Source of the DNA: a virus
Strand: one strand, 5' to 3'
Length of the DNA: 64,000 nucleotides
Virus record (IMG/VR): IMGVR_UViG_3300031800_000001
Span: 52,087-116,086 of that record
Shown here: piece by piece, positions 1-64,000 of the stretch
Position numbering within the stretch: the stretch's first letter is position 1
Layout of the letters: each line of letters begins with the position of its first letter
The notes under the pieces: generated by a model
What the model was told of the DNA's origin: nothing
Databases searched by the model: none
What the model saw: only the letters and a program-made list of their open reading frames with translations
Made by a program: the position numbers and the translations under genes

Positions 1-1
1 C

Positions 2-184
2 GCAAGTGGGTTTATTGACGTTTATATTAGGCCAACCGATACCTCCGGCGTGCCCGTGGTACAGGGGGTGTATGATGTAGAAAAATATCTAACCGTTCCT
101 ATTGCGTCAGGAGATTGGGAGGCTGAAAAAGTGGTAAAAGGATATTTTAATGTCGTTCCAGAAGTGACAATATCACTACAGTAG
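2..184 (+). CDS. 3' end of a small virion structural protein (BppU/LtfC-like beta-sandwich adaptor), truncated by the window start
   Basis: Frame 2 is open to TAG at 182-184: ASGFIDVYIRPTDTSGVPVVQGVYDVEK...VVKGYFNVVPEVTISLQ*. The GVYDVE...G...V.PEVT ending is typical of small phage proteins that precede fibre genes. Confidence 0.6.
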   Translation, partial: ASGFIDVYIRPTDTSGVPVVQGVYDVEKYLTVPIASGDWEAEKVVKGYFNVVPEVTISLQ

Positions 185-194
185 GGAACGATAA

Positions 195-3100
195 ATGGCT
201 CAAAAGGAAGTATCTGTACAGATTACGCAATTGAGTGCAAGCGTAGAAGCTGCCTCTTCTGCCGGTGCTTCTGTGTCCCAATCTACATCCAGCGCTACAG
301 TAATCAGCGCCAAATCAGCAGGAGCACAGACTATCATGGCTGGGCCTCAGGGGCCAGCAGGGCCATCTGGTATATCTGGCATGCAAGGAATATCCGGTAT
401 GTCTGGCACAGGTCCAATAGGACCAAGTGGAGCTACTGGAGCCTCTGGCATTTCTGGAACGCAAGGAGAACAAGGTTCTCAGGGTGACCAAGGCGACCAA
501 GGGATTCAGGGTCCAAGCGGAGCTACAGGAGTCTCGGGTATTTCTGGAACGCAGGGCATCCAAGGCCCTTCTGGGGCTACTGGCATTTCGGGTATTTCTG
601 GAATGCAAGGAGGACAGGGTATTCAAGGAACCCAAGGCGACCAAGGCGACCAAGGCGACCAAGGAATTCAGGGGCCAAGCGGGGCCACGGGAATTATAGG
701 AGCCACGGGCAGCCAAGGCCCTATAGGACCGCATATCACAGGAATTAGTGGTAGTGGGACAGGGGTAAGCTTCTTTGTCTCCGGAGGAGGCATCCTCGGG
801 CCAATAAACATACAAGGACCAAGCGGTGCGACAGGCACTAGTGGAATATCAGGGTTAAAAGGAGACTCGGGACCTCAAGGAGATGTCGGAAGTACTGGAC
901 CAACGGGCCCTCAGGGCTCGCAAGGGGATCAAGGCCTTGTTGGCGGAGACACTTTTAACTTTTATTTTAGTACAGATACCATAGACACAGACCCCACAAA
1001 TGGATATTTAAAATTTGGGAATTCCACCTACTCAAGCATAACCGAAATATACGTCGATGATATGGAAAAAGGTGGAGACTCCATAACTGACTGGGTCGAT
1101 GCCTTAGATGACGTTTATCAATCAAGAATAAAAGTTTTCTCGGCTAGTGACGCAGAAAAGTGGGCGGTCTTCAAAGTAGTTTCGGACAACACCGCAAAGG
1201 TCGGCTATACCCAAATCAATGTTAATTATATAGCTCATAGCGATTTATTCGTAGTAGACGAAGAGGTAGCAATGACTTTTGCGCCAGCCGCACAAGGCCC
1301 GAAGGGGGATACTGGACCGACGGGGCCGGGAGGCGCTCAAGGCGATCAGGGGGATCAAGGGGTTGCTGGAACTAGCGGCATTGGAATCACTGGTATAAGT
1401 GGGAGCGGAACAGGGGTAAGCTTTTTATTATCTGGTGGCGGAACTCTTGGTCCAATAAATATACAGGGCCCATCTGGTTTATCTGGTTTATCTGGAATAT
1501 CAGGAATGCCGGGAGGTCTGGGAAGCACAGGCCCTCAAGGAGCTCAAGGTGACAAAGGCGACAAAGGCGACCAAGGCGACCAAGGAATTCAGGGAATCCA
1601 AGGACCAAGCGGGGCCACAGGAGCCACAGGAGCCGTGGGGCCGCACATTACAGGCGTAAGTGGCAGTGGGACAGGGGTAAGCTTTTTAGTCTCAGGAGGA
1701 GGCGTCATTGGACCAATAAATATACAAGGGCCCTCTGGGCTTACAGGAATCTCCGGAATGCCGGGAGGACTAGGAAGCGCGGGTCCCCAAGGCGATCAAG
1801 GAATCCAAGGGTCGCAAGGCATACAAGGAACCCAAGGAGACCAAGGTCTTGTTGGCGGAGATAGCTTCGATTTTTATTGGACTACTGATACGGTAGTTTC
1901 TGACCCCGGAAATGGATACATAAAGTTTGATAATTCAACTTATGCAAATGTACAAAAAGTTTTAGTTGATGACCTAGAAAAAGGAGGGGATTCAATAATC
2001 GATTGGGTTAATTCTTTGGATCACGTAACCGGCTCTAGAATAAAAATATTCGACTCGGCCACTGCCGAAAAATGGGCCGTATTTAGGATAGGAAAAGATA
2101 ATACTGCTGGAGCAGGATATACCCAGCTTAATGTCAATTATATAGCTCATAGTGACTCTTTCACGTTAAACGAGGCAGTCACATTAACCTATGCACCAGC
2201 GGCCAGTGGAGCACCGGGGGATGCCGGACCAGCAGGGCCTTCGGGAGCTACGGGAGCTACAGGCGTGGCGGGAGAGGGAACAGGGGACTTCGGTGGATAT
2301 AGCTTTAGTTTTTATTATAATAGCGGGTATTCAGAAGCTCTTTGGTCCGAGGGGCCGGGAACCAGCGGGCTTAAGTTGGTGACTCCGAATAATGATATAC
2401 GTGACACGTCGGGCATAGATATATCTTATACTAATTATCGCGGGGGAGATGCTACTTACTGGCTTGAAGATTTTGGAAATTATGGTGATGTAGCAAATAG
2501 AGGCATATTAAAATTATTCCATCGAGATAAAGTCAATGTAGAGTGGGCTGCATTTTTGATTACTGGCCAGCCTGCAAGCCGTGATTCTTGGTCAAACGTA
2601 GGAGTTACATGGAAGTCCTCGTCGTCGAGCAGTCCGCCATTGTTTACTCACTCTGGGGAAACCGTAGTCTCTTTCGTTCCAGCTGGCCCAACCGGACAAG
2701 CAGGAGCAGCAGGAGCAGCAGGAGTAGGCGGCGGTGGCGGTGGTGGTGCTCCAGCCACTGGACATACTGGAGCATTTCAGTTCCATGGAGGCTCTATGAA
2801 TGACGTTGGCGTGGGTTCGCTTTCGGGGTCGAATGTACTTTTTGAAGGGCACGACTTCAACCAATCGACTACCGGATTTGAATACGCAAACGCAATAGGG
2901 ATTGGTCAGGAATTTCAAGAGCTAGCCCTCGGAAACATAGCTCAGTACCCGAACCCAGTCACGCCGGAGTACATCTTAGATTGCGGCATGTCGGGAACGT
3001 TGGACGTAAGGGGCGAGGTGTGGGTCAGTGGAAACCTTGTGCCTCATGTAAGCGGAGGCTTTAATTTGGGCTATAATGAGCCCGCCGGTCTCGGGGCAGA

Positions 3101-4241
3101 AACAAGAGGTAAATGGTGGGGGGAGATCTTTGCAGATAGTGGGACTTTTCATGGGGCCGCAGTTAACTCGCTTGACGTTATAAATCACGGGGCAAGAGTA
3201 AGCATCGGGGCAAGCCCCGACTACATGTATGGATCGGCAGGCGGATCATTATATTGTCCTACCGGCTATTTTGACAAGATAGGATCATGGCTAGATGCAC
3301 AGGGACAACCCCCACTGAATACAACTATGCATGGAGTTTTCCTTCACCAAAATTGTCTGCATTTCTCGCCAGAGCTTGACGGAGGGGCAGATCTTGGAAC
3401 CCCAGATTTATATTGGAGCAGTTTGTATTTAAACAACAACAGTCTCGTAATGTCAGGCGTAGGAATGACCGGCGCTGTGCATATCGGGTTCGATAATGAT
3501 CACAACCTTAGAATAAGCGCACCAAAGACTGGGAACGAAGTAACGATAAGCGGAACACCCTTAACGGGTTATTCTCCTAATACCGTGGCCGACATAAGGT
3601 TCTCCGGCACTGGACTGTCGGAGGCCACAACGCTAAGGGCCAATAGCGTTGGAGAGCTAACTATATCAACCCAAGGAGACGCAGGTGGGCAGACAACTAT
3701 TTCTAATGCTAAAATAACTTCGCCAATTTTTTCTGGAAACTCTGGGGTTTTTCGATCAGGAATAAACCTAACAAACACTGATCTTGGCATAACATATTTT
3801 GACGTACATGATGATGGTAATGCAGTAGGAGACATGACATTCTGTGGTCAAGTTAATCAATGCGTAGAAGACTTGGGGGAATTTGGCGAGACCGGATGGG
3901 TACCGGACCCATATGGTATAGGCATGGGTGGTACTGGATTCAGCATAAATATGGCTGGCAGCAACATGAAGAAATTCAACTTATGCTCGCATGCTCGCGG
4001 GCTTAATTTGACGAACATAAAGGCTGGGCGTTCAGTGACAATCCAGATCTTCGCAACAGACGGCTGTTTGACAGCAGACGATAATTATTACAGATTTTTA
4101 AGCGGTAACAACCTCAATTTTGTGGGAATTGAGCCGCATACCCTAAAGATAGGAAAAATGGGGCTACTGACAATAACCGCATACGGCACCGGCGCTAGCT
4201 CTTGCGTTTGTCACTGGGCTGAATCGGATTACACGGTTTAA
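195..4241 (+). CDS. collagen-like tail/capsid fibre protein (1348 aa)
   Basis: Long Gly-X-Y runs (GPSGATGISGISG, GDQGDQGIQ) are interrupted by about three copies of a globular domain (GGDTFNFYF.../GGDSFDFYW.../GGYSFSFYY...). It has a poly-Gly hinge and a C-terminal domain shared with 5345..6259. Confidence 0.85.
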   Translation: MAQKEVSVQITQLSASVEAASSAGASVSQSTSSATVISAKSAGAQTIMAGPQGPAGPSGISGMQGISGMSGTGPIGPSGATGASGISGTQGEQGSQGDQGDQGIQGPSGATGVSGISGTQGIQGPSGATGISGISGMQGGQGIQGTQGDQGDQGDQGIQGPSGATGIIGATGSQGPIGPHITGISGSGTGVSFFVSGGGILGPINIQGPSGATGTSGISGLKGDSGPQGDVGSTGPTGPQGSQGDQGLVGGDTFNFYFSTDTIDTDPTNGYLKFGNSTYSSITEIYVDDMEKGGDSITDWVDALDDVYQSRIKVFSASDAEKWAVFKVVSDNTAKVGYTQINVNYIAHSDLFVVDEEVAMTFAPAAQGPKGDTGPTGPGGAQGDQGDQGVAGTSGIGITGISGSGTGVSFLLSGGGTLGPINIQGPSGLSGLSGISGMPGGLGSTGPQGAQGDKGDKGDQGDQGIQGIQGPSGATGATGAVGPHITGVSGSGTGVSFLVSGGGVIGPINIQGPSGLTGISGMPGGLGSAGPQGDQGIQGSQGIQGTQGDQGLVGGDSFDFYWTTDTVVSDPGNGYIKFDNSTYANVQKVLVDDLEKGGDSIIDWVNSLDHVTGSRIKIFDSATAEKWAVFRIGKDNTAGAGYTQLNVNYIAHSDSFTLNEAVTLTYAPAASGAPGDAGPAGPSGATGATGVAGEGTGDFGGYSFSFYYNSGYSEALWSEGPGTSGLKLVTPNNDIRDTSGIDISYTNYRGGDATYWLEDFGNYGDVANRGILKLFHRDKVNVEWAAFLITGQPASRDSWSNVGVTWKSSSSSSPPLFTHSGETVVSFVPAGPTGQAGAAGAAGVGGGGGGGAPATGHTGAFQFHGGSMNDVGVGSLSGSNVLFEGHDFNQSTTGFEYANAIGIGQEFQELALGNIAQYPNPVTPEYILDCGMSGTLDVRGEVWVSGNLVPHVSGGFNLGYNEPAGLGAETRGKWWGEIFADSGTFHGAAVNSLDVINHGARVSIGASPDYMYGSAGGSLYCPTGYFDKIGSWLDAQGQPPLNTTMHGVFLHQNCLHFSPELDGGADLGTPDLYWSSLYLNNNSLVMSGVGMTGAVHIGFDNDHNLRISAPKTGNEVTISGTPLTGYSPNTVADIRFSGTGLSEATTLRANSVGELTISTQGDAGGQTTISNAKITSPIFSGNSGVFRSGINLTNTDLGITYFDVHDDGNAVGDMTFCGQVNQCVEDLGEFGETGWVPDPYGIGMGGTGFSINMAGSNMKKFNLCSHARGLNLTNIKAGRSVTIQIFATDGCLTADDNYYRFLSGNNLNFVGIEPHTLKIGKMGLLTITAYGTGASSCVCHWAESDYTV
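342..2280 (+). repeat. collagen Gly-X-Y coding repeats with an internal module duplication
   Basis: 9-nt units such as CAAGGCGAC recur. The segment (H/G)ITG(I/V)SGSGTGVSFxxSGGGxxGPINIQGPSG occurs three times (about 730, 1385, 1645). Confidence 0.85.
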
Positions 4242-4243
4242 CG

Positions 4244-5296
4244 ATGTTCATTACACAGCCACGGAATTGCGCTCTTATTGGAAGCATACCATCAGGAATA
4301 TTTGAAGGTGACGGTTCAATTCTTCCGAAGACAACTGGGCACTCGACTTCCGATAACGGCGGAACAAAGCTGGTTGGGTACTTTAACCCAAATGATACAG
4401 GTAACGTGTCGGGCTCGACATACAACAACCTAGTTAGTGGTGAAATGGACTTGGCCATCTACAACGGAATGTCTTATACCACGGGATTTGTCGATGGAGC
4501 GGGTTTCTGGAGCGAAACAAGCGGCACGTTGTTTGACGGCAAAATCGTGGACGCGTCGGATTTTAGACTTACTCGTTATTTTGAGAGCGATGGAGCGGAT
4601 GATTTTTTAGGACCTATGTTGTCGTTTTCCGAAGGCTACATCCCCGACGTCCAAGAAACGGGTCTTTATTTAAATGCCGGTGACGGACCCTCGCCTCACG
4701 GTGGATATCAAAATCACGGTTGGGCGATGTGTATGTGGGTAAATTTTCCTCAGCAAGCTTGGGGAACGAGTGGTAATGTTTTGTTTAGCTGTGGACGCGA
4801 TGTTATGGATGATAGATCAACCCTAGCATATACTCTAGAGACGGGGTTTGCATATCAATTTGGTTTGGGGGCAACATATGCCGACACGCAAACACATATT
4901 AAACCAATAGAAGCCGATAGATGGTATTTTGTTGCGTATCAAAACAACGGCACTCGCAGCTTTCTTTACAATGATGATGGAACCGAGATCTCCGTTGATG
5001 GCAAGATCCTTCCTCTCCGACACGAATATGGTGAGTTTTTAAAGCAGGGGAGGTATGCTATGCCAATATACATAGGGGGGTACTACGAGCAGTACGAAAT
5101 AGACCCACCACTAGCCGAAAGGGCATATGATGTATCTAAATCAGGAACAAAATTCGGAATGATGCTCCTATACAGCGGCGAAATAGGAATCAATAGAATT
5201 ATACAAAATTATATAGCTACAAGAGATATGTATAACAGAAATAGCGGAGAAAAAGATCCATATTTTGTAGAAAGCCAAGATACATTTACATATTAA
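4244..5296 (+). CDS. LamG/concanavalin A-like lectin domain virion protein
   Basis: WAMCMWVNF, 'IEADRWYFVAY' and a terminal 'LLYSGEI...IIQNY' follow the LamG_3 pattern. It is a paralogue of 6262..7239. Confidence 0.7.
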   Translation: MFITQPRNCALIGSIPSGIFEGDGSILPKTTGHSTSDNGGTKLVGYFNPNDTGNVSGSTYNNLVSGEMDLAIYNGMSYTTGFVDGAGFWSETSGTLFDGKIVDASDFRLTRYFESDGADDFLGPMLSFSEGYIPDVQETGLYLNAGDGPSPHGGYQNHGWAMCMWVNFPQQAWGTSGNVLFSCGRDVMDDRSTLAYTLETGFAYQFGLGATYADTQTHIKPIEADRWYFVAYQNNGTRSFLYNDDGTEISVDGKILPLRHEYGEFLKQGRYAMPIYIGGYYEQYEIDPPLAERAYDVSKSGTKFGMMLLYSGEIGINRIIQNYIATRDMYNRNSGEKDPYFVESQDTFTY

Positions 5297-5344
5297 AAAT
5301 AATTAGCAAGAACACGATCTGAACCCTAAAATAGAAAGAAGAAG

Positions 5345-6259
5345 ATGGATCTAGGAAAGAAAAATAAACAAATATTTGTAAAACAAATAAGCACATCAGG
5401 ATGGGAGCAAGGCGGAGCCCATACTGACTATGAGAATGTTTTCAAAATAGGAAATCCGGGTGACGGAATATTTATTTCTTCAGAAGGAGATAGATTTACA
5501 ATAACCAGCATTACTGGCTCAAACATCACCGGCAGTTTCGCAAGCTCGGGGATTTATGTGGGAAACACAGAGAACACTCTTCTTTTCAAATCTGTAATAG
5601 GAGGCAGTGGAATACAAATCACCGGTTATACGGGGGATTTGGTTATAGACTTTACGGGTAAACCTAGCCCAGAAGGACAAAACATAGGTACTGATTCGTC
5701 GGCTACTGGTTTAAGTGGGGTATTTAGGGGGATAGACCAAGCGGCGGATGGAACTAGTATTTTCCAATTCAGAAGCTTAACTGGTGCCGGAAATATTATT
5801 ATCACAGGCGACACGGGTAGATTAATTATAAGCGGAAATAATAGCGCCGGCGCTGGAGGTGGCGGAGGTGGCGGGGGTGGCTATACGGGTCATCATATTT
5901 ATAGTGGAGGAACAAATCCGGAAGATAGCGGAATTGGGATGATTGAGCAGAGCGGATTTACGGGAAGTTTTGCGCAGTCATTTTCGCAAATGATGGTAAC
6001 CGGAGATATAACTGGATTTAGTATGTCCGGAATGACAACTGGTGCGGCAGCCACAATAATGATAACCTGCCCAACCGGAAATAACGTAAGCTTCATGAAC
6101 GAATTCACATTCATAGGAGAAGAACCCGTGGCTTTTCACTCTGGAAAAACAGGCCTACTTGTTTTTACTTGCTTTGGCACTGGAGGCCCCGGGATTTCCC
6201 CACATGAGCACAATACGCTTCCAAGCGGAGTGTTAGCGGCATACGGAGTACAGGATTAA
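5345..6259 (+). CDS. short Gly/Ser/Thr-rich fibre-like protein
   Basis: Two '(L/F)xF(K/R)S(V/L)xGxGxIxITG' fibre repeats and a poly-Gly hinge. The C-terminal GKTGLLVFTCFGTG is homologous to GKMGLLTITAYGTG in 195..4241. Confidence 0.65.
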   Translation: MDLGKKNKQIFVKQISTSGWEQGGAHTDYENVFKIGNPGDGIFISSEGDRFTITSITGSNITGSFASSGIYVGNTENTLLFKSVIGGSGIQITGYTGDLVIDFTGKPSPEGQNIGTDSSATGLSGVFRGIDQAADGTSIFQFRSLTGAGNIIITGDTGRLIISGNNSAGAGGGGGGGGGYTGHHIYSGGTNPEDSGIGMIEQSGFTGSFAQSFSQMMVTGDITGFSMSGMTTGAAATIMITCPTGNNVSFMNEFTFIGEEPVAFHSGKTGLLVFTCFGTGGPGISPHEHNTLPSGVLAAYGVQD

Positions 6260-6261
6260 GG

Positions 6262-7239
6262 ATGCATATAACAGACTGGAAAAGCACTGCTTGGCTACGA
6301 GCATTGGGACAGAAGTCTAGTTCAATCGTCGATGACGTTGAATTCAGGCCCGGAAAAGTTATATCCAAAAATCTTATTGGTCACTTTGATCCGAATAATA
6401 TTTCTTGTTATAACGGCGCTGTGGGAGGGGATACATACAGCAATTTGGTGGCCGGTCAGGAAGATTTATGTCTTTGGAATATGGATACGGTGCCGACGTT
6501 TGGCGAAACGCCTGATTTTGAATCACCGACAAGCACCTCGGTGGGCTATTTTATGGGAGATGGATTAGACAACTATATGCGCGAATGCGGGGGATATGCC
6601 GGAGGGTTCGCCCTTAATGTATCAAACGATTTTACCCTGAATGTCTGGGTTCAAGTGAATGCGGTTGCGCTTGGAAAACTAGGAGGCTCATCGTGTCCAA
6701 GATATGGAGGCTACATTGGGGTCGGTGCTATAAACGACAAGTCTAACGGTGGGTGTGCGGTTGGAGTTGTAGGAGACGATAGTGGGAACTACGGCAGGAT
6801 TGCCCTGTTCGCGCCGTCGGCGGATAGCCCGGCGGCGTATAGTGATCGCCGCTCAATCGGGTCGAAGATTGAGTCAAATAAATGGTATATGTTTTCACTA
6901 GTAAAAGAAGTTCTTAGTCCAAATTTTGATAGAATTACTTTGTATTTAAATGGGGTTTACCAAAGGTTAATTACGGGGGCGAATTGCACGCAAACTGGCA
7001 CAGGACAACACAAAGGAGAACTGATTCCGGCTGGCTATATTGGTGGGGCCCAACAGGTAGTTGTTATGGCTTTATGGCAAGAATATTACGGCATGGGTTC
7101 GCCTTCCCCCGCGTCGAGTGCTAATTTTGGCCACATTTTGGTATACAACAGGGCATTAAAACACTCAGAATTAAGACAAAACTATTTAGCGCTAAATCAA
7201 CTCTATTATCCATTTAGAGAAGGAGCAATAATACAATGA
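6262..7239 (+). CDS. LamG/concanavalin A-like lectin domain virion protein
   Basis: FTLNVWVQ, 'SNKWYMFSLV', 'TLYLNG' and 'ILVYNRALKHSELRQNY' are clear LamG_3 motifs. Confidence 0.8.
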   Translation: MHITDWKSTAWLRALGQKSSSIVDDVEFRPGKVISKNLIGHFDPNNISCYNGAVGGDTYSNLVAGQEDLCLWNMDTVPTFGETPDFESPTSTSVGYFMGDGLDNYMRECGGYAGGFALNVSNDFTLNVWVQVNAVALGKLGGSSCPRYGGYIGVGAINDKSNGGCAVGVVGDDSGNYGRIALFAPSADSPAAYSDRRSIGSKIESNKWYMFSLVKEVLSPNFDRITLYLNGVYQRLITGANCTQTGTGQHKGELIPAGYIGGAQQVVVMALWQEYYGMGSPSPASSANFGHILVYNRALKHSELRQNYLALNQLYYPFREGAIIQ

Positions 7240-7481
7240 GAGAAGACCTAAAATTTGTTATATTAAACGAGAACGAAGTGGGCTATGTTGACTTCACAGA
7301 AGTCCTTCAAACTAGCCCAGCGTCAATGAGATATTCTTTAGATAGAAGCAAAACATTTGTAAAATATAAAGGGGAGCAGCCCGAGTTTATATTTGAAATT
7401 ACAAACGATCTAGTGGGAAGAAAAGAATACTCACACCAAGAGTTTTTGGAAATACTTAGCACAGAAGAATGGAACCGATAA
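7236..7481 (+). CDS. small hypothetical phage protein (81 aa)
   Basis: ATGA overlap with the upstream gene. The VDFTEVLQTS..SMRYSLD.SKTFVKY.GEQP...YSH.E.LEIL...EW pattern resembles small proteins I recall beside LamG genes in aquatic phages (not verified). Confidence 0.7.
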   Translation: MREDLKFVILNENEVGYVDFTEVLQTSPASMRYSLDRSKTFVKYKGEQPEFIFEITNDLVGRKEYSHQEFLEILSTEEWNR

Positions 7482-9760
7482 AAGAACCACCCGAAGAGTA
7501 TACGCTGGCTCTGGGAGACGTGATAGTTGGCTTACGCAAACTAGACGACAGAACATTTGCGCCCAAAAATTCCAAAATTTTCAACTCCGTTTTAATCAAA
7601 AATGAAAAATCATACCTAACGGATAGGTTCAGAGTTTGCCTATCTACAGCAAACCAAGAAGAGGATATTCTAAATATACTGAATGATATAGAAGAAAAAA
7701 TGGAAGGTAAAAAATGGATTTTCTTCGTTGCCGATTATTCGAAGGGCGATGAGGCTTTCGAAAAAATAAAGCAACACACCACCTCTGCGGGTTCATTTTT
7801 CCCGATAAAGCTTAAACACTGTAAGGACGAGTTGTCCGCCGAAAAGGCTATAGGTAAAATATCTGACATCTACGAAGAAGAGTATCCATATAAGTTAGAT
7901 TTTAGAAAAGAAAACCCCTCAAAAATTGACCACAAAATACAAAGCTTTTGCTTCGTGGCCACAAAAGAAGTAAAAGAAGAAGCAGCAATTCTGATTAAAA
8001 GCCTCAGGGGATTTCATTCTGAGCCAATATATGTTGTTTGCGACAAGGAAACTGAATATTTCTTATCATGCATAGACTTGGACTTGAATGATATTTTCTT
8101 CAGGCTCGAAATGGAACAGAAGATTTTAGACGCTATAGACAAAAAATATAATTTTGAAAGAAAAAATAATTATCACCGGCCAGAATGCATCATAAAAAAA
8201 ATGGACTGCATGAGTTACGCCTTGGAAAACCACGACAACGTGTTCTTTTTGGATAGCGACATGATTGTGTTAGATTCTCTTCAGGAGAAGTTCGACAAAG
8301 ACATTTTCCTGTCTCCTCACTATCACAAGACGGGCACACCCGACTCGAACAACTCTGTTGATTATGGGTTCTTTAATGCAGGGTACGTGTTTTGTGCGAA
8401 TTCAGATTTGCCAAATTTCTGGAAGGACGCTTATATAAATGATTCTGATTTTTTTGAACAAGAATGCATGAACCAAATATGTGAGAAATTTGATGTCGGA
8501 TTTTTTAGTAACCGTCACAACGTAGGGTTTTGGAGAAAAAACTTTAATGCAAAAATTGAACCAAAAAGTATACATGTCCACGCGGTAGATAACGAAAATT
8601 TACAAAGGAACGCTGGGCTCAAATCAGAAAACAATAAATTAAAATTAAAAACAATTAAACTGCTGCAGTCTAGCGAAAACGAAAACCATCACGAGATATT
8701 AGAATTTATAAATAAAATAGATAGCGGGTGGGGAGGGAGACAGGAGAGTTTTAGGTTCGCAACATCAAACCCCAATGGAAAAATAAACTTAGGTTTGCAA
8801 ACCGTTTTCGATTCCCATAGGAGCGGCTGGAAATATGCTGTGAGCGCACTGGCTTCTTTACACAACAACAATGGAGTTTTGTTAGACGGATTCTTAGAGA
8901 ATAATTTCGCTTGGCATTTAGAAGAATACAGGAGAGAAAGAAAAGTTATACCCTATAAAATCCCTTGGGTTGGGTTTTTCCATAACCCACAGAACATGCC
9001 GCCTTGGTTTTTCAACAAGTATTCCTTACAGAACATTATTGCGGGAGATGAGTTCCAAGAAAGCCTCGAGCATTGCGTGGGGCTATTCACGTTATCGGAA
9101 TATCATGCAAAATACCTAAGGGAAACAACCGGCAAGACGGTATGCTCGCTTATTCATCCAACAGAAATACCCGAAACTCTTTTCGACTATGATAAATTTT
9201 TAAAAAATAAAAACAAACAAATAGTAAACATTGGCTATTGGTTGAGAAAATTAAATTCCATCTACTCAATCCCCATAGCCTCAGGAAACGAATACGTTAA
9301 ACTCAGGCTGATTCCCTATTCTTCTGCTAGACCGCTGGAAGTAATAGACAAGATGCTGCGGAAAGAAAAAGATATATACGACATAAGAATAGAACAAAAA
9401 TATATAGAAAACACAATAACAAAGAGCTCCCTTTCAAACGAAGACTACGATACACTTCTTTCCGAAAATATAGTCTTTTTAGATCTTTATGATTCTAGCG
9501 CAAATAACGCAGTGATAGAGTGTATGGCTCGCGCAACGCCGCTCCTTGTTAACCCGCTGCCGGCAGTAATAGAATACTTGGGCAAGGATTATCCATTTTA
9601 CTACGACTCCCTTGAGGAAGCCGCGGGAAAGGCCGAGAACTTTGAGCTAGTAAAAGAAACTCACGAATACCTTAAAGATTGCGAAATCAGAAAAAAATTA
9701 TCTCAAGAGCATTTTAAAAAATCGTTTGAAGAAAGCGAAGTGTACGGTCTATTAAAATGA
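7469..9760 (+). CDS. two-domain glycosyltransferase (GT-A plus GT-B-like)
   Basis: GT-A motifs FFLDSDMIV (DxD), FNAGYVF and FFEQECM. The C-terminal part has a GT-B-type donor-binding motif YDSSANNAVIECMARATPLLVN. Confidence 0.75.
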   Translation: MEPIKEPPEEYTLALGDVIVGLRKLDDRTFAPKNSKIFNSVLIKNEKSYLTDRFRVCLSTANQEEDILNILNDIEEKMEGKKWIFFVADYSKGDEAFEKIKQHTTSAGSFFPIKLKHCKDELSAEKAIGKISDIYEEEYPYKLDFRKENPSKIDHKIQSFCFVATKEVKEEAAILIKSLRGFHSEPIYVVCDKETEYFLSCIDLDLNDIFFRLEMEQKILDAIDKKYNFERKNNYHRPECIIKKMDCMSYALENHDNVFFLDSDMIVLDSLQEKFDKDIFLSPHYHKTGTPDSNNSVDYGFFNAGYVFCANSDLPNFWKDAYINDSDFFEQECMNQICEKFDVGFFSNRHNVGFWRKNFNAKIEPKSIHVHAVDNENLQRNAGLKSENNKLKLKTIKLLQSSENENHHEILEFINKIDSGWGGRQESFRFATSNPNGKINLGLQTVFDSHRSGWKYAVSALASLHNNNGVLLDGFLENNFAWHLEEYRRERKVIPYKIPWVGFFHNPQNMPPWFFNKYSLQNIIAGDEFQESLEHCVGLFTLSEYHAKYLRETTGKTVCSLIHPTEIPETLFDYDKFLKNKNKQIVNIGYWLRKLNSIYSIPIASGNEYVKLRLIPYSSARPLEVIDKMLRKEKDIYDIRIEQKYIENTITKSSLSNEDYDTLLSENIVFLDLYDSSANNAVIECMARATPLLVNPLPAVIEYLGKDYPFYYDSLEEAAGKAENFELVKETHEYLKDCEIRKKLSQEHFKKSFEESEVYGLLK

Positions 9761-10893
9761 ACGGAGATAAAAGACACAAAATGGCAATCCGTAAAAGGAT
9801 TAGGAAAGATAATTTCCTAGATTCCGAAGGGATAGTTAATACCCCCAGAAAGTCAGAAGGAAAATTTTGCAAGAATCCTTTTGACCAATTTGAAATTCAC
9901 CCTAACGGTATGGTGTCTGTTTGCTGCATGAGTTGGCTTCCCGAGAAAATAGGAAACGTCAAAGAAGAAAGCGTTAAGGAGGTTTTCAACTCGGAAAAAG
10001 CACAGGAAATAAGAGAAAGCATATTGGATGGTTCTTTCAAATACTGCGATCACAAACTATGCCCATACATACAGAACGGATCTTTGCCGGACAAGGAAGA
10101 GGTTACTGATCCTCGTCATAAATCAATTATAAAAAACAACAAAACAAAAGACCTTGAGCCGACGTTTTATAATCTTTGCTATGATGAGTCCTGTAATTTA
10201 AGCTGCCCAAGCTGTAGAAAAAATAAGATTCTTTATTACGAGGGCAAAGTTTATGAAGAAAAGAAAAAAATACAAGATAATATAATAAAACATATCTTCG
10301 GAAAGCCTCACGACAATTACTGCCTTATTAACGTAACTGGCTCGGGAGACCCATTCGGATCGAAGCTTTTTAGGGAACTGTTGTTTAGTATAGATGGAGA
10401 AAAATTTCCTAGGGTATTTTTTAATCTACAGACAAACGGGGTAATGTTCACCCCCAAGTATTGGGAAAAGATGAAAAGAATACAAAAAAACATCAACACA
10501 GTTATGGTTTCATATGACGCCGGAACACCAGAAACATATAAGATTACCCGCAGGGGAGGGGATTGGGATCAGCTTCAAAAAAATATGAAATTTCTGAGCT
10601 CTCTAAGACAAAAAGGTCTTATCAATGAGCTAAGAATAGACTGCGTTGTCCAAAAAGCTAACTACAAAGAATTAGATAAGCTAGTGAAGATAGGTTTAGA
10701 CTTGAAAGTGGATAAAGTATTTTTTTCGCTACTCGTAGATTGGGGCACATGGACACCCGAAATATACAAACAAAATTGTATATGGAAAAAAACACATCCA
10801 GAATTTGAAGAATTTACAAAGGCTTTGCTGAATCCAATTTTCAATGACCCGATTGTGGACTTAGGAAATTTAACGGAATACAAAAAATGTTAG
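9757..10893 (+). CDS. radical SAM protein with N-terminal SPASM/twitch-like domain
   Basis: CNLSCPSC (CxxxCxxC), GSGDPF and LQTNG. The N-terminal FCKNPF..FEIHPNGMVSVCC...IGNV...C...C is SPASM-like. Confidence 0.85.
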   Translation: MNGDKRHKMAIRKRIRKDNFLDSEGIVNTPRKSEGKFCKNPFDQFEIHPNGMVSVCCMSWLPEKIGNVKEESVKEVFNSEKAQEIRESILDGSFKYCDHKLCPYIQNGSLPDKEEVTDPRHKSIIKNNKTKDLEPTFYNLCYDESCNLSCPSCRKNKILYYEGKVYEEKKKIQDNIIKHIFGKPHDNYCLINVTGSGDPFGSKLFRELLFSIDGEKFPRVFFNLQTNGVMFTPKYWEKMKRIQKNINTVMVSYDAGTPETYKITRRGGDWDQLQKNMKFLSSLRQKGLINELRIDCVVQKANYKELDKLVKIGLDLKVDKVFFSLLVDWGTWTPEIYKQNCIWKKTHPEFEEFTKALLNPIFNDPIVDLGNLTEYKKC

Positions 10894-11594
10894 TATTTAA
10901 TAAATTAAAATGCGTGTTCACGCCCATATTGAAAGTGGGCACGAATAGTTTTTTTTACTATTGGGGAGACGTAATGTATGGAGAAGAAGACTCCTTGGTT
11001 AAGAAAGTGAAAAAAGGCACTGGTGGAGGTCACTCCACCAAACTTAGACATAGGGTTAAGAGGGATTTTAACGTGGAGTGGGACCCATCGGTTCGAGAGT
11101 CTGTTGCGGGCTATTATAAATTTGCTTTTGTAAGAAATCCGTGGGTCAGGGCCGTGTCGGCTTTTCGGGAACTAATAAGGCGGTATCCATTTGGGCAAAC
11201 CGTGGTAAACGAAGAAGCGGGGTTAACTTATTACGAAATATATGATTTAATGGATGGGCATGTGGATTTTGAAAATTTTATTAATTTTGTCGTAAATAGA
11301 GAAAGGGATCACACAAATGTAATTAATGGGCATTGGAGAACGCAAGTCGTGACTCTTTGTATGCATCATAAGGAAGGAGCTATGGAATATGATTTTTTTG
11401 GTAAATTGGAAAATGTTGATGATGATCTAAATAAGGCTCAAAAGCGTTTGGGTCTTGAAGAAACTAAATTATCCAAAGAGCATGAAACTGCGGCATACGA
11501 TTATAAATTGTACTACAAAAACAAAAAAATAATCGACATGGTCGGGGAATATTATAAAGAAGACATAGAGAAATTCGGTTATGATTTCGCATAA
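10887..11594 (+). CDS. sulfotransferase (Sulfotransfer_2 family)
   Basis: 5'-PSB PILKVGTNS, 3'-PB FAFVRNPWVRAVSAF, HWRTQ, DFFGKLEN and a terminal YYKEDIEKFGY. Confidence 0.85.
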   Translation: MLVFNKLKCVFTPILKVGTNSFFYYWGDVMYGEEDSLVKKVKKGTGGGHSTKLRHRVKRDFNVEWDPSVRESVAGYYKFAFVRNPWVRAVSAFRELIRRYPFGQTVVNEEAGLTYYEIYDLMDGHVDFENFINFVVNRERDHTNVINGHWRTQVVTLCMHHKEGAMEYDFFGKLENVDDDLNKAQKRLGLEETKLSKEHETAAYDYKLYYKNKKIIDMVGEYYKEDIEKFGYDFA

Positions 11595-12216
11595 GCATAA
11601 AATAATTTTCGTGCCCATCCCAAAGAACGCCAGCCGCTCTATCGCTTTTCTTATTAATGGGGATGAATCGGATTATGGACACTCTACTGCCAAGGGTCTA
11701 ATGAGAAAGCATAGGGAATATTGGGATGATTATTATAAGTTTTGTGTGGTAAGAAACCCTTATGATAGGATTGTGTCTGCATATCATCATTTCAAAACCA
11801 CGCAATTCAAGCGAGGCGTAAGGGGTTCGAAGCCAAGGCGTATGCAGAATTTACTTAAACAATATTCGGGTTTTCAGGATTTTGTTTTGAATTATCTTAA
11901 AGACGCAGAGTTGGTTCAGTTCCGTTTAGTGTCGGGGGCTGATATTTCCATCAGCCCTACTGTGCATTTTTACCCTCAAATTATGTGGCTGTTAAACTCA
12001 AATGGTAAAATAAATGACAATATAAATATATTTAAATTTGAAAAATTAGACGAAGTAGTACAAAAGCTAACGACAGAATACGATATGTCTAACGAGTTTG
12101 GCCACCTCAACAAGGGCAAACGAAACCACTACTCTGAATACTACACAGACGAGCTTTATGAAGTTATTTACAAGAAGTACCAAAAAGACTTCGAGTTATT
12201 AGGCTATGACAGATAA
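11581..12216 (+). CDS. sulfotransferase (Sulfotransfer_2 family)
   Basis: IFVPIPKNASRS, FCVVRNPYDRIVSAY, HFYPQ, FKFE and YQKDFELLGY. Confidence 0.9.
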   Translation: MISHKHKIIFVPIPKNASRSIAFLINGDESDYGHSTAKGLMRKHREYWDDYYKFCVVRNPYDRIVSAYHHFKTTQFKRGVRGSKPRRMQNLLKQYSGFQDFVLNYLKDAELVQFRLVSGADISISPTVHFYPQIMWLLNSNGKINDNINIFKFEKLDEVVQKLTTEYDMSNEFGHLNKGKRNHYSEYYTDELYEVIYKKYQKDFELLGYDR

Positions 12217-13537
12217 AATTTATTGCACCAGAGCTTTTGATCATGTTCAATTATTGGACAATGGAGAAATGACACCGTGTTGTCCTCCGTGGGTTGATCA
12301 TTATTCTATAGGCAATATAAATGAACAATCATATGAGGAAATTTGGAACGGCGAAAAAGCTCAAAAATTTAGGGAGTCCATATTAGACGGCTCTTTTCGA
12401 TATTGTAACGCTAAATCTTGTCCACATTTACAATCCCAAACACATTGCGTCGGGACAGTAAAACAATTAAAACAACGCAAATTAATAAATGATTCAATAC
12501 TTTACGACATACTGCATGAAGATGTCGTTTTAAATCATGGGCCTCATGAAATACAATTTTGTTACGACAGATCATGCAATCTATCTTGTCCATCATGCAG
12601 GAGAGGAATAATAATGGTTTCTGGCAAAAAGAAACAAAAATTGTTAGATATGCAAAACAAGCTACAAGCAGACTTTCTAAAAGACGCGGATCGACTTATC
12701 GTTACTGGATCTGGAGACGCATTTGCTAGTCCTATTTTTCGAAAATTCCTGCAAACATTCACAAAAGAACAAGCGCCGAAGCTGCGGCATATAAATATAT
12801 TGACAAACGGCTTACTCATTAAGAAGCACTGGGCAACGCTTAGCGAGTATGCCAAGGAAAAAATTCAATACATTAGCGTATCTATAGACGCAGCAACGCC
12901 GGAAACATATACTATAAACAGGAGGGGTGGAGACTGGAATTTGCTACATGAAAATTTAAAATTTGTTGAAGACTTGAAGGCTGCTAATGAAATTAAAGCA
13001 TTTCAGACTAGTATCGTGGTACAAGATAATAATTTTCGTGAACTGTTTGATTTTATTTTAATGTGTGAAAAATATGCCGTGGACTCTGTTCAGTTGCAAA
13101 TTATTGAGCCAGATTTTATACGGGATTTGGGATACGGTGATTATCTTGAGGAATGGATTCAAAAAGCTGTCCACGAAAAGGTTCATCCTAATCATAACGA
13201 ATTATTAAACATTCTCAAAGATGACTTCTTTAATATTTATATAAACAGATATAACGGTGAAGCTCCAGCCGGAACAGCCGTTTCAATGGGTCAATTGTTT
13301 AATTTAAGAAACGGTAGCGATATATCGCAATATGATCAACTACTAGAAGAAGAAGAAAAACTAAAGTTAGCTAAAAAAAGCTCGCTAAAGGACATATGGT
13401 ACAATAACAAAGTTTATTTTGTCGCTCCCGAAACCCTGAAAAAAATAAACGGAACCGACACAGCCAAGCTACCAACGGGAGAAACGATCATCTGGGACGA
13501 AGATAAAGAGAAGTGGGCAAAATACCATGCCTATTAA
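12206..13537 (+). CDS. radical SAM protein with N-terminal SPASM/twitch-like domain (paralogue of 9757..10893)
   Basis: YCTRAF...NGEMTPCC...IGNI...FRESILDGSFRYC...CP, then CNLSCPSC, GSGDAF, ILTNG and SIDAATPETY..NRRGGDW. Confidence 0.85.
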   Translation: MTDKIYCTRAFDHVQLLDNGEMTPCCPPWVDHYSIGNINEQSYEEIWNGEKAQKFRESILDGSFRYCNAKSCPHLQSQTHCVGTVKQLKQRKLINDSILYDILHEDVVLNHGPHEIQFCYDRSCNLSCPSCRRGIIMVSGKKKQKLLDMQNKLQADFLKDADRLIVTGSGDAFASPIFRKFLQTFTKEQAPKLRHINILTNGLLIKKHWATLSEYAKEKIQYISVSIDAATPETYTINRRGGDWNLLHENLKFVEDLKAANEIKAFQTSIVVQDNNFRELFDFILMCEKYAVDSVQLQIIEPDFIRDLGYGDYLEEWIQKAVHEKVHPNHNELLNILKDDFFNIYINRYNGEAPAGTAVSMGQLFNLRNGSDISQYDQLLEEEEKLKLAKKSSLKDIWYNNKVYFVAPETLKKINGTDTAKLPTGETIIWDEDKEKWAKYHAY

Positions 13538-14198
13538 CAGAAAAAGCGAGTTGCTCTTCATTCACATCCCCAAAACAGGCGGAACAAAAATAGAAGAAAT
13601 ACTAGATATGAAATTCGCGGGGGATGACCCTAAGGTTTCAAGCGAAAAACTATATGGGTTTGTAAGAATATACGACGAACTCCATGAACTACAGCACTTA
13701 ACATACAAACAAACATTAGATTTTGGGCTGGTCGACAAAAGCCTGTTCGATAAATGCTATAAATTCGCATTCGTCAGAAATCCGCTTGACAGGGTTGTGT
13801 CTGAATATTTTTGGTTAGGATACAAATACTTTTCTAAGTTCGAGGACTTCGTTGAGTTTTTACATAAGAGAAAAGGAGAACCGGATGTTCGCGGTACTGT
13901 AGAAAATTACATGTCTCTCGACTGGCTTTTAAATTCCCCCTTCTATGCGCCCCAACATAAATTCATTTGCGACAGAAGAGGTAAATTAATGGTTGATTTT
14001 TTAGGCAGATTTGAAAACTTCCCTAAAGATTTAGCTACCCTATTGGACAATCTAGGAGTGGAATACGACGAAGAATTTTTATTTAAAAAAGTAAATGCTA
14101 CGAAACACGAAAAATATACCACTTACTACAACAAAAAAACAAGAGACATGGTTAAATCCATATATAAGAGAGATTTCGAAATATTTGGTTACGAATAA
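13527..14198 (+). CDS. sulfotransferase (Sulfotransfer_2 family)
   Basis: LFIHIPKTGGT, FAFVRNPLDRVVSEY, DFLGRFEN and YKRDFEIFGY. Confidence 0.9.
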   Translation: MPINRKSELLFIHIPKTGGTKIEEILDMKFAGDDPKVSSEKLYGFVRIYDELHELQHLTYKQTLDFGLVDKSLFDKCYKFAFVRNPLDRVVSEYFWLGYKYFSKFEDFVEFLHKRKGEPDVRGTVENYMSLDWLLNSPFYAPQHKFICDRRGKLMVDFLGRFENFPKDLATLLDNLGVEYDEEFLFKKVNATKHEKYTTYYNKKTRDMVKSIYKRDFEIFGYE

Positions 14199-14207
14199 GT
14201 GTAAATA
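14199..14207 (+). promoter_or_regulatory. GTGTAAATA motif, putative phage late promoter
   Basis: The same hexamer recurs in most intergenic gaps; here it lies just upstream of the ATG at 14213. Confidence 0.55.
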
Positions 14208-14212
14208 TCAGT

Positions 14213-14464
14213 ATGCCTTACTATGACAGCGTAAACCTACTCAAAACTAACTGTACAGTGGAATGGGATGGTGACCCCGGCAAAAAGATCTGCTCTGCTC
14301 GCGGAGGAGAGTTAATACATCCCGGGTGGCCCCTACAGAGAGATGTCAGGGCCAGAACAAGAAGATTAGACATAGACAGACTGGGGTCAATAAGGTACGA
14401 CCAGCCCGGGAGAAGGGTTTCTGACGGTAAGTTTCCACGTTTTACAGAACAATGGATTAGTTAA
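14213..14464 (+). CDS. hypothetical protein (83 aa)
   Basis: Fills the gap between operons and is flanked by GTGTAA motifs. No recognisable domain. Confidence 0.55.
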   Translation: MPYYDSVNLLKTNCTVEWDGDPGKKICSARGGELIHPGWPLQRDVRARTRRLDIDRLGSIRYDQPGRRVSDGKFPRFTEQWIS

Positions 14465-14474
14465 GCTCTTTCCG

Positions 14475-14481
14475 GTGTAAT
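14475..14481 (+). promoter_or_regulatory. GTGTAAT motif, putative late promoter of the neck operon
   Basis: Upstream of the ATG at 14491. Confidence 0.55.
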
Positions 14482-14490
14482 CTTAATTGT

Positions 14491-15000
14491 ATGAAAGCCG
14501 TAGATATTGCAGACCAAATCCACAGAGAATTAGGAAGCCCGACAGACCTAGGCATAGCCGCTATAGCATTTTGGGTACGCACAAACATTGGCGCGCTGAA
14601 TAACTACCTGAATACCAGCTATGCAATTAATCAATCTTCGTATGAAATAGAGAGAGATATCAATGGTACAGCAACCGCAATAGGTATTAATGAAGGGGGT
14701 ATACTCAAAAAAATGTATACAATACACTATTACGACAATAAACTGAGGAGCGTATTATCCGCAGCAACCTCAGATGCGGTTATCGCTTTGTCTTCAGACG
14801 GGTCATCAATTAAAAAGATTAACAAAAACGAACAAGCAAAGCTCTATGCGACCATACGCGGCGCAAGCCAATCAGAATTGGAGCGCATGGTGGGTCAATA
14901 CAAGCTGAACGACGTACAACCATTACAGGTGGCAGGGGACGACGATCAATCGGCGTATATACTTCCGAATAGAGAATATGTAAGAATTAGGAAATACTAA
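14491..15000 (+). CDS. putative head-tail adaptor (neck) protein
   Basis: First of four tightly coupled genes upstream of the tail tube. Size and helical character fit an adaptor; assignment is positional. Confidence 0.5.
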   Translation: MKAVDIADQIHRELGSPTDLGIAAIAFWVRTNIGALNNYLNTSYAINQSSYEIERDINGTATAIGINEGGILKKMYTIHYYDNKLRSVLSAATSDAVIALSSDGSSIKKINKNEQAKLYATIRGASQSELERMVGQYKLNDVQPLQVAGDDDQSAYILPNREYVRIRKY

Positions 15001-15002
15001 TT

Positions 15003-15443
15003 ATGGCGAGCTTAGTATCAGCAGACGAAATCAACTCGTTCACGGGTGATTTTCAGAATTTATTTGACACTTTTAAGAGGTCGATCACGGTGCACAAGGC
15101 ACCTAAAAAGATCATTAACCAAATAAATACTGATTTTTTACATGGTTACGGCGATTCATCTGATCAGGTTAATTATACATATTCTCCGGTGTCTAAAGCT
15201 TTTGATTGCATGGTGCTATACAAAGACAGACAGGAGGCAGACGAAATGGAAAATATTAACTTAACCTATTTCGCCGGAGACATAAGAATAAAGGTCGACG
15301 AAGAAACGAAAGACTACATACGAAACGGAAAAACAGAAAAGATTTCAGTAGACGGAAAAGACTTTCAGCTAATGACTGAAGAATCTGTGAAGTATTTTTT
15401 CGGAATAAAGCTTTATGTTTTTCATCTACAATTTACCAAGTAA
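15003..15443 (+). CDS. putative head-closure (stopper) protein
   Basis: 146 aa and beta-rich, ending KISVDGKDFQL...YVFHL. Position fits the SPP1 gp16/lambda FII slot. Confidence 0.5.
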   Translation: MASLVSADEINSFTGDFQNLFDTFKRSITVHKAPKKIINQINTDFLHGYGDSSDQVNYTYSPVSKAFDCMVLYKDRQEADEMENINLTYFAGDIRIKVDEETKDYIRNGKTEKISVDGKDFQLMTEESVKYFFGIKLYVFHLQFTK

Positions 15444-16030
15444 TGAGAATAAACCCAATAAAAATCAAAAGAAAGATAGTAAGGAACATAAAAAAAGTTC
15501 CTGAAAGGGTTAAAATAGAGGCTCAAAGAAAGTTTAACCGAGCAAAACGAGAAATGATAACTGAATTTGAAAGCCACCCGATTACTCAAGAGCTAGAAGG
15601 CGGACCTATGGGAGGAAACGTCTCTGGCACGCTTGGAGGAGTAGGAAATCTATTTAGTTTCATAGGTTTTCAAGAAGGATCAAATCCAATAGCTACGCTA
15701 AGAGAGATGCTAAATAATTACCGGATCAATATTATGTCACCAAAGATAATTAAAAGAAGTTCCGGGGTAGACTTTCAATTTAGGGTAACTGGCCCAAGTA
15801 TGGCAGAAATTGAAGCAGCAACATATCTAAGTTGGCTTGGGAAAAGTTGGGTAAGAGGCGTAGAAAGAGGTATGACTGGGTTGGGAAACTATTTAGCGCT
15901 GATGGGAGCAATCGGAAGTAGATCAGGAGGGGGTATACAGGCAAAAACATCATATAGGGGAGGAGCCTATAGGCCCACTAAATACATGAGTTCGTTATTG
16001 AGAACGTTCTTTTTAAATTTTAGAAGATAA
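15443..16030 (+). CDS. putative neck/tail-completion protein (HK97 gp10-like slot)
   Basis: Basic protein with GNLFSFIGF and WVRGVERG motifs, TAATG overlap; positional inference. Confidence 0.5.
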   Translation: MRINPIKIKRKIVRNIKKVPERVKIEAQRKFNRAKREMITEFESHPITQELEGGPMGGNVSGTLGGVGNLFSFIGFQEGSNPIATLREMLNNYRINIMSPKIIKRSSGVDFQFRVTGPSMAEIEAATYLSWLGKSWVRGVERGMTGLGNYLALMGAIGSRSGGGIQAKTSYRGGAYRPTKYMSSLLRTFFLNFRR

Positions 16031-16945
16031 ATGAAAGCACAATTTGACAATAAAGTGATGTCCAGCTTCTTGCTGTGGTTCGACCACACGCTGCTTAGAG
16101 AAGGCGAAGCGTTTACGGACATCTCTAGTTGGTTTTACCCCGTGGAGAGCCTACATAATAACCTGTATACATACGGTGCCCCATTCAAGCAGTTCGTAAG
16201 TGATTTTTCTATAACAGGAACCGGCGCGGCATTCGCCAACAGAACAGTACAGATTCCTACCGGAATCTATCTAGATGGTTCGCTCATAGGAACGGGGACA
16301 AGCAATTTTAGTGGCATGAGTTACGAGCAGGGGCAAGTTTATTTTGGCACAGAAATAACAACCCCCGAAACAAGGCTGAGTGGTGATTATGCCGTAAAGG
16401 ATTTCAATGTATATCTAACTAACGAGCCAGAAGAAAAATTGCTTTTTGAGACGAAGTTCCACCTAAGGCCTAAAACCGCCGAAACACAAACAGGCTTAGC
16501 TTCTAACGCGATAACCTATCCAGCTATTTTTTTAAGATATAACGGTTCCCACAGTGAACCATTGGCGTTTGGCGGGTATGACATGACGACCATAAATCTA
16601 AGGGCGGTAGTCTTGGCGGATAATCAATTTAATTTAGACGCTGTTTGTTCCATAATGAGGGACAAGGTAAGAACATTTTTTACGTTATTTGGTACAGGGG
16701 ATATGCCTTACAACACTCTTGGTGACTATAAAAGCGGTGTGCCTTGGAGCTATACCGGAAAGAAAGCAAGTTATGAAGAAAACAGTTACATTTTCATAGA
16801 AAACGTAGGAATTTCTAAATTTTCTAGAGATGTGAACGTTAAGGTAAATAATTTGAACCCGGATGTCTTTAATGGTGTAATTGACTTTGAGGTTACGAAA
16901 CCTAGGTATCCTCGAAAGGCTAATAGAAATCAGGATTTACAATAA
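16031..16945 (+). CDS. putative tail terminator protein
   Basis: Directly upstream of the tail tube. YPAIFL...INLRAVVLADNQFNLDAVCSIMRD...GVIDFEV matches the terminator-fold pattern. Confidence 0.55.
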   Translation: MKAQFDNKVMSSFLLWFDHTLLREGEAFTDISSWFYPVESLHNNLYTYGAPFKQFVSDFSITGTGAAFANRTVQIPTGIYLDGSLIGTGTSNFSGMSYEQGQVYFGTEITTPETRLSGDYAVKDFNVYLTNEPEEKLLFETKFHLRPKTAETQTGLASNAITYPAIFLRYNGSHSEPLAFGGYDMTTINLRAVVLADNQFNLDAVCSIMRDKVRTFFTLFGTGDMPYNTLGDYKSGVPWSYTGKKASYEENSYIFIENVGISKFSRDVNVKVNNLNPDVFNGVIDFEVTKPRYPRKANRNQDLQ

Positions 16946-17004
16946 CAAAAAAAGTTTTCCCTAAAAACTAAAAAATATGTAATAAAAAGAAAGGATTATA
17001 AATC

Positions 17005-18312
17005 ATGGCAAGAAACAGAGTTATTTATCAAAGTGAGGCTCTCTATGTGAGTCAAACACCGGCTGTTAGTGGCTTCTTTACTGACAAAACTGCCGTTGGT
17101 GCAGAAGGATATATCAGCGCTCCGCTGCATCCATCTGGAAACCAAGTAAGGCAGTTGCACAGAATTCAGACCGCTAACTATTCGTTTAACATACCGCGCA
17201 CAGACATTAACCAGTTTGGCGAGTTGGCTGCTATCGACAGAGTTGTAATGGACACTCCCACGGTAGCATTGGACTTCAGTTACATACTAGCAACCATGGA
17301 AAACGAAATGAATCTTGGATTCGTTACGGATGGACATGCTAGCTGCATTTCTGGGATTCTTAATAAGACACAAGACGAGAAAAACTACTTCATCAAGACT
17401 GTTGGTGAGGGTGTTGACGCCGTCGGAGATCTTGGACCCGAAAAAGACAGCATCGCAATCGAAGGAGATTACGAGTTTGTAATTGGAATTGGCAATGGAT
17501 TCATTACCTCGTACACGACAGAGTGTTCGGTGGGTAATTTCCCAACTGTTACAATAAATGTTGAGGGTCTTAACATGACTTTCGAGAGCGGCGTGAGTGG
17601 CGCAAGCCCCGCGGTGAAGCCCGAAAGTGGAACAAGACTTGAGCATTTCAAGTATATTCTTCCGACTACCACAGGCAGCGCCGAGACAGGAATTATGGCA
17701 ACAAGCGCCCTGCGCCCCGGAGACATCACCTTCGCCTTCGCGAAAGCCGATAGAGAATCAGTGCAATTATCTGGTACGCTCTTCGATTCGGTTACCGACG
17801 ACGAGGATACGTATGATGCTCCCGGAGCACACCTCGGAAACATGGATTCCAAAGCACACGCTAAGATTCAAAGCTACAACATCAGTCTAGATATGGCAAG
17901 AGAGCCGATCAACAGACTCGGAAGCCGGTTTGCGTTCTCTCGTGAGATCACATTCCCGATGTCCGTGACCTGTACGATTGACGCTCTGGTGGCCGATCTG
18001 ACCACTGGTAGTTTGTCGGATATCATCAATTGTGATGATTCTTACGACATCGTAGTTAACCTTCTGCGTCCCACAAGCTGCCCCGGCACGCTTACTGATG
18101 GAACCGCAAAGGATATCTTCGCCCAGTATTGGTTGAAGAACTGCAAAGTGAATAGCCAAGCGTTTAGCTCGGATATCGGCAGCAACAAGAGTGTGACTCT
18201 CGAGTTCGCAACTCAGGTTGGTGGACCGAACCAGAAGAACCAAGGCTTGTTTATGAGCGGTATCTCGACTGGATATCTCTCGATGCAAAGAGATGCGAGT
18301 GCTGATTCCTAA
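17005..18312 (+). CDS. major tail tube protein
   Basis: Located between the terminator and the chaperones/TMP. Two internally repeated beta halves (IQTANYSFNIPRTDINQFG / IQSYNISLDMAREPINRLG). Has an upstream AAGGA and is followed by a strong terminator. Confidence 0.75.
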   Translation: MARNRVIYQSEALYVSQTPAVSGFFTDKTAVGAEGYISAPLHPSGNQVRQLHRIQTANYSFNIPRTDINQFGELAAIDRVVMDTPTVALDFSYILATMENEMNLGFVTDGHASCISGILNKTQDEKNYFIKTVGEGVDAVGDLGPEKDSIAIEGDYEFVIGIGNGFITSYTTECSVGNFPTVTINVEGLNMTFESGVSGASPAVKPESGTRLEHFKYILPTTTGSAETGIMATSALRPGDITFAFAKADRESVQLSGTLFDSVTDDEDTYDAPGAHLGNMDSKAHAKIQSYNISLDMAREPINRLGSRFAFSREITFPMSVTCTIDALVADLTTGSLSDIINCDDSYDIVVNLLRPTSCPGTLTDGTAKDIFAQYWLKNCKVNSQAFSSDIGSNKSVTLEFATQVGGPNQKNQGLFMSGISTGYLSMQRDASADS

Positions 18313-18341
18313 GCCGAATTAAGCAACTAAACCTTAACCAG

Positions 18342-18369
18342 CCCCCGGTGAAAACCGGGGGTTTTTTTT
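18342..18369 (+). terminator. rho-independent terminator after the tail tube gene
   Basis: CCCCCGGT-GAAA-ACCGGGGG is a perfect 8-bp stem with a GNRA loop, followed by T8. Confidence 0.9.
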
Positions 18370-18392
18370 ATTTTACAGGTTGTGGTTAAAAT

Positions 18393-18416
18393 GTGTAAAT
18401 CTTTGCAGGAAAAAGG
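18393..18416 (+). promoter_or_regulatory. GTGTAAAT...CAGGAAAAAGG element, putative late promoter plus RBS region
   Basis: Lies immediately after the terminator. A near-identical element precedes the minus-strand gene at 49880. Confidence 0.55.
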
Positions 18417-18425
18417 CTGAAAGGA

Positions 18426-18671
18426 ATGCATGGAGACATGAACAAAGGGGGTGAAAAATCCAAGGACTTCTTAGTATTTCAACTACGTCGCAAGATAGTC
18501 AATCTTTATAAAAATTATCTTTTTATTTTAGAAGATTTAGAAAAGTCTGGCTATGATATTCCAGAAGAAGAGTTCCAAAGAATAAGGAAAAGAATTCTTG
18601 ATTACGGGAATGATACCATAAGGGAAATTGAGGAAAATTTAGATAAATTTGACATTGAGCTAAAGTTATGA
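18426..18671 (+). CDS. small helical hypothetical protein (start may be 18438)
   Basis: ATGA-coupled to the next gene; amphipathic helical sequence. Confidence 0.65.
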   Translation: MHGDMNKGGEKSKDFLVFQLRRKIVNLYKNYLFILEDLEKSGYDIPEEEFQRIRKRILDYGNDTIREIEENLDKFDIELKL

Positions 18672-19651
18672 AAAAACTATATGAATTTGCAGTAACTAAA
18701 GTAGAGTCCGTTGTGAAGAGGGATACTACTACTAACGAAAAAGGCGAGAAAGTAACCACGGAAAAAACCGTGGATGAGAAGGTTAAACATCAATTTTTTC
18801 TCAGAAAACCCACCAGATCCCTTTATGACGAGGCCGAGTTATTTTACGGCATAGAACTTTCCAAGGGCATTAAGGCCGGACTCCTTACGAAGGCCCTTCT
18901 AGCTAAAAGGTACGAAAACGACGGTGGCTCTTTAAGCGACGGTGAAATAGAAAGATACGGCAACTTATATCTAGATTTCTACAGAAAAACAGACGAATAT
19001 CAAAAACTATTAATAAAAGACGAAGAGAATTTAACTCAAGAAAACCGGGACGATATGGAGCGACTGGAAAAGGAATTGACAGATAATCGAAGTACCCTGA
19101 CTCAATTTGAGATGGAACAGCAGAGTCTGTACGAACAGACAGCGGAAGTCAGAGCCAGAAATAAAACCATCTTATGGTGGATTTTAGCACTGTCATATGG
19201 GGGCGACGATAATGCGTATTTTCCCGGCAAAACATTTGACGATAAACTTGCGGTATATGACGAACTAAGTGAAGAGGAAGACGATTTTATAAATACTGTG
19301 ATTCAAAGGCTTACATACTTTGTGAGTTTTTGGTTTGTGGGTAGGGCATCTACACAAGAAGAGTTCGACGCTATGCTTAGGGAACAAGGCCTACAAGAAA
19401 TTGAAGAAGAAGAAGAACAAGAAGACCTTGATGCACAAGAAGAGCTCCCAGTAGAAGATGACACAAAAGCAACTCAAGATATAGTCCTTGAGAACGTGGT
19501 AAGTGAAGAGAAACCCGCGGAAGAGAAACCCGCCGAGGTTAAGCCTAAAAAGAACAAGAAAACAAAAAAGAAAGCTCCCGTAAAGAAAGAGCTTAAGAAT
19601 GATGATGATAATAATCCTGAAGAACCGACGGAGCAGCAAGAGACAGAGTAA
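18668..19651 (+). CDS. putative tail assembly chaperone (G-like)
   Basis: Lies between the tail tube and TMP. Acidic coiled-coil with a low-complexity E/K tail; positional inference. Confidence 0.55.
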   Translation: MKKLYEFAVTKVESVVKRDTTTNEKGEKVTTEKTVDEKVKHQFFLRKPTRSLYDEAELFYGIELSKGIKAGLLTKALLAKRYENDGGSLSDGEIERYGNLYLDFYRKTDEYQKLLIKDEENLTQENRDDMERLEKELTDNRSTLTQFEMEQQSLYEQTAEVRARNKTILWWILALSYGGDDNAYFPGKTFDDKLAVYDELSEEEDDFINTVIQRLTYFVSFWFVGRASTQEEFDAMLREQGLQEIEEEEEQEDLDAQEELPVEDDTKATQDIVLENVVSEEKPAEEKPAEVKPKKNKKTKKKAPVKKELKNDDDNNPEEPTEQQETE

Positions 19652-19673
19652 CAATGGAAAACTAACCTGAACT

Positions 19674-19699
19674 CCCCCGCCTCAGGTGGGGGTTTTTTT
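19674..19699 (+). terminator. rho-independent terminator-like hairpin between the two chaperone genes
   Basis: CCCCCGCC-TCA-GGTGGGGG stem (one G-U pair) followed by T7. Confidence 0.75.
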
Positions 19700-19705
19700 A
19701 TACAT

Positions 19706-20728
19706 ATGACCAAAGAGAAAGAAAAAATGAACAGTGCCTCACTGAGGCTTCTTTATGCTGATATAATAAAGGGCTACTCCAAGACCGAGGACAAGAGATA
19801 CAAAGCCACATACATAAAACACCTCGGCACTATTGACGCCGCCGGCATGGACGAAATAAAAAGTAGGTACTACGAAGAAGCTAAAAAAGAAGGGCTACCA
19901 ACAGAAGATGACAAGCTCGAGTATCTCCATAAAGAGGGGGACTGGACGAAACAAGACGAGGCTAAGTTGGATGGATTAAGAAGCTGGGTCAAACAACTAA
20001 AAGTAAATAAATCCAAACTCTTCTTGGAGAGAGACAAGAATCAATTAATTAACCAAATAAGAGAAACAGAAGGCGAAATACAAGTAAAAGAAAACAGAAG
20101 GTTAGAGTGGATCGGGATGACTTGCGACTCTTATAGCTCAAAAAAATCAAACGAACACTATATATTTCAATCATTATTTAAAAATTCCGAATGTCTTGAT
20201 CATTTGCTCTCTGCAGAAGAATTCGACGAGTTGAGCACTCAGGAAATTTTTTATTTAGTTAAGCTTTACAATGGAAAAATGGAGCCATTTTTTCCGAGAA
20301 ACCTAAAAAAAATAGCTTTATCAGGTTTTTTTCTTAATTTCTTTTATTTGTGTGACGACAACCCAATGACATTCTTTGGTGAACCAGCGGTAAGCTTAAC
20401 CTTTTATCAGGCTGAACTTTTCGGCCATGCGAAATATTTTAAATCTATACTCCAAGATTCGAAAAATAAACCCCCACATGATGTAATGGATGATCCAGAC
20501 GCCATTATAGACTGGTATGAGTCCAGCAAAGCGTCTCAGGCTGCGTTTGATAAGGTCAAGGATACCGGTAATGTGGGCGGAAGCTCAATAGTGGGTGCAT
20601 CCAAGCAAGAAATGACAAAACTTGGGGCTATAGACGACGGTGAAAAATTTATTGATTTGGCCCAAGAAGCTATGAAGAAAGGCGGATCGCTTAATATGGA
20701 GGAGCTTATAAAGTTACATGGGCAGTGA
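19706..20728 (+). CDS. putative tail assembly chaperone (T-like; start may be 19727)
   Basis: Immediately upstream of the TMP. Has a coiled-coil region and a 'PPHDVMDDPDAIIDW' motif; positional inference. Confidence 0.55.
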   Translation: MTKEKEKMNSASLRLLYADIIKGYSKTEDKRYKATYIKHLGTIDAAGMDEIKSRYYEEAKKEGLPTEDDKLEYLHKEGDWTKQDEAKLDGLRSWVKQLKVNKSKLFLERDKNQLINQIRETEGEIQVKENRRLEWIGMTCDSYSSKKSNEHYIFQSLFKNSECLDHLLSAEEFDELSTQEIFYLVKLYNGKMEPFFPRNLKKIALSGFFLNFFYLCDDNPMTFFGEPAVSLTFYQAELFGHAKYFKSILQDSKNKPPHDVMDDPDAIIDWYESSKASQAAFDKVKDTGNVGGSSIVGASKQEMTKLGAIDDGEKFIDLAQEAMKKGGSLNMEELIKLHGQ

Positions 20729-20735
20729 TTTTTTA

Positions 20736-20744
20736 GTGTAATTA
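20736..20744 (+). promoter_or_regulatory. GTGTAATTA motif upstream of the TMP
   Basis: Same motif, followed by ACAAGG and the ATG at 20761. Confidence 0.55.
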
Positions 20745-20760
20745 ATAAAAACACAAGGCC

Positions 20761-23700
20761 ATGGCGGATAGTTTTATCACACTAGGAACAAGGTTAGATA
20801 GCGCATCGCTGCAAAGCACTTTAAGGCAAATAAACAGCGCTATTACCCGAGTAGAAAGGAAAGGGGTTAACATTAAAGTTGACTCTGGGAAATTTACTAG
20901 ACCCCTTGGGAAGATCACTGGTGCCACAAATGAATTCACAAGATCACTCGAAGCATCAAATGCGCGTGTTTTAGCGTTTGGAGCTTCTGCCGGGGCAATT
21001 TTTCAAGTTCAAAGGGCGTTTGAATTTTTACTTAAAAGCACTATTGAGGTCGAGAAAAGACTTCAGGATGTCAATGTAATTTTGGCGCAAACAGACCGAG
21101 GCCTCGCCAAGTTCGGAAACAACCTTTTCTCGATAGCTCAAAAAACGGCACAGAGTTTCGATACTGTCGCTGAAGCAGCGACAGAATTAGCTAGGCAAGG
21201 CTTGACAGTCGAAGAGACCCTTCAGAGGACAAACGACGCCCTCATTCTTACGAGGCTTTCCGGTATGGATGCGGCAGCATCAGTTTCTTCCTTGACAGCA
21301 GCATTAAATACGTTCAACAGGGAGGCGTTAACTTCTACTCAGGTAATTAATAAGCTTGCCAATGTGGATGCGGCGTTTGCTGTAAGCACAGACGATTTAG
21401 CCCAAGCCATGAGGCGCGTGGGAAGTACCGCTCAGGACGTTGGCGTATCCTTCGACCAACTTCTTGCAATTACAGCCTCTGTTCAGCAAACAACTGCTCG
21501 CGGTGGCCCCGTAATTGGTAACGCATTAAAAAGTATATTCACAAGAATCCAAAGAAAAGACACTCTTAATCTTTTAGAAGAGTTGGGGATAAAGGTGAGG
21601 GACTTAGAGGGGCAAATGCTACCCGCAATGAATGTTCTTGGCAATTTGGCCAAAAAGTTTCCCGAGCTATCTAAGGCTCAACAAGCTCATACTGCTGAGG
21701 TGACTGCTGGCGTATTCCAAATGAATAACTTAAGAGCGATACTCGCTGACCTTGGGAAAGAATATTCGATTTACGATAAAGCCGTGCAGATATCGACAGG
21801 GTCTACAAATGAAGCAATATTAAGAAATGAGATGCTCAACAAAACCCTCGATGCCCAAGTAAAAAAGACGATGGCTTTAGCCACGCAGGCAGCCAAGAAA
21901 ATAGGAGACCTAACCTTAAGGCCGGTCTCAGAGAGAGTGGTTGGGATCATGCAGAAAGTTTTGGGCGATATTAATGATAAAGACACAAATGACATAGGCG
22001 GAAAGATAGCGCAAGGGATGCTGTCCGGAATTGGAAATTTTTTATCGGGCCCGGGGCTACTTTTGTTAACTGGATTCCTTGGAAAACTTGGAATGAACCT
22101 AGCTAAATTCGTTAAGGAATCTGGAGCTCAATTTATGGGGCTGAACACGGCTGCGGTTCAACAAAAAAGCATACAAGAAGGAATAGCCAGAATATTGCAA
22201 TCTCAGCCACAACTTATAGCAAGGGCAGCGACATCCACACAGGCAAGAGTGGTGGTAGAAAGAGAAATAATCGGTATACTCGAACAAGAGACTCTTGCGA
22301 TGCTAAACTTGGAGAAGGTTGCCCAAAGAATGGCTGGCATGATGGTAAGAGGCGGGGTAACCGTAAGTGGTTCAGGACAAGTGGCGGCACCGGCGTATTT
22401 GAGGGGGAGAGGACCCAAGGCTGCGGCGAGGGGGACCGGCATTTCGGCACAAGGGCACATACCGAATTTTGCTAAAAAAAGCGAAGTAAGCGAAATAATA
22501 AGCGCAGCCGAGGGCGGATACAAAGCGGGGCAAATAAAACAAATGAAAATGCCCGGGCTTGGAACAATGACCTACAACTCAAGAGAACAGGTTAAACATG
22601 TTCCCGGCTTTGCTCAGCCATTCATTAATCCACCACTGCACTCAAAGGCCGGCAGGCAACATAGGGAAAAATCAGTGGCTGAAACCGGTGTCGATCCTTA
22701 TGCAGTTCCAAATTTTGCCAACCCAGCGATGCTTTCCTTATATGCTCGAGGCAGATTGGGGGTGGGTACCATAGGTATGCCCGGCAAAGGAGCCGCTGCT
22801 TCTTTAGAAAGTTTTGGAATAGGGAGATTTTATAAATCCGGGCCCAAGGTTCCCAAAGGTCAAAAAAATGTATTAAGGACTGCTTATGATCATGCAATAG
22901 CGGGTCATGGTGTATCAGCCGTAAAGGGGAAAATAGCGTTAGGAGAAATAGGAGAAGTAGCAGTCGCGAGAGCTACAATGCCAAGCGATGTTGCAAAACG
23001 ATTTTATAATGATCTATTGTCTCCGGCGATGGGCAAGACAGCGTACAAGGGTTTTACTGATGCACTTGGAGGGAAAACCAAGGCGGCGGGCATAGCGCAA
23101 GATATAGTATACCATCAAAACGGAACAGCGCGGTCATTCCAAGGGGCAAGAGAAAGGGCAATGGAAGTGCTTGCAAATAATCCCGCCGCTAAAGGTTCAT
23201 TTTTCGCAAAAGCAGAATTGACTCATTCTACTTTGTTAGAAAAAGCCCTTTTTGAACGCGGTGCCGGTCAGCATCTTCTGCCATTCAGCAAGGTGAAGAT
23301 GGGGCAAGGAGAGACAATTCTAGACGCAATAACTGTAAAAGGAGGAAAAGTAATTGGACCTGCTGAATTCAAACCAACTTTTCATGCGGGAATGTCCGGC
23401 AGAGATGCCAGAGGAAGCCTGTCGTACAAGTCGTTATTCTCTTCTGACTCAGGTAAAGAGGGCGGACTATTGCATTTTTTACGGTCAGGAATGGAAAAGA
23501 ATATTGCCCGCGGTGGCTACAAAGACAAATCCGGTCAATTCCATGGCCCAGAGAAGTTAAGAGGCGATCTAAACAAATTAGATGATTATATAAGTACCGC
23601 AAAAACGTCAGACTTCGCTAGAATGCAAAGAGTTTCCCAAGGTGAAATTACGCTTGAGGGAGCTAAATCCGCAACAGCAATAAAAGATATTTTTGGCAAG

Positions 23701-26700
23701 GATGTAATGAAACTCCTTGAATCGACCCCGTCGGCATCAAATTATGATAAATTAATGGCGCATTTTGGTGCGGCCCAAGGCTTCATTCCTAATCTCATGA
23801 TGCGGGGATCAATGAAAAAGAAATTAGCCACTGCGAGCACGAGTGGAAAAGGAAATATTTTCGATTTTGATGGGACGCTAGGTATACCCCCGAAAGGGAT
23901 GGTTACCACCCCAACAGGCATGAGAAAAATGCAAGAATCAGATACGTGGCATGGTTGGTCTGTCGGTCATATGAAACCAACTGAATTAGCAATGGCAGCG
24001 GCTAAAAATAAAGAGCCAATAACAGTTTTAACCGCAAGAGGGCAAGATTCAGTTCCGTATATCCAGAGTTGGTTAAAGGCCCAAAAAATTCCATACAGTG
24101 AAGTAATAGCTACTGGAAGCAGACAATACCCCAAAGGGATAGAGAAAACCCACCAGAAGAAGGCCTATGAAATTTTTGAACGCCCACATTTACGAAACGC
24201 AAAGTTCTATGAAGACTCACGGGCAAACGCATATTACGCGGCACTAAGAGGTGCAAGCAAAGATATGAATATACAGCCCCGAATAGTAGATTTTGGCAGC
24301 CGTTGGGGGCAGGTTAATCCAGCTGGCCAAGGGCTCATTCCGAATTTCAGTAAAGATTCATCACTAACGGCTGCGTTTAAAAGGGAAAAGAAAGCCACCG
24401 GGTTACCCGAAAATCAACTTTATGCAGCTTCCATAGATACTCCAGAATACAAAGGTTTGGCGGTAGGAAATAAGAGAGATGAGCGGACAAGGACGGATCT
24501 AATTAAAGCTGTCAAGTCTCACCCGAACCCAGCAAGAGCAGGCATGAAGGCAAGCGGGGGTTATATACCCAACTTTGCCGCAGATAGCGTGGATTACATG
24601 GCCATGACATCAGGAATGATGATGGCGGGAATGATGATGCAAATGGGCGGATCCAGCGCTCAAGAAAAACAAATGCTGGCCGACCAAAAGAGTGACTTTA
24701 GAAAACAAGAAAATATTAAGAAAAAAGCAAGAGCAGCCGCTAAAAATCAAGAGAGAGCACAAAAAAGCCAAGAACGAGAAAGAACTAGATTACAAACAGA
24801 AGTCAAGACTGCTGAGCGCGAGGGACAGCAGGCGACCAAGGCGCAATTGCAGGCCAAACATGGAACGGCAACCACTCCGGGGGGGCCGAGAACGGGAGGC
24901 GTAAAACAAGCTCAAGCGGCGCAGCAAAGAGCAGCAGATAGAATAGTCCGAAGAGAAGTAAACAGGGCAATAATGCACGGTGGCACGCCAGCGACTTTGG
25001 CGGGGGGTGCCCCAATTCCCACTGGCGGTACACCCGCAAGAATTGCGGGACTGGGAATGGCTGGGGTACACGCTGAAGCTGGCGGGGGGCGGGGCATAAA
25101 CCCAGCCACTGGTCTACCACATACGGCAGCATACAACGCGAAAATCGAAAAGCTAAGAGGGGTTGGTTTCGGGAAAGCGCAACAAATAATTGCACAATCC
25201 ACACAGACTACAGGAACAACCCCAAGGGGAGCCGTCGCTGTACATGGTGGCGACAAAGCAGCCAAGGACCTAACCAAAAAAACCTTACTCCTTCAAAAGG
25301 CGAGAGAGGCTGAAGCCCGCGCCGCTGATCGAGTAAAGGCAGCAAGCGACAAAAAGACCGCCGCGGCAGCAAAAATTATTGCGCAAGATAAAGAAATAGC
25401 AAAGTCCTCAAGGAAAGTAACCGCCGCAAAGGCCGCAGAAGCAAAAGCGACAGAAAGGGCCGCGGCAATGAAGCCGGACAGAAAAGCTGCCATCAGTAAG
25501 TGGGTCAAAGGAAAAGGTTTTGGACTGGGAATAGGCATTCAAATGATGGCTGGAGTGGCCGAACAATTTGTGGGAGGCAAAGGTGAAACCCCAGAAGAAA
25601 GAGCAGAAAAAGCAAAAGTTAGAGGGGTTGGCACCGCGGCAGGAATGGCCGGAACTGGCGCAATGATTGGCGGTGTGCCCGGCGCGCTCATTGGCTTAGC
25701 TATTGGTTCAGGGCTAGCCGTCATGGATCATCAAAAAGCCAGCAAGAAAACAGCGGAAGACTACGCGAAAGCTATTCAAAAAGAGACAGAAGCAAGAAAG
25801 AAAGCCTTACTTGGCGCGGAGTCATATATTAAATTGCAGGGGAGATTAACCGGCATGTTTAATAGGGGCGCTGGTCCTGCCGAACAGGGGTTGATGCGCA
25901 GACAAATGAAAGAACAACTCATGCAGGTTGAGGACGCGGGGCTAAGAAGAGGGCTAATTGAGGCGGCTGGTGATGAAAGTAAAATGCGAGAAGCTATGGC
26001 TAAAGTGCAGGAAACTATTAGCATACAGGAAAAGAAAGGTGGGATAGGCGTATTAGCGGCAAAGGCAGCAGAGGCCGGTGGGGGAACGCGGACACCGCTA
26101 ATGAAGGACTTGGCGAAAACCCTGTCTTCTGCATTCGAATTAAAAGGAATTAAGACTTGGGAGCTCATGGGTAAATCTGGCGCTGAGCTAACGACTACAC
26201 TCGAAGGGATGGGCGTTGGTGCTAAAGAAGCCGCAGACATGATAGCAGCACTTGGAGAAGAAAATCAAGGTCTTATACCGCAGATAATGGCTCAAGCCCA
26301 AGGATATGAAGAGCTCGAAGCAGAAACTTCAAGATCTGTAGAATCAATAGAAAGAATGGCGCTAGCTACGGCTGATCTAAACTATAGGTTATCACAAATA
26401 TCAAATTCATTTGAACATTTAATGAATGTATCAAAGCAGTTCTTTGACCACAGTCAGAAAGTGACCAAAGCGTTATCAGGCTCCATCACGGGAGATGACA
26501 CGATTGGTAAGGAGCGCAGAGAAAGGTTTGGGCTTACCGGTAATATACTCAAAAACATCGAAACTAACACCTTAAAAAATACCCTGTTGCAAAAAAGATT
26601 TCACGACGCAATCCTTAAGATGACCATGGAAAAAAGTAGCGCGGGAGGAAGCTTGCCGGGGGGATTGCAGCAACTTCAAGTCTTGGCGCGGGAAATGATA

Positions 26701-29700
26701 GTCGGCCCAGCTAGTCTTGCCGCGGAGGCATACAGAGAAATAATCGGTGATAAGGAAGGAACAGGGGGGCTCGGAAGAGTGACGGCTAGAAAACTAGAAG
26801 ATGCACTTTCCAAAGCAGAAAATGAAATAAAAGAAAATAGTTTAAAGCTTGCCCAATCAAACAGGCTTCTGATAATTCAAAATCAGCTTGCAGTATCAAA
26901 CAGGTCGTTTCAAAGAAGAAGAACCCTGCAGGAATCCATGACAGCAGGGGGAGCTTTTGGCGGGGGAGGCATTATCGACGCTTTGAAGAACTTAACGACT
27001 GTGGCGGGGATTCCAACTAGACGCGAAACTTCAAGAGTGGCGATGATGCAGATGCAGGGGCTAAGAGATCTAGAAAAAATGGGATTTGATTTTGCAAATG
27101 GAATAGGTAAAGCCATAAAAGAAAACCTTCTAGAAAGAACCTTCAGGGCAGAAGCTCCTGATGCTTTAGAGGCTCTTGGAATGAGTCCGGACAACGTAAG
27201 TAAAATCATTAATAGCAACTTTAATCCAGACGTATCAAAAAATATAATAGAAAGCATGAATTCTGCTCAAGGCGGAATGATGGCGCAGGTTATAGACTCA
27301 GCTAATTTATCAAAAATTGCACAAGAGGAAAGACAATACAAAGCTAAACTTCTAGAGGCCGAGTTCAAAAACAGAAACATGTTAGTGGAGAGCTTGGGTG
27401 CAAATGTTGACGTAACTGCTTTGCTTATTGGCAGTAATTACGATCTTATAGTTTCAAATGAGAAACTTGGCGAAGATTCAATGGACGCGCAGGAATTCGG
27501 CGCAAGGGAGCGGAGAACTAACGATCAAATTTATAAAGCTGCGATAGACACTGCGATGAAAGGGGCTGTGTCAAAAATGGGCGAAATCATGGTTAAGGCG
27601 AACCAAGGGTTCATGCAGGCGGTAGAGGTATTTAGGGGGGAACAAGACCTACAGCATACCAGAATAAACCAAGAAAAAGCCTTTGCCTCTTTAGCAGGTA
27701 AAACAGCAGGTGCCGAGGATATGCTGAGCAGCTTGAGCAGGGGGGAAAAATTCGAAATGACTCCCCCCAAGGCAGAAGAGATCTTCGACAAATCAGGTTT
27801 TACGAGGGCGTTGAGCTGGGTCCTGAGGCACGAAGCTGCGTTTTTGGGAATGTTTAGCCCGACTGAGACCATGACGTGGGAAAACCTTACCGAGAGCTTG
27901 GACACCTCGGGGGTTATTGGGGTACGTGGACATGATGTCAAGGCAAGTGCCTTCGACGAAAATATGATGGCCTTCATGAAGAGGATGCAAAGGGGCGGAG
28001 GCGAAGAGGATAAGCTGAGAATGAAGGCTGGCTTTGAGGCGTATCGATCCACTTTGACTGATGCAAATGTCCCTCAGTTTGAGCAAATGTCGATATCCAT
28101 GGTAAGAGCACAGGAGGGCCTGCTGATGGCCTTTGCTAAAATAAGCGAAATAGCAGATAAGCAGGGACTGATCGAAAGAATAGAAGACCCCGGAGGAGGA
28201 GCAAACATTATACGCGGTGCTCTGCCCTTGGACTTAGCAGATTGGCCAAAAATCGCGGAGTTTATGGGTGCAACCGCCGATCCCGCCGAGGCGATGAGGC
28301 AAATGAAAAAAGCATTAAGCGAAATGGTTTTCGAGGGTGATGCGGGAAAATGGCAGCCAAACATGATAGCGGAATTATCCAACTTGTCGGAAGTCGTAAG
28401 GTTAATGGGAAGAGAAAAGGGATTCGAAGCGTATGAACTAAAAGCAGACCCTGCGAAACTTCTTACAGCATTATTGGCTATACAAACAGCCGTGATCGGA
28501 GTTCACCCGAGTCAACAGGGTCAGATATATACCAGACGAGAAGGAAGCGTAATCGGACACGGTACGGCGCAAGGACAAACATTCGAACAGGCTGTTCAAC
28601 GTGGTGAGCGGACATCTAGGGAGTTTTGGAACGAAATACCAGTCTTTAGTCAGCAACAACCGTTGCCAGAAGGCGAATATGAGAAGATGATGGGGGCGGT
28701 TAGCTCCATGATGGAGGATTACCGCTCAGCAGGGAGGCTGTTATTTTCCAATTTTCAAAAGACCTTTAAGGAAGGGGGAACGGTAAATACCGACATTGCT
28801 AAGCAACTTAAGCGCTCTATAGATACTCTTGAAGGGAACGAGGGCAGGATCAGAACAATCTTAGCAGCCTTGGCTAAAAGAACCGGCGGAGAGGAGGGGT
28901 TCTTTGAGACACACGATGATCTATTACCTCTCTTGGACGGCTTTGACACAATAACAGATGAGTTTCTTGCCATGCTTAGGGCAATTATTGATCCAGACAA
29001 AGGGATTGTAGTAGATAAAAAATTAGCGGAGCAGATAGCCGATCTTTTGAAGGACACACTCCCCCCCCTCAAACCATTCCGGGCAGGACAGATATATACT
29101 GGAAAGCCGATTCCGGACAGGCCGGAAGGCGGGGGTACCGGTGATCTTGGGAAAGCATGGGCAACTGCGTTTAGCACGAAGGTAAAAGATGATTTAAAAA
29201 ATTGGAAGATGTCCATGGATCCCGCGGGGGAACTTGGATCCGCCATGAGCCAATTCGAGGGAACGGGGCCCGAGTGGACCGATGCACTCGGCGTTCTCAG
29301 GAGCGTTGTTACCGCCCTTGACGAGCTAGACCTTACGATATCAGCAGACCCACTTGAAACTCCTTTATTGGCTATACAGCAATCGATGGACGCCTTGAAG
29401 AAGATTAATACAAACGGCAACGAAGACATAAGAAACGCTTTCAACAATAAAGAAGACGTAGTTATAGAGACTCTTAGAAACATACTCGAAGCTATACTAT
29501 CCGACGAATCTACTTCATCAAGTCAACGAGAAGAAATAAGAAAAGCACTCAATCTGTTGCCGGATGCATACAAAAGGACAATGGAGGATATAGCAGGAAG
29601 GTCTGGCACAAGAATGATAAGAGACGAACTTCTCAAGCTCAGGCAAAGAGGCAACAACGGGACCCCACTGTCTCCCCCGCTTATACCGGGTAGTATGCTT

Positions 29701-32700
29701 GCTGGCCAAGTACGACGAGGGACGCAACAAACTTCTCGTCCACTCACCACAATGGCTAGACAAACATTTGGTAAATACGGAAGAGCATTCTTAGGAGGAA
29801 ATAAAGACTATAAGGGGCCAAGAAGCGGATTGCCAAGCGCAAACAGCCTTTTAGGCATCAAAACTAGTTTTAAGAATATTCCTGATCCTAGCAAGATAGA
29901 TGACATGATGAGGGACATACAGAAAGCGTCTCCAGATATAAAGGACCCCGCAAAAAGGGCAAGTCTGAGCTATCTATCGATGCTGAAAACAGGGCAAAAA
30001 ACAATATTTAATGTAGCACAACAAGTTGCGGAACGGTTAAGGGGCGACAACACGCTAATGATTGAAGAAATTCATAAATTGGCACCGGTTTTGGGCGATC
30101 TACCTTTCCGCGAATTAGAAGAAGGTTTAAAAGCCGCGAACAAAGATATGTCCGCCGTAGTTAGGGATCAAACCGACGCCACGAGTAAAGCAGCTGGTAT
30201 GGCAAAAACGCTAAGTAAGCACACTATGGAGATGGCCAACATTTTCATAAATCAGAATCTGCTTGCGAACTTCAGGGGGCCTCAACAGATCGACAAGGCA
30301 AGAAAAGTTGGGAAGCAATGGATGGATACGCTAAAGGAGGGGATTCCGGACATTGGTGGTAAGATGGATCCTTCGCGCCTCGGCCCCGAGGGTTTGAAAC
30401 CCGGTACTTACAAAGGGGGTTTGTTTGGCGGTAAACTGAACCAAGATGGCTTGTGGCGACGGGCAGCAGCGAGAAAAGAAGGGGACCCATTCATCCCGGA
30501 CCGCACCCGTGACTATGAACACTCAATGATGGGCCCCGGTAGTATATGGCAACTCTCACCAACAAGGGGCGATGACACGTTTGCTAATAAGCGAGACATG
30601 GCGTACAGATTTTTGGAGAAGCTAAAGCAGGGCAAGGCTCATCAACGGATGATGGCAGCACCCGGCGGAACTACCGGGGGGCCACCGGCACTTGGATTTC
30701 AGCCGGGGCGGGAACACACGATATTGGGTGGCGAGACAGCTGGCGTGATAGCGCAAAAATTCGGCGTCTCTCTGGAGAATTTAAAAGAGGCAAATTCCCA
30801 AATTGCAGACATTAATAGAATTAATGCTGGGGACAAAATGAATATCCCGGCCCAATATAGTATTGAACACACGCTGGGGCAGAAACTCACCGCCAATCAA
30901 CAAAAGAAAATTGCTGAACAACTCGACAAACAATTTAAAGAAGGCGTAGTCTACCATAACGAAATGCACAAGGCAACTGTAGCCCGGAAAAAAATAGCAG
31001 AGAACGCTAAGGAGATTGCAGGAATAGAAGAAAAAATAAAAAACAGAACGATTGAGGCTAGCAAAGCACAAGACAAATTAAAGGCTTTATACGCTCAGAG
31101 AGTGATGATTGAATCGAAGCTAAACGAAAAGGAAAAATCGCTGGCAATCCAGAGTTCGAAAATTGGGGACGATAATATAAGAGCGCGGCATCAAGCGGTG
31201 GTATTAAGAGCAGCTTTAGAACAGAGAGCTATAAAAGAAAGAACAGACCAAACGGCCATGCTCCAAAAAACCGTAGATGTGCATGGTGGCAGAGCGCTGC
31301 TCCCCGAGGAGATAAAAGACCCAAGAGCAAAGGCTGCCGCGGACCAAATAGCGATAAATGAGGCAGCAAACGAGCAGGGCCAGCGGTTCGTTGACTCTTT
31401 ACAAGCAGAAAGAGATGCTTTGCTTCAAGCCAATGCCGCGCTTGAAGGGTTCTCTAAAGCAATTGGAATTTCCTCAAAAGATTTGCAAAACATGTCTCCT
31501 TTCGAGCTTAACCTTGAGCTTATAAGACAAGAGGGTTTGCCAAGACAAAATTTATTGGATGCGATGCGCAGCCCAAGAATGCCACAGCCGGGTGGCAAAT
31601 TTGCCGCGCAGACATTTAGCGCAATTTCACCATCAAGAGTGGGGGAAGCGCAGCAAAAAAATCTCAAGGAAGAGATGGAGAAAATTTTACGCATCGAAAA
31701 AGAAGCAGCTGCGGGACCAAGAAAAATACATCTCGCAGAGAGCAAGGTGGCGGAAGCAAAAATCATCACGGCGGGTTTTATGCGGGAACCGGAATTCAAA
31801 GCTTTTGAGAAAAGCTCGGGGGCTTTGAAAACTGCGGAAAATAAGAGGGTGTCTGAGGAGGAAAAGGTGGTTACCTTGCTCGTCGCCAAAGGTGAACTAC
31901 TGAAGAAGGAGGGCGACAATGCAAAAGCTCTCGACGCCTTGGGAGAGGAGATTGAGAATGCAAACACAGCGGTAGTGATAGCAAGGGGAGTTGAAAAAAC
32001 CGCCATCGATAAGCATAACGCAACATATGCCGAGTACATAAATGTTATAAAGGCAGGAGAAGATGCTGAAAATGAATTAAACAAAGCAAAACAATCACAC
32101 ATTGACGCGCTGGGCGCTCAAGGAGTAATTATTAGAAACTGGGGGTCGGTAGCTGAAGCAGCTATAGAAATACAAAAGAGATTTGTAACTGCAGAACACG
32201 TGAAGAGGATGGAGCAACTCGATACGCAAATAGCTAGCACGACAATGAGTTTAGCCCTAATGGACGACCCAAAAAAATTCAGAGAATTATTAGAATCAAC
32301 GAAAAAGCTAACAGAGGCCCAATTAAGGCTAGCGGCAAAACAAGCCAGACTAGAAGAAGCAGCAGGCATAGGAACTGCTCAGGACACATACCAAAGAGAA
32401 CAGGATGTAACCCGTCAGCAACTAAGAACGGGAAAAATAGGCGTCTGGGAAGCGTTTGGAGCGGATACATTTGAAAAAGGCGAAGCGATGTCAAGAGGAT
32501 GGAAAGAAAGGGTCCTCGACGACATGATCGAAATAAGAGAGGGAATGATTTCGTCTTTCTCAGACGGTTGGGCCGCTTTCGCGCTAGAGGGCAAAAGCGC
32601 ATCCGAGGTAGCGAAACAGTGGGGAAGAGATTTTTTACGGATGATAAATCAAGCGTTCTATAACGCTACGATAGGTAGATTTATGGGGAACTTGATGAGT

Positions 32701-35700
32701 GGCGGCTTTGGAAGCTATGGGAGACCGAGCTTGCCGAGACAACAGTCAGGCGGAGAACTCCATGGTCCTTCTCATTCGAAGGGGGGTATCAAGCTCGAGG
32801 CAGAAGGTGGCGAATTCATAGTTAGAAAAAGCGAAGTCAGAAAACCCGGAGTGCTGGGTCATTTACGCGAGATAAATGAAGGACGAGTTTTTCAGCAGGG
32901 CGGCCCAGTGGGGATAAATAGGAATATTTGGCGGCACCCAACTACTTGGCCAGATCAGCAACCAGTTATGCCGGGATGGGGCGGAGGCCGGCAATTAGGT
33001 GGAAAATTCCAAGGTCAACAGAACTGGGCTGGGCAAAAAGTTCTGCCCAATGCCGCGGGTAATCCCGGGGGCCAACATGGAATTTTTGCTAATGACTTTG
33101 CCCCCCCGGCATTTCATCATAGACAATCTGAATTAGAGATGATAGACCTATTTAATCAAAGAGCGGGGGCAGCGGGTAACCCATTCAATCTTCAGAAAGG
33201 GAAAGGTGCCGCATTTGCGAAAAATCGAATGGACAACATGATGCAAGCCATTGCTGGAGGTGGTTACCTTGACAATGAGCACACGCTGTTGGGTTTTGGG
33301 CATCGAATTGGCCCTAACGGCCCCATGCTCCCCTTGCCCGCCAGACTTAACGAGAAAGAACACGCAGCCAGAGAACAGCTACAATTTTTTCAGGATGAAA
33401 ACCCTCTTGCCTTTAATCATCTAAATCAGTGGTGGAGAAAAAATAAATCCGGATGGACTAACCCACAGGTTTATCAAGAAGGTGGCCACGTGATGCCGCT
33501 GGGCGCACCGGGCTTCTCTATAGCAGAAAAAAGGGAGGCATTTAAGAATCAAACACTTCGCGATCTTAAGAGACTCAAGATGGATCACCCACGCGGCTGG
33601 GACATAGAAGGTTGGCCCCCAATGTGGACGCCGTGGAAACAGTTTGACAACGAGCAAGAATACAAAAAAGCTATCGTCGCACAACGAAGGGCTGACTGGC
33701 AGGCCGACATGAATCGTGAGGACGAGATACAAGGGATGAGGAAAGCGGGATTTGGTCCAAAAGGCATGCTGTTGCGCCGCGACCCATGGCCCGGGCCCGC
33801 GCCGGTGGGACCGCCTTTCGTGCCCGGTCCGGCCATGTTTGCACCCGACCCCCGCAACAATCAGGGCGGTGCGGGTATGCTAGATCGGATGGAGGCGATG
33901 CGACGCCAGATTGAGGCGGCGCGGGGTAACAGGCCGGAGTTGGTAAGGCCAGACAAATATGAAGATGGCGGCAGGGTTACGCTTTCAAAGCCCACCGTTG
34001 CAAACGTACCGAAATTAGACAAGAATTATATATTAAAGCTGGCTAATAACCCTCACGTATTGAACTGGATGAAAGATCCAAATACTATAGAAAGATTTAA
34101 CCTTAAAGGGAATGAAACATTTGAGGGGGCTTACATGAAGATGATTCGTCACGCCGAAAAGATTAAATTAAAACCGGGAAGAATGAACCAGACGTTGTCG
34201 GGGGCGGGTATCCCGCTATGGAGAGACGGTATGACTCCCGACGTAGCGAATAAGATGATGGGTGCCGGGTGGATTAGACCAGAAGCTTTTGGAGTATTAA
34301 ACGAATGGTTTAACATAAGGGATGGAGGCAGGGGGGGAATGTGGGCGAGGGATGAAAAAAATACGGGTAGGTGGGGGGGCGGCGTGAACGCGTTCTACAC
34401 CGGCGAGAGCGAAATAAAAGACCAACAAAGAGGTCTTAATAAAAATTTAACCAGCATGGGTCTCATGTCGCCAAATCCTAAACCCGGTCAGATTAAGCCC
34501 CTTAAGGTAGACGGCTGGGATGGAGACGCTACTACTGCGGCATTAACATTATTCCGAAACAAAAAAGGTATACCGATCCCGTCACGTGCAGCAACCAATG
34601 ACGAGATACTCGCCCACCCCACGTTTGCCCCACACAGAATTCCATTGCCGGGGAAGCTCCGCGACAAGAAGACTAGAGATGCATTAGGTATGGTTGGTCA
34701 TCACCCGGGGATGTCCAGAGCCGGGTGGAGAGGTGTGGCACCTTGGGATATGATGAAGGAAAAACGTTTTAAATCGACGAACCGCGCTGAAGTGGAGGTA
34801 CATCCATATACTGGCATGGTCGACCAAGACGGGCCCGGGGTGAGGGAGGGGTGGGAGTTGGATCCCAAAAGCAAATGGTACCGCGAGGAGGAAGGTTTTC
34901 CGTCAAGATACGAAATAATTCCCGGAAAAGGACTGGGTCACGTGGTAAAGGTGGGAGAAAGTATTACCGCCATAGGTCAACAGTACAAAAAAGAAATGAT
35001 GTTGTCTGGTTCAAAAGACGGATCGGCGACCACCCTTTCTTTGGCGCTGCAGGCGGCTAATCCAAAATTAATGGAAACATTAAAACAGAGAGCTGGGGGG
35101 AAACCTGATATTAGCAAATTCCTTATGCCAAATGACGTTGTTCTTATACCGGGAGGGGGAAATTTGTTCGATCCAAAAGCAAACATGAAAGCTGGTGAGC
35201 TTGATGGAAAACCGTTCCCGGGCTTTAGGCGAGGATGGTGGGATCAATTCAATAAGCAACATTCATCATTCAAGATGGATTACATGGAATACGGGGCTGG
35301 CGGTGTTGTTTGGGATCCCAGAAGTTCAGCCTCTGTTCCAAATCGATTTACAAGACAATCAAGACTTCAAATTCCCGGAACCCCCGTGTCGGGTATAGAG
35401 GGTAACCAATTGCTACCGCAACACCGAGCATGGAACAATAGACTCTCGGCATTTTGGGCAACAACTTTCGCAGCTTCTGGCAACAACGTACCGTTAGCTA
35501 CCCAAAGATTTTACGATGGAATTCAGGACCACATGACTGCTGGACGCGTGAGGGCAGCGGGTGGACAGCACGGCGTTTCTCCCGGTGGATATAGATATAC
35601 AAGGGGGCCAGCAGTAAGCACCCTAGTGGGAGGTAATATTGATGACGGTGGAGTAGCAGGAATGGGCCCGCCAGCAAGAGGTCATCGTATAGCGATGAGA

Positions 35701-38700
35701 AATGCCAATAGCTATTTCCAAAGAGAAGAAACCCCAGACTTTGCACCGTGGGGAATACACCCGTCAGCTGTAGATAAAGACGTAGCTAGGGTAATATTTT
35801 CAGAAGTCGGAGCACAGCACGAGGATCTTGTGCATGTCGTTGGGGACGCAATGAGAAATAGATACGATAATCAAGCATCAAGAACAAGGCACGGCATTTC
35901 TACTGAGCACGGAATATCGGTTAACGGTGCCAGATATCCAGCAAGGGTTAGAGACAGGGCGTGGCAAGTTCAAGCGCCGAATAGAAACGGGAGGGGACTT
36001 ACTTGGCGTGCCGCAACAGCGGCAGAGGGGGTAACGGCAAGCAAGATTGGCATGAAGGATATCGCGTGGCAGGGCGCACCGGGGGGATTCCGTCCCGAAA
36101 CAACACAACAATTTACCGCCATTGGTCATCGAGAGAACGATAATTGGCATTTATCCGGAAGACTGTCGGTATTCCACCAAAGCCCACAGGGGTTTGCCGA
36201 CATGAATACTTGGCTCGGCGGGGGTCCAGCGGGACGCGCCGTTACAGCGCAATATAGCAGGCATTACGGAAGCGATGTTCTGGGAAATGCGACTGACGGG
36301 TGGATCGGTGCACGCGAAAGCATTCAAAATGTATGGAAAAAATCCCTAGCACAATCCGCATCAAATAAAAGAATAGGAAATCCAGCAGATGGAGTAACGC
36401 TACCCGGCCAGCAGCAATCAGGCTTATTAGCTAAAGATGATGAATGGTATAAATCTTGGCAGATAGGAATGAGCTCAGAATTTGATCCTCGAATGAAGCC
36501 TACGGCCATGACGCAAAATGTAGGTCCATTTTGGCTGTGGAGAGCTGATTACACAACGGATTGGCAATCCAGAGCTAATGATCAGCAGCGCAGTGATCGC
36601 GGCTTGCCCACCCGTCGAGGAAGAGTGCAAGCTGATCGAAGACAAAGAGGAGGATTGATTACCGCTGGCTCGGGAGTGACAGATGACGTACCGGTGTACC
36701 TGAAAAAGGGCGAAATGGTGATGACCCAGAAAGCAGTACAAGATAATGGCGTCCAGTATTTCAAGGACATAGAGGCGGGAAGAGTACGCATGGAGGAAGG
36801 TGGCGAAGTTGATGAGGAAATGATTAATGAAGCCAACAAGGCGACTGAAAAAAATCAAGAGAACGAGGGGGAGGAGACTGGAGAGAGGAATCCGCCAAGC
36901 CTGAATGAAAAATACGGGATGAACCTTGCAGAGGCGTGGGGTGGAGCTCCCGGCGAATTTAAAATGGAAGGCATAGCAACGCAAGATAAAAAGTGGTATA
37001 ACTCTGGAAATATGCCGGGTCAAGGTATGCGACGTGTTGCTGAGGTTGTGGAAGAACGATTTGGAAAAGGATTTAAATACGGTGGGACAAACACATTCGC
37101 CTACAATGACCCCGACAAGCCATCATTAGGAAGATTTTTCGTGGATAATAAGATGAGCATGTACGCCATGGAAGCTAAAGATAACCCACAGAATGAGATG
37201 CGTGAGAAACGAAGGAAGATGTTCGTTGATTATAAGGTTTATCTTAATGACGAATACAAAAATAGAAAACAACAATTTGACGACTTCAAGAAGAAAAAGA
37301 AACAGATGCTCAAGGCGGCGTGGATTCAGTTCGCCGTCGCAATGGTGCAGGTTGGAGTGGCGGCCAAGTCGGAATCAGCAAATGCAGAATATGGTACCGA
37401 GGAACAAGTCAAGGCCAATCCGGGGAAATATAAGTCTATGAAAGGCGCGCCGAAAGGTACGAAGGCGGGATCGTATGTCAATCCGACAGCGCAGGCGTCT
37501 TGGGCGAACAAAATGAAATGGGCGGATAGTCCGGGGGGGTCGGCGCTGATAGCAGGTACAACAACTGCCGCTATAGGCTATGGCATGGGTATGGAGGGGA
37601 AGGACATAGCCCTGACTGCTGGAACAGCAATGGCAACGGCTGCTATAACATCCTACGCAAAAATTAAAGGGATGGGCAAACAAGAACAGAACGCCTTAAA
37701 CAGCAACGATCCCGCGATTCAGCAGGCTGCATTAGACCGGTGGAAGAAACACCTGAGACCCGAAGAAATAGCAGGCGCAGAACAAAGCATTGAATTTCAC
37801 GGAACCGAACAGCAACTCAAACAGTGGGTTAAGGAAGAGAACAAATGGCAAAAGAGTAGCATGCATTGGGCTAACCTCGCGAATGACGACCAGACGCCAG
37901 AAGGACAGAGAGCCTTGGCGAAAAGGACTGCCCAGTCCCACGCAAATAAATTACGGCATGTCCAAGCGCAGAAGAATGCCTTCATTGGAAACAGCCAAGC
38001 TCTTCACCCGGACCTTCTTGTGCGTGATGCCAAGAACAATGTGTGGGGGATGAACGCTAAAACAAGGGCAAATCTTAAATCAATTAAAATCGGATGGGCA
38101 AGAAGTAAAGAAGCGGCGACGGTAAGAAGAAACCAGTTGGAAGGCATGAACGAAAACGCGGACATGCTTGGGCGGATGATGCAGCCCGGCGGCAACATGG
38201 GCGGGTTTCCTATACCAAGAAAAGCCCAAGGAGGACTAATAACTGGTGCGGATGGACCTCCCGGCGAGGACACAGTTAGAGCCTTACTTACGAGAGGAGA
38301 GTTTGTGGTCAGCAAGGAGGGAGTTGACAAATTCCCCGGCGGAGCAAACGCACTCCTCAGGTACAACGACATAGCAAAACATGGAGGTCAGGTTGCAAGG
38401 TTTGCAGAAGGAGGGATGGTTACAGGAAGAGAATCTCAATTTAACCCCACCTCTCCCATCACTGCGGCAACTGGTGGTGCTTTGGGTCTGAATGTGGGGC
38501 AGGGAGCCGAAGGGATGACGGATTCTCTTATGCAATTGGTTGATATAGTTCAATCAATCAGAGACACAGTCGATAAAGAAACAGCAGAAAAACAAAGAGA
38601 AAAGACCGCTGGGGGGCAAAACGACACTCAAAATGGCACTAGTGGTGTAAATCAAGAGATAACAAATAACGTTGCGGTAACGGTCAATGTAAACAATGAC

Positions 38701-38874
38701 GGTACAACAGACGCAACCTCGACGTCGTCCACGGAGGGTGGGGGAGATTCGAAGGAAGATAGCGAAGCAGACGCGGATAACCATGAAAGATTTGCAGAGT
38801 TAATGCAGGCGGTTGTTCTGCAGACAATAGTTGAGGAACAGAGGCCGGGAGGTTTATTGTGGAAAACGGCGTAA
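20761..38874 (+). CDS. giant tape measure protein (6037 aa) with embedded HAD phosphatase, LysM, PG-binding and SleB-like hydrolase domains
   Basis: TP901-type N-terminal core (ELARQG...LANVDAAFAVSTDDLAQAM...GNALKSIFTRI...LEELGI), long coiled coils and hydrophobic Gly-rich segments. It has three copies of the lambda-like C-terminal GG...GE(F/M)(I/V)(V/M) module and ends IVEEQRPGGLL. Confidence 0.92.
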   Translation: MADSFITLGTRLDSASLQSTLRQINSAITRVERKGVNIKVDSGKFTRPLGKITGATNEFTRSLEASNARVLAFGASAGAIFQVQRAFEFLLKSTIEVEKRLQDVNVILAQTDRGLAKFGNNLFSIAQKTAQSFDTVAEAATELARQGLTVEETLQRTNDALILTRLSGMDAAASVSSLTAALNTFNREALTSTQVINKLANVDAAFAVSTDDLAQAMRRVGSTAQDVGVSFDQLLAITASVQQTTARGGPVIGNALKSIFTRIQRKDTLNLLEELGIKVRDLEGQMLPAMNVLGNLAKKFPELSKAQQAHTAEVTAGVFQMNNLRAILADLGKEYSIYDKAVQISTGSTNEAILRNEMLNKTLDAQVKKTMALATQAAKKIGDLTLRPVSERVVGIMQKVLGDINDKDTNDIGGKIAQGMLSGIGNFLSGPGLLLLTGFLGKLGMNLAKFVKESGAQFMGLNTAAVQQKSIQEGIARILQSQPQLIARAATSTQARVVVEREIIGILEQETLAMLNLEKVAQRMAGMMVRGGVTVSGSGQVAAPAYLRGRGPKAAARGTGISAQGHIPNFAKKSEVSEIISAAEGGYKAGQIKQMKMPGLGTMTYNSREQVKHVPGFAQPFINPPLHSKAGRQHREKSVAETGVDPYAVPNFANPAMLSLYARGRLGVGTIGMPGKGAAASLESFGIGRFYKSGPKVPKGQKNVLRTAYDHAIAGHGVSAVKGKIALGEIGEVAVARATMPSDVAKRFYNDLLSPAMGKTAYKGFTDALGGKTKAAGIAQDIVYHQNGTARSFQGARERAMEVLANNPAAKGSFFAKAELTHSTLLEKALFERGAGQHLLPFSKVKMGQGETILDAITVKGGKVIGPAEFKPTFHAGMSGRDARGSLSYKSLFSSDSGKEGGLLHFLRSGMEKNIARGGYKDKSGQFHGPEKLRGDLNKLDDYISTAKTSDFARMQRVSQGEITLEGAKSATAIKDIFGKDVMKLLESTPSASNYDKLMAHFGAAQGFIPNLMMRGSMKKKLATASTSGKGNIFDFDGTLGIPPKGMVTTPTGMRKMQESDTWHGWSVGHMKPTELAMAAAKNKEPITVLTARGQDSVPYIQSWLKAQKIPYSEVIATGSRQYPKGIEKTHQKKAYEIFERPHLRNAKFYEDSRANAYYAALRGASKDMNIQPRIVDFGSRWGQVNPAGQGLIPNFSKDSSLTAAFKREKKATGLPENQLYAASIDTPEYKGLAVGNKRDERTRTDLIKAVKSHPNPARAGMKASGGYIPNFAADSVDYMAMTSGMMMAGMMMQMGGSSAQEKQMLADQKSDFRKQENIKKKARAAAKNQERAQKSQERERTRLQTEVKTAEREGQQATKAQLQAKHGTATTPGGPRTGGVKQAQAAQQRAADRIVRREVNRAIMHGGTPATLAGGAPIPTGGTPARIAGLGMAGVHAEAGGGRGINPATGLPHTAAYNAKIEKLRGVGFGKAQQIIAQSTQTTGTTPRGAVAVHGGDKAAKDLTKKTLLLQKAREAEARAADRVKAASDKKTAAAAKIIAQDKEIAKSSRKVTAAKAAEAKATERAAAMKPDRKAAISKWVKGKGFGLGIGIQMMAGVAEQFVGGKGETPEERAEKAKVRGVGTAAGMAGTGAMIGGVPGALIGLAIGSGLAVMDHQKASKKTAEDYAKAIQKETEARKKALLGAESYIKLQGRLTGMFNRGAGPAEQGLMRRQMKEQLMQVEDAGLRRGLIEAAGDESKMREAMAKVQETISIQEKKGGIGVLAAKAAEAGGGTRTPLMKDLAKTLSSAFELKGIKTWELMGKSGAELTTTLEGMGVGAKEAADMIAALGEENQGLIPQIMAQAQGYEELEAETSRSVESIERMALATADLNYRLSQISNSFEHLMNVSKQFFDHSQKVTKALSGSITGDDTIGKERRERFGLTGNILKNIETNTLKNTLLQKRFHDAILKMTMEKSSAGGSLPGGLQQLQVLAREMIVGPASLAAEAYREIIGDKEGTGGLGRVTARKLEDALSKAENEIKENSLKLAQSNRLLIIQNQLAVSNRSFQRRRTLQESMTAGGAFGGGGIIDALKNLTTVAGIPTRRETSRVAMMQMQGLRDLEKMGFDFANGIGKAIKENLLERTFRAEAPDALEALGMSPDNVSKIINSNFNPDVSKNIIESMNSAQGGMMAQVIDSANLSKIAQEERQYKAKLLEAEFKNRNMLVESLGANVDVTALLIGSNYDLIVSNEKLGEDSMDAQEFGARERRTNDQIYKAAIDTAMKGAVSKMGEIMVKANQGFMQAVEVFRGEQDLQHTRINQEKAFASLAGKTAGAEDMLSSLSRGEKFEMTPPKAEEIFDKSGFTRALSWVLRHEAAFLGMFSPTETMTWENLTESLDTSGVIGVRGHDVKASAFDENMMAFMKRMQRGGGEEDKLRMKAGFEAYRSTLTDANVPQFEQMSISMVRAQEGLLMAFAKISEIADKQGLIERIEDPGGGANIIRGALPLDLADWPKIAEFMGATADPAEAMRQMKKALSEMVFEGDAGKWQPNMIAELSNLSEVVRLMGREKGFEAYELKADPAKLLTALLAIQTAVIGVHPSQQGQIYTRREGSVIGHGTAQGQTFEQAVQRGERTSREFWNEIPVFSQQQPLPEGEYEKMMGAVSSMMEDYRSAGRLLFSNFQKTFKEGGTVNTDIAKQLKRSIDTLEGNEGRIRTILAALAKRTGGEEGFFETHDDLLPLLDGFDTITDEFLAMLRAIIDPDKGIVVDKKLAEQIADLLKDTLPPLKPFRAGQIYTGKPIPDRPEGGGTGDLGKAWATAFSTKVKDDLKNWKMSMDPAGELGSAMSQFEGTGPEWTDALGVLRSVVTALDELDLTISADPLETPLLAIQQSMDALKKINTNGNEDIRNAFNNKEDVVIETLRNILEAILSDESTSSSQREEIRKALNLLPDAYKRTMEDIAGRSGTRMIRDELLKLRQRGNNGTPLSPPLIPGSMLAGQVRRGTQQTSRPLTTMARQTFGKYGRAFLGGNKDYKGPRSGLPSANSLLGIKTSFKNIPDPSKIDDMMRDIQKASPDIKDPAKRASLSYLSMLKTGQKTIFNVAQQVAERLRGDNTLMIEEIHKLAPVLGDLPFRELEEGLKAANKDMSAVVRDQTDATSKAAGMAKTLSKHTMEMANIFINQNLLANFRGPQQIDKARKVGKQWMDTLKEGIPDIGGKMDPSRLGPEGLKPGTYKGGLFGGKLNQDGLWRRAAARKEGDPFIPDRTRDYEHSMMGPGSIWQLSPTRGDDTFANKRDMAYRFLEKLKQGKAHQRMMAAPGGTTGGPPALGFQPGREHTILGGETAGVIAQKFGVSLENLKEANSQIADINRINAGDKMNIPAQYSIEHTLGQKLTANQQKKIAEQLDKQFKEGVVYHNEMHKATVARKKIAENAKEIAGIEEKIKNRTIEASKAQDKLKALYAQRVMIESKLNEKEKSLAIQSSKIGDDNIRARHQAVVLRAALEQRAIKERTDQTAMLQKTVDVHGGRALLPEEIKDPRAKAAADQIAINEAANEQGQRFVDSLQAERDALLQANAALEGFSKAIGISSKDLQNMSPFELNLELIRQEGLPRQNLLDAMRSPRMPQPGGKFAAQTFSAISPSRVGEAQQKNLKEEMEKILRIEKEAAAGPRKIHLAESKVAEAKIITAGFMREPEFKAFEKSSGALKTAENKRVSEEEKVVTLLVAKGELLKKEGDNAKALDALGEEIENANTAVVIARGVEKTAIDKHNATYAEYINVIKAGEDAENELNKAKQSHIDALGAQGVIIRNWGSVAEAAIEIQKRFVTAEHVKRMEQLDTQIASTTMSLALMDDPKKFRELLESTKKLTEAQLRLAAKQARLEEAAGIGTAQDTYQREQDVTRQQLRTGKIGVWEAFGADTFEKGEAMSRGWKERVLDDMIEIREGMISSFSDGWAAFALEGKSASEVAKQWGRDFLRMINQAFYNATIGRFMGNLMSGGFGSYGRPSLPRQQSGGELHGPSHSKGGIKLEAEGGEFIVRKSEVRKPGVLGHLREINEGRVFQQGGPVGINRNIWRHPTTWPDQQPVMPGWGGGRQLGGKFQGQQNWAGQKVLPNAAGNPGGQHGIFANDFAPPAFHHRQSELEMIDLFNQRAGAAGNPFNLQKGKGAAFAKNRMDNMMQAIAGGGYLDNEHTLLGFGHRIGPNGPMLPLPARLNEKEHAAREQLQFFQDENPLAFNHLNQWWRKNKSGWTNPQVYQEGGHVMPLGAPGFSIAEKREAFKNQTLRDLKRLKMDHPRGWDIEGWPPMWTPWKQFDNEQEYKKAIVAQRRADWQADMNREDEIQGMRKAGFGPKGMLLRRDPWPGPAPVGPPFVPGPAMFAPDPRNNQGGAGMLDRMEAMRRQIEAARGNRPELVRPDKYEDGGRVTLSKPTVANVPKLDKNYILKLANNPHVLNWMKDPNTIERFNLKGNETFEGAYMKMIRHAEKIKLKPGRMNQTLSGAGIPLWRDGMTPDVANKMMGAGWIRPEAFGVLNEWFNIRDGGRGGMWARDEKNTGRWGGGVNAFYTGESEIKDQQRGLNKNLTSMGLMSPNPKPGQIKPLKVDGWDGDATTAALTLFRNKKGIPIPSRAATNDEILAHPTFAPHRIPLPGKLRDKKTRDALGMVGHHPGMSRAGWRGVAPWDMMKEKRFKSTNRAEVEVHPYTGMVDQDGPGVREGWELDPKSKWYREEEGFPSRYEIIPGKGLGHVVKVGESITAIGQQYKKEMMLSGSKDGSATTLSLALQAANPKLMETLKQRAGGKPDISKFLMPNDVVLIPGGGNLFDPKANMKAGELDGKPFPGFRRGWWDQFNKQHSSFKMDYMEYGAGGVVWDPRSSASVPNRFTRQSRLQIPGTPVSGIEGNQLLPQHRAWNNRLSAFWATTFAASGNNVPLATQRFYDGIQDHMTAGRVRAAGGQHGVSPGGYRYTRGPAVSTLVGGNIDDGGVAGMGPPARGHRIAMRNANSYFQREETPDFAPWGIHPSAVDKDVARVIFSEVGAQHEDLVHVVGDAMRNRYDNQASRTRHGISTEHGISVNGARYPARVRDRAWQVQAPNRNGRGLTWRAATAAEGVTASKIGMKDIAWQGAPGGFRPETTQQFTAIGHRENDNWHLSGRLSVFHQSPQGFADMNTWLGGGPAGRAVTAQYSRHYGSDVLGNATDGWIGARESIQNVWKKSLAQSASNKRIGNPADGVTLPGQQQSGLLAKDDEWYKSWQIGMSSEFDPRMKPTAMTQNVGPFWLWRADYTTDWQSRANDQQRSDRGLPTRRGRVQADRRQRGGLITAGSGVTDDVPVYLKKGEMVMTQKAVQDNGVQYFKDIEAGRVRMEEGGEVDEEMINEANKATEKNQENEGEETGERNPPSLNEKYGMNLAEAWGGAPGEFKMEGIATQDKKWYNSGNMPGQGMRRVAEVVEERFGKGFKYGGTNTFAYNDPDKPSLGRFFVDNKMSMYAMEAKDNPQNEMREKRRKMFVDYKVYLNDEYKNRKQQFDDFKKKKKQMLKAAWIQFAVAMVQVGVAAKSESANAEYGTEEQVKANPGKYKSMKGAPKGTKAGSYVNPTAQASWANKMKWADSPGGSALIAGTTTAAIGYGMGMEGKDIALTAGTAMATAAITSYAKIKGMGKQEQNALNSNDPAIQQAALDRWKKHLRPEEIAGAEQSIEFHGTEQQLKQWVKEENKWQKSSMHWANLANDDQTPEGQRALAKRTAQSHANKLRHVQAQKNAFIGNSQALHPDLLVRDAKNNVWGMNAKTRANLKSIKIGWARSKEAATVRRNQLEGMNENADMLGRMMQPGGNMGGFPIPRKAQGGLITGADGPPGEDTVRALLTRGEFVVSKEGVDKFPGGANALLRYNDIAKHGGQVARFAEGGMVTGRESQFNPTSPITAATGGALGLNVGQGAEGMTDSLMQLVDIVQSIRDTVDKETAEKQREKTAGGQNDTQNGTSGVNQEITNNVAVTVNVNNDGTTDATSTSSTEGGGDSKEDSEADADNHERFAELMQAVVLQTIVEEQRPGGLLWKTA

Positions 38875-38902
38875 ATCAAGTTAAATAAGGATACAACAGA
38901 AA

Positions 38903-39799
38903 ATGGCAAAAGAATCAATTTATAATCGGGGCTCCATAAAGGAAGGCGGGAACACGGTTGTCTGCCAATCAAGGTTTCATGCGCCAACACACGCAAGGGT
39001 CGGATCTTACATAAGGTTCTATGGCGACAACGAGATGTATCAAATAGCAAAGATGGAGCCATTTTTTTGCATACTTGATTTTGAAACAATAATATCAGAT
39101 AGGGTTTTTGTGAAAGATGAAGACGCCGTGGGATTGGTCGTGGGAGACCTAGTAGAAATTTCATACAAAGAGTACGAGCTCTCAGCCTCTATAAACGTAA
39201 TGAACGGGGGAGAAGGGTACTTAAAAGGTGACACTTTTATCGTAAAAGATGGTGTGCCAGCGGAAGACGTGATAAGTACAGAGAAAAGTCATGCAAAAAT
39301 TGAAGTAATTGAAGTGGATAAAAACGGTTGCGTCATAAAAGTTAAAGTCGTTGATTGCGGGAAATATTGGGAATCTCCGCCGGAGCAAGTTTCATTAGGT
39401 TGGGAACCGAAAGGCGGTTCAGGAAAAGGCGCAGAACTAGCTTTAGTATATAAGACAACAGATTATCGGTCCGCGATGACAAGAGAGGTCACCTCGCTGG
39501 AGGTTGCAGAAGGGGGCTGGAGGGTAATTTTTTCGAATACGCTCCCTCCTAATGTGCTTGGGGGCAAGCTTTCTTGTAAAAAACATAAATTGATTTTAAG
39601 TTCTACTTATGTTTCTATGACAAAATGGTCGGAGCATTTTCAACTTATAGTAGACTTTACGCCTAATTGTGGGGTGCCATTGATGCTGGAGAATAGTTTA
39701 TCTGTGTCGTTGGTATACAATAAGGCTATGATACTTTTAGATAAGAAAATAAAAATGCTTGAAAAAGAAATCGAAAGCCTAAAAGAGAAAGCGGATTAA
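38903..39799 (+). CDS. putative tail/baseplate-associated structural protein
   Basis: Directly after the TMP. Has 'V.NGGEGY..GD...V.VVDCGKY...P...GGSGKGA' beta repeats seen in phage structural proteins and a C-terminal coiled coil. Confidence 0.5.
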   Translation: MAKESIYNRGSIKEGGNTVVCQSRFHAPTHARVGSYIRFYGDNEMYQIAKMEPFFCILDFETIISDRVFVKDEDAVGLVVGDLVEISYKEYELSASINVMNGGEGYLKGDTFIVKDGVPAEDVISTEKSHAKIEVIEVDKNGCVIKVKVVDCGKYWESPPEQVSLGWEPKGGSGKGAELALVYKTTDYRSAMTREVTSLEVAEGGWRVIFSNTLPPNVLGGKLSCKKHKLILSSTYVSMTKWSEHFQLIVDFTPNCGVPLMLENSLSVSLVYNKAMILLDKKIKMLEKEIESLKEKAD

Positions 39800-40755
39800 A
39801 ACTCTTTGGGTAATCTGTCCTCTAGTTCTTCCTGTGTGAAACTAGGGTATTCTTGTATGACTCTGTTGTAAATCTTCGCGGAAACAACGGCCTGTTTACC
39901 GTTAGGAGAAGTTGGTTTGGACACGATAAGCTTGGGGTCTTCTATGTATCCGCATCCGGGTGTTATAACTATAACCTCAGTTAACGAACCGTTTTCTATG
40001 ATACATTGATATTTAGGAGACATAGCTCCAACATATTCACACTGAAACTCTATAGTCGGGGGGGCTGTGTAGCTTGATCCACCGCTCAGAATATCCACGA
40101 TTAAAATATTATGGAATGGCGTAAATCTTAAGGCGTCTTGCCTGCCGTATCTTTGGTTGAAAAGCTCCACGTAAAATCTCTGTTGAGAGGTGGTAAACGC
40201 ATCGAAGGAGTCGACCAAACCAACGGGTGTGCCTTTGTAATAAATTTGACCATTTCTTTGGCTAAATCTAGAATCGTTCTGAGATATACCTGTCCACTCC
40301 CCATTGCTTTTCACAACCTCAAGGGTTTCAGCCCATTTTGTGAGCACAAAGTTCGGCAAGTCTCTTAGGAACTCTTTGTTGGTAACTATTATTTTCTTTT
40401 CTTTTTCGTCATTTTTTTCTAGAGCTCGCATGAATTGAATATCCAAATCCTTAAGCAACTCTCTTCTTTGTGGCATCCAATAATTAAAATTTAATTCTAT
40501 CATTTTAGCAGAATCCCATTTTACGGAATCGGTTGCTCGATCATAGACAAGACACGGCAAATAAAATTCAGGTATGACTTTGTCGCCAGAATCGACAACC
40601 GTGGCGTGAAGGACATCGTCCATCGTTTTTTTATTAGTGTCGAGGGTGTAGTGGAAAAGGAAGTCGATATCTTGCCCAGCCCTTATAATGTGCATCTCAG
40701 ACGGAGGGGCTTGATTTTTATCCTCGGGCTTAAAAAATATAACTAAAATTTGCAT
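39796..40755 (-). CDS. tail fibre assembly chaperone-like protein with a C-terminal GGSxY..P beta module
   Basis: RRELLKDLDIQFMRALE...KEFLRDLP resembles the Tfa-type helical hairpin. It lies downstream of J and carries ILSGGSSYTAPP / ITPGCGYIEDP repeats. Confidence 0.55.
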   Translation of the reverse strand: MQILVIFFKPEDKNQAPPSEMHIIRAGQDIDFLFHYTLDTNKKTMDDVLHATVVDSGDKVIPEFYLPCLVYDRATDSVKWDSAKMIELNFNYWMPQRRELLKDLDIQFMRALEKNDEKEKKIIVTNKEFLRDLPNFVLTKWAETLEVVKSNGEWTGISQNDSRFSQRNGQIYYKGTPVGLVDSFDAFTTSQQRFYVELFNQRYGRQDALRFTPFHNILIVDILSGGSSYTAPPTIEFQCEYVGAMSPKYQCIIENGSLTEVIVITPGCGYIEDPKLIVSKPTSPNGKQAVVSAKIYNRVIQEYPSFTQEELEDRLPKEF

Positions 40756-40757
40756 GA

Positions 40758-43700
40758 TTAACTTAAATTGTAAGTGCTAATACCTTGGTCTTGTCCGTAC
40801 TTAGTAGCTTTTGTCGTGTCCCAAGTATCAAAATTGTAATCAAAAACTGGATCAGAACTTAATTGGCCAAATCCACCAAGGTCTTCTCCTCCCGGTGGGA
40901 AAGGCGAGCCGAGTAATATGCCAACAAAAAGATTTCCTTGTACTGGCCTGCTACCTTGACCGAAGCCTCCAAGCGCAGAGTCTTTGAGGGTGAAGTGAGT
41001 CGTTGTCTTTTGGAGAACGCCATCCTTTGTGAGTATTTGCATATTTGGAGAAAGAGATGAGTCCGACCCATAAACGGGGATTCTGTCAGTTGCTGTCCTC
41101 CATTTGGGCGTCGCAGAGAACCAAACAACTATTTCATACTGATCTGTGGGTTGTGGCGTAGTAAATGTAAATTTGCGAGCTTGTCTGTATGCTTGGATAG
41201 TTGTGAAATTATATTTTGTTTCTGGGCTTTTACCTCCAGTACTCCAAGCTCTTCTTATTTGATAGTCTCCGGCGTAATCCACAAGGGTAATTGTATCGAA
41301 ACCTCCTAGGTGATAGCTAAGGTCTGTCGCGCAATCCCAGTTAACGTTTACGACTGCCCAAGCTCTCCACGACAAAGAGCCAGCCAAGAAGGCGTTTCTC
41401 GCTCCAATCTTGATAACGTTATCGGAAAACTCGTTGCCCCATAATAATTTTTTAACTATATCTTTTTTGGTGGGTCTTTGTTTTCCGGCTTCCGATAAAA
41501 AATGATCAACAAACGCAACGGCCATATAAAGATGCGTAAATGATCCGACCTCTCCTATAGCGCTCTCGGATTGAATGTTCTGGAACGGAGTAGGCACGCT
41601 AAGTGCATAATCAAGACTGGAGGTAAACCCTTGGCCCATAACGAGATACGTCTCGGCGCTCAAATTGAGTCTATACGGACTCGTTAGCTCTGCTGAGTTA
41701 TCGCCCCCAAGGCTTCCATCGTCATCTATGAGGCCATTTTGTAGCATCGTTGGTATGTCGGAGGTGTCAAAGTGACTTCTTGAAATTAAGAAGGCGGCAT
41801 TTGTAACATCAGCTTGTCCTGTAACGCGTCCCGGAAGATCTCTTCTAAGGAGAAAATTAAGAGTTCCATCGGCGTTTAACCATTGGTCGGTACAGTAATT
41901 GACAGTGTTTGGGTGCACGCAGTTTTCTGCAGCTTGACCGGGTCCTTCTGCAACTCGGTGAGTTAATCTTATTCCACTTGCGGGTGTGTTTTGAATATAT
42001 AATATATCATATCCAGCTGGATTTTCAGCATGAGAGGAGTCCTGAGTGAGGACACCGGCGGGAGTATATAAAACTTGACCTCCAGCAGAAGAGTTGCCGT
42101 CTGCATCTATAGCTTCTACAACGACATCCATTGCTCTAAGTGGGGTAACGATTTCCCCTCTTACGGAGGGATAATCGTATCCAGCGGGCAAAGCAATGTC
42201 CATATTATCATTTAAAGAAAGAGAATAATTAAGGTCAGCAGGAGTCTGGCCAGTAATCTCCTTATGAATCAAGGGGTCTGGGAAATCATTTCCGGGACCA
42301 GATGGTTTTCTAAAGGTTATCCTAAATGTATAATCTTGAGGGAGAGCCAGCCCTGCCAGTTCAGTTGGATCACCCGCGAAACCGGCTTGCCAAGCTATGT
42401 TGGCGTTCCCAAGATGATAATAGGGCCAGCCGTCTTTGCTTCCAGCGTCGTTATCAACGTTAGTTAACGCGTAGTTTGCCGCTTCTGATACCTGCTGTGT
42501 AAAGTCTGATAAATCTGTGGCCCCAGCTAAAGAAAGCGCAGATATGGATACGTCCCTAATAAGATTAATATCACTGACGGTTACGCTAGCTGCGCAGTGA
42601 GCGTTCCTACTTTCTGATCTTCCGTGTTTGTTTACCGAATAAATCCTTACATAGTATGTTCCGTTTTGGAATGGAATAAAATATGTGGATGGAGAACTGC
42701 CATCGTCAGGAACAAACCTACTAAAATATACACCGTTTGGGTGGGCTCCCCATATATCTTCATGAAAATCTTCGCTGTTAACGAAATTGGCGTCCCTCTT
42801 TATGTAAATATTATAGCCAGCTAAATTAGTGTCTGGACTTGGCTTATTCCATCGAATCGTAACCTTTTTTGCTGTTAAGCTGCCTAGCTGAGAAATGGTA
42901 AATGGACTAGACGAGAACGTAGGAGCATTTGGGGTGCCTATAGATTCCGTCACGAGGGGCTCGTATTTTTTATCAACAAAATCAAACTTATCGGGGTCAT
43001 GCGCTACGCATTGAACTCCATATCTGAAATTATTTTTTTCTTCTACCCCGATGACTTTCCAGAGCTCTTGATCTCGTTTACCGCCGTGTCCTTGGAGCAA
43101 AGCGCCGGTATATGCCACTGACCAGATGAAACTGTCTGGCGAATCCTCTACGAACCCGGAATAGTTGACCCCATCAGGAGCTAATTGTTCATTCCCGTTT
43201 CTGTCCCAAAGCAGCCCTGTGAATCCTGTTACGTTGTAATCTTTGTCGTTGAGTACGTTTGTTCCGTTGTGGTATAGCCCCGTGAAATGTATTATAGTGT
43301 GGTTTTCAATGGACGTTTTGTCATAGTCAGAAATTGATAATGACCCATCAGCCATTAAGTCATTGGTGGCCCAACCACTTTCTCCCACGAAGTTGGTTAA
43401 TGTTCCGACCCCGGCATCTGCTTTCCTGAAATTAAGATTCTGAACAGCGGATTTTCTGCTATAAAGATTTGCCAAATCGCTTGTGCTAAGGTCAGTTACC
43501 AGAGGGTCACCATAAGCTGGAGGGGTTACGATGCTAAAATTTAATTGAGCCTTATCGCCGAGCTCAGGTATTGAATAATGAGCGCCACCATCAAGCCAAC
43601 CAGATATCGAGCTATCAAGAACTGCTCTCCCCGTCCAGTTCGGTTGGCCGTCCATGTTATGGCCAGAAGAAATCTGAAAATTAAGAATTCTCCCCCCCCT

Positions 43701-45785
43701 TCTCCTTGTAGCTACGTCTTGATACGTCCCCCTGTTTGCGTCTGACGTAGCAACAATATCCCCCGCCTGAAGATAAGCCCCTTCTATTCCGGCTGTAAAG
43801 TTGCAGGTTTCTGTTTCGAGCCTTTCGGTGGCTAAGGTCCATTGTCCCCATCTTTGTGCTTGATTTTTTGAGGTCGTACCAAAGGCGGTTATATCTTTTA
43901 CTCTTATTCCATATTTTTTTATAGAATCAATATCCTCAACATATTCCATGCTGGGTTTGTACCTGTTCGCTTCGTCGTTGTATCTCACTAGGCAAACTGA
44001 ATGTCTAGCTTTCTTGGCGGAACTGCTGTACATGAAGTCTCCTTCCATGACATTTGCATTGGTGAACAAGTATGTCGGCTCCTTCGGCGCGTCATGCGTT
44101 GCCTGAAGCTTACCCGCGCTATAAAAAGTAAGCCCCCTAAATACACTGGCAACATTATTGATTACGGAAAAAGCATCTTCTTGGTTGGAGATATAAATAT
44201 TTGCTGTAAACCTAGGCTCGCCAAAATCTTCTTCGGGTCTGTCATCATAGTCTTGCGCTGTGAAGCCATTGGGGACAAGCTCGTCGCAATATTGTGCGAT
44301 TTTGAACATAGACCATTTATCGACCCGCTCTTCTCCGATGTATTTTCCTAAACCGTATCTTTTATTTGTTATGAGGTCGTAGTAAATCCAAGCGGGATTG
44401 TCTGTCCATTCTTTTTTCAGTGTTCCGTCGGCATGCCGTTTCCAGTCTCCATCCCAAACCTCGGTTGTGGTGTCAAGTAGGGGATCTCCTTCATTGTCTG
44501 GTCGGACCCCAACGGCGCTACCACCTCGAATTCCCCCATATGTGCGCATAAGAGGGTTGTAGTTGTTTGGCACCTTGACCCGCATCCCTCTCACCCGATG
44601 GGTTCTTTTTGGAATTGCGTTGAATGTGTCCGCCCTGAATTTGTGTCTTATAAATGCAGTGGTTGGATAGCAGAATTTTTCTTCATATATTTCAGTGAGA
44701 GAATCGACAAAGGTTTGATTCCTTAAAGACCCCCTAAAAGAATCAAAGGTTTCCCTGTATATGGCAATACGCCAGCCTATGAAATCAGGATCTTCCGTTA
44801 CGCTAGAGTACCCGTAAGTGGATCCAAAAGAAGAAGGATCGGGAGTTATTTTTGTTGTTTTTGCATACCCATCTGTAATCTTACCACGAATTGTTACCGC
44901 TACGACATTAGTAATAGGTTCTTGCACTACTTCGCCTGCGCTATTCCTAGGAAAGAAGTCGGTATTTTTTGTATCGTCAGAATAATACGGCTTGTGGTCT
45001 ATGCGATAGGTGACGGCGGTTTGCTTTACGTCACCTTTTCCGGTTTTAGCGCCGTCCTCTGTAGACCCGCTCATTAGGGTCTCTGATAGCATTGATACTC
45101 GCACAACGACTATGAAGCCAGTACATCTTTTATTTGTTATGTTGTAAATCTTTGGAAGGCCCTCGCTTCTACCGAGCTTGTCCTCGCCCTCTTTAAGAAT
45201 CATGGAGTCAGCAGAGTAATTTGAATCTTTATATTTAAGCTCCGGTCCGCGTAGCCTTTCCCCCAAGGCTCTTTGGATCTGCAAGGCGTCATCAGAATTA
45301 GAATCTAATACTAAATTTTCACCCGCAGGCTCGCCTTTGGAATGAGTCACATCAACATTTTGAAAATTCCTATAGCCAGCTTTTGACATGACCGCTACGC
45401 CGTTATAGTATACAGATCTAGCCCATCCAGATTGAATCTGACCGGCAGTACCAGATACGTATGGTCTAAATTTTACCAACTCGTAACCGGTTTCTCCTAC
45501 GTAACCAGACTTGTGAAAATAGCCCGAAGAGAGTCCATCAATGGGGCCTTCACTTAAGGCATCTAAAACTTCTACAGTAGAAAGAGATACTGCACCCGGG
45601 GGTTTACCCTGAGAATCGTCAGCCGCTGGACGAGGAAAATCGGGTGAATCCACTCCTTCCGCCTCGACAACAATATCTCTAGGGGTTGGTGGAGTTCCCC
45701 CTCCACCCTTAAAGAATTGGATTTCTCCACTTGGCCCAAGCGTGATAGGGTATCTCGTCTTTTTAATTTTGGGCTTTCTTTTCAT
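40758..45785 (-). CDS. central tail fibre / tip attachment protein (lambda gpJ-like), 1675 aa
   Basis: DALSEGPIDGL, YPTTAF, GMRVKVPNNYNP, WTDNPAWIYYDL..KRYGLG, AQYCDELV, EPRFTAN and FTNANV..GDFMYSSS, plus an FN3-like domain (VTIRWNKP...YNIY...YYVRIYSVN). Confidence 0.92.
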   Translation of the reverse strand: MKRKPKIKKTRYPITLGPSGEIQFFKGGGGTPPTPRDIVVEAEGVDSPDFPRPAADDSQGKPPGAVSLSTVEVLDALSEGPIDGLSSGYFHKSGYVGETGYELVKFRPYVSGTAGQIQSGWARSVYYNGVAVMSKAGYRNFQNVDVTHSKGEPAGENLVLDSNSDDALQIQRALGERLRGPELKYKDSNYSADSMILKEGEDKLGRSEGLPKIYNITNKRCTGFIVVVRVSMLSETLMSGSTEDGAKTGKGDVKQTAVTYRIDHKPYYSDDTKNTDFFPRNSAGEVVQEPITNVVAVTIRGKITDGYAKTTKITPDPSSFGSTYGYSSVTEDPDFIGWRIAIYRETFDSFRGSLRNQTFVDSLTEIYEEKFCYPTTAFIRHKFRADTFNAIPKRTHRVRGMRVKVPNNYNPLMRTYGGIRGGSAVGVRPDNEGDPLLDTTTEVWDGDWKRHADGTLKKEWTDNPAWIYYDLITNKRYGLGKYIGEERVDKWSMFKIAQYCDELVPNGFTAQDYDDRPEEDFGEPRFTANIYISNQEDAFSVINNVASVFRGLTFYSAGKLQATHDAPKEPTYLFTNANVMEGDFMYSSSAKKARHSVCLVRYNDEANRYKPSMEYVEDIDSIKKYGIRVKDITAFGTTSKNQAQRWGQWTLATERLETETCNFTAGIEGAYLQAGDIVATSDANRGTYQDVATRRRGGRILNFQISSGHNMDGQPNWTGRAVLDSSISGWLDGGAHYSIPELGDKAQLNFSIVTPPAYGDPLVTDLSTSDLANLYSRKSAVQNLNFRKADAGVGTLTNFVGESGWATNDLMADGSLSISDYDKTSIENHTIIHFTGLYHNGTNVLNDKDYNVTGFTGLLWDRNGNEQLAPDGVNYSGFVEDSPDSFIWSVAYTGALLQGHGGKRDQELWKVIGVEEKNNFRYGVQCVAHDPDKFDFVDKKYEPLVTESIGTPNAPTFSSSPFTISQLGSLTAKKVTIRWNKPSPDTNLAGYNIYIKRDANFVNSEDFHEDIWGAHPNGVYFSRFVPDDGSSPSTYFIPFQNGTYYVRIYSVNKHGRSESRNAHCAASVTVSDINLIRDVSISALSLAGATDLSDFTQQVSEAANYALTNVDNDAGSKDGWPYYHLGNANIAWQAGFAGDPTELAGLALPQDYTFRITFRKPSGPGNDFPDPLIHKEITGQTPADLNYSLSLNDNMDIALPAGYDYPSVRGEIVTPLRAMDVVVEAIDADGNSSAGGQVLYTPAGVLTQDSSHAENPAGYDILYIQNTPASGIRLTHRVAEGPGQAAENCVHPNTVNYCTDQWLNADGTLNFLLRRDLPGRVTGQADVTNAAFLISRSHFDTSDIPTMLQNGLIDDDGSLGGDNSAELTSPYRLNLSAETYLVMGQGFTSSLDYALSVPTPFQNIQSESAIGEVGSFTHLYMAVAFVDHFLSEAGKQRPTKKDIVKKLLWGNEFSDNVIKIGARNAFLAGSLSWRAWAVVNVNWDCATDLSYHLGGFDTITLVDYAGDYQIRRAWSTGGKSPETKYNFTTIQAYRQARKFTFTTPQPTDQYEIVVWFSATPKWRTATDRIPVYGSDSSLSPNMQILTKDGVLQKTTTHFTLKDSALGGFGQGSRPVQGNLFVGILLGSPFPPGGEDLGGFGQLSSDPVFDYNFDTWDTTKATKYGQDQGISTYNLS

Positions 45786-45789
45786 TTGG

Positions 45790-46482
45790 TTAGTTCGTTA
45801 TAGAGCTCGACGCTGCATCCACGTCGTATACATCATAATAAGCGGCAAGCGTCTGACTGCCGCATATAAGTTCACCGTAGCAAATGGGTACGGGGCCGCC
45901 CTCTGTCGAAACGTTTACTGGGCCATTAAATAAGTAGGAAGCTGACATGGCCCCCTCTAAGTTCTTTAGCTCCTCCATCTCAGGGGGCTCCATAAGCAAT
46001 GCCGCTATTCCTGCGGCCAAAAGACCAATTCCAGCCATTATTATCATCGCTCCAATATCGGGACTGATGTAAACGGCTACTAGAATGCCTATGATAATAA
46101 TTATAATAGCAAAAATTATAGTAAAAGTTTCATCCGCGCCCTCAACTACGGGAACTATATCTATTTTTTTCAGCTTGGGGTTATTAATCTTAAGCTCGGA
46201 ATTCCTTATGGCTTCCAGTTGTTTCTTGGTTTTATCTTTGTTGTCGTATATATGGTCAAACCGAATATCTGAGGATGATTTCCATGGCTCATTATTGATT
46301 AATATTTTAAATTTTTGATTTTTCTTCTGCTCTCTGCCGAGTTGTCTGAATAGCTTACCATCTGATAGTTTATTAATTGCATGCATCGCTTCCGAGACGC
46401 TTTGTACGTGCAAGTTCCAAGTCTTCATTCCTACTTTTTTCCCCAGCTTTCCGTGGAGTTTAATTTCAACGGGCTTTTTCAT
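45790..46482 (-). CDS. tail assembly protein I (lambda gpI-like, ubiquitin-like N-domain)
   Basis: IKLHGKLGKK...SVSEAMHAI...IDIVPVVEGA, a hydrophobic hairpin, then SYLFNGPVN...GGPVPICYGE..GS. Confidence 0.9.
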   Translation of the reverse strand: MKKPVEIKLHGKLGKKVGMKTWNLHVQSVSEAMHAINKLSDGKLFRQLGREQKKNQKFKILINNEPWKSSSDIRFDHIYDNKDKTKKQLEAIRNSELKINNPKLKKIDIVPVVEGADETFTIIFAIIIIIIGILVAVYISPDIGAMIIMAGIGLLAAGIAALLMEPPEMEELKNLEGAMSASYLFNGPVNVSTEGGPVPICYGELICGSQTLAAYYDVYDVDAASSSITN

Positions 46483-47299
46483 GTCTTAAAATATTTGTTA
46501 TTGCTAGTTTATGATTAATGTTAAGTTTTTCTATTTTTGAGATCTGTTTCCATGGGTGATGCAATATCTTGCCATCGCCAAGATAGATCATGGAGTGTAT
46601 TGCTTGGGTTATGTTGTATTTTTTGTTCCATTTTTCGTTCCAAGTTTTAGTTAAAATTACATCGTGTTTTTTGAGAGTTTTAACTTCATGAAATCCGTTG
46701 TGTTTGAGAAAATTTAAGTATACGGGGGTTGTTTTATATTTTTCAATCATTTTTCTCAAGTACGCCCCTTCCTCGTTGTCTTTTACGGATTTAAACAGCA
46801 TGGACATGGTGCATGATTCACCACGAGCTTCGCCAATCACCGAGCCAATAAATTCTTTTTGGCCGGTAAGTTCTATGTTAAAGAATTTTTTATAGTAATC
46901 TTCTACCAAATCTACACATGTGGTAATGCCCGAAGTCCATTCTCTCCCCACGAAAGGAGCAACAAAACCATCTGGTTGATGAGAATCAAAACAATCATCC
47001 TCGACACAGTAAAGAATGATGTTTGTTTCTAGTCTTTCGCTTTCGTGTTTATCAGCCCAAGATAGCTTTTTTCCATCAAAATGAGAATGGTAAATAGCAA
47101 AAAGATCCGAATCTCCAATTTTGTTCTTTAAGTCTTCTTCGGAGATAACACAATGATAGGTAGGATTTTGCGATACATTTTTACATTTTTTGGTAATAAA
47201 GTGACCGTCATTTTCCAAAACAACGCCGCAGCATTCGTTTGGGGATTCTTCCAAGGAATGTTTCTTGATGCTTTTTTTAATTGTTTCTGATATTTTCAA
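46466..47299 (-). CDS. tail assembly protein K paralogue 2 (JAB/MPN + NlpC/P60)
   Basis: PNECCG and YHSH....LSWAD (JAMM motif); TCVDLVEDYY and IHSMIYLGDGKILHH (NlpC/P60). Confidence 0.85.
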   Translation of the reverse strand: MKISETIKKSIKKHSLEESPNECCGVVLENDGHFITKKCKNVSQNPTYHCVISEEDLKNKIGDSDLFAIYHSHFDGKKLSWADKHESERLETNIILYCVEDDCFDSHQPDGFVAPFVGREWTSGITTCVDLVEDYYKKFFNIELTGQKEFIGSVIGEARGESCTMSMLFKSVKDNEEGAYLRKMIEKYKTTPVYLNFLKHNGFHEVKTLKKHDVILTKTWNEKWNKKYNITQAIHSMIYLGDGKILHHPWKQISKIEKLNINHKLAITNILRHEKAR

Positions 47300-48030
47300 A
47301 ACTGACTTTCGTGCCTTAGTGCGTGTGTGGTTCTTTTTTTAAATTCTTTATTGTACTCTTCGATTCTAGAGTAGCAACTTATTTGGTGGTGTAAAATTAA
47401 ATCATTGCCAACATAAATAGCACCATGACTAGGGTTCTTCTTTCCGTAGCTCTTCATTAGGATAACGTCGTGTTTTTTGAGTGCGGATATGTCGGTAACC
47501 TCTCCCTTCAGGACGACTTCGAACCCTTCGTTAGGATACTCATCAACATACCAATTTGGGTTTGATGTAATATACTCAAAGTTCCTTTCTTTTTCTGGTA
47601 AATCGACGTCTAATTCTTTTTTGTAGTAATCGCGTATTATGGTATAGCAATCATTTTTACCTAGGCAAAAATCTCTCCCTATGTAAAAAGATTCGCATCC
47701 CTTCGGCTCGTATTCTTTAAACTCTTGACTCTTAAGGCTATACATTATGAATTTTATTTCGTGGTGTTCGCTTTGTATTTTGTCGTAATCAGAAAATTCA
47801 CTGCTGTTGATGTGCGAGTGGTAAAAGGAAATTATTTCACCAAAGCACGAGGCTTTAAGGTAGTCGCTTGGGTCAATTGAAAACATCATACGTTTGTTTT
47901 CGGCCATATTTCTACATCTTAGGGCTTTAAGCTGAAGGGTGTCTTCCTCTTGATATAAAATTCCACAGCACTCGTTGGGCGACTCTTCTAGAGCGTGGTC
48001 TTTTATGTGTTTTTTGATGTAGTCTTTCAT
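47296..48030 (-). CDS. tail assembly protein K paralogue 1 (JAB/MPN + NlpC/P60); true start probably 48030, not 48120
   Basis: MKDYIKKHIKDHALEESPNECCG, YHSH....FSDYD, DCYTIIRDYY and SHGAIYVG..LILHH. The ATG at 48030 is 2 nt after the L stop and aligns with the paralogue's N-terminus. Confidence 0.88.
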   Translation of the reverse strand: MKDYIKKHIKDHALEESPNECCGILYQEEDTLQLKALRCRNMAENKRMMFSIDPSDYLKASCFGEIISFYHSHINSSEFSDYDKIQSEHHEIKFIMYSLKSQEFKEYEPKGCESFYIGRDFCLGKNDCYTIIRDYYKKELDVDLPEKERNFEYITSNPNWYVDEYPNEGFEVVLKGEVTDISALKKHDVILMKSYGKKNPSHGAIYVGNDLILHHQISCYSRIEEYNKEFKKRTTHALRHESQF

Positions 48031-48032
48031 CG

Positions 48033-49325
48033 TTACTCTGATCCATGTAGTTTTTCGACGGCTGGGAAGCCTCCAAATGGTAAGCAACCGGCATGCGTAT
48101 TTGTGCCGCAGCCACCACATGGGTTACTCATTGAGTAAACGCCGCAAGTTGTTGAGGTACCAATCATCGAATCCGTGGATGTGCCAAAAATACGTACATC
48201 TCCGTGCCTTTTGTACTCATCCGACCATCTTAATTTGCACCCCTTTATTGTCTTGGAGCACTTGTCTTCCAGCCAATAATTGTTATTGGGTGGAATTGTT
48301 GATAAAGTTCCTCCTTGCGCGGTTGAAGCTGCGGGTACGGCGTCTTTTGCTATAAAATAATATTTTATATCATTTTTAGTTATGTAAATATTTTCTCCTA
48401 TAGAATAGGCCCTTTCGGGATCATACGCTGTTGCCGCTTGTTGTGGGCGGTAGTCTGTACCGAGTTTGTCTATGAAAAGCTCGTCATTTTCGTTTGCTAA
48501 AGGGGGAGCTTTACAGGGAAATTTAAGTTCGCTGAAGCTATCCGTGCCAAAGGCCGATTCGAGTTGGTCGTTAGTCATGTTTTGCCCAACTTGCTCGTAT
48601 TCGTAAATGCACCCTTCTCCTCTGTACTGAAATTGACAATACCTTGAAATAACCAGCCTCATTGGAAGCTTTAGATTTTCAAAATCAATAAAGGAACCCA
48701 ACTCAAATTCTAATCCATTTTTGCTCTCTACGCTTTTTCTGTTTATGAAAAATACTTCCCTAGGGAATTCGGCTAGTGGATCTGGTGCAAACCCTTCGGG
48801 TATTAAAGTGTCGTCACCCAAGGTAACTCTTCCTCCTCCGGGTTGGATATCATAAAAGTTTTTCAGATCTAGATACTTAGCGAAAGTCCTTACTCTTGTT
48901 ACTTTAGCTCCAATTAGATCATCTAGCTTTCTCACCATTGTCTTAAAGTCTTTAAACATCGATTGCTGGTCTTCTTTTTCATTCGACATCATACTCATTC
49001 TGGGGGTAGGCGTAGAGCTCCTCGTGCTGCTGTCGAACCCCTCCACACTTATAGGTAAGGGGTGGTATTCTTCACCCTTCCAGTATATTTTTTGTTTAGT
49101 AAGTTTTAGGTTATTATGGAATCTAAAAACGGCTTCTCCGGCTAAAGTAGTTTCAAGATAGGGCATGCTTTCATCTATCAGCAAATCTTCTAAATCTATT
49201 TCGTATAGAGTCACAACAGCAGACGGAGCCACCTTACCCATCTGGGTGACAATTTTTTCCCCGGACTGCTTCGATCTATTTATTATGACCTTCGGGAAAT
49301 CACTTAATTTTTTATCACTTGACAT
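48033..49325 (-). CDS. minor tail protein L (lambda gpL-like, Fe-S binding)
   Basis: VTLYEIDL, IYWKGEEY.PLPI..EGF, LIGAKVTRVRTFAKYLD..NF, CQFQYRGEGC, DKCSKTIKGCKLR and LPFGGFPA. Confidence 0.92.
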   Translation of the reverse strand: MSSDKKLSDFPKVIINRSKQSGEKIVTQMGKVAPSAVVTLYEIDLEDLLIDESMPYLETTLAGEAVFRFHNNLKLTKQKIYWKGEEYHPLPISVEGFDSSTRSSTPTPRMSMMSNEKEDQQSMFKDFKTMVRKLDDLIGAKVTRVRTFAKYLDLKNFYDIQPGGGRVTLGDDTLIPEGFAPDPLAEFPREVFFINRKSVESKNGLEFELGSFIDFENLKLPMRLVISRYCQFQYRGEGCIYEYEQVGQNMTNDQLESAFGTDSFSELKFPCKAPPLANENDELFIDKLGTDYRPQQAATAYDPERAYSIGENIYITKNDIKYYFIAKDAVPAASTAQGGTLSTIPPNNNYWLEDKCSKTIKGCKLRWSDEYKRHGDVRIFGTSTDSMIGTSTTCGVYSMSNPCGGCGTNTHAGCLPFGGFPAVEKLHGSE

Positions 49326-49334
49326 ATTGCGATG

Positions 49335-49880
49335 TTAGTTTGTTACTTCTTCGAAGGTTGCTCTTATGGTATAATTTTCATAGAAATTAAAAGTTACGCC
49401 CCAATCTCTGGCAACATACAATTTATCAATATTATACGGAGCGGGAAGCATGCATAGGAAGGATTCCTGAGCCTTTCTCGAATGAAAAAAATGAGTAATT
49501 GCTTTGGCCTCAGCCGCGTCTCTGGTCTCAAAACTAATCGTGGCTCTCAGCAGAATGCTTTCTATACCATCTATGACTCTTTGTTCGTAGCCGTCTCCAT
49601 AGGAATAACGGATAACTCTCGGTTTATTTTCTACGGTAAAATTATAGGAAGGTTTCCACCAGAAATGAGGCTTGTTGGTCGAGGTTTTGATGTTGTCAAA
49701 TTTCACCCCCGCCCACTCGTGGTTTGAAAGCGACGGCGCACTAAGAACGCCGGGAACAGAGGCGTACCAATAGTATTTACGCGTTTTACCACTTACCGTA
49801 AGATCGTGCCAGACTATGTCGTTTTTCTTATATTCTGTTCCGGCATTAAACTTCTCTATATTGTAAATGTTAGTACCCAT
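49335..49880 (-). CDS. minor tail protein M / distal tail protein (lambda gpM-like) with an N-terminal extension
   Basis: FWWKP...PRV....YGDGYEQR..DGI...EAKAITHFF......SF....P...ATFEEV. Confidence 0.9.
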   Translation of the reverse strand: MGTNIYNIEKFNAGTEYKKNDIVWHDLTVSGKTRKYYWYASVPGVLSAPSLSNHEWAGVKFDNIKTSTNKPHFWWKPSYNFTVENKPRVIRYSYGDGYEQRVIDGIESILLRATISFETRDAAEAKAITHFFHSRKAQESFLCMLPAPYNIDKLYVARDWGVTFNFYENYTIRATFEEVTN

Positions 49881-49946
49881 ACACCATACCTTTTTCCTGA
49901 TTTATTTACACGTAGTTGCCAAATATATGCAGTGTAATAGTATTCG
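49881..49946. promoter_or_regulatory. divergent promoter region with back-to-back GTGTAA motifs
   Basis: Minus strand GTGTAAATA at 49911-49903 points to M; plus strand GTGTAATA at 49932-49939 points to the 49947 gene. Confidence 0.65.
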
Positions 49947-50900
49947 ATGGCATTCAAGATAATCAATAGAGAAAAGCAGGAGGTTTTCATAGGATCTGGG
50001 CAGGTACATGGGGTGCAGTCCATATCATATAATTGGGCAATACCAGAAGCGCCGATTGAATTCATAGGCCAGTCAAACTCCCTTATAGTCCCGCAGGGGC
50101 CACAAATAGGGGATTTTTCAATCAATATGCTAGTTGTGGATACTGACCCACTTGTAAAATGCATAAGTAGCGGAGCTTTCAATGGGTTTATAACTGACGA
50201 CAGAAGAGATCCCACTAGATTTTACAGTTTTTATTCGGGGTATTTAACTAGATATACCCTATCATGCGGTGTTGACTCATTACCCCAAGTAAACGCGACC
50301 TTTAGGGTAGTGGGGGATATGGGGAAAATTCCATCTGGATCGTTACCGCCAGAACCAGCGGCAGAATTAAGATACATAACTGGAACAACCCCAGCGCAAA
50401 CCGCACCTACAGGATTCGCGGATAATCCGGGTGATGGGGGATATAGAATTGGTGCGCCGACAAGCGTTGAGATAACAATGGACGATTTTGAAGCCAATAT
50501 TGTAAATAGTTTTACATTAGGGCTTGAGATACCGAGGAGAGACTATTATAAAATAGGAAGAAGGAGTCCGTTTTCCGTAGAAATAGACTATCCCGTGGCG
50601 GCAACAGCGGATTTCACAATTGAAGTCAATGGTGCTGACATAGGGTATTCTGGCAGTACATTTAGAGGGTATCCATGCAAGGCGAAACTTAAGAATTTTG
50701 ACGTTAAAATAAAAGATTACCAAACTTATCAAGTAATAACGCAATTTAATTTCACGGGGGCCACTTTAATAGGCGAAAATTACCAAGTAGACGTCAATAA
50801 TAACTTAAAAATACAAGCCAGATATAAGGTATACATTGAGAACCTTCTGTCCGAAACCGGAAACCTCAATACTCCACAATTAGTTACAATTACTAACTAA
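49947..50900 (+). CDS. tail tube-like paralogue 1
   Basis: Aligns by eye with 17005..18312: VQSISYNWAIP / SGYLTRYTLSCGVDSLPQV / SFTLGLEIPRRDYYKIG...VEIDYPV. Confidence 0.65.
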   Translation: MAFKIINREKQEVFIGSGQVHGVQSISYNWAIPEAPIEFIGQSNSLIVPQGPQIGDFSINMLVVDTDPLVKCISSGAFNGFITDDRRDPTRFYSFYSGYLTRYTLSCGVDSLPQVNATFRVVGDMGKIPSGSLPPEPAAELRYITGTTPAQTAPTGFADNPGDGGYRIGAPTSVEITMDDFEANIVNSFTLGLEIPRRDYYKIGRRSPFSVEIDYPVAATADFTIEVNGADIGYSGSTFRGYPCKAKLKNFDVKIKDYQTYQVITQFNFTGATLIGENYQVDVNNNLKIQARYKVYIENLLSETGNLNTPQLVTITN

Positions 50901-50906
50901 TTTCCA

Positions 50907-50914
50907 GTGTAATT
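50907..50914 (+). promoter_or_regulatory. GTGTAATT motif upstream of 50942
   Basis: Same motif, followed by ACAAGG as seen upstream of the TMP. Confidence 0.5.
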
Positions 50915-50941
50915 GATAAAGAGGTACAAGGTTTTTGGGCA

Positions 50942-51859
50942 ATGATTTTTTTCAACAATTGTGACGTGGTGGTAAACGGTACGGGTGTAATGGCCGAGCA
51001 GGTATCATTGTCTACCGCTAACTCAATTGTTGCTGTCCGAGCTATGGGCAAAAACCTCGCAGAAGGCTCTGATCCAGACGGACAATATTCAGCCGCTGTG
51101 CGCTTTTCTTACTACTTGGAGGTGGAAAAAGACCCGGTTTACGCAAACGTTTTAGATTATTTGGGCTTGGTTCACAACACGGTTGACCCAAACTATCACG
51201 ATATTCCGCCAAATGTAATAGGGGTAGCTGGAGTAACTGGAGTCTACTACTTGGATAGCTACAGCGTAAGCGTGTCATCAAACGACATAATCAAAGCTAA
51301 CGCTTCATACGTGGGGTTTGTGCCGCCCACGGGTACAGTAATCAAGCGATCAGGTGTAGTCGACAAGGGGTACGCGGAAAGCTTTAGCGGATTAGCTCAC
51401 TCTTGGACAACGTCCCTTCTCGCTAGTGATGGGACAATATTGGCTCCAGTTTATGATTTTTCCTATAATTTCAGAGGGGTAGTAAATCCAATTTACGTAT
51501 TAGGGCAAAAATACCCGAAGCAAGTACAACTCCTAACCGCGGAAGAAACAGTGAATGTAGTTAAAGACACGTCTTCCATAAATATAAGCGGCCAAGGCCC
51601 CGACTCTCATCCAATTACTTTTTACGGAGAAAGTGGATGGGCTTTATTTAGTGGGCAGCTAGAGGACGGATCATATTTCAGCGAATATGATCCCGAGTCC
51701 CCACCTAGGGTAAGAATTGAACCATTAAGTGGTCTATGCGATACTTCTTTGCATTTTATGGAATTTGATTTTTCAGGAATGAAAATAGAAACTTCAGATA
51801 TATCTATAGACACAAACGATTTTGCAAAAACTTCGTACACACTTAGGAGGTACCATTAA
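50942..51859 (+). CDS. tail tube-like paralogue 2
   Basis: Same two-half pattern: YLDSYSVSVSSNDIIKANASY; DFSYNFRGVVNPIYVLGQKYP. Confidence 0.55.
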   Translation: MIFFNNCDVVVNGTGVMAEQVSLSTANSIVAVRAMGKNLAEGSDPDGQYSAAVRFSYYLEVEKDPVYANVLDYLGLVHNTVDPNYHDIPPNVIGVAGVTGVYYLDSYSVSVSSNDIIKANASYVGFVPPTGTVIKRSGVVDKGYAESFSGLAHSWTTSLLASDGTILAPVYDFSYNFRGVVNPIYVLGQKYPKQVQLLTAEETVNVVKDTSSINISGQGPDSHPITFYGESGWALFSGQLEDGSYFSEYDPESPPRVRIEPLSGLCDTSLHFMEFDFSGMKIETSDISIDTNDFAKTSYTLRRYH

Positions 51860-52968
51860 TGTATTATACATATAAAAATTGTACCGTACTTTTAAACAAT
51901 CGTTCTTTCGTTGCTGCTAATCTTTCGTTTGACATAAATGCCAATTTAGAAGCACGGTATTTTGCAAGTAAAAAATACTCTCATTTTTACCAAGCGTCGG
52001 AACCGATTCGTGGGACCATGTCTTTTACGTACTTTCTAACCGGGCAGGATTATTTTCATGATTTAATATATAAAGAAGACGTAGGAATAGAAGGAAACTT
52101 TGGGCAGATGAGCTTTCCTAGTGGACATCTTACAAGCTACAGGATAAGTGCGACGCCCAACCGTATGGCGCGGGCAGACGTAGAGATAGAGTTTTTTGAT
52201 TTTGAAGGCCAACTTGGGTCAGGCTCGTTTACGCCGAACACAGAAAAACCGAGCCAAGACAAAAAAATGCTAAACTTCTTGGACGCGACGATTAACGGTA
52301 CGGGTCTAACAGACGCTAACTCATTGGTGACAGACGCTTCATTCTCTTATTCAATGGAGGTAAGGCCCGTCTATAATTTAGTAACGGGGACAGGGCTCTA
52401 TAACATAAAGCCAGATAGCATCTCTTTCGGTCCAAAAAAATTAGAAACATCCGTGACCATCGATAACTTAAGTGGCGCTATGAGAATGCAGGGAGAAAAT
52501 ACGGTACTCGGAATAGAATTAAGAGACAGGGAAACGCGATCAAGACAGGTGTACTACGAGGCTAGGGGATTTACAAATGTAAAAAGTATACAAGCAGATA
52601 ATCAAAGTTTCGCAAAAAACTCAATACGGGTAACTCAAGAAGCTCCGAGCTTTTTAGCTCAAATAACGGGGCTCGTTGAGGACCACCCAGACAACGGAGG
52701 AGAAGGGTGGGGACCCACGGGTGGAGCGCCGGGGGACACGATAGACATAAGTGGAATAAATTTTTTAAGCTATCCAGATGTATGGATTGGTAATTTTGAG
52801 TTGTTTGAGTGCCAATATGTCCACGACAATTTAATAAGATTTGTAGTCCCAGAGGAAACGGCTGGAGGAGACGGGTACATATATTTAAAAAATGGAGATT
52901 ACGCCAACGCATCAACTATGGGATTTACGTCTTTATCTTCTAGTATATTAATAACCAGAATAAGGTAA
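51859..52968 (+). CDS. tail tube-like paralogue 3 with a C-terminal IPT/TIG domain
   Basis: SGHLTSYRISATPNRMARADVEI and ASFSYSMEVRPVY. The C-terminal GPTGGAPGDTIDISGINF...VWIG...DNLIRFVVP is IPT/TIG-like. Confidence 0.6.
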   Translation: MYYTYKNCTVLLNNRSFVAANLSFDINANLEARYFASKKYSHFYQASEPIRGTMSFTYFLTGQDYFHDLIYKEDVGIEGNFGQMSFPSGHLTSYRISATPNRMARADVEIEFFDFEGQLGSGSFTPNTEKPSQDKKMLNFLDATINGTGLTDANSLVTDASFSYSMEVRPVYNLVTGTGLYNIKPDSISFGPKKLETSVTIDNLSGAMRMQGENTVLGIELRDRETRSRQVYYEARGFTNVKSIQADNQSFAKNSIRVTQEAPSFLAQITGLVEDHPDNGGEGWGPTGGAPGDTIDISGINFLSYPDVWIGNFELFECQYVHDNLIRFVVPEETAGGDGYIYLKNGDYANASTMGFTSLSSSILITRIR

Positions 52969-52970
52969 GC

Positions 52971-55900
52971 ATGTCATCAGGAATAATAGGCCAGACAGTT
53001 AGGATCGAAGGGCAGGGGTTTGTCCAAATCGACAGCGTCTCTTTCCCCTTCGAGCCTAATACGGATGCCATTGGCGGGATAGATTATACTTTTGCTAATT
53101 TCTCTTGGGTCAATGAAGAACTATTAATTGCCACAATTCCAAATGGCGCTCAATGGGGGAATCCAAGGGTGGGTTCTTCGCTTAGGAAGCAAACGGGAAC
53201 CGCAGGCGAATTTTTTGTCCCTATGCCCCAAATTTTAGGGGTAACCACGGACAAACCAGAGCCCGGGTCGCAAATGAGCGTGAGTGGTCTGGGGCTATCG
53301 GGGGTTACTGGGGCATTTTTTGGCACAGGGCAATTGCCGGCGACAACCGTGCACAGCGGAATGGTCGATATAAATTTTCTACCGCTCACCGTTCCTTATG
53401 GACACATAGATGGGCCTTTGAAAATAGTGGGGCAAAGTGGGCTGAATGCCACATACCCCACGATGAAAACAAACGTCATTATTACGGGGGTTCAGCCCTC
53501 TTCTGGAGAAAGGCATAGACCCGGAGGGGGAGAACAGCCATTTGATGATATCGTAATTTCTGGAGAAAACTTTGCAACAGGGGCTCTTGTAAGGGCGTCA
53601 ACAGACCCCTCTAGTCAAGATTATAACCGTTGGTTGGTTGATTTCAATGGGGCAGAAACCGGATTTGGGCTAATAGGGACAACAGGATTAAGTGGTAAGA
53701 TACCTTCCAATGCGAACTCGGGCCTTCTGTCAATAAGAAATTCACTTGGGGGCTCTCACGCTAATGGAATTGATTTTTATGTGATTCCCGGACCACCTGT
53801 TCTATCGGCAATAGGTCCAGTCACTGGTAAACCCGCGGGTAGGCACGGAGGAAATCGGGATCATTCCATATTAATTAGTGAGGGTGACTACGTAACGCTG
53901 TCTGGAGAGTTTTTTGGCAACACTACAGGCTTATATGTCTATCCAATAGGACAAAGAGATGGGGATCATAAAGAAAACTTAATTAACCCACAGGTAATAG
54001 CATACGGAGCGAATAAAGACAATACCCGAATAGACTTTTCCCTGCCAACAGGAACGGGAAGATACAGAGACTGTGACGTAGTAATAGAAACGACAAGGGG
54101 GTCTGCAACCGGAGAAAGCTCTTTATACATAAAGTACCCTCCGTTCATAAAAGGATTTGAGCCAAAAAGCGAATTCAAAGGAAACAAGGTAGACATAACT
54201 GGTAGCGGATTTTTTGATGATTCCGAAACTAATGTATATTTTAGTGGGTTGGCTAGTCATGGAGGCTTCTCTGGAAATATAGGAGCAAGCATATCAGGAA
54301 TAGAGGGCACCCCTGATGCTGGTCTTCAGGTGATGAGCGTGTACGTTCCCGGCTTGTCTGAAGATTCTAACTTCTCCATAGTTGTGGATAACAGTGTTGG
54401 TAAATCCACAAGCCCAGAGGGGCAATATTTTGGGTTCTTTGCTGAACCAGAAATTTCTGGATTTTCTCCCACTTCTGGAACACATGGAACCACGGTAATA
54501 ATAAGCGGAACAAGCTTAGTAAACTTAGTCTCAATTTACCATGGTAATACACCAGTAACGACCTACTCTGTTCTGGGGTCAAGGGGAACTGGAATAAGTT
54601 TTCAAATACCCTCAAAGCACGCTTACTTAACTAATGATTATTTATATCGCGAACTCCAAGTCCCAATAAGGATATCAGCAGTAGGCGGATCAACAACCAC
54701 AGCGGAAAGGTTTCAAACAATACCGGATAGCATATTTTACAGTGGTCATTATCCAGACTTGGTTGCAAGAAACGATTTCCTAAAAATATCTGGTGCGAAT
54801 TTAGAATTAGTTACAGGAGTAAGGTTTACAGGAAAAAACGACACCCAGACAACAGTAGAAGTAGTCCCAGTAGGTTACTATTCCTTACTTGAGCCGACGG
54901 GATTTGGTTTTCCAAAGACAGGATTAAACATAAGAGTGCCGATAGACGCAGACGACGGCAAGCCTATGCTTATGGGCGAATTTACAAACTCGCAAAGCAT
55001 TCTGCCAATAGAGGTTTTTGAAATAGTAACACTGGACCTTGTTAAGCCCGGAACAGGCATATATGGGGATTCGATAATACTAAGCGGGACAGATACCCAT
55101 CAGTCCAAATATTGGTTTCAGGGGTATTCAAGTGGACACATGGATATGTCGAATATCTCTAGTGGGGTGGGGCAATTTACATCAGCACAACAAGGCCCCT
55201 CATTTTTAGTGACCCAAGGGGGCGGAATAGGGGGAGGAATTTTTGACCCAACTGTCGAGGTCAGACTAAACAAGCACCCAACGTGGGATTACATAAAACC
55301 ATTAAACGGAAATGATATATATAAGTATGGGGCAGATGGCGAAGAGTATGTAGAGCTTCAAATTCCAGCTTGTCTTCTTGAAGACACAAGATTGTTTACG
55401 TCAAGGCGAGATAAGGCGGATGTTGACCTTACTATAACTGACTATCAAGACCTGTCAACAACTATCTCTGCGTATCCAACGATATCTGGCATTTCAGCAA
55501 CAACAATTAGAGTAGGGCAAACATTATACATCTCAGGAATAAACGCCGAAAAAACCTTCATTAACGCTATAGGAATTAGTGGAACAGGACTAGCTCACCC
55601 CGGAGAAGAAGGCGGAGGAAATAGGGAAATAGAATTTGTTAGTAAATACAGCACAAGACAAGACTTGCTTTTCCAAGACGGAACCGAGGCTACTTGGTTT
55701 AATCTGGGGGATTATTTTATTCCGAATAGTCCATTTCAGTTGCTAGACAGCTCCGATCCATTAGGACACATATGGAACGCAGAGATAAGAAGGCACATAC
55801 ACACAAGCGGATTAAGAGACGAGGGCGTAGCTAAAACCGGCCTATACAACATACCAATAACCATATCAGACAATTTCGTAGGAACAGGGTTTTTATTCTT

Positions 55901-58900
55901 CTGGTTGGATGAAGACACTGTATACAAAAGTGGCCAAACAATTTTTGAACAAAGCTTCGCGAAACCGCTTAGGCAGTTATATAGGGAAAACATAGCGGGT
56001 ACGCCAAGATTTTACGACACGGTTGATGTAAATCAAGACGGGCAAGTAACTGCCGAAGACTTGTTCTACTGGAGCGGAGAAGCCGGAACCACAAATATCC
56101 ATAAGAAAGAGGGAAACTTTTATAGCGGATGGACAGGTACGGAGACTTACCAAAGATTAAGAAACGATTTATTATTCAAAATTCCAATTATAATCGAGCC
56201 AGAAATATTGGCCATAGGATTTACGGAACCCACAAGTGGATACCACGGCCAACAAATAAGGCTATACGGCACTGGACTGGCAAACATAACTGGCCTGTTC
56301 ATGAGAGACAGCGGGTATGGAATATCAAATTACAACCAATACGACGCCAGCAGTAGTTTAGCGAAAAGAGAATACAACAATTTGTATTTCCAGATTCCTT
56401 CTGACTTTCCAATTTCAGACGGCACAGGAAATGCAAGCGGAACACTGTTTGCTCAATCATCATTTTCATCAGACTCCAATGCCGACATGGGTTCTTTGGG
56501 GCTATTAAATGTTCTTAAGTCTCCAACAATAACGAGCTTCACCCCGAAAGAGGGGGTAGTCGGAAAAACAGTAGTCACTGTCTATGGGGAAATGCTGCAT
56601 TATACTTCTGATCTTCAGTTTATATCAAATTTAGATGGTGATTTACATAGTTCACCCGTATGGGACAAGGTGGGTGATGGAGCCGGCGGAACATACTTAA
56701 CCGGACTCGTTCCTACAGGGTTAGTTACATTCCCACAGGACTTCAAGATTAGGATAACTACCGATGAAGTTGGCGCAAGCTCAAGTCAACTTGGAGATTT
56801 CATAATATACGAGGGTGATACCACCATATATGGTAAATTAACCGTATTGGGGGATACGGTTGTAGAAAACGACGTCAACGTATCTGGAAGATACCTTGTC
56901 GACTCAGTGCCTATAGAGGACACAATAGAGCATAAGCTTCACAAAGCAATAATACTAGAGAATAAACTCCTCCACCTAAGCGCCGAAACAAAAAACAGTT
57001 ATACCGGTGACGGAACTTGGCAAGACCTCACTACGTACAACCACGATGCGACACTTTATAATTCTCCAGTACTAATCAACAGCACTCTTCAATTCGGGTG
57101 GGATGAAGGAAGAGTCCCGAAGGATCAGCACGCAATAATTCCAATAACAAACGACCTGAAGCCGGAAACATTTACGCTTGGGGTCATGTTTATGCCGCTG
57201 GAGGTAGGGGGAACGGTTGGAGATCCGCTTATACAGGTGCCCAATACTCATGGTACTATAGCGGCATCCTATGAGATAACCTACGACGTAAACAAGAGGT
57301 TTTATTCAAAAATAACATTTAATGAGGGGTCAGACACGAGTGATACATCGTCTACATTATTTACCGCCCCAGTAGAGACGGGCCAGTATTCTCTTGTTAA
57401 CACGACTTGGGATGGGAGTACTCACAGCCTATACCTGAATGGAAGCCTTGTTGGTTCGGACAGCGTGGGGTCAAAAACTATTAATTACGTGGACCCAAGC
57501 GTACCCGTAAAAGATTTTCATATACTAACGAACTCGACGGCGACAAAACACATCAAGGGGCTTCTAAGGAATGTCCACTTATATTCTGGAGCACTTTCAC
57601 AAGATAACGTTTATGAAAATTACAGAAGGCTTACCTCTATAGTGGTGCCGGAAAGAGACTTCGAAATATCAGGTGGTGCATTGCGGGTATCTGAATTTGG
57701 AAATACCGGGCACTTTGCTTTAATTAGAGACAATAAAATGTTCCTGTCTGGATCGGGGGCCCAATTTTTCATTAATGATGACGAGGTTTTGCCCGCATCC
57801 GAATACCTTTTTCAAAATATAACAGGAACCAATATACAGTTTGACCTTTCTGGAGTAAGAAGAGACTTGACTCTAAGGTTCGGGGAGGGAACAGGGGTTG
57901 GTAATATAGCCGGGTCCGCGTCTTATGTGGGAGACGGCGTAACGAATGCATTCCATCTTGAACTAACAGAAGACAACATTAAAAACGTTTGGGTTTCTCT
58001 TGATGGATCGACACTAACCCCGACCACGGACTACACAATAGACAATCTTACGGGGGTAGTCTTCCCCCAAGCACCAAAGGTGGCGGAGGAGGTGCTCATA
58101 CGGCAATTCACTGATACCGTGGTCCCGACACCAATTGAGTATAACATAAATCTGTTTATGACCGGGTCTGGCCAAAGGCTGACTATGACTGATTTGTCAA
58201 CCGGGACATCGATTCAATTCACGGGTAGCGTAGATTCGCTAGAGATAGAAAACTATAATATATACGACAGCGATGTAAGTATCACCGGCTCCGTATCTTC
58301 GGTAAGAAACGAGTATTCGGGGGTAACAACAAACATATATAACCAAGCCTTGGCTACGGCAACAAACCTGTTCAATGAGCCGGGCTCTGAAGTTAGAGCG
58401 TACTCAATAAATCCAAATGTGTTTGTAGCAAACGAGGGGTCAGTAAGTTATATCTCTGGGGGAGAAGATATAATCATATACTCCAATACCGGTCAGGGAA
58501 GGGTATATATAACCGGGGGTCGAGGCCACACGATAACCGGAAATGTTACCATGACTGGTGGCACACATACTGTCTCTACGGATGATGTACAAATTTATAA
58601 TTCGGTAAATACTATTTACCCCACTGGATCGACAAATATAAGCGGGACTTCGAATATAATTTATAATACCGGCGACGGGTTGATACAGTATATTTCGGGA
58701 ACAGATATTTCGATATTTGGGACTATAAGCGGCACGACACTAAGTACTAATGCATTTAATATAAATGATGGGGCAACGGCGTTCATAACCGGTACAAATC
58801 CAATCATAAATATAACAGGCGGCACGAACATTATGTCTCTTACGGGAGAGGCGATTATAACCGCTAATGCTTCTTTCTCTTTATCGAGCCTTACTGGAAC

Positions 58901-61900
58901 AACGGTAAACATTACCGGAAATGCTGGGTCAATACACAACGCGCAGCTTGTCACCGTGGAAGGTCCGGAAACAGTTTTCGCGAATGACAGCAACATCGTA
59001 AACATAACAGGTCATCAAATAAACAGTTTAGTGGTGAGCGGAAGAGGCTCTACCACAAACATAGAATTCGACACTGGTATTCTTTATTTTAGTGGAAACT
59101 TTTTCGATTCTAACACTCTGACCCTGCACACCGGAAGAATAGACGCTACGGGTATTAGTTTCGATATAAGGCAATCGCAAAACGTTCACGCAACGGGGGG
59201 GACAGTAGTCGTATCAAATTCTACGGGTGTATTTAGCGGAGTTAATATTAACGTGATTAGTTCCACGGGTGTGTTCTATTCTGCAAAAGAACAACCAATT
59301 AACATAACAGGGGGAACAAATTTGTTTACTTCTGGTACCGCCACTGTGTCAGGGAACTTGATGGCAACCAGCGGGGGTAACATAAGCGCGGTGATGACCA
59401 ATGCTCCGCATATAAGTTTCCATAATTCAACAGGGTCAATCACGGCAAACTCTGGGTCTGTGTTCGTAACGGGATCAATCGTGAACTTAAGCGGGCAAAC
59501 GAACTTCGTTACTGGCAATTACATTTTTGTGCAAAGTGGAGCCAGCATATTCAGCGGGGTTGAAATAGGGGTTACTGGGGGGGTCAATACCATAACAGTA
59601 CAAAGCGGGAGTGATTTATATGTAATAGGCGGATCGTCAAGCGCGCTTCTCAAAAGCGGTAATGTTTACATTACTGGGGGTGCAAATACGACGTACAATA
59701 TGCTCATTAATGAGGATGGCGGATACATGGCCATAACCGGCGACATAAACTATATAACCGGGGGGGTCATTCAGACAATCACAAGTAACCAAACAATTAT
59801 TTCTGGAGCAGTTGCGGAGAGCAACGTGGTGCGCAGCATCATTACGGAAAGCGCAGTGATCGGTAGGAGTACGGTCACCATAACTAATTCTGATGATATT
59901 ACCGTGGCTGCGGGAGCCGTAGTGGAAACAATTACAGATAATATAATTACAAATTTCACCCTAGAAGGGGGCTCTCCAAGAATCTACAGGGGTACTAGTA
60001 TATTTAATGATGTAACTGGCCTTATTGTCATAACCGGATTAGAGACTCTTAACATATCAGGCATGCAAAGCGGAGCCACCATAGGAATTACGGGGGATGG
60101 AATGAGCCTGTATAATCCATCCGGTGGCGTTGTCAACTTAACTGGCTCAAACTACAAAGTGTTTAATACCGGAGGAAACATTTTCATAACCGGTTCGGAT
60201 ATAACCGTATCTGGAGATCAGAATTTTGTAACCGGATTTGTAACCATTAATAACGGTTTCATAACTGGCAGTACCGTGACCATCACGGGGGATGGCACCA
60301 CTTACGTATCAGGCGGAAATATTGATGTCAATAGTTTAAACACTGAAATAAACGAGCTTAAAGATAGTATTCTACAATCTTTTGGAAACGCAAACATAGA
60401 CGAGTCAACGGTTTCTATGCTGTCGGCTGGAAACACTTATGTTTCTGGGTTCACGACAAGCGTGGTTGCTAACCCCGGTTCTACCACGTATATAACGGGT
60501 TCAAATATTGATCTTGATAACTTTGGGACAGTGTCGATAACTAATTCGACATACACAGATGTGACCGGCACGACTATCCTTATTACAGACGGAATAAATA
60601 CGGTATCGGGACAACAATTTTTTATAACCGGGGGAACAAACTACATAAGTGGGAATGACGTTAGGATAACCGGAGGCAATAACACAATAACAGGTACCGC
60701 ATATATAACGGGTACGACCTATTCTACAGGCATAGTCTATGCAACGGGTAATATTTACGCGACAGGAATTACTTACTCTACGGGCAACACATACGCAACC
60801 GGAACAACTTACGCAACCGGCGCAATATACACAACGGGGACAACCTACGCAACCGGCGTAATCTATGCGACGGGTACGATTTACGTGACAGGGACAACCT
60901 ATGCGACGGGTATAACTTACGCCACGGGAATCCAACACATAACGGGTACAGCTTATACAACGGGGACTCAATACATAAGTGGTACCACTTACGCCACAGG
61001 AACCCAATATATAACGGGAGAAAATATCTACACCACGGGGGTCAGTTATGTAACTGGGACAGTCTACGCAACTGGCACAATATACGCAACGGGAACGACC
61101 TACGCGACGGGGACAACCTACGCCACGGGAACCCAATATATAACGGGAGAAAATATCTACACCACGGGGGTCAGTTATGTAACTGGGACAACTTATTCCA
61201 CAGGCATAACCTATGCAACCGGGACCGTATACGCCACGGGTATCAACTACGTAACCGGGACGGCTTATGTAACAGGAACCACTAGTTATGTAACTGGAAC
61301 AGCCTACATTACTGGAACCAACAACTATGTAACTGGAACAGCCTACGTAACCGGCACGGCTTACACCACGGGTATTAATTACATAACCGGCACGGCTTAC
61401 ACCACGGGTATTAATTACATAACCGGCACGGCTTACACCACGGGTATCAATACTTACGTAACTGGTACGGCTTACGCTACGGGTATTAATATCTACGTAA
61501 CCGGCACGGCTAATATAACCGGGGGTCATAACTTCGTAACCGGAAGAGGCATAACCATTCAAAGTGGAACCATAGGGATAACGGGAATAGAGTCCGGCGC
61601 TATTCTTAATGTATATAGCTCAGATATAAGGATGACGGGTGATTGCAGCGGAGTGAATATACACGCCGGTGCACGACTTTTCTTAGCTGACACGGGGGTC
61701 ATAGACTTTACTAACTTTACAAATTTAGTCCTTGATGGAGGAACAGGATTCATAAGCGGGACGAACATTAGTGGTATACATATAACCGGGGGAATAACTC
61801 ATATCACGGGTACCATAAACGCAGACACAGGTATCGTAATATACGCCGGTGCGGAAGTGCATTTACACAATACGGGTGTCTATCATATTCCCGAGGGGGA

Positions 61901-64000
61901 ACCGGTTCATGTTCACAATGAGGGGATAGTATTTGCAACGGGATCGGTAATAAATGTTTTTGCCAGTGGAACCGGTAATTATACAGGTTATAATATAAAT
62001 GTAACGGGTGGAACAAACTATATTACCGGTACAAGTGTTTCAATAACAGGAGGAACAAACTATATTACCGGTGCTGTTTTCGGGGGAATAACTGGCGGAA
62101 CGAATTACTTATCAGGTACAACTTTTTATGTTTCAGGACATGGGAGCTCGATAACTGGCGGCTCGGTATACGTAACCGGAGGAGGCAATATAATTTCAGG
62201 AAATATTGCTTACGTAACCGGGAATCAAGCTTTTGTTACTGGTGGAACGGTTTATATAACAGGCAACTCAATTAACGTATCTGGGGTTTCAAATTACGTA
62301 ACTGGTTATGATATAAATATAGAGGGTGGAATTACTTATCTTTCTGGAACAGGAAATATAACCTTTGGCGATGGCGCGATAGGAAACCTTACCGTTCAGG
62401 GCGATACTTTTATAACGTCAGGTGATTCTATAAATGTAACCGGCGATTCGGTGTATATAACCGGAACTGATATAAGCGTAACGGGGGGTATCGTTTATGT
62501 AACTGGAAGCAGTTTGTCGGTGTCAGGCTATAAGTCCTACGTCTCTGGAAATTTTGTTTATGTAACCGGGGGTGCTGTTTACGCCACGGGCACCACTTAC
62601 GCAACTGGAACTACTTACGCTACAGGCACGACCTATGCCACGGGCACCATCTACTCGACGGGCACAACCTATGCCACAGGGACTACCTACGCTACAGGCA
62701 CAACCTATGCCACGGGCACTATCTACTCGACGGGCACTATCTACTCGACGGGCACCACCTACGCTACGGGCATAACCTACGCCACGGGCACCATCTACGC
62801 CACAGGTATCAACTATATAACCGGTACGGCCCACGTAACGGGAATCAACAGTTATATAAACGGGACAGCTTATGTCACAGGAGAAACCAGCTACATAACC
62901 GGAACAGCCTATGTGACAGGAGAAACCAGCTATATAACCGGCACGGTTTACTCCACAGGAACATCTTATGTAAGCGGAGTGGTCTACGCAACAGGCGTCA
63001 CCTACGCAACAGGAACAACCTACGCAACAGGTATTAACTACATAACCGGAACGGCCTACGTGACGGGAACCAACAGCTACATAACCGGAACAGCCTATGT
63101 GACGGGAGAGACCAGCTATATAACCGGCACGGTTTACTCCACGGGAATATCTTATGTAAGCGGGGTGGTCTACGCAACAGGCGTCACCCACGCAACAGGA
63201 ACAATCTATGCAACAGGAACCACTTACGCAACTGGTAGCTCTTTCTATGTAACTGGAATTAATTACATAACCGGAACAGACATAAACGTAACAGGAATCA
63301 ACTACATAACGGGTGGAACAATACGCATAACCGGCGGGACTAATGTATTTACGGGGGAACTTGTGCAGTTGGTTTCTGGCACATATTACGTGACAGGCGG
63401 AACAGGTTTAAGCATACATGGGGGAACCGTTTATATAACTGGCGGATCTGGATTTAACGTTCCAATAAGCAACTCAACCGTGGTCTTAAGTGGTTCTGGG
63501 CATAATGTGACAATTGAGGCTGGGGCGTCGCTGATTGTGGAAGATACCGGCGTTTTAGATCTAACACAGTTCACTAATCTTACATTTATAAGTGGGACAA
63601 TTAATATAAGCGGTGTTGTAAGTGGGATAGATATAACGGGTGGGGTAACAAATTTCCAAAGTGGAACAGTCATATCCGGGAGTGGGGTAGTTATAGGGAG
63701 CGGCGCAGTTGTTAATATACTAAATACTGGAATATTTACGATAGCAGAGCAATCTACCGTAACGGTGTTAAACACCGGAACTGTTAACGCAACCGGAACT
63801 AAAATATATGTTACGGATGGGCTTAACTATCTTTCGGGGGGAGATATATACGTAACAGGAACAGCTTACGCCACAGGCACTACCTACGCTACGGGAACGA
63901 CCTACGCGACGGGGACAACCTACGCCACGGGAACCCAATATATAACGGGAGAAAATATCTACACCACGGGGGTCAGTTATGTAACTGGGACAACTTATTC
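52971..64000 (+). CDS. giant fibre/adhesin-like virion protein (>3,670 aa, runs off the window): IPT/TIG repeats, LamG, hexapeptide beta-solenoid arrays
   Basis: ATG at 52971, 2 nt after the previous stop (MSSGIIGQTVRIEGQGF...). The same frame reads sensibly at every point checked through to 64000 (...TTGVSYVTGTTY). Its absence from the ORF track is consistent with there being no in-frame stop before the edge. Confidence 0.88.
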   Translation, partial: MSSGIIGQTVRIEGQGFVQIDSVSFPFEPNTDAIGGIDYTFANFSWVNEELLIATIPNGAQWGNPRVGSSLRKQTGTAGEFFVPMPQILGVTTDKPEPGSQMSVSGLGLSGVTGAFFGTGQLPATTVHSGMVDINFLPLTVPYGHIDGPLKIVGQSGLNATYPTMKTNVIITGVQPSSGERHRPGGGEQPFDDIVISGENFATGALVRASTDPSSQDYNRWLVDFNGAETGFGLIGTTGLSGKIPSNANSGLLSIRNSLGGSHANGIDFYVIPGPPVLSAIGPVTGKPAGRHGGNRDHSILISEGDYVTLSGEFFGNTTGLYVYPIGQRDGDHKENLINPQVIAYGANKDNTRIDFSLPTGTGRYRDCDVVIETTRGSATGESSLYIKYPPFIKGFEPKSEFKGNKVDITGSGFFDDSETNVYFSGLASHGGFSGNIGASISGIEGTPDAGLQVMSVYVPGLSEDSNFSIVVDNSVGKSTSPEGQYFGFFAEPEISGFSPTSGTHGTTVIISGTSLVNLVSIYHGNTPVTTYSVLGSRGTGISFQIPSKHAYLTNDYLYRELQVPIRISAVGGSTTTAERFQTIPDSIFYSGHYPDLVARNDFLKISGANLELVTGVRFTGKNDTQTTVEVVPVGYYSLLEPTGFGFPKTGLNIRVPIDADDGKPMLMGEFTNSQSILPIEVFEIVTLDLVKPGTGIYGDSIILSGTDTHQSKYWFQGYSSGHMDMSNISSGVGQFTSAQQGPSFLVTQGGGIGGGIFDPTVEVRLNKHPTWDYIKPLNGNDIYKYGADGEEYVELQIPACLLEDTRLFTSRRDKADVDLTITDYQDLSTTISAYPTISGISATTIRVGQTLYISGINAEKTFINAIGISGTGLAHPGEEGGGNREIEFVSKYSTRQDLLFQDGTEATWFNLGDYFIPNSPFQLLDSSDPLGHIWNAEIRRHIHTSGLRDEGVAKTGLYNIPITISDNFVGTGFLFFWLDEDTVYKSGQTIFEQSFAKPLRQLYRENIAGTPRFYDTVDVNQDGQVTAEDLFYWSGEAGTTNIHKKEGNFYSGWTGTETYQRLRNDLLFKIPIIIEPEILAIGFTEPTSGYHGQQIRLYGTGLANITGLFMRDSGYGISNYNQYDASSSLAKREYNNLYFQIPSDFPISDGTGNASGTLFAQSSFSSDSNADMGSLGLLNVLKSPTITSFTPKEGVVGKTVVTVYGEMLHYTSDLQFISNLDGDLHSSPVWDKVGDGAGGTYLTGLVPTGLVTFPQDFKIRITTDEVGASSSQLGDFIIYEGDTTIYGKLTVLGDTVVENDVNVSGRYLVDSVPIEDTIEHKLHKAIILENKLLHLSAETKNSYTGDGTWQDLTTYNHDATLYNSPVLINSTLQFGWDEGRVPKDQHAIIPITNDLKPETFTLGVMFMPLEVGGTVGDPLIQVPNTHGTIAASYEITYDVNKRFYSKITFNEGSDTSDTSSTLFTAPVETGQYSLVNTTWDGSTHSLYLNGSLVGSDSVGSKTINYVDPSVPVKDFHILTNSTATKHIKGLLRNVHLYSGALSQDNVYENYRRLTSIVVPERDFEISGGALRVSEFGNTGHFALIRDNKMFLSGSGAQFFINDDEVLPASEYLFQNITGTNIQFDLSGVRRDLTLRFGEGTGVGNIAGSASYVGDGVTNAFHLELTEDNIKNVWVSLDGSTLTPTTDYTIDNLTGVVFPQAPKVAEEVLIRQFTDTVVPTPIEYNINLFMTGSGQRLTMTDLSTGTSIQFTGSVDSLEIENYNIYDSDVSITGSVSSVRNEYSGVTTNIYNQALATATNLFNEPGSEVRAYSINPNVFVANEGSVSYISGGEDIIIYSNTGQGRVYITGGRGHTITGNVTMTGGTHTVSTDDVQIYNSVNTIYPTGSTNISGTSNIIYNTGDGLIQYISGTDISIFGTISGTTLSTNAFNINDGATAFITGTNPIINITGGTNIMSLTGEAIITANASFSLSSLTGTTVNITGNAGSIHNAQLVTVEGPETVFANDSNIVNITGHQINSLVVSGRGSTTNIEFDTGILYFSGNFFDSNTLTLHTGRIDATGISFDIRQSQNVHATGGTVVVSNSTGVFSGVNINVISSTGVFYSAKEQPINITGGTNLFTSGTATVSGNLMATSGGNISAVMTNAPHISFHNSTGSITANSGSVFVTGSIVNLSGQTNFVTGNYIFVQSGASIFSGVEIGVTGGVNTITVQSGSDLYVIGGSSSALLKSGNVYITGGANTTYNMLINEDGGYMAITGDINYITGGVIQTITSNQTIISGAVAESNVVRSIITESAVIGRSTVTITNSDDITVAAGAVVETITDNIITNFTLEGGSPRIYRGTSIFNDVTGLIVITGLETLNISGMQSGATIGITGDGMSLYNPSGGVVNLTGSNYKVFNTGGNIFITGSDITVSGDQNFVTGFVTINNGFITGSTVTITGDGTTYVSGGNIDVNSLNTEINELKDSILQSFGNANIDESTVSMLSAGNTYVSGFTTSVVANPGSTTYITGSNIDLDNFGTVSITNSTYTDVTGTTILITDGINTVSGQQFFITGGTNYISGNDVRITGGNNTITGTAYITGTTYSTGIVYATGNIYATGITYSTGNTYATGTTYATGAIYTTGTTYATGVIYATGTIYVTGTTYATGITYATGIQHITGTAYTTGTQYISGTTYATGTQYITGENIYTTGVSYVTGTVYATGTIYATGTTYATGTTYATGTQYITGENIYTTGVSYVTGTTYSTGITYATGTVYATGINYVTGTAYVTGTTSYVTGTAYITGTNNYVTGTAYVTGTAYTTGINYITGTAYTTGINYITGTAYTTGINTYVTGTAYATGINIYVTGTANITGGHNFVTGRGITIQSGTIGITGIESGAILNVYSSDIRMTGDCSGVNIHAGARLFLADTGVIDFTNFTNLVLDGGTGFISGTNISGIHITGGITHITGTINADTGIVIYAGAEVHLHNTGVYHIPEGEPVHVHNEGIVFATGSVINVFASGTGNYTGYNINVTGGTNYITGTSVSITGGTNYITGAVFGGITGGTNYLSGTTFYVSGHGSSITGGSVYVTGGGNIISGNIAYVTGNQAFVTGGTVYITGNSINVSGVSNYVTGYDINIEGGITYLSGTGNITFGDGAIGNLTVQGDTFITSGDSINVTGDSVYITGTDISVTGGIVYVTGSSLSVSGYKSYVSGNFVYVTGGAVYATGTTYATGTTYATGTTYATGTIYSTGTTYATGTTYATGTTYATGTIYSTGTIYSTGTTYATGITYATGTIYATGINYITGTAHVTGINSYINGTAYVTGETSYITGTAYVTGETSYITGTVYSTGTSYVSGVVYATGVTYATGTTYATGINYITGTAYVTGTNSYITGTAYVTGETSYITGTVYSTGISYVSGVVYATGVTHATGTIYATGTTYATGSSFYVTGINYITGTDINVTGINYITGGTIRITGGTNVFTGELVQLVSGTYYVTGGTGLSIHGGTVYITGGSGFNVPISNSTVVLSGSGHNVTIEAGASLIVEDTGVLDLTQFTNLTFISGTINISGVVSGIDITGGVTNFQSGTVISGSGVVIGSGAVVNILNTGIFTIAEQSTVTVLNTGTVNATGTKIYVTDGLNYLSGGDIYVTGTAYATGTTYATGTTYATGTTYATGTQYITGENIYTTGVSYVTGTTY
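60690..61540 (+). repeat. 18-nt-period coding repeat array 1 (xxY(A/V/I/S/T)TG hexapeptide)
   Basis: Examples include ACCTACGCAACCGGC and a 36-bp unit ACCGGCACGGCTTACACCACGGGTATTAATTACATA in tandem at 61350, 61386 and, partially, 61422. Confidence 0.9.
62575..63310 (+). repeat. 18-nt-period coding repeat array 2 (TTYATG-type)
   Basis: Tandem AC(C/T)TA(C/T)GCNACNGGNAC units; about 118 bp are near-duplicated at 62901 and 63087. Confidence 0.9.
63845..64000 (+). repeat. start of repeat array 3; last 110 bp identical to 61089-61198
   Basis: ACGGGAACGACCTACGCGACG...GGGACAACTTATTC is identical at 61089-61198 and 63891-64000. Confidence 0.85.

Follow-up and report, generated by a model that had tools for sequence, protein, structure and literature searches.

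The window, i.e. the whole 64,000-nucleotide stretch of DNA that was analysed, comes from an uncultured marine phage and contains six overlapping genes on the plus strand, encoding a glycosyltransferase (GT), a radical SAM enzyme (rSAM-1), two sulfotransferases (ST-1 and ST-2), a second radical SAM enzyme (rSAM-2) and a third sulfotransferase (ST-3), in that order (Table 1). This cassette had been proposed in a first-pass annotation of the sequence, and all of its open reading frames were found exactly where that annotation had placed them (7469-14198). The family assignments also held: both rSAMs matched Radical_SAM and SPASM and all three STs matched Sulfotransfer_2, in every case above the Pfam cut-off, while the GT was recognised by fold only. 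Successive cassette genes overlap by 4, 7, 14, 11 and 11 nt. Upstream, an 81-aa ORF overlaps the last gene of the fibre module by 4 nt and the GT by 13 nt, so that the fibre module continues into the GT without an intergenic gap, as had been claimed.

Table 1. Positions, within the window, of the cassette genes and of the neighbouring features discussed in the text.
Feature	Position	Strand	Basis or remark
Collagen-like tail fibre, 1,348 aa	195..4241	+	collagen repeats, tail-fibre PHROGs; candidate acceptor
81-aa small ORF	7236..7481	+	possible seventh cassette member; overlaps last fibre-module gene and GT
Three-module glycosyltransferase, 763 aa	7469..9760	+	fold
rSAM-1, 378-aa radical SAM, N-terminal twitch/SPASM-type Fe-S domain	9757..10893	+	Pfam
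ST-1, 235-aa Sulfotransfer_2 enzyme, variable slot	10887..11594	+	PF03567
ST-2, 211-aa Sulfotransfer_2 enzyme	11581..12216	+	PF03567
rSAM-2, 443-aa paralogous N-twitch radical SAM, ~100-aa C-terminal extension	12206..13537	+	Pfam
ST-3, 223-aa Sulfotransfer_2 enzyme	13527..14198	+	PF03567
Neck/tail genes, 169, 146, 195, 304 and 435 aa	14491..18312	+	synteny with distant relatives

The cassette is AT-rich, as first noticed, with 37.1% GC compared to 43.6% for the genome, and is the lowest-GC stretch of the record. The GC3 of its genes (0.32-0.42) is similar to that of the neighbouring genes, and the low GC content is therefore mostly the result of amino-acid composition rather than of foreign codon usage. 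No transmembrane segment was found in any of the six proteins, which all look soluble, and the cassette encodes no flippase, polymerase, initiating transferase, lipid-carrier transferase or membrane protein. There is no strong plus-strand terminator from the fibre genes up to position 18340, the first being at 18340-18363; the cassette thus looks to be on the same terminator-free, late-looking run as the fibre and neck genes. The fibre assignment comes from collagen repeats (E 1.5e-32) and matches to tail-fibre PHROGs. The claim that the cassette lies just upstream of neck genes is supported from synteny only: in distant relatives, portal-sized and capsid-sized genes are followed by homologs of the 169-, 146-, 195-, 304- and 435-aa genes and then by a giant tape measure. 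The 435-aa protein resembles clusters bearing Phage_tube_2 (tail tube), which is a lead only.

Sequence searches with the 763-aa GT were barren. There was no match in Pfam (at E <= 0.01), NCBIfam or PHROGs, and HMM comparison with PDB sequences gave only a marginal match to GT2 (E 0.66); identification therefore rests on the fold. The AlphaFold model (pLDDT 80) has three modules: a GT2-like N-terminal Rossmann piece (~aa 45-145), a GT8-like GT-A domain (~aa 147-400) and a GT4-type GT-B domain (aa 435-763). Foldseek matched the model to glycogenin, LARGE1 and GlyE (GT8) and to SenB, SdgB and BshA (GT-B), with E values from 1e-7 to 6e-9. The GT8-like domain gave E ~1e-7 and TM scores of 0.54-0.60 to the first three of these targets; it has no sequence match to PF01501, and its DxD motif (D262/D264) is invariant in 14 homologs. 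Using VIA-align, the GT-B domain superimposed on SenB with Z 21.1 (rmsd 3.3 Å over 277 aligned residues) and on the GT4 enzymes PimA, HepE, BshA, TarM, PglA and MshA with Z 17-19. One homolog (P0015) has a Glycos_transf_2 match at aa 47-103. PF00534 had no match in the genome, the stand-alone GT-B relatives also lack a Pfam domain, and this GT-B partner family has no Pfam model. The modeled structure is consistent with a glycosyltransferase that combines GT8-like and GT4-type GT-B modules, confirmed only by fold.

The two rSAMs share an unusual domain order. SPASM/twitch domains are canonically C-terminal to the radical SAM core, with 7-8 cysteines in SPASM and ~4 in twitch, whereas here the extra Fe-S (twitch/SPASM) domain is N-terminal in both proteins: SPASM (PF13186, cut-off 21.5 bits) matched aa 38-98 of rSAM-1 (46.2 bits) and aa 7-72 of rSAM-2 (56.5 bits), and Radical_SAM (PF04055, cut-off 29.5 bits) matched aa 146-285 (44.1 bits) and aa 123-254 (36.7 bits), respectively. 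The CxxxCxxC cluster motif of rSAM-1 (C146-x3-C150-x2-C153) is invariant in 15 homologs, placing the protein within PF04055. In its auxiliary domain C38, C56, C57, C97 and C102 are invariant and one further cysteine is near-invariant, a pattern that fits a single, twitch-like auxiliary cluster. The best NCBIfam model for rSAM-1 is NF033640 (N_Twi_rSAM), which likewise has its Cys-rich twitch/SPASM-type domain N-terminal of the core and aligns over nearly its full length (model positions 3-330 of 398). However, the scores of rSAM-1 (85.6 bits) and rSAM-2 (71.4 bits) are far under the 170-bit cut-off, which leaves both outside the family as defined, and its cellular relatives lack GT and ST partners. 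We know of no member of this N-terminal-twitch family with an assigned reaction, and a literature search on N-terminal twitch radical SAM enzymes found nothing. The rSAM-1 model (pLDDT 89, pTM 0.87) has a core fold resembling viperin, NifB, DesII, BlsE, SuiB and SkfB, matches that do not discriminate between substrates. The idea that the rSAMs are sulfatase maturases (anSME) found no support, as NF010321 scored 21.1 bits, where 441 are required, and no PF00884 sulfatase was found in the 116 kb of sequence (genome ~71% complete). The two rSAMs are 35% identical to each other, and in other phages (architecture groups D/E) rSAM-2 orthologs make up the first half of 812-845-aa proteins in which rSAM2 and rSAM1 are fused. 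The two are thus distinct paralogs whose orthologs also occur together in distant phages.

All three STs scored well above the PF03567 cut-off of 22 bits (ST-1 80.3, ST-2 64.5 and ST-3 73.9). The 5'-PSB lysine and the RNPxxRxxS 3'-PB motif are intact in ST-1, as are the motifs of ST-2, and in an alignment of 13 viral STs K16, R84 and P86 were invariant and N85 and R89 near-invariant (>=90% of sequences). The STs thus belong to Sulfotransfer_2 and are predicted to be PAPS-dependent, carbohydrate-type sulfotransferases. ST-2 and ST-3 (E 9e-25) match phrog_3347, 'Galactose-3-O-sulfotransferase', and the nearest solved relatives are heparan-sulfate 6-O and 2-O sulfotransferases, through a weak profile match (E 1e-3 to 2e-3). 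No APS kinase, epimerase, GT1, GT2, thymidylate-synthase-like gene or sulfatase was found in the 116 kb; as 29% of the genome is missing, all of these negative results are provisional.

We compared the neighbourhoods of rSAM-1 homologs in viral and cellular genomes, using the best 80 of 457 viral and the best 80 of 433 cellular matches; as these sets were ranked by similarity to rSAM-1, the proportions are no unbiased census. A GT-B gene immediately precedes the rSAM in 31 of 79 viral loci but in only 1 of 80 cellular loci, and an ST lies nearby in 19 viral loci and in none of the cellular ones. The cellular homologs have no consistent partner and no sugar-specific context. The GT-B gene plus N-twitch rSAM is, judged from these gene neighbourhoods, a virus-specific module. 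Against 50,697 deposited phages there was no match to the cassette by blastn, nor by tblastn to rSAM-1, the GT-B, the GT8-like domain or the 435-aa protein; ST-3 was the only cassette part with matches, at 28-31% identity.

Several observations connect the module to sugars. An rSAM-1-like protein (P0139, 57% identity) carries a CBM48/AMPK1_CBM domain, another protein (P0106) is a fusion of a GT8-like domain with a sulfotransferase, and the genes around the module elsewhere among phages encode, for example, GT1/GT4 (6), GT25 (3), GDP-mannose dehydratase, epimerases, cytidylyltransferase, pyruvyl transferase and heptose kinase/adenylyltransferase. Among relatives with a 92% identical GT, the tailoring slots are swapped between flanks that are 83-100% identical. 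The natural swap variants have a methyltransferase where a sulfotransferase would be, or unknown genes in other slots; e.g. in one relative (L004, 92% identical) the ST-1 slot holds the methyltransferase while ST-3 is 99.6% identical. The expected linkage of such cassettes to structural genes was seen in this lineage and one other, but in 4 of the 6 architecture groups the GT-B/rSAM(/ST) module adjoins NDP-sugar enzymes, ribonucleotide reductase, DNA polymerase and sigma factors rather than recognisable structural genes. A placement of groups D/E in a siphovirus structural module was rejected, as the supposed TMP (822 aa) turned out to be a ribonucleotide reductase and the supposed capsid protein (346 aa) a GT. 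Collagen-like ORFs accompany the module in 4 of the 31 viral loci with a GT-B partner, all in groups A and C, and co-occurrence with collagen was rejected as a general rule.

Glycan building, rSAM editing and PAPS-dependent sulfation are well supported by the domain content, the intact catalytic motifs, the fusions (CBM48-rSAM, GT8-ST and rSAM2-rSAM1) and the sugar-nucleotide and GT neighbours found elsewhere, and we consider it likely that the cassette carries out sugar/sulfate chemistry. To this extent the sulfated-glycan pathway suggested in the first-pass annotation stands; a coat on the phage's own fibres is one candidate target. In the mechanism we propose, the cassette would be a self-contained cytoplasmic line for building and tailoring a glycan, fed by host NDP-sugars, SAM and PAPS. 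The GT8-like module (DxD, metal-dependent, retaining-type fold) and the GT4-type GT-B module of the 763-aa enzyme would lay down a short glycan, probably of a two-sugar type. The paired rSAM paralogs may then abstract a hydrogen atom from a sugar of the glycan or from a nucleotide-sugar precursor, with epimerisation, oxidation, deoxygenation and C-C chemistry as candidate reactions, and up to three STs could O-sulfate different positions. The acceptor would be the phage's own exposed virion proteins, i.e. the fibres and other [ST]G-rich surface proteins, and the product a sulfated glycan decoration with a fine structure that would shift fast between relatives as tailoring genes are swapped. 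This decoration of its own virion proteins by a cytoplasmic line is our best explanation as a whole, although one that we hold tentatively.

The acceptor is the step on which the explanations differ. Virion proteins are suggested, with modest confidence, because they are made from the same terminator-free late run as the cassette. The overlapping genes, the lack of transmembrane segments and of a flippase, polymerase or initiating transferase, and the slot swapping are consistent with such an acceptor, as is the frequency of [ST]G dipeptides, which number 91 in the collagen-like fibre against 48 expected and are enriched with z of at least 3 in the fibre and other large surface proteins. However, fibrous proteins can be rich in [ST]G for structural reasons. 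GT8 and GT4 are classic soluble LPS-core transferase families, and the same chemistry could act on host LPS core, or on lipid-linked O-antigen or capsule units at the inner membrane face, to give a sulfated surface that blocks superinfection or the sticking of progeny to debris. The cassette would then lie beside fibre genes because receptors and receptor-binding proteins co-vary. We regard this as possible though doubtful. It agrees with the frequent location of the module outside structural regions, with its neighbours elsewhere (GT25 'LPS biosynthesis', heptose kinase/adenylyltransferase, PAP2 and polysaccharide pyruvyl transferase), with a lipoprotein-like ORF just upstream in group C, and with the fibre/GT8/radical-SAM 'host recognition clusters' described in PMC7029224, which favours modification of the host O-chain. 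The absence of a membrane protein, flippase or lipid-carrier transferase from the cassette argues against it, as does the position within the late-looking fibre/neck run, which would be poor timing for superinfection exclusion.

A proteoglycan-like coat is a more elaborate form of virion decoration, in which the dual-domain GT would polymerise a repeat on Ser/Thr-Gly sites of the fibres and giant surface proteins, the N-twitch rSAMs, fused or paired, would act as a radical sugar epimerase or editor, and the three STs would write a variable sulfation code; we consider this rather unlikely. If true, it would be the counterpart, in a bacterial virus, of glycosaminoglycan biosynthesis and would supply the first reaction for a very large unstudied radical SAM family. 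It is improbable that the proteins are modified directly, with the rSAMs and STs oxidising or epimerising and then O-sulfating residues of the collagen-like fibre and the GT attaching single sugars in the way that collagen hydroxylysine is glycosylated. The 1,348-aa fibre does lie 3 kb upstream of the cassette, SPASM/twitch enzymes are mostly peptide maturases, and Iyer et al. (2010, PMC2938197) predicted analogous operons that pair a dioxygenase with a sulfotransferase and act on collagen-like and tail-collar proteins. Against this, the rate of collagen co-occurrence is low, the STs are of the carbohydrate type, sugars are indicated by the CBM48-rSAM fusion and by the NDP-sugar neighbours, and no RRE or leader-peptide recognition domain was found. 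Quite improbable, too, is a soluble small-molecule or RiPP-like product unrelated to surfaces, e.g. a sulfated glycoside, or a modified peptide encoded by the 81-aa or the 83-aa ORF, the two small conserved ORFs that flank the cassette. rSAM/SPASM enzymes often make RiPPs, and the closest GT-B folds (SenB, BshA and MshA) act on small acceptors; however, the small ORFs are confined to this lineage and do not occur in the other module groups, they show neither Cys-rich nor repeat core features, and neither a transporter nor a protease accompanies them. DNA hypermodification, in which the GT-B would glycosylate modified bases and the sugar would then be edited and sulfated, is very improbable. 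The GT-B fold is common to phage DNA glucosyltransferases (T4), and in phage phiRSL1 the genes grouped with a related ST encode GTs, an APS kinase and a thymidylate-synthase-family protein, but the best GT-B matches here are SenB/GT4 rather than T4 AGT/BGT, no thymidylate-synthase/hydroxymethylase homolog was found in the 116 kb (genome ~71% complete), and both the CBM48 fusion, which points to polysaccharide, and the position in the fibre/neck run argue against it.

The closest described parallel is the host recognition cluster (HRC) of pelagimyophages and cyanomyophages, a hypervariable island in the structural region, upstream of a neck gene, in which tail fibres are accompanied by GT8-rich glycosyltransferases and by radical SAM cassettes that vary among close relatives (Zaragoza-Solas et al. 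2020, PMC7029224). The cassette resembles it in being a variable fibre, GT and rSAM island upstream of a neck gene. The HRC, however, is on a T4-like backbone (VrlC ... gp14), whereas the present phage shows no detectable similarity to T4-like phages on deposit, its structural proteins match nothing in deposited phages or PHROGs, and its tape measure is 6,037 aa long. Fibre/GT/radical-SAM islands were thus already known; what is added here are the sulfotransferases, which PMC7029224 does not mention, and the GT-B/N-twitch-rSAM pair, the rSAM paralog pair and the rSAM fusions, which it does not define.

For decoration of virions there is precedent in mycobacteriophages of the Che8/Corndog/Myrna type, where soluble GTs encoded by the phage act in the cytoplasm to glycosylate its capsid and tail proteins (Freeman et al. 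2023, as cited in PMC12619734 and PMC12801897). The GT families and hosts are different, a radical SAM or sulfotransferase step is not known from those phages, and decoration of virion proteins is a prediction for the present one. Among cultured phages, a related Sulfotransfer_2-type gene was found only in the Ralstonia jumbo phage phiRSL1, whose ORF232 sulfotransferase is 29% identical to ST-3 and is clustered (ORF232-238) with three GTs and NDP-sugar pyrophosphorylases; unlike the cassette, that cluster has its own APS kinase, lacks an N-twitch rSAM and adjoins the thymidylate-synthase-family gene rather than fibres. Eukaryotic glycosaminoglycan and matriglycan assembly also combines a dual-domain GT (LARGE1, whose GT8 domain was a Foldseek match), Sulfotransfer_2-type O-sulfation (HS 2-O/6-O, chondroitin) and a sugar-editing step (C5-epimerase), but the homology is at the fold and family level only and the editors here are radical SAM proteins.

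Hundreds of viral and cellular proteins belong to the N-terminal-twitch radical SAM family, and phage sulfotransferases have been described as being without a known role (PMC10580990). With its six or seven genes, its intact motif set and its natural swap variants, the cassette makes a compact test system. If the virion is decorated, phage particle glycosylation would extend from mycobacteriophages to marine phages, with sulfation and radical editing in addition; if the host is decorated, the cassette would give a concrete mechanism for what have long been assumed to be 'LPS genes' in the host-recognition islands of marine phages.

The possible seventh gene, the 81-aa ORF, has no family match and was found in no architecture group other than A. 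A universal small partner ORF was rejected, since the small ORFs that precede the GT-B in different groups are unrelated. Within group A, the 81-aa ORF is kept directly upstream of the GT in every relative, and in one of them (L091) it is 45% identical, whereas the GT is only 40% identical.

The six plus-strand ORFs of the cassette lie exactly where the first-pass annotation had placed them, in the final 64 kb of an IMG/VR virus record of 116 kb (CheckV completeness estimate 71%), and consecutive genes overlap by 4, 7, 14, 11 and 11 nt. The fibre genes run into the cassette without an intergenic gap, as had been claimed, because an 81-aa ORF overlaps genes on both sides and so bridges the two. 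The reported AT-richness was also borne out: the genome averages 43.6% GC (sd 3.3%, 2-kb windows), and the cassette, with 37.1%, is the most AT-rich part of the record. Since the GC3 of its genes resembles that of neighbouring genes, this shift mainly reflects amino-acid composition and is not a sign of recent foreign origin. No strong plus-strand terminator is present between the fibre genes and 18340, and two strong terminator-like hairpins suggest that the fibre/cassette/neck run would end 3' of a highly expressed tail gene.

Coordinates of features at the locus and in related loci (window positions unless a locus or record is named)
Feature	Position	Strand	Remarks
81-aa ORF	7236-7481	+	overlaps last fibre-module gene and first cassette gene (GT)
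83-aa basic ORF	14213-14464		just 3' of cassette
Intrinsic-terminator-like hairpin	18340-18363		directly 3' of 435-aa (tail-tube-like) ORF; 7 GC pairs, T-run
Intrinsic-terminator-like hairpin	19674-19692		directly 3' of 327-aa ORF; 7 GC pairs, T-run
[ST]G-rich ORFs	195-6259, 16031-16945, 50942-51859, 52971-64000		also a 436-aa ORF 10.8 kb before the window
Giant ORF	20761-38874		6,037 aa
Giant ORF	52971-63998		>3,676 aa, runs off the window
rSAM2-rSAM1 fusion	L105:8627-11065		equivalents in L104, L106, L108, L112, L114, L115
72-aa lipoprotein-like ORF	L097:7134-7352		signal peptide then Cys; immediately upstream of GT-B gene, group C; equivalents in L098, L099, L102, L152
phiRSL1 gene cluster (L167)	159456-172088 of its record		contains a Sulfotransfer_2-type gene

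Four closely related phage loci (L004, L005, L006 and L091) share the flanks of the cassette at 83-100% identity, and all of them contain the 81-aa ORF, the glycosyltransferase (GT) and the first radical SAM gene (rSAM-1), with variation in the tailoring slots: L004 (GT 92% identical) has a methyltransferase in the slot of the first sulfotransferase (ST), L005 has two unknown genes among these slots, and L006 is without the last ST. The 81-aa ORF, which had no family match, is kept in every relative with the window's architecture (group A), at 45% identity in L091 compared with 40% for the GT, and could be a chaperone, acceptor or adaptor for the cassette. The 83-aa ORF shows 99-100% identity to its counterparts in L004 and L005, a conservation exceeding that of every neighbour, and its GC content (48%) is far above that of the cassette. 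In distant relatives of the genes 3' of the cassette (28-41% identity) the order 169-146-195-304-435 (sizes in aa) is kept and is followed by a giant tape measure; this synteny supports their reading as neck/tail genes and the proposed position just upstream of the neck. The same relatives carry portal-sized and capsid-sized genes upstream in place of the fibres and cassette, which supports the view of the fibre-cassette block as an accessory insertion.

The 763-aa product of the first gene had no match in Pfam, NCBIfam or PHROGs. When its structure was modeled on an alignment of 14 full-length homologs (pLDDT 80), Foldseek matched both GT8 (glycogenin, LARGE1, GlyE) and GT-B (SenB, SdgB, BshA) proteins. 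A second structural comparison assigned a GT4-type GT-B fold to residues 435-763 (Z 21.1 against SenB, rmsd 3.3 Å over 277 aligned residues; Z 17-19 against PimA, HepE, BshA, TarM, PglA and MshA). The best-kept stretch across homologs is residues ~147-400, with an invariant DxD (D262, D264), and in two homologs the N-terminal ~100 residues match Glycos_transf_2. By its fold the protein is therefore a GT, as had been called, and a three-module enzyme. In the stand-alone GT-B partner family, none of the 120 relatives listed has a Pfam domain.

Two further proteins exceed the curated Pfam cut-offs for Radical_SAM and SPASM, and three that for Sulfotransfer_2, in agreement with the first-pass annotation. 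Both rSAMs carry the SPASM-type Cys-rich domain N-terminal to the core, a domain order shared with their best NCBIfam match, NF033640 (N_Twi_rSAM), although their scores of 85.6 and 71.4 bits fall short of the 170 that the curated rule requires for membership. Homologs share an invariant CxxxCxxC motif, and five cysteines in the N-terminal domain are invariant as well. By fold, the core of the rSAM-1 model (pLDDT 89, pTM 0.87) is about equally like viperin, NifB, DesII, BlsE, SuiB and SkfB, so that the comparison does not decide the substrate; several of these enzymes act on nucleotides or nucleotide-sugars. The rSAM-1-like and rSAM-2-like genes belong to separate orthologous subfamilies, found together in several architecture groups, and in groups D and E an rSAM-2-like half and then an rSAM-1-like half are fused in 812-845-aa proteins, each with two complete N-twitch units. 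By the Rosetta-stone argument, this fusion suggests that rSAM-1 and rSAM-2 work together.

All three STs have an intact 5'-PSB lysine loop and RNPxxRxxS 3'-PB motif, and a profile of 13 viral STs found heparan-sulfate 6-O and 2-O sulfotransferases as nearest solved relatives, a weak match (E 1e-3 to 2e-3). The cultured jumbo phage phiRSL1 of Ralstonia also has a cluster with a gene of this type, comprising an APS kinase, three GTs, two NDP-sugar pyrophosphorylase-type genes, the Sulfotransfer_2-type gene and a thymidylate-synthase-family gene, and is a readily available system in which sulfation by phages could be tested.

The proposal that a glycan is built, radically edited and sulfated is well supported as far as its chemistry goes, and we consider it probable that the cassette performs sugar and sulfate chemistry. 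A carbohydrate substrate is indicated by an rSAM-1-like protein (57% identical) with an N-terminal CBM48/AMPK glycogen-binding module, by a GT8-like homolog fused to an ST domain, and by the genes enriched around the module across a diverse set of ten viral loci, i.e. Glycos_transf_1/4, GT25, GDP-mannose 4,6-dehydratase, NAD-epimerases, cytidylyltransferase, polysaccharide pyruvyl transferase, PAP2 and heptose kinase/adenylyltransferase. Searches of the 116-kb record (~71% complete) turned up no APS kinase, epimerase or additional GT, so that the host would have to supply the donors.

The rSAM family is very large (433 confirmed stretches from cellular genomes, 457 from viral contigs), and we searched ±10 kb around the best 80 of each with our own HMMs. 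A GT-B domain, mostly immediately upstream, was found in 31/79 viral loci but only 1/80 cellular ones, and an ST in 19 viral loci and no cellular locus. The cellular homologs shed no light on the question of a sugar substrate: several appear to be flanked by dnaJ-dapB on one side and carAB on the other, and just a few are near DegT or GT2 genes.

As to the acceptor, a glycan coat on the phage's own fibres is plausible, if somewhat short of probable. The cassette genes overlap and adjoin the fibre genes within a run lacking a strong terminator, none of the six proteins has TM-like segments, and the absence of a flippase, polymerase or initiating transferase with the cassette also counts for a virion acceptor. 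So does the [ST]G dipeptide, which 8 of 64 genes, those of fibre proteins among them, encode in excess (z ≥ 3); relative to shuffled sequences the enrichment is ~2-2.5-fold (z 3-20) in some of the presumed virion surface proteins and most extreme in the ORF of at least 3,676 aa (300 observed, 121 expected), and may mark glycosylation sites or reflect fibrous-protein composition. Direct fibre modification has a conceptual precedent in the dioxygenase and ST operons predicted to sulfate collagen-like and tail-collar proteins (Iyer et al. 2010, PMC2938197).

The main rival, remodelling of the host envelope, is in our judgement somewhat less likely. For it, or against a virion acceptor, GT8 and GT4 are also soluble LPS-core transferase families, and collagen-like ORFs track the module in only 4 of 31 loci. 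The module lies in structural regions only in groups A and C; in groups D and E it sits between NDP-sugar epimerases and ribonucleotide reductase, and in group F a DNA polymerase apparently lies within a few genes of it (assigned by size to the 844-885-aa ORFs in L139 and L142, from a tally not resolved per locus). For the pelagimyophage and cyanomyophage 'host recognition cluster', in which fibres, GTs rich in GT8 and exchangeable radical SAM cassettes lie upstream of a neck gene, host O-chain modification has been proposed (PMC7029224); the cassette shares this general layout. Modification of DNA is unlikely: the related ST cluster of phiRSL1 adjoins a thymidylate-synthase-family gene, but no hydroxymethylase was found in the 116-kb record.

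The cassette is a fresh version of a phage island type already described, one whose function is putative. It is set apart by its three sulfotransferases, by a defined virus-specific GT-B/N-twitch-rSAM core, by a paired rSAM duo that is fused elsewhere, and by enzyme families (rSAM-1, the GT-B domain and the GT8-like domain) for which tblastn against 50,697 deposited phage genomes gave no match. At four cellular MAG loci (L034, L036, L037 and L049; two from Lysobacterales/Xanthomonadales, one from a gammaproteobacterium and one from a bin labelled Nitrosopumilus), gene sizes together with the family tally make the rSAM-1-like gene look like a single inserted gene that separates dnaJ-dapB from carA-carB, and no sugar genes are nearby.

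Follow-up and report, generated by a model that had tools for sequence, protein, structure and literature searches.

An uncultured siphovirus-type phage encodes a giant tape measure protein with exchangeable cassettes between conserved joint peptides

Tape measure proteins (TMPs) are usually viewed as rulers and channel formers with at most one embedded wall-degrading motif. The stretch of DNA analysed here (64,000 nucleotides, positions 52,087 to 116,086 of the IMG/VR virus record IMGVR_UViG_3300031800_000001, hereafter the window) contains an open reading frame of 6,037 codons along which two short peptides recur, and raises the question of what else a TMP may carry. The reading frame (20761 to 38874 of the window, plus strand) was confirmed; its product contains no cysteine. 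A preliminary description of this DNA had taken it for a TP901-type TMP, and profile searches bear this out above cut-off: the N-terminal core (aa 90-406, 21028 to 21978, plus strand) matches TIGR01760 tape_meas_TP901 over its whole length (1e-36, 126.6 bits, cut-off 28.8), PF10145 PhageMin_Tail over aa 126-312 (6e-33, 114.8 bits, cut-off 33.2) and TMP PHROGs (up to 9.5e-50). By homology, the 6,037-residue protein is a TP901-type TMP. Three full-length homologues (P0002 to P0004, 5,946-6,429 aa) are each encoded on another, independent contig.

The source of the 116-kb record, which CheckV estimates to be 71% complete, is an uncultured aquatic siphovirus-type phage, the sample type being deduced indirectly from relatives with TARA names or in aquatic MAG bins (Flavobacteriales, Gammaproteobacteria and others). 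Lambda-like tail-tip genes M, L, K (two copies), I and J occupy 40758 to 49880 on the minus strand (PHROG matches up to 2e-125; PF05939), 2-11 kb downstream of the TMP gene and convergent with it. A tail-tip cluster on the strand opposite to the TMP gene is an unusual arrangement. Upstream of the TMP gene, no G/GT frameshift pair was recognised.

The first of the recurrent peptides, which I hereafter call joint 1, follows the TP901-type core. Its five copies, all in frame where the preliminary description had placed them, are SAQGHIPNFA (aa 562-571, 22444 to 22473), VDPYAVPNFA (aa 644-653, 22690 to 22719), AAQGFIPNLM (aa 1004-1013, 23770 to 23799), AGQGLIPNFS (aa 1188-1197, 24322 to 24351) and ASGGYIPNFA (aa 1264-1273, 24550 to 24579), all on the plus strand. 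The consensus across the family is [AS]-x-G-phi-[IV]-P-N-[FY]-A. The pattern [IV]PN[FL] occurs five times in the TMP against 0.12 expected from composition, and within the whole 116-kb record [IV]PN[FY] is confined to this reading frame. In 153 relatives joint 1 was counted 700 times against 29 expected, with a glycine at position -2 in 92% of copies, and IPNF is the most enriched 4-mer of the family. The preliminary description had offered the motifs as recombination points. Whole segments are indeed gained and lost there (see below), but the joints do not as such act as recombination sites in the DNA: the five copies of joint 1 differ in synonymous codons, which places the conservation at the protein level and led to the rejection of a recombination signal in the DNA as its cause.

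The second peptide, joint 2, which is related to the first, has the form [FY]-x-x-G-G-x-[VI]. All eight xxxGG copies reported for the C-terminal third were recovered in frame at the coordinates given for them; in that form the motif is the weaker one (13 observed, 4.9 expected), and a sharper form, [FYM]xxGGx[VIL], is found 8 times in the TMP against 1.1 expected and 452 times in the family against 74. Joint 2 marks both ends of a module of 55-90 aa, three copies of which occupy parts of the last third of the chain, and it also fences variable inserts there. The copies, on the plus strand, are module A (aa 3993-4053, 32737 to 32919, ends QQSGG and FQQGG; 22.6 bits, dN/dS 0.02), module B (aa 5289-5367, 36625 to 36861, ends RQRGG and MEEGG; 49.3 bits) and module C (aa 5804-5895, 38170 to 38445, ends KAQGG and FAEGG; 31.1 bits). 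An HMM made from the module in other family members (96 copies) matches the TMP at these three places, with the scores given, and also residues 721-798 of lambda gpH (23.1 bits, E 1.4e-8 with 5 sequences searched), so that the module is, by profile comparison, homologous to that part of gpH; for module C, tblastn also gave weak hits in actinophage TMPs. Large inserts are in their turn enclosed by the module copies. Between modules A and B, a hypervariable stretch (32920 to 33960, plus strand, with YQEGG at aa 4238 and YEDGG at aa 4400) undergoes whole-insert indels flanked by [FY]xxGGxV. The earlier proposal that the second motif brackets inserts is thus upheld insofar as a Gly-Gly peptide flanks such indels, but six of the eight copies are paired ends of the one module.

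The preliminary description had further proposed to test whether the motifs stay constant while the segments between them vary, and this is what homologous TMPs display by the hundred, in segment content, number and order. The family comprises 389 representative clusters at E<=1e-3, and joint 1 is present in 280 IMG/VR contigs. No member was found in culture: a tblastn search with the first cassette, c1, found nothing among 50,697 cultured phage records. Across the family, c1 is constant as the first cassette and c0 as the last, and the variable cassettes between them number from one to over ten. The 555 inter-joint segments fall into 164 sequence clusters and occur in shuffled order. Of 37,313 internal homology breakpoints, 52% fall no more than 5 aa from a joint, compared to 6% at random, a figure somewhat inflated because BLAST alignments tend by construction to end at the last conserved peptide. 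Individual events are seen among the full-length homologues: P0004 lacks aa ~1011-1200, the segment between copies 3 and 4 of joint 1, while retaining one joint copy, and P0003 has an insert of ~400 aa flanked by YQDGGPV and FGDGGIV. Both joints are in-frame points at which whole segments are gained, lost and reordered among relatives.

What the segments are was asked of each cassette of the N-terminal array, which takes up ~710 of the 6,037 residues. Cassettes are basic and cysteine-free, the pI exceeding 9 in 92% of them. Cassette c1 (aa 572-643, 22474 to 22689, plus strand), found in 88 sampled relatives and in 280 IMG/VR contigs, is predicted to be a small alpha/beta domain. The preliminary description had called for modelling of the segments, which succeeded for c1 (AF2 pLDDT 77.6, with joint 1 copy 1 disordered and linker-like in the model) but gave a poor result for the whole array (aa 554-1290, 34-row alignment; mean pLDDT 39), too low for a fold search. 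The c1 model has no fold match (Foldseek best E 0.5, VIA-align best Z 3.1), its profile has no match among PDB sequences, and a homotrimer prediction, with a score of 0.28 below the mark of 0.42, speaks neither for nor against a trimer; rows in which MAFFT had misplaced c0 pieces or long fragments mixed with c1 were left out. Cassette X (aa 654-1003, 22720 to 23769, plus strand; pI 9.8, dN/dS 0.22) occurs only in close relatives, and hhalign linked it to none of 29 other cassette clusters; a PD-(D/E)xK fold had been considered for it. Cassette c0 spans aa 1198-1263 (24352 to 24549, plus strand).

The remaining cassette (aa 1014-1187, 23800 to 24321, plus strand), which is the one absent from P0004, resembles a HAD phosphatase. 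Its sole invariant blocks across 7 divergent copies are DFDxT, VLTAR, KKA and D..N, that is, all four HAD motifs in order, and its nearest Atlas clusters are viral HAD phosphatases (HAD_SAK_1, Acid_phosphat_B, T5 dNMPase; score 0.93). The assignment, based on the catalytic motifs and on this language-model look-alike, is a lead only, to what may be a working enzyme with its four motifs intact; the cassette has no Pfam match at E<=1, a search of the genome with PF10307 returned nothing, and the AF2 model reaches pLDDT 54-75 over part of the domain only. More generally, no enzyme family was recognised when the inter-motif segments of the TMP were compared with Pfam, NCBIfam and PDB sequences. 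Over 45 arrays of the family, Pfam recognised an SNase nuclease in 3 and little else, almost all cassettes being without a match; SNase is present in relatives at 1.6e-8. The cassettes evolve under purifying selection: dN/dS is 0.15-0.28 in c1, X and the HAD-like cassette, versus 0.32-0.59 in the helix-former-rich middle of the protein.

This middle, at about aa 1300-3990, makes up the bulk of the length and is probably the ruler of a very long tail. It is preceded by a Met-rich hydrophobic stretch directly after the array (aa 1274-1300, 24580 to 24660, plus strand) and contains a membrane-like glycine-zipper segment (aa 1630-1655, 25648 to 25725, plus strand), at whose equivalent place a relative has glycine-zipper Pfam matches. 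The protein exceeds in length the TMP of P74-26, whose tail is the longest known for a phage. Scaled from that TMP (5,006 aa, nearly 1 um), a tail of ~1 um is predicted if the whole chain measures.

Towards the C-terminus, a LysM peptidoglycan-binding domain (aa 3320-3363, 30718 to 30849, plus strand) is firmly assigned by its match to PF01476 (3.4e-8, 33.8 bits, cut-off 20.9). No other wall-related domain scored above a curated threshold, and LysM itself precedes the first xxxGG copy. At ~aa 4988-5230 (35722 to 36450, plus strand), Atlas look-alikes give no more than a lead to a SleB/Hydrolase_2-like hydrolase: PF07486 is present in 26 of the 30 nearest clusters (score 0.93), recognition being below the usual mark, and the stretch matched nothing in Pfam or among PDB sequences. 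Direct searches of the genome with PF07486 and with PF01471 also returned nothing. The cell-wall enzymes that the preliminary description saw among the xxxGG motifs are not established, since LysM only binds and precedes these motifs and the SleB-like stretch has no HMM or PDB match. The chain ends in an acidic tail (aa 5886-6037, 38416 to 38871, plus strand; pI 4.2).

I consider it fairly probable that the whole is explained by a modular TMP which carries exchangeable cassettes and is ejected at infection, bringing enzymes to the host. The protein would be stored metastably in the tail lumen and would leave the tail at infection, its C-terminal, wall-binding part first; the glycine-zipper segments would then help to form a channel, and the N-terminal row of cassettes would exit last, next to the end of the incoming DNA, with ready-made enzymes for the host. 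Such N-terminal delivery would be the same as that performed by the TMP of Thermus phage P23-45, gp96, a protein of 5,002 aa whose N-terminal RNA polymerase, present in virions, transcribes the pre-early genes (Chaban et al. 2024, PMC10770324). The likeness extends to P74-26 gp95: both are giant TMPs (5,002-5,006 aa) with a folded N-terminal enzyme that travels in the virion and works on the genome as it enters. They differ from the present protein in having one fixed enzyme and no array, with no repeated delimiter or cassette exchange described; they are unrelated to it in sequence, and neither joint occurs in the TMP of P74-26. The injected magazine of effectors proposed in the preliminary description survives in part: segments are exchangeable and one is enzyme-like by its HAD motifs, but the array is a small fraction of the protein, most of the rest being probably the ruler. 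A tube lumen ~4 nm wide leaves little room for folded cassettes of 20-40 kDa, and an enzyme signature is seen in very few cassettes.

Two further systems resemble the modular TMP. Polyvalent proteins also combine many unrelated effector or enzyme domains of varying content in one polypeptide thought to enter the host with DNA (Iyer et al. 2017, PMC5512222). They are head-packaged or delivered by conjugation, however, and typically include an MPTase processing peptidase; no short delimiter peptide is described for them, and TMPs are never mentioned in that study. The polyvalent-type content of the TMP itself amounts to the HAD-like cassette and one unannotated variable cassette; SNase and other domains occur in relatives, and most cassettes are unannotated. 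In mycobacteriophages, small functional motifs inside the TMP, such as Mt3 of TM4, aid infection (Piuri and Hatfull 2006, PMC1796659), and their counterpart here would be the LysM domain and the possible SleB-like domain. Those are single embedded peptidoglycan-hydrolase motifs, without fencing by repeated peptides and without combinatorial exchange. No description of the joint motif, of a TMP polyprotein or of such an architecture was found in the literature.

A somewhat doubtful alternative to a TMP that delivers its cassettes as one chain is a true polyprotein, whose joints would be processed by a protease of the phage or of its host, or would cleave themselves at the invariant Asn, and so yield separate effectors within the virion or the host. 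Each joint is a short peptide that hardly varies and is constrained at the protein level, the joints lie exactly between independently exchangeable segments, and the linker-like disorder of the first joint in the c1 model suits a cleavage site. Two known TMPs are cut in comparable surroundings. T5 pb2 is cleaved after R1127, between SFVPR and AEGGMM, and both pieces remain in the tail (Linares et al. 2023, PMC10038345); it detaches an enzyme domain from the remainder of the protein, directly ahead of a Gly-Gly peptide resembling joint 2 (FAEGGMV at aa 5881 of the present protein, P0001). Lambda gpH matures to gpH* plus gpHC (PMC12617516), the cut being in a Gly-rich region just upstream of the segment homologous to the three modules described above. 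In such maturation a single cut near the C-terminus splits off a muralytic domain, but both TMPs are cut only once, possess a single module and lack a row of cassettes. The T5 resemblance spans only 3-5 residues, and pb2 has no match to the module HMM. No protease was found in or beside the TMP gene, and searches of the TMP by Pfam, NCBIfam and PHROGs revealed no peptidase, MPTase or similar. Moreover, P23-45 gp96, the sole characterised giant TMP bearing an enzyme, is present uncut and at full size in virions (PMC10770324).

Unlikely, too, is a reading in which the joints are maturation sites and the TMP is cut, after assembly or during ejection, between IPN and F and after the first residue of xxxGG. 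Each single tail would then deliver free enzymes in a rapidly exchangeable combination specific to the phage, a phosphatase and nucleases at the DNA-proximal end and wall-active domains at the tip end, with the constant c1 perhaps acting in cis as a processing or docking element. If this were true, the lumen of a siphovirus tail would be a programmable device for delivering effectors, in analogy to polymorphic toxin systems.

It is improbable that the segments are purely structural spacers, with joints at which the tail tube, assembly chaperones or a TMP oligomer would dock or keep register, and with cassettes that add ruler length or stability and have no role in the host. TMP length does set tail length in other phages, the constant c1 and c0 have neither enzyme signature nor known fold, most cassettes have no recognisable catalytic family, and their high pI would suit packing against an acidic tube lumen or DNA. 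A spacer, however, would not keep four catalytic motifs as its sole invariant columns, as the HAD-like cassette does, and would have no need of 164 unrelated sequence families; SNase domains recur in relatives, and purifying selection is stronger on the cassettes than on the helix-former-rich middle. An artefact of assembly or gene fusion, or of chance motifs in a long low-complexity protein, is scarcely credible even though the metagenome contig ends within a long repeat of another gene, and is already refuted by collinear proteins of 5,946-6,429 aa on four independent contigs, by the enrichment of joint 1 (40-fold in the TMP, 24-fold in the family) and by a dN/dS below 1 throughout.

A whole family of phages, hundreds of clusters from water metagenomes with none cultured, uses its TMP as a chassis, swapping modules in frame at a peptide of ten residues, and a TMP exceeding that of P74-26 raises the question of the true tail length in this family. 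If the cassettes act in the host, the tail lumen would be a second route, besides the capsid, for ready-made proteins. More than 160 mostly unannotated cassette families would then supply candidates for activities in early infection or counter-defence, and the joint peptide would offer a simple sequence handle both for locating such cargo in metagenomes and for equipping the TMPs of laboratory phages with inserts of choice.

The 6,037-aa tape measure protein (TMP) studied here, P0001, is encoded by a stop-free ORF (20761-38874, + strand) in the final 64 kb of a single linear 116,086-bp IMG/VR virus record (completeness 71%, CheckV estimate). Its N-terminus is matched by PF10145 PhageMin_Tail (aa 126-312, 6e-33), TIGR01760 tape_meas_TP901 (aa 90-406, 1e-36) and nine TMP PHROGs (best 9.5e-50), and the only similarity to cultured phages, with 24-30% identity, is found over aa 6-414. 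Other contigs encode three collinear homologues (6,003, 6,429 and 5,946 aa); two IMG/VR loci also cover the N-terminal part and, measured against one of them, dN/dS is below 0.6 everywhere. None of the 6,037 residues is a cysteine. Two non-overlapping ORFs (327 and 340 aa; 18668-20728, + strand) lie immediately upstream, devoid of Pfam or PHROG matches, and a G/GT-type frameshifted chaperone pair is not evident in them. In lambda, the tail-tip genes come after H on the same strand. Here a lambda-like set in the order M, L, K, K', I, J (40758-49880, - strand), with gpK duplicated, lies downstream of the TMP gene and is inverted relative to it, the two being convergent.

Elsewhere in the window, the virion-gene block starts with a 1,348-aa collagen triple-helix repeat protein, probably a fibre (195-4241, + strand; Pfam 1.5e-32, six stretches). 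Two radical-SAM/SPASM proteins interleaved with three Sulfotransfer_2 proteins (9757-14198, + strand), inside the structural gene block, may together modify the proteins or glycans of virion components. The contig, whose last 100 bases recur 2,802 bp upstream, ends within a giant ORF (52971-63998, + strand) of over 3,676 aa; this ORF therefore contains repeats of about 2.8 kb, which probably explain why the assembly ends there.

The preliminary description reported five copies of a peptide motif behind the TP901-type core of P0001 (22444, 22696, 23770, 24322 and 24550). All five are in frame, and the motif, hereafter joint 1, proved common to the whole TMP family. The pattern [IV]PN[FL] occurs five times in P0001 versus 0.12 expected, and across the 116,086-bp record [IV]PN[FY] is restricted to the TMP ORF. 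When aa 554-1290 were compared by phmmer with 1.84 billion representative proteins (E<=1e-3), 389 matches were obtained, nearly all TP901-type TMPs, of 1,400-7,702 aa. In 153 of the matched proteins joint 1 is present in 700 copies versus 29 expected, with the consensus [AS]-x-G-[FLYH]-[IV]-P-N-[FY]-A and glycine at position -2 in 92%; across the family, IPNF is the 4-mer with the strongest enrichment. Synonymous codons differ among the five copies of P0001, which indicates that the constraint acts on the peptide and not on a DNA site. The first cassette, as I call a segment between joint 1 copies, is encoded by 280 IMG/VR contigs and is absent from 50,697 cultured phage records; its matches in genome collections come only from metagenome bins from water.

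Family proteins were split at joint 1 and the segments of at least 40 aa clustered by BLAST, the resulting 555 segments falling into 164 clusters. Their order is regular: a core of about 540 aa is followed by a constant cassette, c1 (78 aa), then by variable cassettes that number from one to over ten and are combined in shuffled fashion, and the array ends with a constant c0 or c2 (57-71 aa), the last joint 1 copy and a hydrophobic glycine-zipper region. In P0001 the array consists of c1 (aa 572-643), a cassette X (aa 654-1003), a HAD-like cassette (aa 1014-1187) and c0 (aa 1198-1263). The homologue P0004 lacks exactly about aa 1011-1200 and retains a single joint 1 copy there, AAQGFIPGFNKD. 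That segments between the copies change while the motif stays, as had been anticipated, is thus borne out by the 164 clusters, their shuffled order and the loss of a whole cassette in P0004. In comparisons between 189 arrays, 52% of 37,313 internal BLAST match ends lie within 5 aa of joint 1, versus 6% at random positions, a figure somewhat favoured by the method because matches run to the last conserved peptide. The cassettes are under purifying selection, with dN/dS of 0.15-0.28 versus 0.32-0.59 in the middle of P0001. They are also basic (pI 9.8-9.9 in P0001; above 9 for 92% of family cassettes); the last 152 residues of P0001 are strongly acidic (pI 4.2).

Curated models recognise almost nothing in the cassettes. 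Pfam, NCBIfam and PDB sequence searches found nothing for c1, X, the HAD-like cassette or c0; a Pfam screen across 45 diverse arrays gave SNase in three of them and little besides, and SNase also appears a few times among precomputed domains for 92 relatives. In seven divergent copies of the HAD-like cassette from different TMPs, however, the sole invariant blocks are DFDxT, VLTAR, KKA and D..N, corresponding to HAD motifs I-IV, and the nearest clusters in the Atlas, a language-model look-alike search, are the viral HAD phosphatases HAD_SAK_1, Acid_phosphat_B and T5 dNMPase, at 0.93. This cassette is therefore probably an active phosphatase, a prediction from motifs and neighbours. An AF2 model of the array, at a pLDDT of 39, was too poor to confirm the HAD fold; c1, modelled from a 67-row alignment, gave a confident small alpha/beta domain (pLDDT 77.6) preceded by a disordered joint, and its fold has no PDB match. 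Cassette X, suggested to be of PD-(D/E)xK type, shows no relationship to any of 29 other cassette clusters. An IPNF-free protein of 1,765 aa, P0024, matches its end (aa 943-998) in 14 separate stretches, and the matched piece may occur elsewhere as a repeat unit.

A second, Gly-Gly motif described in the C-terminal third is real and enriched ([FYM]xxGGx[VIL], 8 versus 1.1 expected in P0001, 452 versus 74 in the family), but six of its eight copies turned out to be the paired ends of one specific module, ...xxGG-[LV]-x-G-...-D-x-[VI]-P-A-[LM]-L-x-x-G-E-[YF]-V-...-L-N-...-[FY]-A-x-GG-x-V, usually present twice per family member within the last fifth of the protein. An HMM of 96 copies, all from family members other than P0001, finds it at aa 3993-4053, 5289-5367 and 5804-5895 of P0001, and matches lambda gpH 721-798 (23 bits, E 1.4e-8 for five sequences) and the TMP of Rhodococcus phage Sleepyhead, but not T5 pb2 or the P74-26 TMP. 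The Gly-Gly peptide also behaves as a joint: in hypervariable aa 4054-4400, P0003 carries an insert of about 400 aa bordered by YQDGGPV and FGDGGIV, which P0002 lacks. Joint 1 and the Gly-Gly joint share part of their form: 17% of the IPNF copies have GG-phi-[IV]-PNF (ASGGYIPNFA in P0001). Cell-wall enzymes between the second-motif copies, as previously proposed, could not be established: a firm LysM (aa 3320-3363) lies upstream of the first copy, and a SleB/Hydrolase_2-like stretch (about aa 4988-5230) is an Atlas look-alike that had no match in HMM tests.

Enzymes embedded in TMPs are already known, reportedly including Mt3 of TM4. Others are T5 pb2 (PMC10038345) and the P23-45 RNA polymerase (PMC10770324); multi-effector 'polyvalent' proteins are known as well, in a paper that never mentions tape measures (PMC5512222). 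The P74-26 TMP, of a tail nearly 1 um long, has 5,006 aa and is exceeded by P0001 and by its longest relative among the phmmer matches (7,702 aa). No description was found in the literature of a conserved joint peptide fencing a cassette array inside a TMP, of constant first and last cassettes, or of combinatorial cassette exchange across hundreds of uncultured phages.

Might the joints be sites at which P0001 is cut into separate products? In T5 pb2 an enzyme domain is separated by a cut at NSFVPR(1127)/AEGGMM, where a Gly-Gly peptide follows at once (PMC10038345); FAEGGMV at aa 5881 of P0001 resembles this peptide. In lambda gpH the cut falls in a Gly-rich stretch immediately N-terminal to the module (PMC12617516). 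However, the likeness to T5 spans 3-5 residues, no protease was found encoded near the TMP gene and the virions of P23-45 contain gp96 in uncut form (PMC10770324). Such cutting may occur but is less likely than not.

Siphophage TMPs, metastable within the lumen of the tube, are ejected during infection and contribute to a trans-envelope channel (PMC10038345, PMC12617516); the 5,002-aa TMP of P23-45 carries, in virions and within the full-size protein, an N-terminal RNA polymerase that transcribes pre-early genes (PMC10770324). The C-terminal part of P0001 (modules, LysM, possible hydrolase) would probably sit at the tail tip and leave first. The glycine-zipper segment (aa 1630-1655) and the long middle rich in helix formers would serve as the conduit and determine the length of the tail. 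Closest to the DNA end, the N-terminal row of cassettes would be last out, and would bring the predicted phosphatase, or nucleases in relatives, into the host.

Follow-up and report, generated by a model that had tools for sequence, protein, structure and literature searches.

What is a phosphatase of the HAD superfamily doing inside a tape-measure protein, and what might it act on? The question arises from a 64,000-nucleotide window (positions 52,087 to 116,086 of the IMG/VR virus record IMGVR_UViG_3300031800_000001; the record is 116 kb long and 71% complete), the features of which are given in Table 1. The host open reading frame is clearly a tape measure. It matches a dozen PHROG tape-measure families, with E-values down to 6.5e-50, and its core, giant size and family matches are all those of a TP901-type tape measure. 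The same giant frame is carried by a related contig, L002 (at least 4,522 amino acids). Besides the HAD domain, the core and a LysM domain are the only recognizable parts, and no peptidase was detected; amino acids 1630-1655 form a hydrophobic, glycine-rich segment. By gene order the tape measure follows putative tail tube and chaperone-region genes; the upstream genes gave no PHROG matches. Neither the tail tube protein nor a mini-cassette with boundary motif (amino acids 554-660) has relatives that could be found among cultured phages, so they give no clue to the host.

Table 1. The tape-measure gene, its phosphatase cassette and the motifs that bound it (positions in the window)
Feature	Positions	Strand	Amino acids	Remarks
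Tape-measure open reading frame hosting the HAD domain	20761..38874	+	6,037 aa	Single uninterrupted frame
TP901-type tape-measure core	21136..21696	+	126-312	PF10145 PhageMin_Tail match, E 3.6e-33
First boundary motif, GHIPNF	22453..22470	+	565-570	Start of cassette region
Upstream boundary motif, GFIPNL	23779..23796	+	1007-1012	Same motif precedes HAD in relatives
Variable linker	23797..23844	+	1013-1028	Length and sequence differ among relatives; pLDDT <50 in both models
HAD-superfamily phosphatase domain	23845..24300	+	~1029-1180	hhalign, AF2 model, Foldseek, VIA-align, ESM neighbours
Motif I, DFDGT	23863..23877	+	1035-1039	Asp1035 predicted nucleophile; Asp1037 predicted general acid/base
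Motif II, VLTAR	24025..24039	+	1089-1093	Thr1091, Arg1093
Motif III, QKKAYE	24154..24171	+	1132-1137	Lys1133
Motif IV, FYEDS	24205..24219	+	1149-1153	Glu1151-Asp1152
Downstream boundary motif, GLIPNF	24331..24348	+	1191-1196	GFIPNF/GFFPNF in relatives
Last boundary motif, GYIPNF	24559..24576	+	1267-1272	End of cassette region

The preliminary description of this DNA had read four HAD motifs in order, enclosed by two IPN motifs, and both observations hold: the translation of 23797-24321 contains NIFDFDGTL, ITVLTARG, QKKAYEI and KFYEDSRAN, and GFIPNL and GLIPNF bracket the domain exactly. In an alignment of 23 sequences D1035, D1037, T1039, T1091, R1093, K1133 and D1152 are invariant. The two aspartates of motif I align with D165 and D167 of T4 Pnkp and are conserved in 28 of 28 aligned sequences, while Arg1093 and Lys1133, which align with the essential R213 and with K258 of the T4 enzyme, are invariant as well (23 to 28 sequences). 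Glu1151-Asp1152 corresponds, in hhalign and in the family alignment, to a D-D pair in small HADs and in the fragment P0008; at motif IV a larger MAFFT alignment differs by a shift of one position. P0008 retains the core catalytic residues at 26 to 33% BLASTP identity to other family members. The HAD domain is under purifying selection, with a dN/dS of 0.28 that lies below the 0.34 to 0.46 of the tape-measure body; amino acids 1-560, compared with L002, have a dN/dS of 0.13.

An AF2 model of the domain reached a pLDDT of 87.3 and a pTM of 0.84, from an alignment that included 16 HAD_PNKP sequences and on which the confident fold depends, as AlphaFold with the family members alone gave a poor model (pLDDT 44). 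Five strands alternate with helices in the AF2 model. Motif I follows strand 1, Thr1091 is at the end of strand beta-2, Lys1133 starts a helix (model residues 105-114) before strand 4 and Glu1151-Asp1152 is at the end of strand beta-4. The cap is as short as first described: a beta-hairpin flap (model residues 22-31, after strand 1) and three short helices are all that lies between motifs I and II, and motif III follows motif II without an insert. The HAD fold itself was borne out by Foldseek, in which every PDB match of the model is a HAD, and all significant VIA-align matches are HADs too, for a model built with HAD_PNKP sequences. In the ESM Atlas all neighbours of the domain (0.93-0.94) are small viral HADs. 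These results support a genuine HAD Rossmannoid domain, in which the core catalytic set is complete and the cap minimal. By standard HAD chemistry, Asp1035 would attack the phosphate to give an aspartyl-phosphate, and Asp1037 would protonate the leaving group and activate water. The phosphate would be held by Thr1091, Arg1093 and Lys1133, and Mg2+ by Asp1035, the backbone of Asp1037 and Glu1151/Asp1152.

The boundary motifs recur in relatives of the tape measure. The pattern G-[FYL]-[IVLF]-P-N-[FL] stands directly before the HAD cassette in P0003, P0004, L002, L003 and L005, and GFIPNF or GFFPNF follows it in P0003, P0004, L005 and P0008. In five proteins the domain is exactly motif-bounded, the order of cassettes in P0003 differs from that in P0004, and the upstream neighbours vary. 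Judged from these sequences, the HAD domain is a cassette, shuffled across related tape measures. Another TP901-type tape-measure lineage has a sister HAD (L109; PF10145, E 1.8e-20; hhalign 96.2%). The fragment L005 has a HIGH-motif nucleotidyltransferase (PF08218, E 5.7e-5) as the cassette just upstream of its HAD domain. In composition the HAD cassette of the window shows no anomaly.

A search of 1.84 billion representatives yielded only three true relatives; P0005 and P0006 were rejected, being repeat proteins whose hits add up from many weak matches. Word-index searches contributed one further relative, P0008, for which no close relative was found in IMG/VR. Following the nucleotidyltransferase of L005 led to unrelated multi-domain proteins of 830-870 amino acids without a HAD domain. 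In the window the cassette upstream of the HAD domain (amino acids 571-1006) is neither a Pnkp-type kinase (hhalign against T4 and phage kinases, ≤ 0.6%) nor any known domain (Pfam blank, low recognition in the ESM Atlas, no named neighbours), and Walker A and HIGH motifs were not found in it. An internal translation start at 23797 is unlikely, since the ATGs at 23797-23802 are not preceded by a Shine-Dalgarno ribosome-binding site and the methionine is not conserved in L003.

Curated models do not place the domain. Pfam gave no family for it at E ≤ 1 and no HAD family for any member of its family; PF00702, PF13419 and other curated HAD models do not detect it, and it had no relevant match among NCBIfam models or PDB sequences. 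The HAD_PNKP model PF25109 matched nothing anywhere in the record at E ≤ 10 (as a positive control, T4 pseT was found at E 7.9e-61) and the HAD_SAK_1 model PF10307 found nothing in the record. Neither the domain nor a four-sequence profile gave anything useful by tblastn against phages at E ≤ 0.01. Below that threshold, 19 of 20 tblastn matches (50,697 phage genomes) are small genes annotated as polynucleotide kinase/3'-phosphatase, which score PF25109 at E 1e-9 to 1e-23 and match the PDB entries 4XRP (Pnkp1) and 5UJ0/1LTQ (T4 Pnkp). In three phage genomes the family profile finds exactly those small PNKP-type genes (E 4e-6 to 2e-4), and phrog_415, 'polynucleotide kinase', is matched by five of six family members (best E 1.1e-4), and phrog_1238 by four.

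Profile-to-profile comparison points the same way. The seven-member family aligned by hhalign with the small phage HAD_PNKP proteins at a probability of 96.5 to 96.7% (E 4e-10 to 9e-10), spanning motifs I-IV. The score of 65.9 (96.7%) compares with 8 to 17 for 30 column-shuffled controls (at most 0.6%), and a reversed-alignment control gave 0.2%. Aligned directly with T4 Pnkp alone the family reached 38.6%, over motif I only. The top VIA-align match is the T4 Pnkp phosphatase (Z 15.0, 2.2 Å over 128 residues), followed by Pnkp1 (Z 14.3) and a next tier near Z 10, a ranking in which the AF2 model leans to the Pnkp type by construction. The kinship with T4 PNKP suggested in the preliminary description is upheld by hhalign, tblastn, the PF25109 and PDB matches and VIA-align, by which the nearest recognizable relatives are 3'-phosphatases of the T4-Pnkp type.

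These relatives share much with the cassette. The small stand-alone phage HAD_PNKP proteins (PF25109; phrog_415), among them UTQ78246.1 of Aeromonas phage Aer_P220, gp18 of Enterobacter phage F20 ('PnkP, partial') and VPR_132 of Vibrio phage Vp_R1, and also found in T1-like phages, are similar to it in size (158-178 amino acids). They have in common with it D-x-D-G-T-L, L-T-x-R, the lysine, the acidic pair, the order of strands and helices and a tryptophan in the short cap, and the hhalign match extends over about 130-140 columns, although identity is only about 16-21%. In contrast to the cassette, they are not virion proteins but free-standing genes of early or replication regions, beside a P-loop ATPase, a metallophosphoesterase and a DNA ligase. 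We know of no activity assay on any of them. The best structural matches, the C-terminal 3'-phosphatase of T4 Pnkp (PseT; 5UJ0, 1LTQ) and Capnocytophaga Pnkp1 (4XRP/4XRU), are minimal-cap HADs like the cassette, which has equivalents of T4 D165, D167, R213, K258 and D277/D278. However, T4 Pnkp belongs to the early proteins of the cytoplasm and is no virion component, and the cassette, unlike it, has no fused or neighbouring 5'-kinase (116-kb record searched).

Mutational studies by Wang, Zhu and Shuman reportedly showed D165, D167, R176, R213, D254 and D277/D278 to be essential for the T4 3'-phosphatase; the positions of these residues were confirmed on the T4 sequence. Nearly all small stand-alone HADs keep the equivalents of R176 (as H-R) and D254, whereas the tape-measure family has G, N or Y at the position of R176 and K, N, T, G or S at that of D254. 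The cap loop cannot be aligned with certainty, so that a substitute in function, for example the conserved arginine of the hairpin, could conceivably take their place.

The lack of conserved equivalents of these two residues weakens the earlier proposal that the enzyme heals tRNA cut by PrrC or RloC, as do the failure of the Pfam HAD_PNKP model to detect the domain and the lack of partners: no polynucleotide kinase and no Rnl1 or Rnl2 ligase was found in the tape measure or in the 116-kb record (71% complete). PF13671 and PF09414 had no match in the record, nor had PF09511, a search that was uninformative as the control genomes were blank too, and no credible Walker A motif is present in the tape measure. 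Cyclic nucleotide signals, for their part, are chemically unlikely substrates for a phosphomonoesterase.

From all this it is probable that 23845-24300 encodes an autonomous, apparently active, Mg2+-dependent HAD phosphomonoesterase with a minimal cap, carried as a cassette in the N-terminal quarter of the tape measure and lying in the neighbourhood of the phage HAD_PNKP clade, beyond the reach of curated models through divergence. Judging by the relatives, the most likely class of substrate would be a 3'-phosphorylated nucleic-acid end or nucleotide; nucleic-acid ends are a quite possible target, tentatively put forward, and free nucleotides a doubtful one.

From its position inside the tape measure, the phage probably brings a ready-made phosphatase into the host. 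As part of the tape measure the domain would be incorporated in the tail lumen, a few copies to each virion, and would be driven out into the envelope or the cytoplasm of the cell just before the DNA, so that a pre-made enzyme would be there before any phage gene is expressed. That only a few enzyme molecules per virion would be delivered counts against this explanation.

Peptidoglycan hydrolase motifs are known in the tape measures of mycobacteriophage TM4, T5 (pb2) and staphylococcal phages. There too an enzyme is inserted in the tape measure, with which it travels in the tail until infection releases it, and a link to the cell wall is shared, the tape measure described here having a cell-wall-binding LysM module. 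However, the cargo of those tape measures cuts peptidoglycan in the envelope, whereas a HAD of nucleic-acid-repair lineage is a cytoplasm-type enzyme. No paper was found that reports a HAD domain in a tape measure, in agreement with the preliminary description. Giant polypeptides that string effector domains together, and are proposed to enter with the DNA and act before gene expression, have been described as polyvalent proteins (Iyer, Burroughs, Anand, de Souza, Aravind 2017, PMC5512222). That survey mentions tape measures, phosphatases and polynucleotide kinase not once each, and stresses embedded metallopeptidases as separators of domains. The tape measure contains several motif-bounded modules; its separators are short G-x-x-P-N-F motifs, and no peptidase was recognized.

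The best-surviving alternative is that the HAD is active on nucleotides or small metabolites in host pools at entry, rather than in end healing, whether as a dNMP/NMP nucleotidase like T5 Dmp or in NAD/nucleotide metabolism. Clusters of the T5 dNMPase type and the acid-phosphatase type are among the ESM neighbours, the residues specific to Pnkp (R176, D254) are not conserved, and no kinase or ligase partner was found in the record or the tape measure; T4 Pnkp itself also hydrolyses 3'-mononucleotides, and the nucleotidyltransferase cassette of L005 hints at nucleotide chemistry. T5 Dmp (a deoxynucleoside-5'-monophosphatase, PF26880) is, like the cassette, a small viral HAD and, by annotation, the product of a pre-early gene, active from the outset of infection. 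However, it is expressed from first-step-transfer DNA and is not carried in the virion, the family aligned with it by hhalign at only 3.8% (motif I only), and the family profile had no match in the T5 genome at E ≤ 10. Moreover, the neighbours at the level of sequence are all of the PNKP type, and the few molecules injected seem too few to shift bulk pools. A role of this kind is unlikely.

It is improbable that there is no delivery of an enzyme at all, and that the domain either acts in the producing cell only (on virion components at assembly, or after excision at the IPNF motifs) or is a catalytically idle spacer that adds length or bulk. Processing could occur at the flanking motifs, among relatives the cassette is optional and shuffled, and folded 18-kDa domains fit poorly in the lumen of a tail tube. 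Nevertheless, no core catalytic residue varies, even at the low identities of P0008 and across two tape-measure lineages, which is not expected for a spacer. The dN/dS of the HAD domain, lower than that of the surrounding body, likewise argues against a spacer, and there is established precedent in tape measures whose embedded peptidoglycan hydrolases work.

Very improbable is an active HAD that works outside the cytoplasm or on non-nucleotide targets. It might dephosphorylate proteins, as Legionella Lem4 and MDP-1 do, or act on the envelope or on sugar phosphates in the manner of GmhB and AphA, aiding penetration together with the cell-wall-binding parts of the tape measure. Foldseek indeed gives its best E-values for the HAD effector domain of Lem4 (5.4e-4), with GmhB, AphA and MDP-1 in the next structural tier, phrog_1238 (named 'phosphoheptose isomerase') is matched at E 2e-4 and the LysM domain implies that part of the tape measure acts in the envelope, but the VIA-align gap of Z 14-15 against about 10 favours the Pnkp type (to which the model leans by construction), Pfam and PDB searches gave no sequence-level link to any of these four families, and the LysM region is about 2,100 residues from the cassette.

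A wider proposal may be made, which is possible but somewhat on the unlikely side. The giant tape measures of uncultured marine phages could be modular injection vehicles, with motif-bounded slots for interchangeable cytoplasm-type enzymes that enter directly before the DNA. The Pnkp-lineage 3'-phosphatase (and in a relative the nucleotidyltransferase too) would then be such cargo. Before phage genes are expressed, it would repair ends that bear a 3'-phosphate, whether on the phage genome as it enters or on host RNA that defence nucleases have cut.

Tape measures are known for domains that cut the cell wall; a conserved, catalytically intact phosphatase of a nucleic-acid-repair lineage would, if true, mean that an inner protein of the tail ferries cytoplasm-type enzymes. 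The concept of effectors that the virion delivers (T4 Alt, P1 Dar, the N4 RNA polymerase, polyvalent proteins) would extend to the tape measure, and a step in the first seconds of infection that needs removal of phosphate would be indicated. Motif-bounded slots might, in addition, serve as a natural scaffold by which cargo is loaded into phage tails. The cassette, small and self-contained, is easily expressed.

The HAD domain (23845-24300, aa ~1029-1180) resides in a giant tape measure, encoded by a single unbroken frame of 6,037 aa (20761-38874, + strand) in a 116-kb source record with a CheckV-estimated completeness of 71%. Twelve PHROG tape-measure families match this ORF, and its N-terminus is a TP901-type core. 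Only one stretch of the protein is strongly hydrophobic: a zipper-like segment rich in Gly and Ala, lying downstream of the cassettes, with which the tape measure may insert into the membrane. Mid-protein is a LysM peptidoglycan-binding domain; weak PHROG transglycosylase and endolysin matches were seen beside it. None of eight proteins sampled upstream (7469-20728) had a PHROG match, including the presumed tail tube protein (gene 17005-18312), for which tblastn found no match among 50,697 phage genomes; this phage is of a very divergent, uncultured lineage. Translation of 23797-24321 reproduced every motif string quoted in the preliminary description, and the two IPN motifs said to enclose the domain were located at its flanks.

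Features of the tape measure, its HAD domain and related loci (window coordinates unless a contig is named)
Feature	Position	Strand	Remarks
TP901-type tape-measure core	aa 126-312	+	PF10145, E 3.6e-33
Large upstream cassette	22471-23778, aa 571-1006	+	between first and third boundary motifs; AVPNF motif near 22696
Upstream flank GFIPNL	23779-23796	+
Motif I, DFDGT	23863-23877	+
Motif II, VLTAR	24025-24039	+
Motif III, QKKAYE	24154-24171	+
Motif IV, FYEDS	24205-24219	+
Downstream flank GLIPNF	24331-24348	+
Asp1035	aa 1035		T4 Pnkp D165; invariant
Asp1037	aa 1037		T4 Pnkp D167; invariant
Arg1093	aa 1093		T4 Pnkp R213; invariant
Lys1133	aa 1133		T4 Pnkp K258; invariant
Gly/Ala-rich zipper-like segment	25648-25725, aa 1630-1655	+	sole strongly hydrophobic stretch
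LysM domain	30718-30849, aa ~3320-3363	+	E 7.7e-7
HIGH-motif nucleotidyltransferase cassette (FGPFTKGH ... ISATLAR)	L005:42-878	+	PF08218, E 5.7e-5; PF16581, E 0.014
HAD cassette of L005	L005:876-1406	+	directly downstream of nucleotidyltransferase cassette
HAD-bearing TP901-type tape measure	L109:10761-13136	+	PF10145, E 1.8e-20; HAD hhalign 96.2%
ORF of 2,744 aa with embedded HAD	L118:193-8424	-	HAD at ~aa 1835: VFDFDDTSAF ... ILTARP ... FADDA

Several independent lines converge on a HAD despite silent curated libraries: Pfam and NCBIfam gave nothing relevant for the domain, neither the single sequence nor a 4-member profile matched anything in PDB sequence searches, and the Pfam HAD_PNKP model (PF25109) found zero candidates across the whole 116-kb record. 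The domain matches phrog_1238 (E 2e-4) and phrog_415 ('polynucleotide kinase', E 7e-4), the latter being matched by five of six family members. At E ≤ 10, tblastn against the 50,697 phage genomes gave 20 weak matches, 19 of them on small genes annotated as polynucleotide kinase/3'-phosphatase, which encode stand-alone HADs of 158-178 aa. These score E 1e-9 to 1e-23 against PF25109, and their profile matches Pnkp1 (4XRP, E 4.5e-17) and T4 Pnkp (5UJ0, 1LTQ). Two hhalign runs joined the tape-measure family to these small HADs at 96.7% (E 3.8e-10) and 96.5% (E 8.8e-10), aligned from motif I to past motif IV; 30 column-shuffled versions reached ≤ 0.6% and a reversed alignment 0.2%. In three phage genomes the family profile found exactly the small stand-alone HAD genes (E 4e-6 to 2e-4), and it had no match in the T4 and T5 genomes. 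ESM Atlas neighbours were all small viral HADs (0.93-0.94, recognition 3049), of the HAD_SAK_1, T5 dNMPase and acid phosphatase B types.

AlphaFold gave a pLDDT of 44 with family members alone in the alignment, and 87.3 (pTM 0.84) with the seven members plus 16 diverse IMG/VR HAD_PNKP sequences. The latter model has canonical HAD topology: strand 1 leads to motif I, then to the flap, a hairpin, and three short helices, which agrees with the short cap described earlier. Strand 2 closes with Thr1091; after a helix and strand 3, Lys1133 opens the next helix, and strand 4, which closes with Glu1151-Asp1152, is followed by a helix and strand 5. In a Foldseek search with this model every significant PDB match was a HAD (Lem4, Pnkp1, T4 Pnkp, GmhB), and BFVD matches were viral HAD and PNK proteins. 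VIA-align placed the T4 Pnkp phosphatase on top (5UJ0, Z 15.0, 2.2 Å over 128 residues), then Pnkp1 (Z 14.3) and a tier of AphA, VSP and GmhB near Z 10. With PNKP-type sequences in its alignment, the model leans by construction towards this preference for Pnkp over other HADs. Support for the HAD fold as such comes from the PHROG, tblastn, profile and language-model lines, which are independent of the model.

Four core catalytic residues of T4 Pnkp (numbering verified on the T4 sequence) have invariant counterparts in the family. Both hhalign and the family alignment match Glu1151-Asp1152 to the D-D pair present in the small HADs and in P0008, a distant relative; one large MAFFT alignment has a one-residue shift here. 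R176 and D254 of T4 Pnkp are reportedly essential, from Shuman laboratory mutagenesis; their equivalents are kept in nearly all small stand-alone HADs, and the aligned residues vary in the tape-measure family. On this pattern of invariant and variable positions, the core set for phosphoryl transfer is complete, but the presence of the substrate-side residues specific to Pnkp cannot be demonstrated. Compared with L002, a contig with the same giant tape measure, dN/dS was 0.28 for the HAD domain, higher for the tape-measure body (0.34-0.46) and lower for the core (0.13).

The domain is rare among the databases searched. A search of 1.84-billion representatives yielded only P0003 and P0004, TP901-type tape measures of 2,400-2,500 aa (53% identity), and the fragment P0007. 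In IMG/VR the same giant tape measure occurs in L002 and L003, both 85% identical, and a metagenome scan added L005 (48-54% identity). P0008, from a word-index search, has BLASTP identities of 26-33% to other members and the motifs DFDET, LTAR, K and DD; its GOS scaffold hints at marine origin. In every relative G-[FYL]-[IVLF]-P-N-[FL] bounds the HAD domain on both sides; the cassette upstream of it varies from lineage to lineage. The module preceding the HAD in P0003 (aa 773-1244) follows it in P0004 (aa 928-1237) at 68% identity, so cassettes have been reordered at these G-x-x-P-N-F boundaries. In L005, a tape-measure fragment, the nucleotidyltransferase would add another cytoplasm-type enzyme to this system of motif-bounded slots. 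The window's own upstream cassette is 85% conserved in L002 and went unrecognised by Pfam, ESM Atlas and kinase profiles.

A few copies of the tape measure occupy the tail lumen and are expelled at infection, and tape measures can carry working enzyme domains, i.e. peptidoglycan hydrolases. The HAD domain would thus be carried in the lumen as part of the tape measure and expelled with it, and a pre-made phosphatase would arrive with the DNA or just ahead of it. Judging from its relatives, the probable substrates are nucleotides or nucleic-acid ends that bear a 3'-phosphate. The earlier suggestion of RNA-end healing stood as to relatives of T4 Pnkp phosphatase type and weakened as to ends cut by host anticodon nucleases, given the variable R176/D254 equivalents and the absence of both an AAA_33 kinase and an Rnl2-type ligase from the record. 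Nor is there a recognisable kinase in the upstream cassette, or a convincing Walker A or HIGH motif in the 6,037-aa tape measure, a set of absences that counts against a full T4-style RNA-repair role. An Rnl1 search of the record was blank, as were its controls, and so carries no weight. Kinship to the T5 Dmp-type nucleotidase is not supported (hhalign 3.8%, no T5 genome match for the family profile). From these relatives, missing partners and lack of Dmp kinship, the preferred reading is a putatively active HAD phosphomonoesterase from the neighbourhood of Pnkp, which the tape measure would deliver. Its target may be nucleic-acid ends, the likeliest of the options though a tentative assignment; free nucleotides, to which the relatives also point, are rather unlikely, and other targets somewhat less likely again. 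It is improbable that the domain is idle or not delivered.

No paper describing a HAD or phosphatase domain within a tape measure turned up in full-text literature searches, in line with its first being remarked on as undescribed there. A survey of polyvalent proteins (PMC5512222) proposes that multi-domain proteins are injected along with phage DNA, and mentions neither tape measure, phosphatase nor polynucleotide kinase.

Scanning IMG/VR with a degenerate DNA pattern revealed a sister family of small stand-alone HADs (phrog_415, E 1.6e-10; hhalign 95.3% to the tape-measure family) and two further embedded cases. The L109 tape measure carries a sister-family HAD at ~aa 666 (IFDFDDTLA ... VLTAR ... 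FLDDN), preceded by Gly-rich 'GHAQGG...EGGEFVVPK' motifs similar to ones that the window's tape measure has in its C-terminal third (e.g. near aa 3994-4030). The L118 ORF has no match in Pfam or PHROG, and its HAD aligns with the small stand-alone family at 98.3% (hhalign). In cultured phages (Aeromonas phage Aer_P220, L006 472-3318; Enterobacter phage F20, L008 312-2540) the small stand-alone HAD_PNKP gene has a P-loop ATPase ('dNMP kinase') on one side and a metallophosphoesterase or DNA-repair exonuclease on the other, with a DNA ligase next in Aer_P220; these neighbours resemble a set of genes for healing and sealing ends that has been split up.

Follow-up and report, generated by a model that had tools for sequence, protein, structure and literature searches.

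Why would a phage keep two complete tail-tip proteases side by side where lambda has one? The question is raised by a window of 64,000 nucleotides from a large, uncultured, marine-type phage, in which all positions given here are counted. What the JAMM domain of gpK does, namely to cut the ubiquitin-like (Ubl) cap from gpI, is just beginning to emerge, and no task is known for the NlpC/P60 domain of the protein. A clade with two complete, diverged K enzymes is a natural experiment separating the functions of gpK.

Two K genes in one tail-tip operon

Family matches and gene order reveal a lambda-type tip operon on the minus strand of the window, with the order M-L-K1-K2-I-J and its genes packed tightly as one block (Table 1). 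Both K genes are encoded between L and I, in an M-L-K-I-J order that recurs in about 80 related loci. K1 starts with an ATG at 48030, 2 nt past the stop codon of L, and the TTG start of K2 overlaps the TGA stop of K1 (TTGA). The gpL-like protein has 430 residues as compared to 232 in lambda L. The tape measure protein (TMP) is encoded on the strand opposite to the operon.

Table 1. Features of the tail-tip operon and the tape measure gene, in window coordinates
Feature	Position	Strand	Basis
gpM-like distal tail protein, first in the operon, 181 aa	49335..49880	-	PF05939 61.6 bits, phrog_14
gpL-like hub protein, 430 aa	48033..49325	-	PF05100 111.9 bits, phrog_18
K1, tail-tip assembly protein K, canonical copy, 244 aa	47296..48030	-	PF14464, PF00877, phrog_30
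K2, diverged paralogue of K, 277 aa, JAB/JAMM + NlpC/P60 and an insert	46466..47299	-	PF14464, phrog_30
K2-specific insert, approx. residues 145-200	46700..46867	-	not in K1 or lambda K
gpI, whole gene	45790-46482	-	
gpI N-terminal ubiquitin-like beta-grasp, residues 1-116	46135..46482	-	phrog_32 118 bits, AF2 model
gpI remainder, with hydrophobic helical hairpin at residues 118-163 and plug domain at the C-terminus	45790..46134	-	model helices, lambda gpI homology
J N-terminal leader, 30 aa, basic, ends FFKGGGG	45696..45785	-	sequence
Central tail fibre J, remainder (J total 1675 aa)	40758..45695	-	phrog_31 421 bits, PF13550 91.7 bits
Giant tape measure protein, 6037 aa	20761..38874	+	PF10145 114 bits (residues 126-312); LysM (residues 3320-3363)

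Both proteins combine an N-terminal JAB/JAMM with a C-terminal NlpC/P60 domain. K1 matches Prok-JAB (PF14464, 35.4 bits; cut-off 25 bits), NlpC_P60 (PF00877, 38.3 bits; cut-off 23 bits) and phrog_30 (231 bits). K2, a member of the K family over its full length, reaches 26.0 bits for Prok-JAB and 138 bits for phrog_30, while its NlpC_P60 score of 17.7 bits lies under the cut-off and this domain is recognized by its fold and invariant residues. The earlier note had described two paralogues that each keep complete JAMM and NlpC/P60 residues, yet have diverged, and this description holds. The JAMM motif (E, HSH, S..D) and the NlpC Cys/His/His are intact in K1 (E20, H71-S72-H73, S80, D83, C128, H202, H214-H215), in K2 and in every orthologue. 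In the K2 clade, 12 proteins with 41-92% identity to the K2 of the window keep all catalytic residues, including the invariant NlpC residues C128, H235 and H247-H248. From their sequences both paralogues look catalytically competent, at an identity to one another of 29%.

The insert of about 30 residues that had been ascribed to K2 is present as well, in the form of a 33-40 aa and a further 8 aa segment. The larger one separates the helix of the catalytic Cys from the His strand in the NlpC/P60 domain, is kept by all members of the K2 clade and has no counterpart in K1 or lambda K. An AF2 model of K2 (pLDDT 91.9) folds it into four helices (residues 147-157, 164-170, 176-187 and 193-200). Since K1 and K2 diverge alike in both domains (35% and 34%), this insert is the sole hint that it was the NlpC/P60 half that changed. 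A PDB sequence search with K2 returned chance-level matches only. Model comparison aligned residues 1-114 with the deubiquitinase PfJAMM1 (5ld9; Z 15.0, rmsd 2.5, 111 residues aligned) and residues 115-277 with NlpC/P60 autolysins (7cfl, Z 10.5; 8wt3, Z 10.0).

Inheritance of the K1-K2 pair

At least 11 distinct contigs of related viruses carry the pair. At every main-clade locus, and in the tandem pair of locus L052, the two genes are joined by a 4-nt ATGA or TTGA overlap, the geometry of translational coupling. K2 nests inside the K family as one clade (SH-aLRT 96), and the K1 and K2 subtrees mirror one another. Both genes are under purifying selection, with K2 evolving somewhat faster than K1 (dN/dS 0.22-0.29 and 0.07-0.11, respectively). 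Comparing the window with locus L004, DNA identity is 80-99% across K1-K2 and about 60-75% across M, L, I and J. As these shifts in identity coincide with gene borders, both K genes travel together: they recombine jointly. The duplication is real, old and conserved, and the long separation of the copies (K2 orthologues 31-92% identical, dN/dS 0.07-0.29 over both genes) makes redundancy unlikely.

Can its origin be placed? Syntenic sister phages carry only one K, and in the free tree K1 groups with the K of these sisters (SH-aLRT 97, quick search). A single clade of K1 and K2 is not rejected by an AU test (p 0.25), so the trees leave a choice: either the single-K sisters lost K2, or gene K was duplicated at the base of the K1-K2 clade. 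Members of the K2 clade are rare and none is cultured, the closest match in a cultured phage being 28% identical. Among cultured phages it is likewise rare for one record to have two separate K-like places: 1733 matching records had 1740 such places between them. In three protein queries places exceeded records by 5-7 among 600-1730 records, and no cultured phage with two places appeared among the matches listed.

Candidate substrates of the two enzymes

In lambda, gpK is reported to cleave the Ubl from gpI and thereby to order tip assembly (meeting report, PMC12908700), and virion mass spectrometry found lambda virions to be without gpK (PMC10721106). The gpI of the window, for which Pfam gave no match at E <= 0.01, consists of a MoaD/ThiS-like beta-grasp that runs to a conserved Gly, followed by a tip-plug domain. 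A model of residues 2-116 aligns with SAMP1, MoaD, CysO and Urm1 at modest but consistent scores (Z 7.0-8.5 in the top nine rows), led by SAMP1 (4hro, Z 8.5) and a MoaD-related protein (1v8c, Z 8.0). The alignments reach the C-terminus of the Ubl chains (residue 81 of 81 in MoaD 1fm0_D, 84 of 87 in SAMP1 4hro). The beta-grasp terminates at IVPVVEGA (residues 109-116) and is followed by model helices at residues 118-138 and 141-163; the earlier proposal of a Ubl ending in VPVVEGA ahead of a hydrophobic hairpin is borne out by this model. The C-terminal part is homologous to what has been resolved of lambda gpI inside the lumen of the tail tip. The junction motif VxG[AS] is family-wide, with P111 invariant and G115 nearly so (at least 90%) over 62 sequences.

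Iterated gpI-Ubl profiles were run on the window and on about 85 loci, covering all open reading frames from 50 aa upwards, and detected exactly one gpI-type Ubl per locus and one in the whole window. They found no second Ubl substrate in this set, with the proviso that other Ubl families could escape such profiles. K1, as the canonical copy, would most likely use its JAMM domain to release the Ubl cap, cleaving gpI after the conserved VEG-A junction, a cut that may be timed, as reported for lambda, after docking of gpI in the L-I-J tip complex. By analogy with lambda gpK, neither K1 nor K2 is probably a component of the virion.

Might K2 do the same? With only one detectable Ubl substrate, a gpI junction motif that is the same in K1-K2 and single-K phages, and intact JAMM sites in both copies, K1 and K2 could be equivalent, both cutting only gpI and being retained for dosage or robustness in very large tails. 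We consider this unlikely, as redundant copies rarely reach 29% identity with four catalytic motifs intact in a clade this deep. Moreover, the K2-specific insert is conserved, and the single-K sisters share the operon layout and have equally giant TMPs. Should K2 do no more than share the gpI job, the pair would be a known module with an ordinary duplication.

The earlier note had suggested that the second K gained a new substrate, either diglycine sites in J and the TMP or host-attached Ubls. What stands of this is that both copies are intact and long separated; the diglycine link fails and the counter-defence variant gains no support. A K2 dedicated to something other than gpI, whether it removes the J leader at its Gly-run or strips host Ubl tags from J, also strikes us as unlikely. 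If true, it would be a natural split of a phage JAMM protease's assembly role from a second, new one.

The diglycine argument can be followed through both proteins. GG dipeptides in J are at chance level (15 observed, 14.3 expected), and an excess there was rejected. The N-terminal G-run of J is family-wide, occurring also in single-K phages including lambda, and was discarded as a K2-specific trait. The TMP does contain more GG than expected (93 versus about 65). Its [QED][QEDS]GG motifs are no more frequent than chance (6 versus 2.6 in shuffles, shuffle maximum 10), and the eight xxxGG motifs first described in the TMP are the weak part of the earlier observation. The proposed co-occurrence of K duplication with GG-rich TMPs was also rejected, because a single-K relative with a 3621 aa TMP is equally enriched (observed/expected 1.46, versus 1.40-1.50 in K1-K2 phages) and the motif stays at shuffle level. 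That K2 processes the giant TMP at these sites is thus hardly credible. The GG excess and a loose [QE][QEDS]GGx[VI] motif recurring in the C-terminal third of the TMP speak for it; apart from the equal enrichment with a single K and the motif count inside the shuffle range, another K1-K2 phage has a single [QED][QEDS]GG in its TMP, and no known Ubl fold lies upstream of the GG sites.

The basic J leader, in turn, is confirmed from the sequence and recurs in the relatives. In all K1-K2 phages 20-30 residues precede the G-run: 8 of 8 distinct J proteins have a variable basic leader that ends in hydrophobic-x-hydrophobic-x-GGG and is followed by a well conserved Pro-rich segment, PRDPxEEPxG. J of the syntenic single-K sisters has neither leader nor G-run, and in distant single-K phages such as lambda the G-run begins within about 10 residues of the J start. 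Two single-K phages (L041, L051) harbour a Hint/intein-like domain inside the G-run.

This distribution, the one link left standing, would fit, though weakly, a K2 that cut the clade-specific leader at the G-run and so exposed the kind of Gly-rich N-terminus with which other J proteins begin or almost begin, with the Hint/intein-like domains as a precedent for processing at this place. We nevertheless judge such a role a little less likely still than the broader notion of a non-gpI substrate. The co-occurrence stems from one lineage, with L018-L020 as a second possible case, 30 residues are too short for the Ubl fold gripped by JAMM enzymes, and the tandem pair of L052 goes with a J that has no long leader.

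The last candidate comes from bacterial immunity. The Bil system attaches a Ubl to the central tail fibre, and Hor et al. (10.1101/2023.09.04.556158) speculate that the deubiquitinase (DUB) domains found in tail assembly proteins of phages may act against Bil; for K in general the idea is already a published speculation. K1 could perform assembly while K2 removes Bil-type Ubls from the fibre, which would agree with the somewhat faster evolution of K2 and with the alignment of its JAMM fold to the Bil DUB complex (8tyy_B, Z 9.8) and Cap3 (9ild, Z 10.6). These matches are weaker than that to the generic PfJAMM1 and reflect just the shared fold. K2 keeps an intact NlpC/P60 domain, as a full-length K homologue and not a captured host DUB, and is translationally coupled within a structural operon. 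PADLOC returned no match for K1, K2 or I at E <= 0.1, and nothing in the analysis singles out K2 for such a role. We regard counter-defence as very unlikely here; the K1-K2 clade is still a concrete place to test the speculation that phage tail DUBs counter Ubl-based defence.

A proposed division of labour and relation to known systems

What, then, is the pair for? We tentatively favour the possibility that K1 and K2, inherited together, are tail-tip assembly proteases that have undergone subfunctionalisation; their substrate, the way they divide the work and any contact between them are inferred. One old duplication of gene K would have produced both copies, K2 being translated by coupling to K1 with both active sites kept. 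Its NlpC/P60 half may have been remodelled by the four-helix insert beside the catalytic Cys/His. K2 would most likely now perform a share of the two tasks of the ancestral K, either in a heteromer with K1 or by acting sequentially on the same assembling tip; the outcome would be subfunctionalisation and not an unrelated new activity. Three observations weigh against such paired proteases: both copies are MPN+, that is, catalytically complete, their two domains have diverged to an equal degree, and syntenic sisters manage with one K.

Classical JAMM heterodimers consist of an active and an inactive subunit. The MPN+/MPN- heterodimers Rpn11-Rpn8, CSN5-CSN6 and BRCC36-Abraxas, complexes of which are among the structural matches, resemble K1-K2 as two paralogous MPN proteins and a candidate pair. 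They differ in that K1 and K2 both keep E, HSH, S and D at all loci, so that neither lacks the JAMM metal site and neither is an MPN- scaffold. Deubiquitinases acting on prokaryotic Ubls (PfJAMM1-SAMP2 5LDA, Bil DUB 8TYY, Cap3) share the fold and metal-site motif of K2 residues 1-114, but in K2 this domain is fused to NlpC/P60 and encoded in a virion-assembly operon, with no E1 or E2 genes nearby.

The closest counterparts are those of lambda. Lambda gpI (TAPI) is a Ubl with a C-terminal plug (Iyer, Burroughs and Aravind 2006, PMC1779556), and the protein of the window agrees with it in the MoaD/ThiS-like beta-grasp up to a conserved Gly, the hydrophobic hairpin, the plug and the position directly downstream of K. 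With about 116 aa and an inserted helix, its Ubl exceeds that of lambda in length, and it is followed by an acidic DE linker in place of the lambda KSGG. K1 and K2 correspond to lambda gpK (TAPK, C40 family peptidase, phrog_30) in two-domain architecture, catalytic residues and location between L and I. In contrast to the one K of lambda, there are two tandem copies here, and the NlpC/P60 half of K2 has an 8 aa loop as well as the four-helix insert, which is conserved.

The tail-tip operon and its surroundings

K1 and K2, tandem paralogues of the lambda tail-tip assembly protease K (JAB/JAMM plus NlpC/P60; 244 and 277 aa), belong to a tightly packed lambda-type tail-tip operon on the minus strand of the window, which makes up the 3′ part of an IMG/VR virus contig of 116 kb with an estimated completeness of 71%. 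The gene of the tape measure protein (TMP) lies on the opposite strand, which leaves the tip operon in inverted orientation. As working start of K1 we used the ATG at 48030, with the L stop 2 nt earlier; K2 begins with a TTG overlapping the K1 stop (TTGA), and the ATG of I sits 17 nt within K2.

Tail-tip genes and tape measure gene in the window
Gene	Position	Strand	Matches and remarks
M	49335-49880	-	PF05939
L	48033-49325	-	PF05100
K1	47296-48030	-	Prok-JAB, NlpC/P60, phrog_30
K2	46466-47299	-	Prok-JAB, phrog_30; NlpC/P60 below Pfam cut-off
I	45790-46482	-	phrog_32
J	40758-45785	-	phrog_31, PF13550
TMP	20761-38874	+	6037 aa; PF10145 at residues 126-312, LysM at 3320-3363

A giant TMP and the inverted layout are common to K1-K2 phages and to their single-K sisters, that is, syntenic phages with one K. 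The M-L-K-(K)-I-J operon, inverted relative to TMP, is divergent from a conserved block of three to four genes (products of about 304, 280 and 360 aa, followed by a large protein rich in Gly); this arrangement occupies 39796-52968 and is also present in the related loci L011, L013, L021, L022, L044 and L062. Another giant open frame (52971-63998, plus strand; >3676 aa, 14% Gly, no Pfam match) runs off the window. M and L (48033-49880, minus strand) are much larger than in lambda (181 versus 109 aa and 430 versus 232 aa); their extra parts contain aromatic-rich stretches, such as Y..ND.V...YYW.A and a similar one in L, which we take to resemble small carbohydrate-binding modules.

Conservation and descent of the K1-K2 tandem

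K1 scores 35.4 bits for Prok-JAB and 38.3 bits for NlpC/P60, K2 26.0 and 17.7 bits, the last under the Pfam cut-off; with phrog_30 they reach 231 and 138 bits. Their identity is 29% in the BLASTP alignment, and 35% and 34% over aligned columns, domain by domain. In 7/7 aligned sequences (K1/K2, orthologues and lambda K) the JAMM residues His-Ser-His, Ser and Asp are invariant, and so are Cys, His and His-His of the NlpC domain. The JAMM Glu is present in 6/6 K1/K2 sequences of the alignment; in lambda K it lies upstream of the annotated start. In lambda NC_001416 (4129-4290), the first ~50 K-type JAB codons are in another frame than the annotated 199 aa K (MSPEDW start), begin directly after L and hold the conserved Glu-Ser-Cys-Gly segment. 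Without a frame change or sequence correction, the annotated lambda K would not contain the region of the catalytic Glu.

In the alignment with orthologues and lambda K, an insert of 33-40 aa separates the Cys helix of K2 from its His strand, and another of 8 aa stands just ahead of the His. In the AF2 model of K2 (pLDDT 91.9) the insert forms four helices (residues 147-200); PfJAMM1 matches over residues 1-114 (5ld9; Z 15.0, rmsd 2.5, 111 aligned) and NlpC/P60 autolysins over residues 115-277 (7cfl, Z 10.5; 8wt3, Z 10.0).

Searches of viral contigs, once with K2 and once with an alignment of its clade, yielded 80 loci, over whose ORFs a K profile was then run. Tandems of K1 and K2 occur within the clade of the window (L004, L005/L008, L006/L016) and also in L009-L017. 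In L018-L020 a full K follows an ORF with JAB alone, L052 has a tandem of its own, and each remaining locus has a single K. The catalytic positions are intact in each paralogue at all tandem loci, the sole changes being Ser/Thr swaps or Gln/Asn at the last NlpC position, which are also found in single K proteins. Catalytic residues and insert are retained in all 12 K2-clade proteins compared, whose identity to the window's K2 is 41-92%. The earlier note had described two diverged, catalytically intact paralogues, the second with an insert of about 30 aa, and both descriptions hold.

In a maximum-likelihood tree the K2 proteins are united in a single clade (SH-aLRT 96), the K1 proteins group with the single-K sister phages (SH-aLRT 97), and the K1 subtree mirrors that of K2; an AU test leaves K1 and K2 as one clade unrejected (p 0.25). 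There was thus one old duplication, after which the sisters may have lost K2. The tandem at L052:4039-5468, consisting of two full K genes, looks like an independent duplication. The JAB-only ORFs (130-137 aa, JAMM intact; L018:1981-3119, L019:6938-8076, L020:6920-8061) stand directly upstream of a full K and are nearest to K1-type JABs.

Pairwise comparisons put dN/dS at 0.07-0.11 in K1 and at 0.22-0.29 in K2, and all K1-K2 junctions of the main clade and L052 have an ATGA or TTGA overlap. When the window is compared with L004, the DNA of M, L, I and J is about 0.60-0.75 identical, that of K1 0.79-0.89 and that of K2 0.88-0.99, with a mosaic at 46466-48030 versus L004:3167-4746. Since the jump is confined to K1-K2 and breaks at gene borders, the cassette has recombined as a unit.

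The pair is also rare. Among 1.84 billion representative proteins K2 had 1094 matches, 11 of them with E <= 1e-30 and about 5 full-length and of K2-like length. No K2-clade protein was found in cultured phages (best match 28% identical), and two K-like places exist in at most 7 of 1733 cultured phage records. The K1-K2 tandem is confirmed: it is real, old and under selection in a small clade without cultured members.

Candidate substrates of the two proteases

Iterated profiles of the Ubl and C-terminal parts of gpI, the ubiquitin-like tip protein, detected a single gpI at each locus, in all cases directly after K. In single-K and K1-K2 phages alike, a short linker and then a hydrophobic stretch come after the junction [IV]xPx[IV]xG[AS] (lambda IVPRVAGA-KSGG, window IVPVVEGA-DE). 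The AF2 model (pLDDT 69.5 overall, ~88 for residues 1-60) is a beta-grasp whose last strand (106-112) is followed by helices 118-138 and 141-163, as anticipated by the suggestion that the Ubl ends in VPVVEGA ahead of a hydrophobic hairpin. The nine best structural matches of residues 2-116 are all MoaD/ThiS-type Ubls, including SAMP1 (4hro, Z 8.5), 1v8c (Z 8.0), CysO, MoaD and Urm1, and the alignments reach the Ubl C-terminus or nearly so (residue 81/81 of MoaD 1fm0_D, 84/87 of SAMP1 4hro). Fold and junction agree with the prediction of Iyer et al. (2006) that the JAB of K sets the Ubl free at its final Gly (PMC1779556), with lambda structures, in which the first resolved residue of gpI is 101 or 135, and with a meeting report that gpK cuts the Ubl off gpI, ordering assembly (PMC12908700).

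The earlier note had instead given the second K a new substrate, either diglycine sites in TMP or J or host-attached Ubls. TMP is indeed rich in GG (93 observed, about 65 expected), but the ratio is alike in relatives with one K (1.46; 3621 aa) or two (1.40, 6436 aa; 1.50, 3734 aa), and the proposed co-occurrence with K duplication falls away. Nor do the motifs stand out as a signal: the window TMP has 6 [QED][QEDS]GG, inside the shuffle range (mean 2.6, maximum 10), and that of another K1-K2 phage a single one. Action of K2 on TMP is therefore highly improbable. Tail length is usually ~1.5 Å per TMP residue; the TMP lengths of the window and these relatives would imply tails of ~0.5-0.9 micrometres, unless much of TMP is cargo, not ruler.

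In J, 15 GG dipeptides compare with 14.3 expected, and the G-run near its N-terminus, once linked to the second K, is with its following TPxE-type segment a family trait, present in many single-K phages and in lambda. Within this G-run, J of two single-K phages (L041:8301-9017, L051:8300-9100) contains a Hint/intein-like domain (PT-HINT 41.7 bits, Hint 30.2 bits) that begins with Cys (C..DTLV) and ends ...RVHN; it may cleave, not splice, because the residue after the Asn is Gly/Ala, not the usual nucleophile. J of all distinct K1-K2 phages has ~45 extra N-terminal residues, absent from the syntenic single-K sisters; they consist of a basic, variable leader, closed by hydrophobic-x-hydrophobic-x-GGG, and after it a conserved segment rich in Pro. 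This leader survives as the one apparent link to K1-K2 and might be cut by K2, which we consider unlikely: the link comes from a single lineage, and a Ubl would need more residues than this leader has.

Counter-defence or assembly

[quoted passage not shown] As this covers such domains in general, the suggestion that K2 removes host Ubls is not new and fits any K. For K2 itself we found nothing in its favour: it is homologous to K over its full length and has kept the NlpC/P60 half intact, has no match in PADLOC, is translationally coupled within a structural operon, and in its fold resembles a Bil DUB complex (8tyy_B, Z 9.8) less than generic JAMM proteins. An anti-Ubl role is very unlikely, and none of the new-substrate ideas for K2 (J leader, anti-Ubl, TMP) gained support.

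Our best reading, a tentative one, is that K1 and K2 would be assembly proteases that are inherited together and have subfunctionalised as a pair, gpI being the one JAMM substrate in evidence. The tandem, of which literature searches found no description, is a variation on the known tail-tip module.
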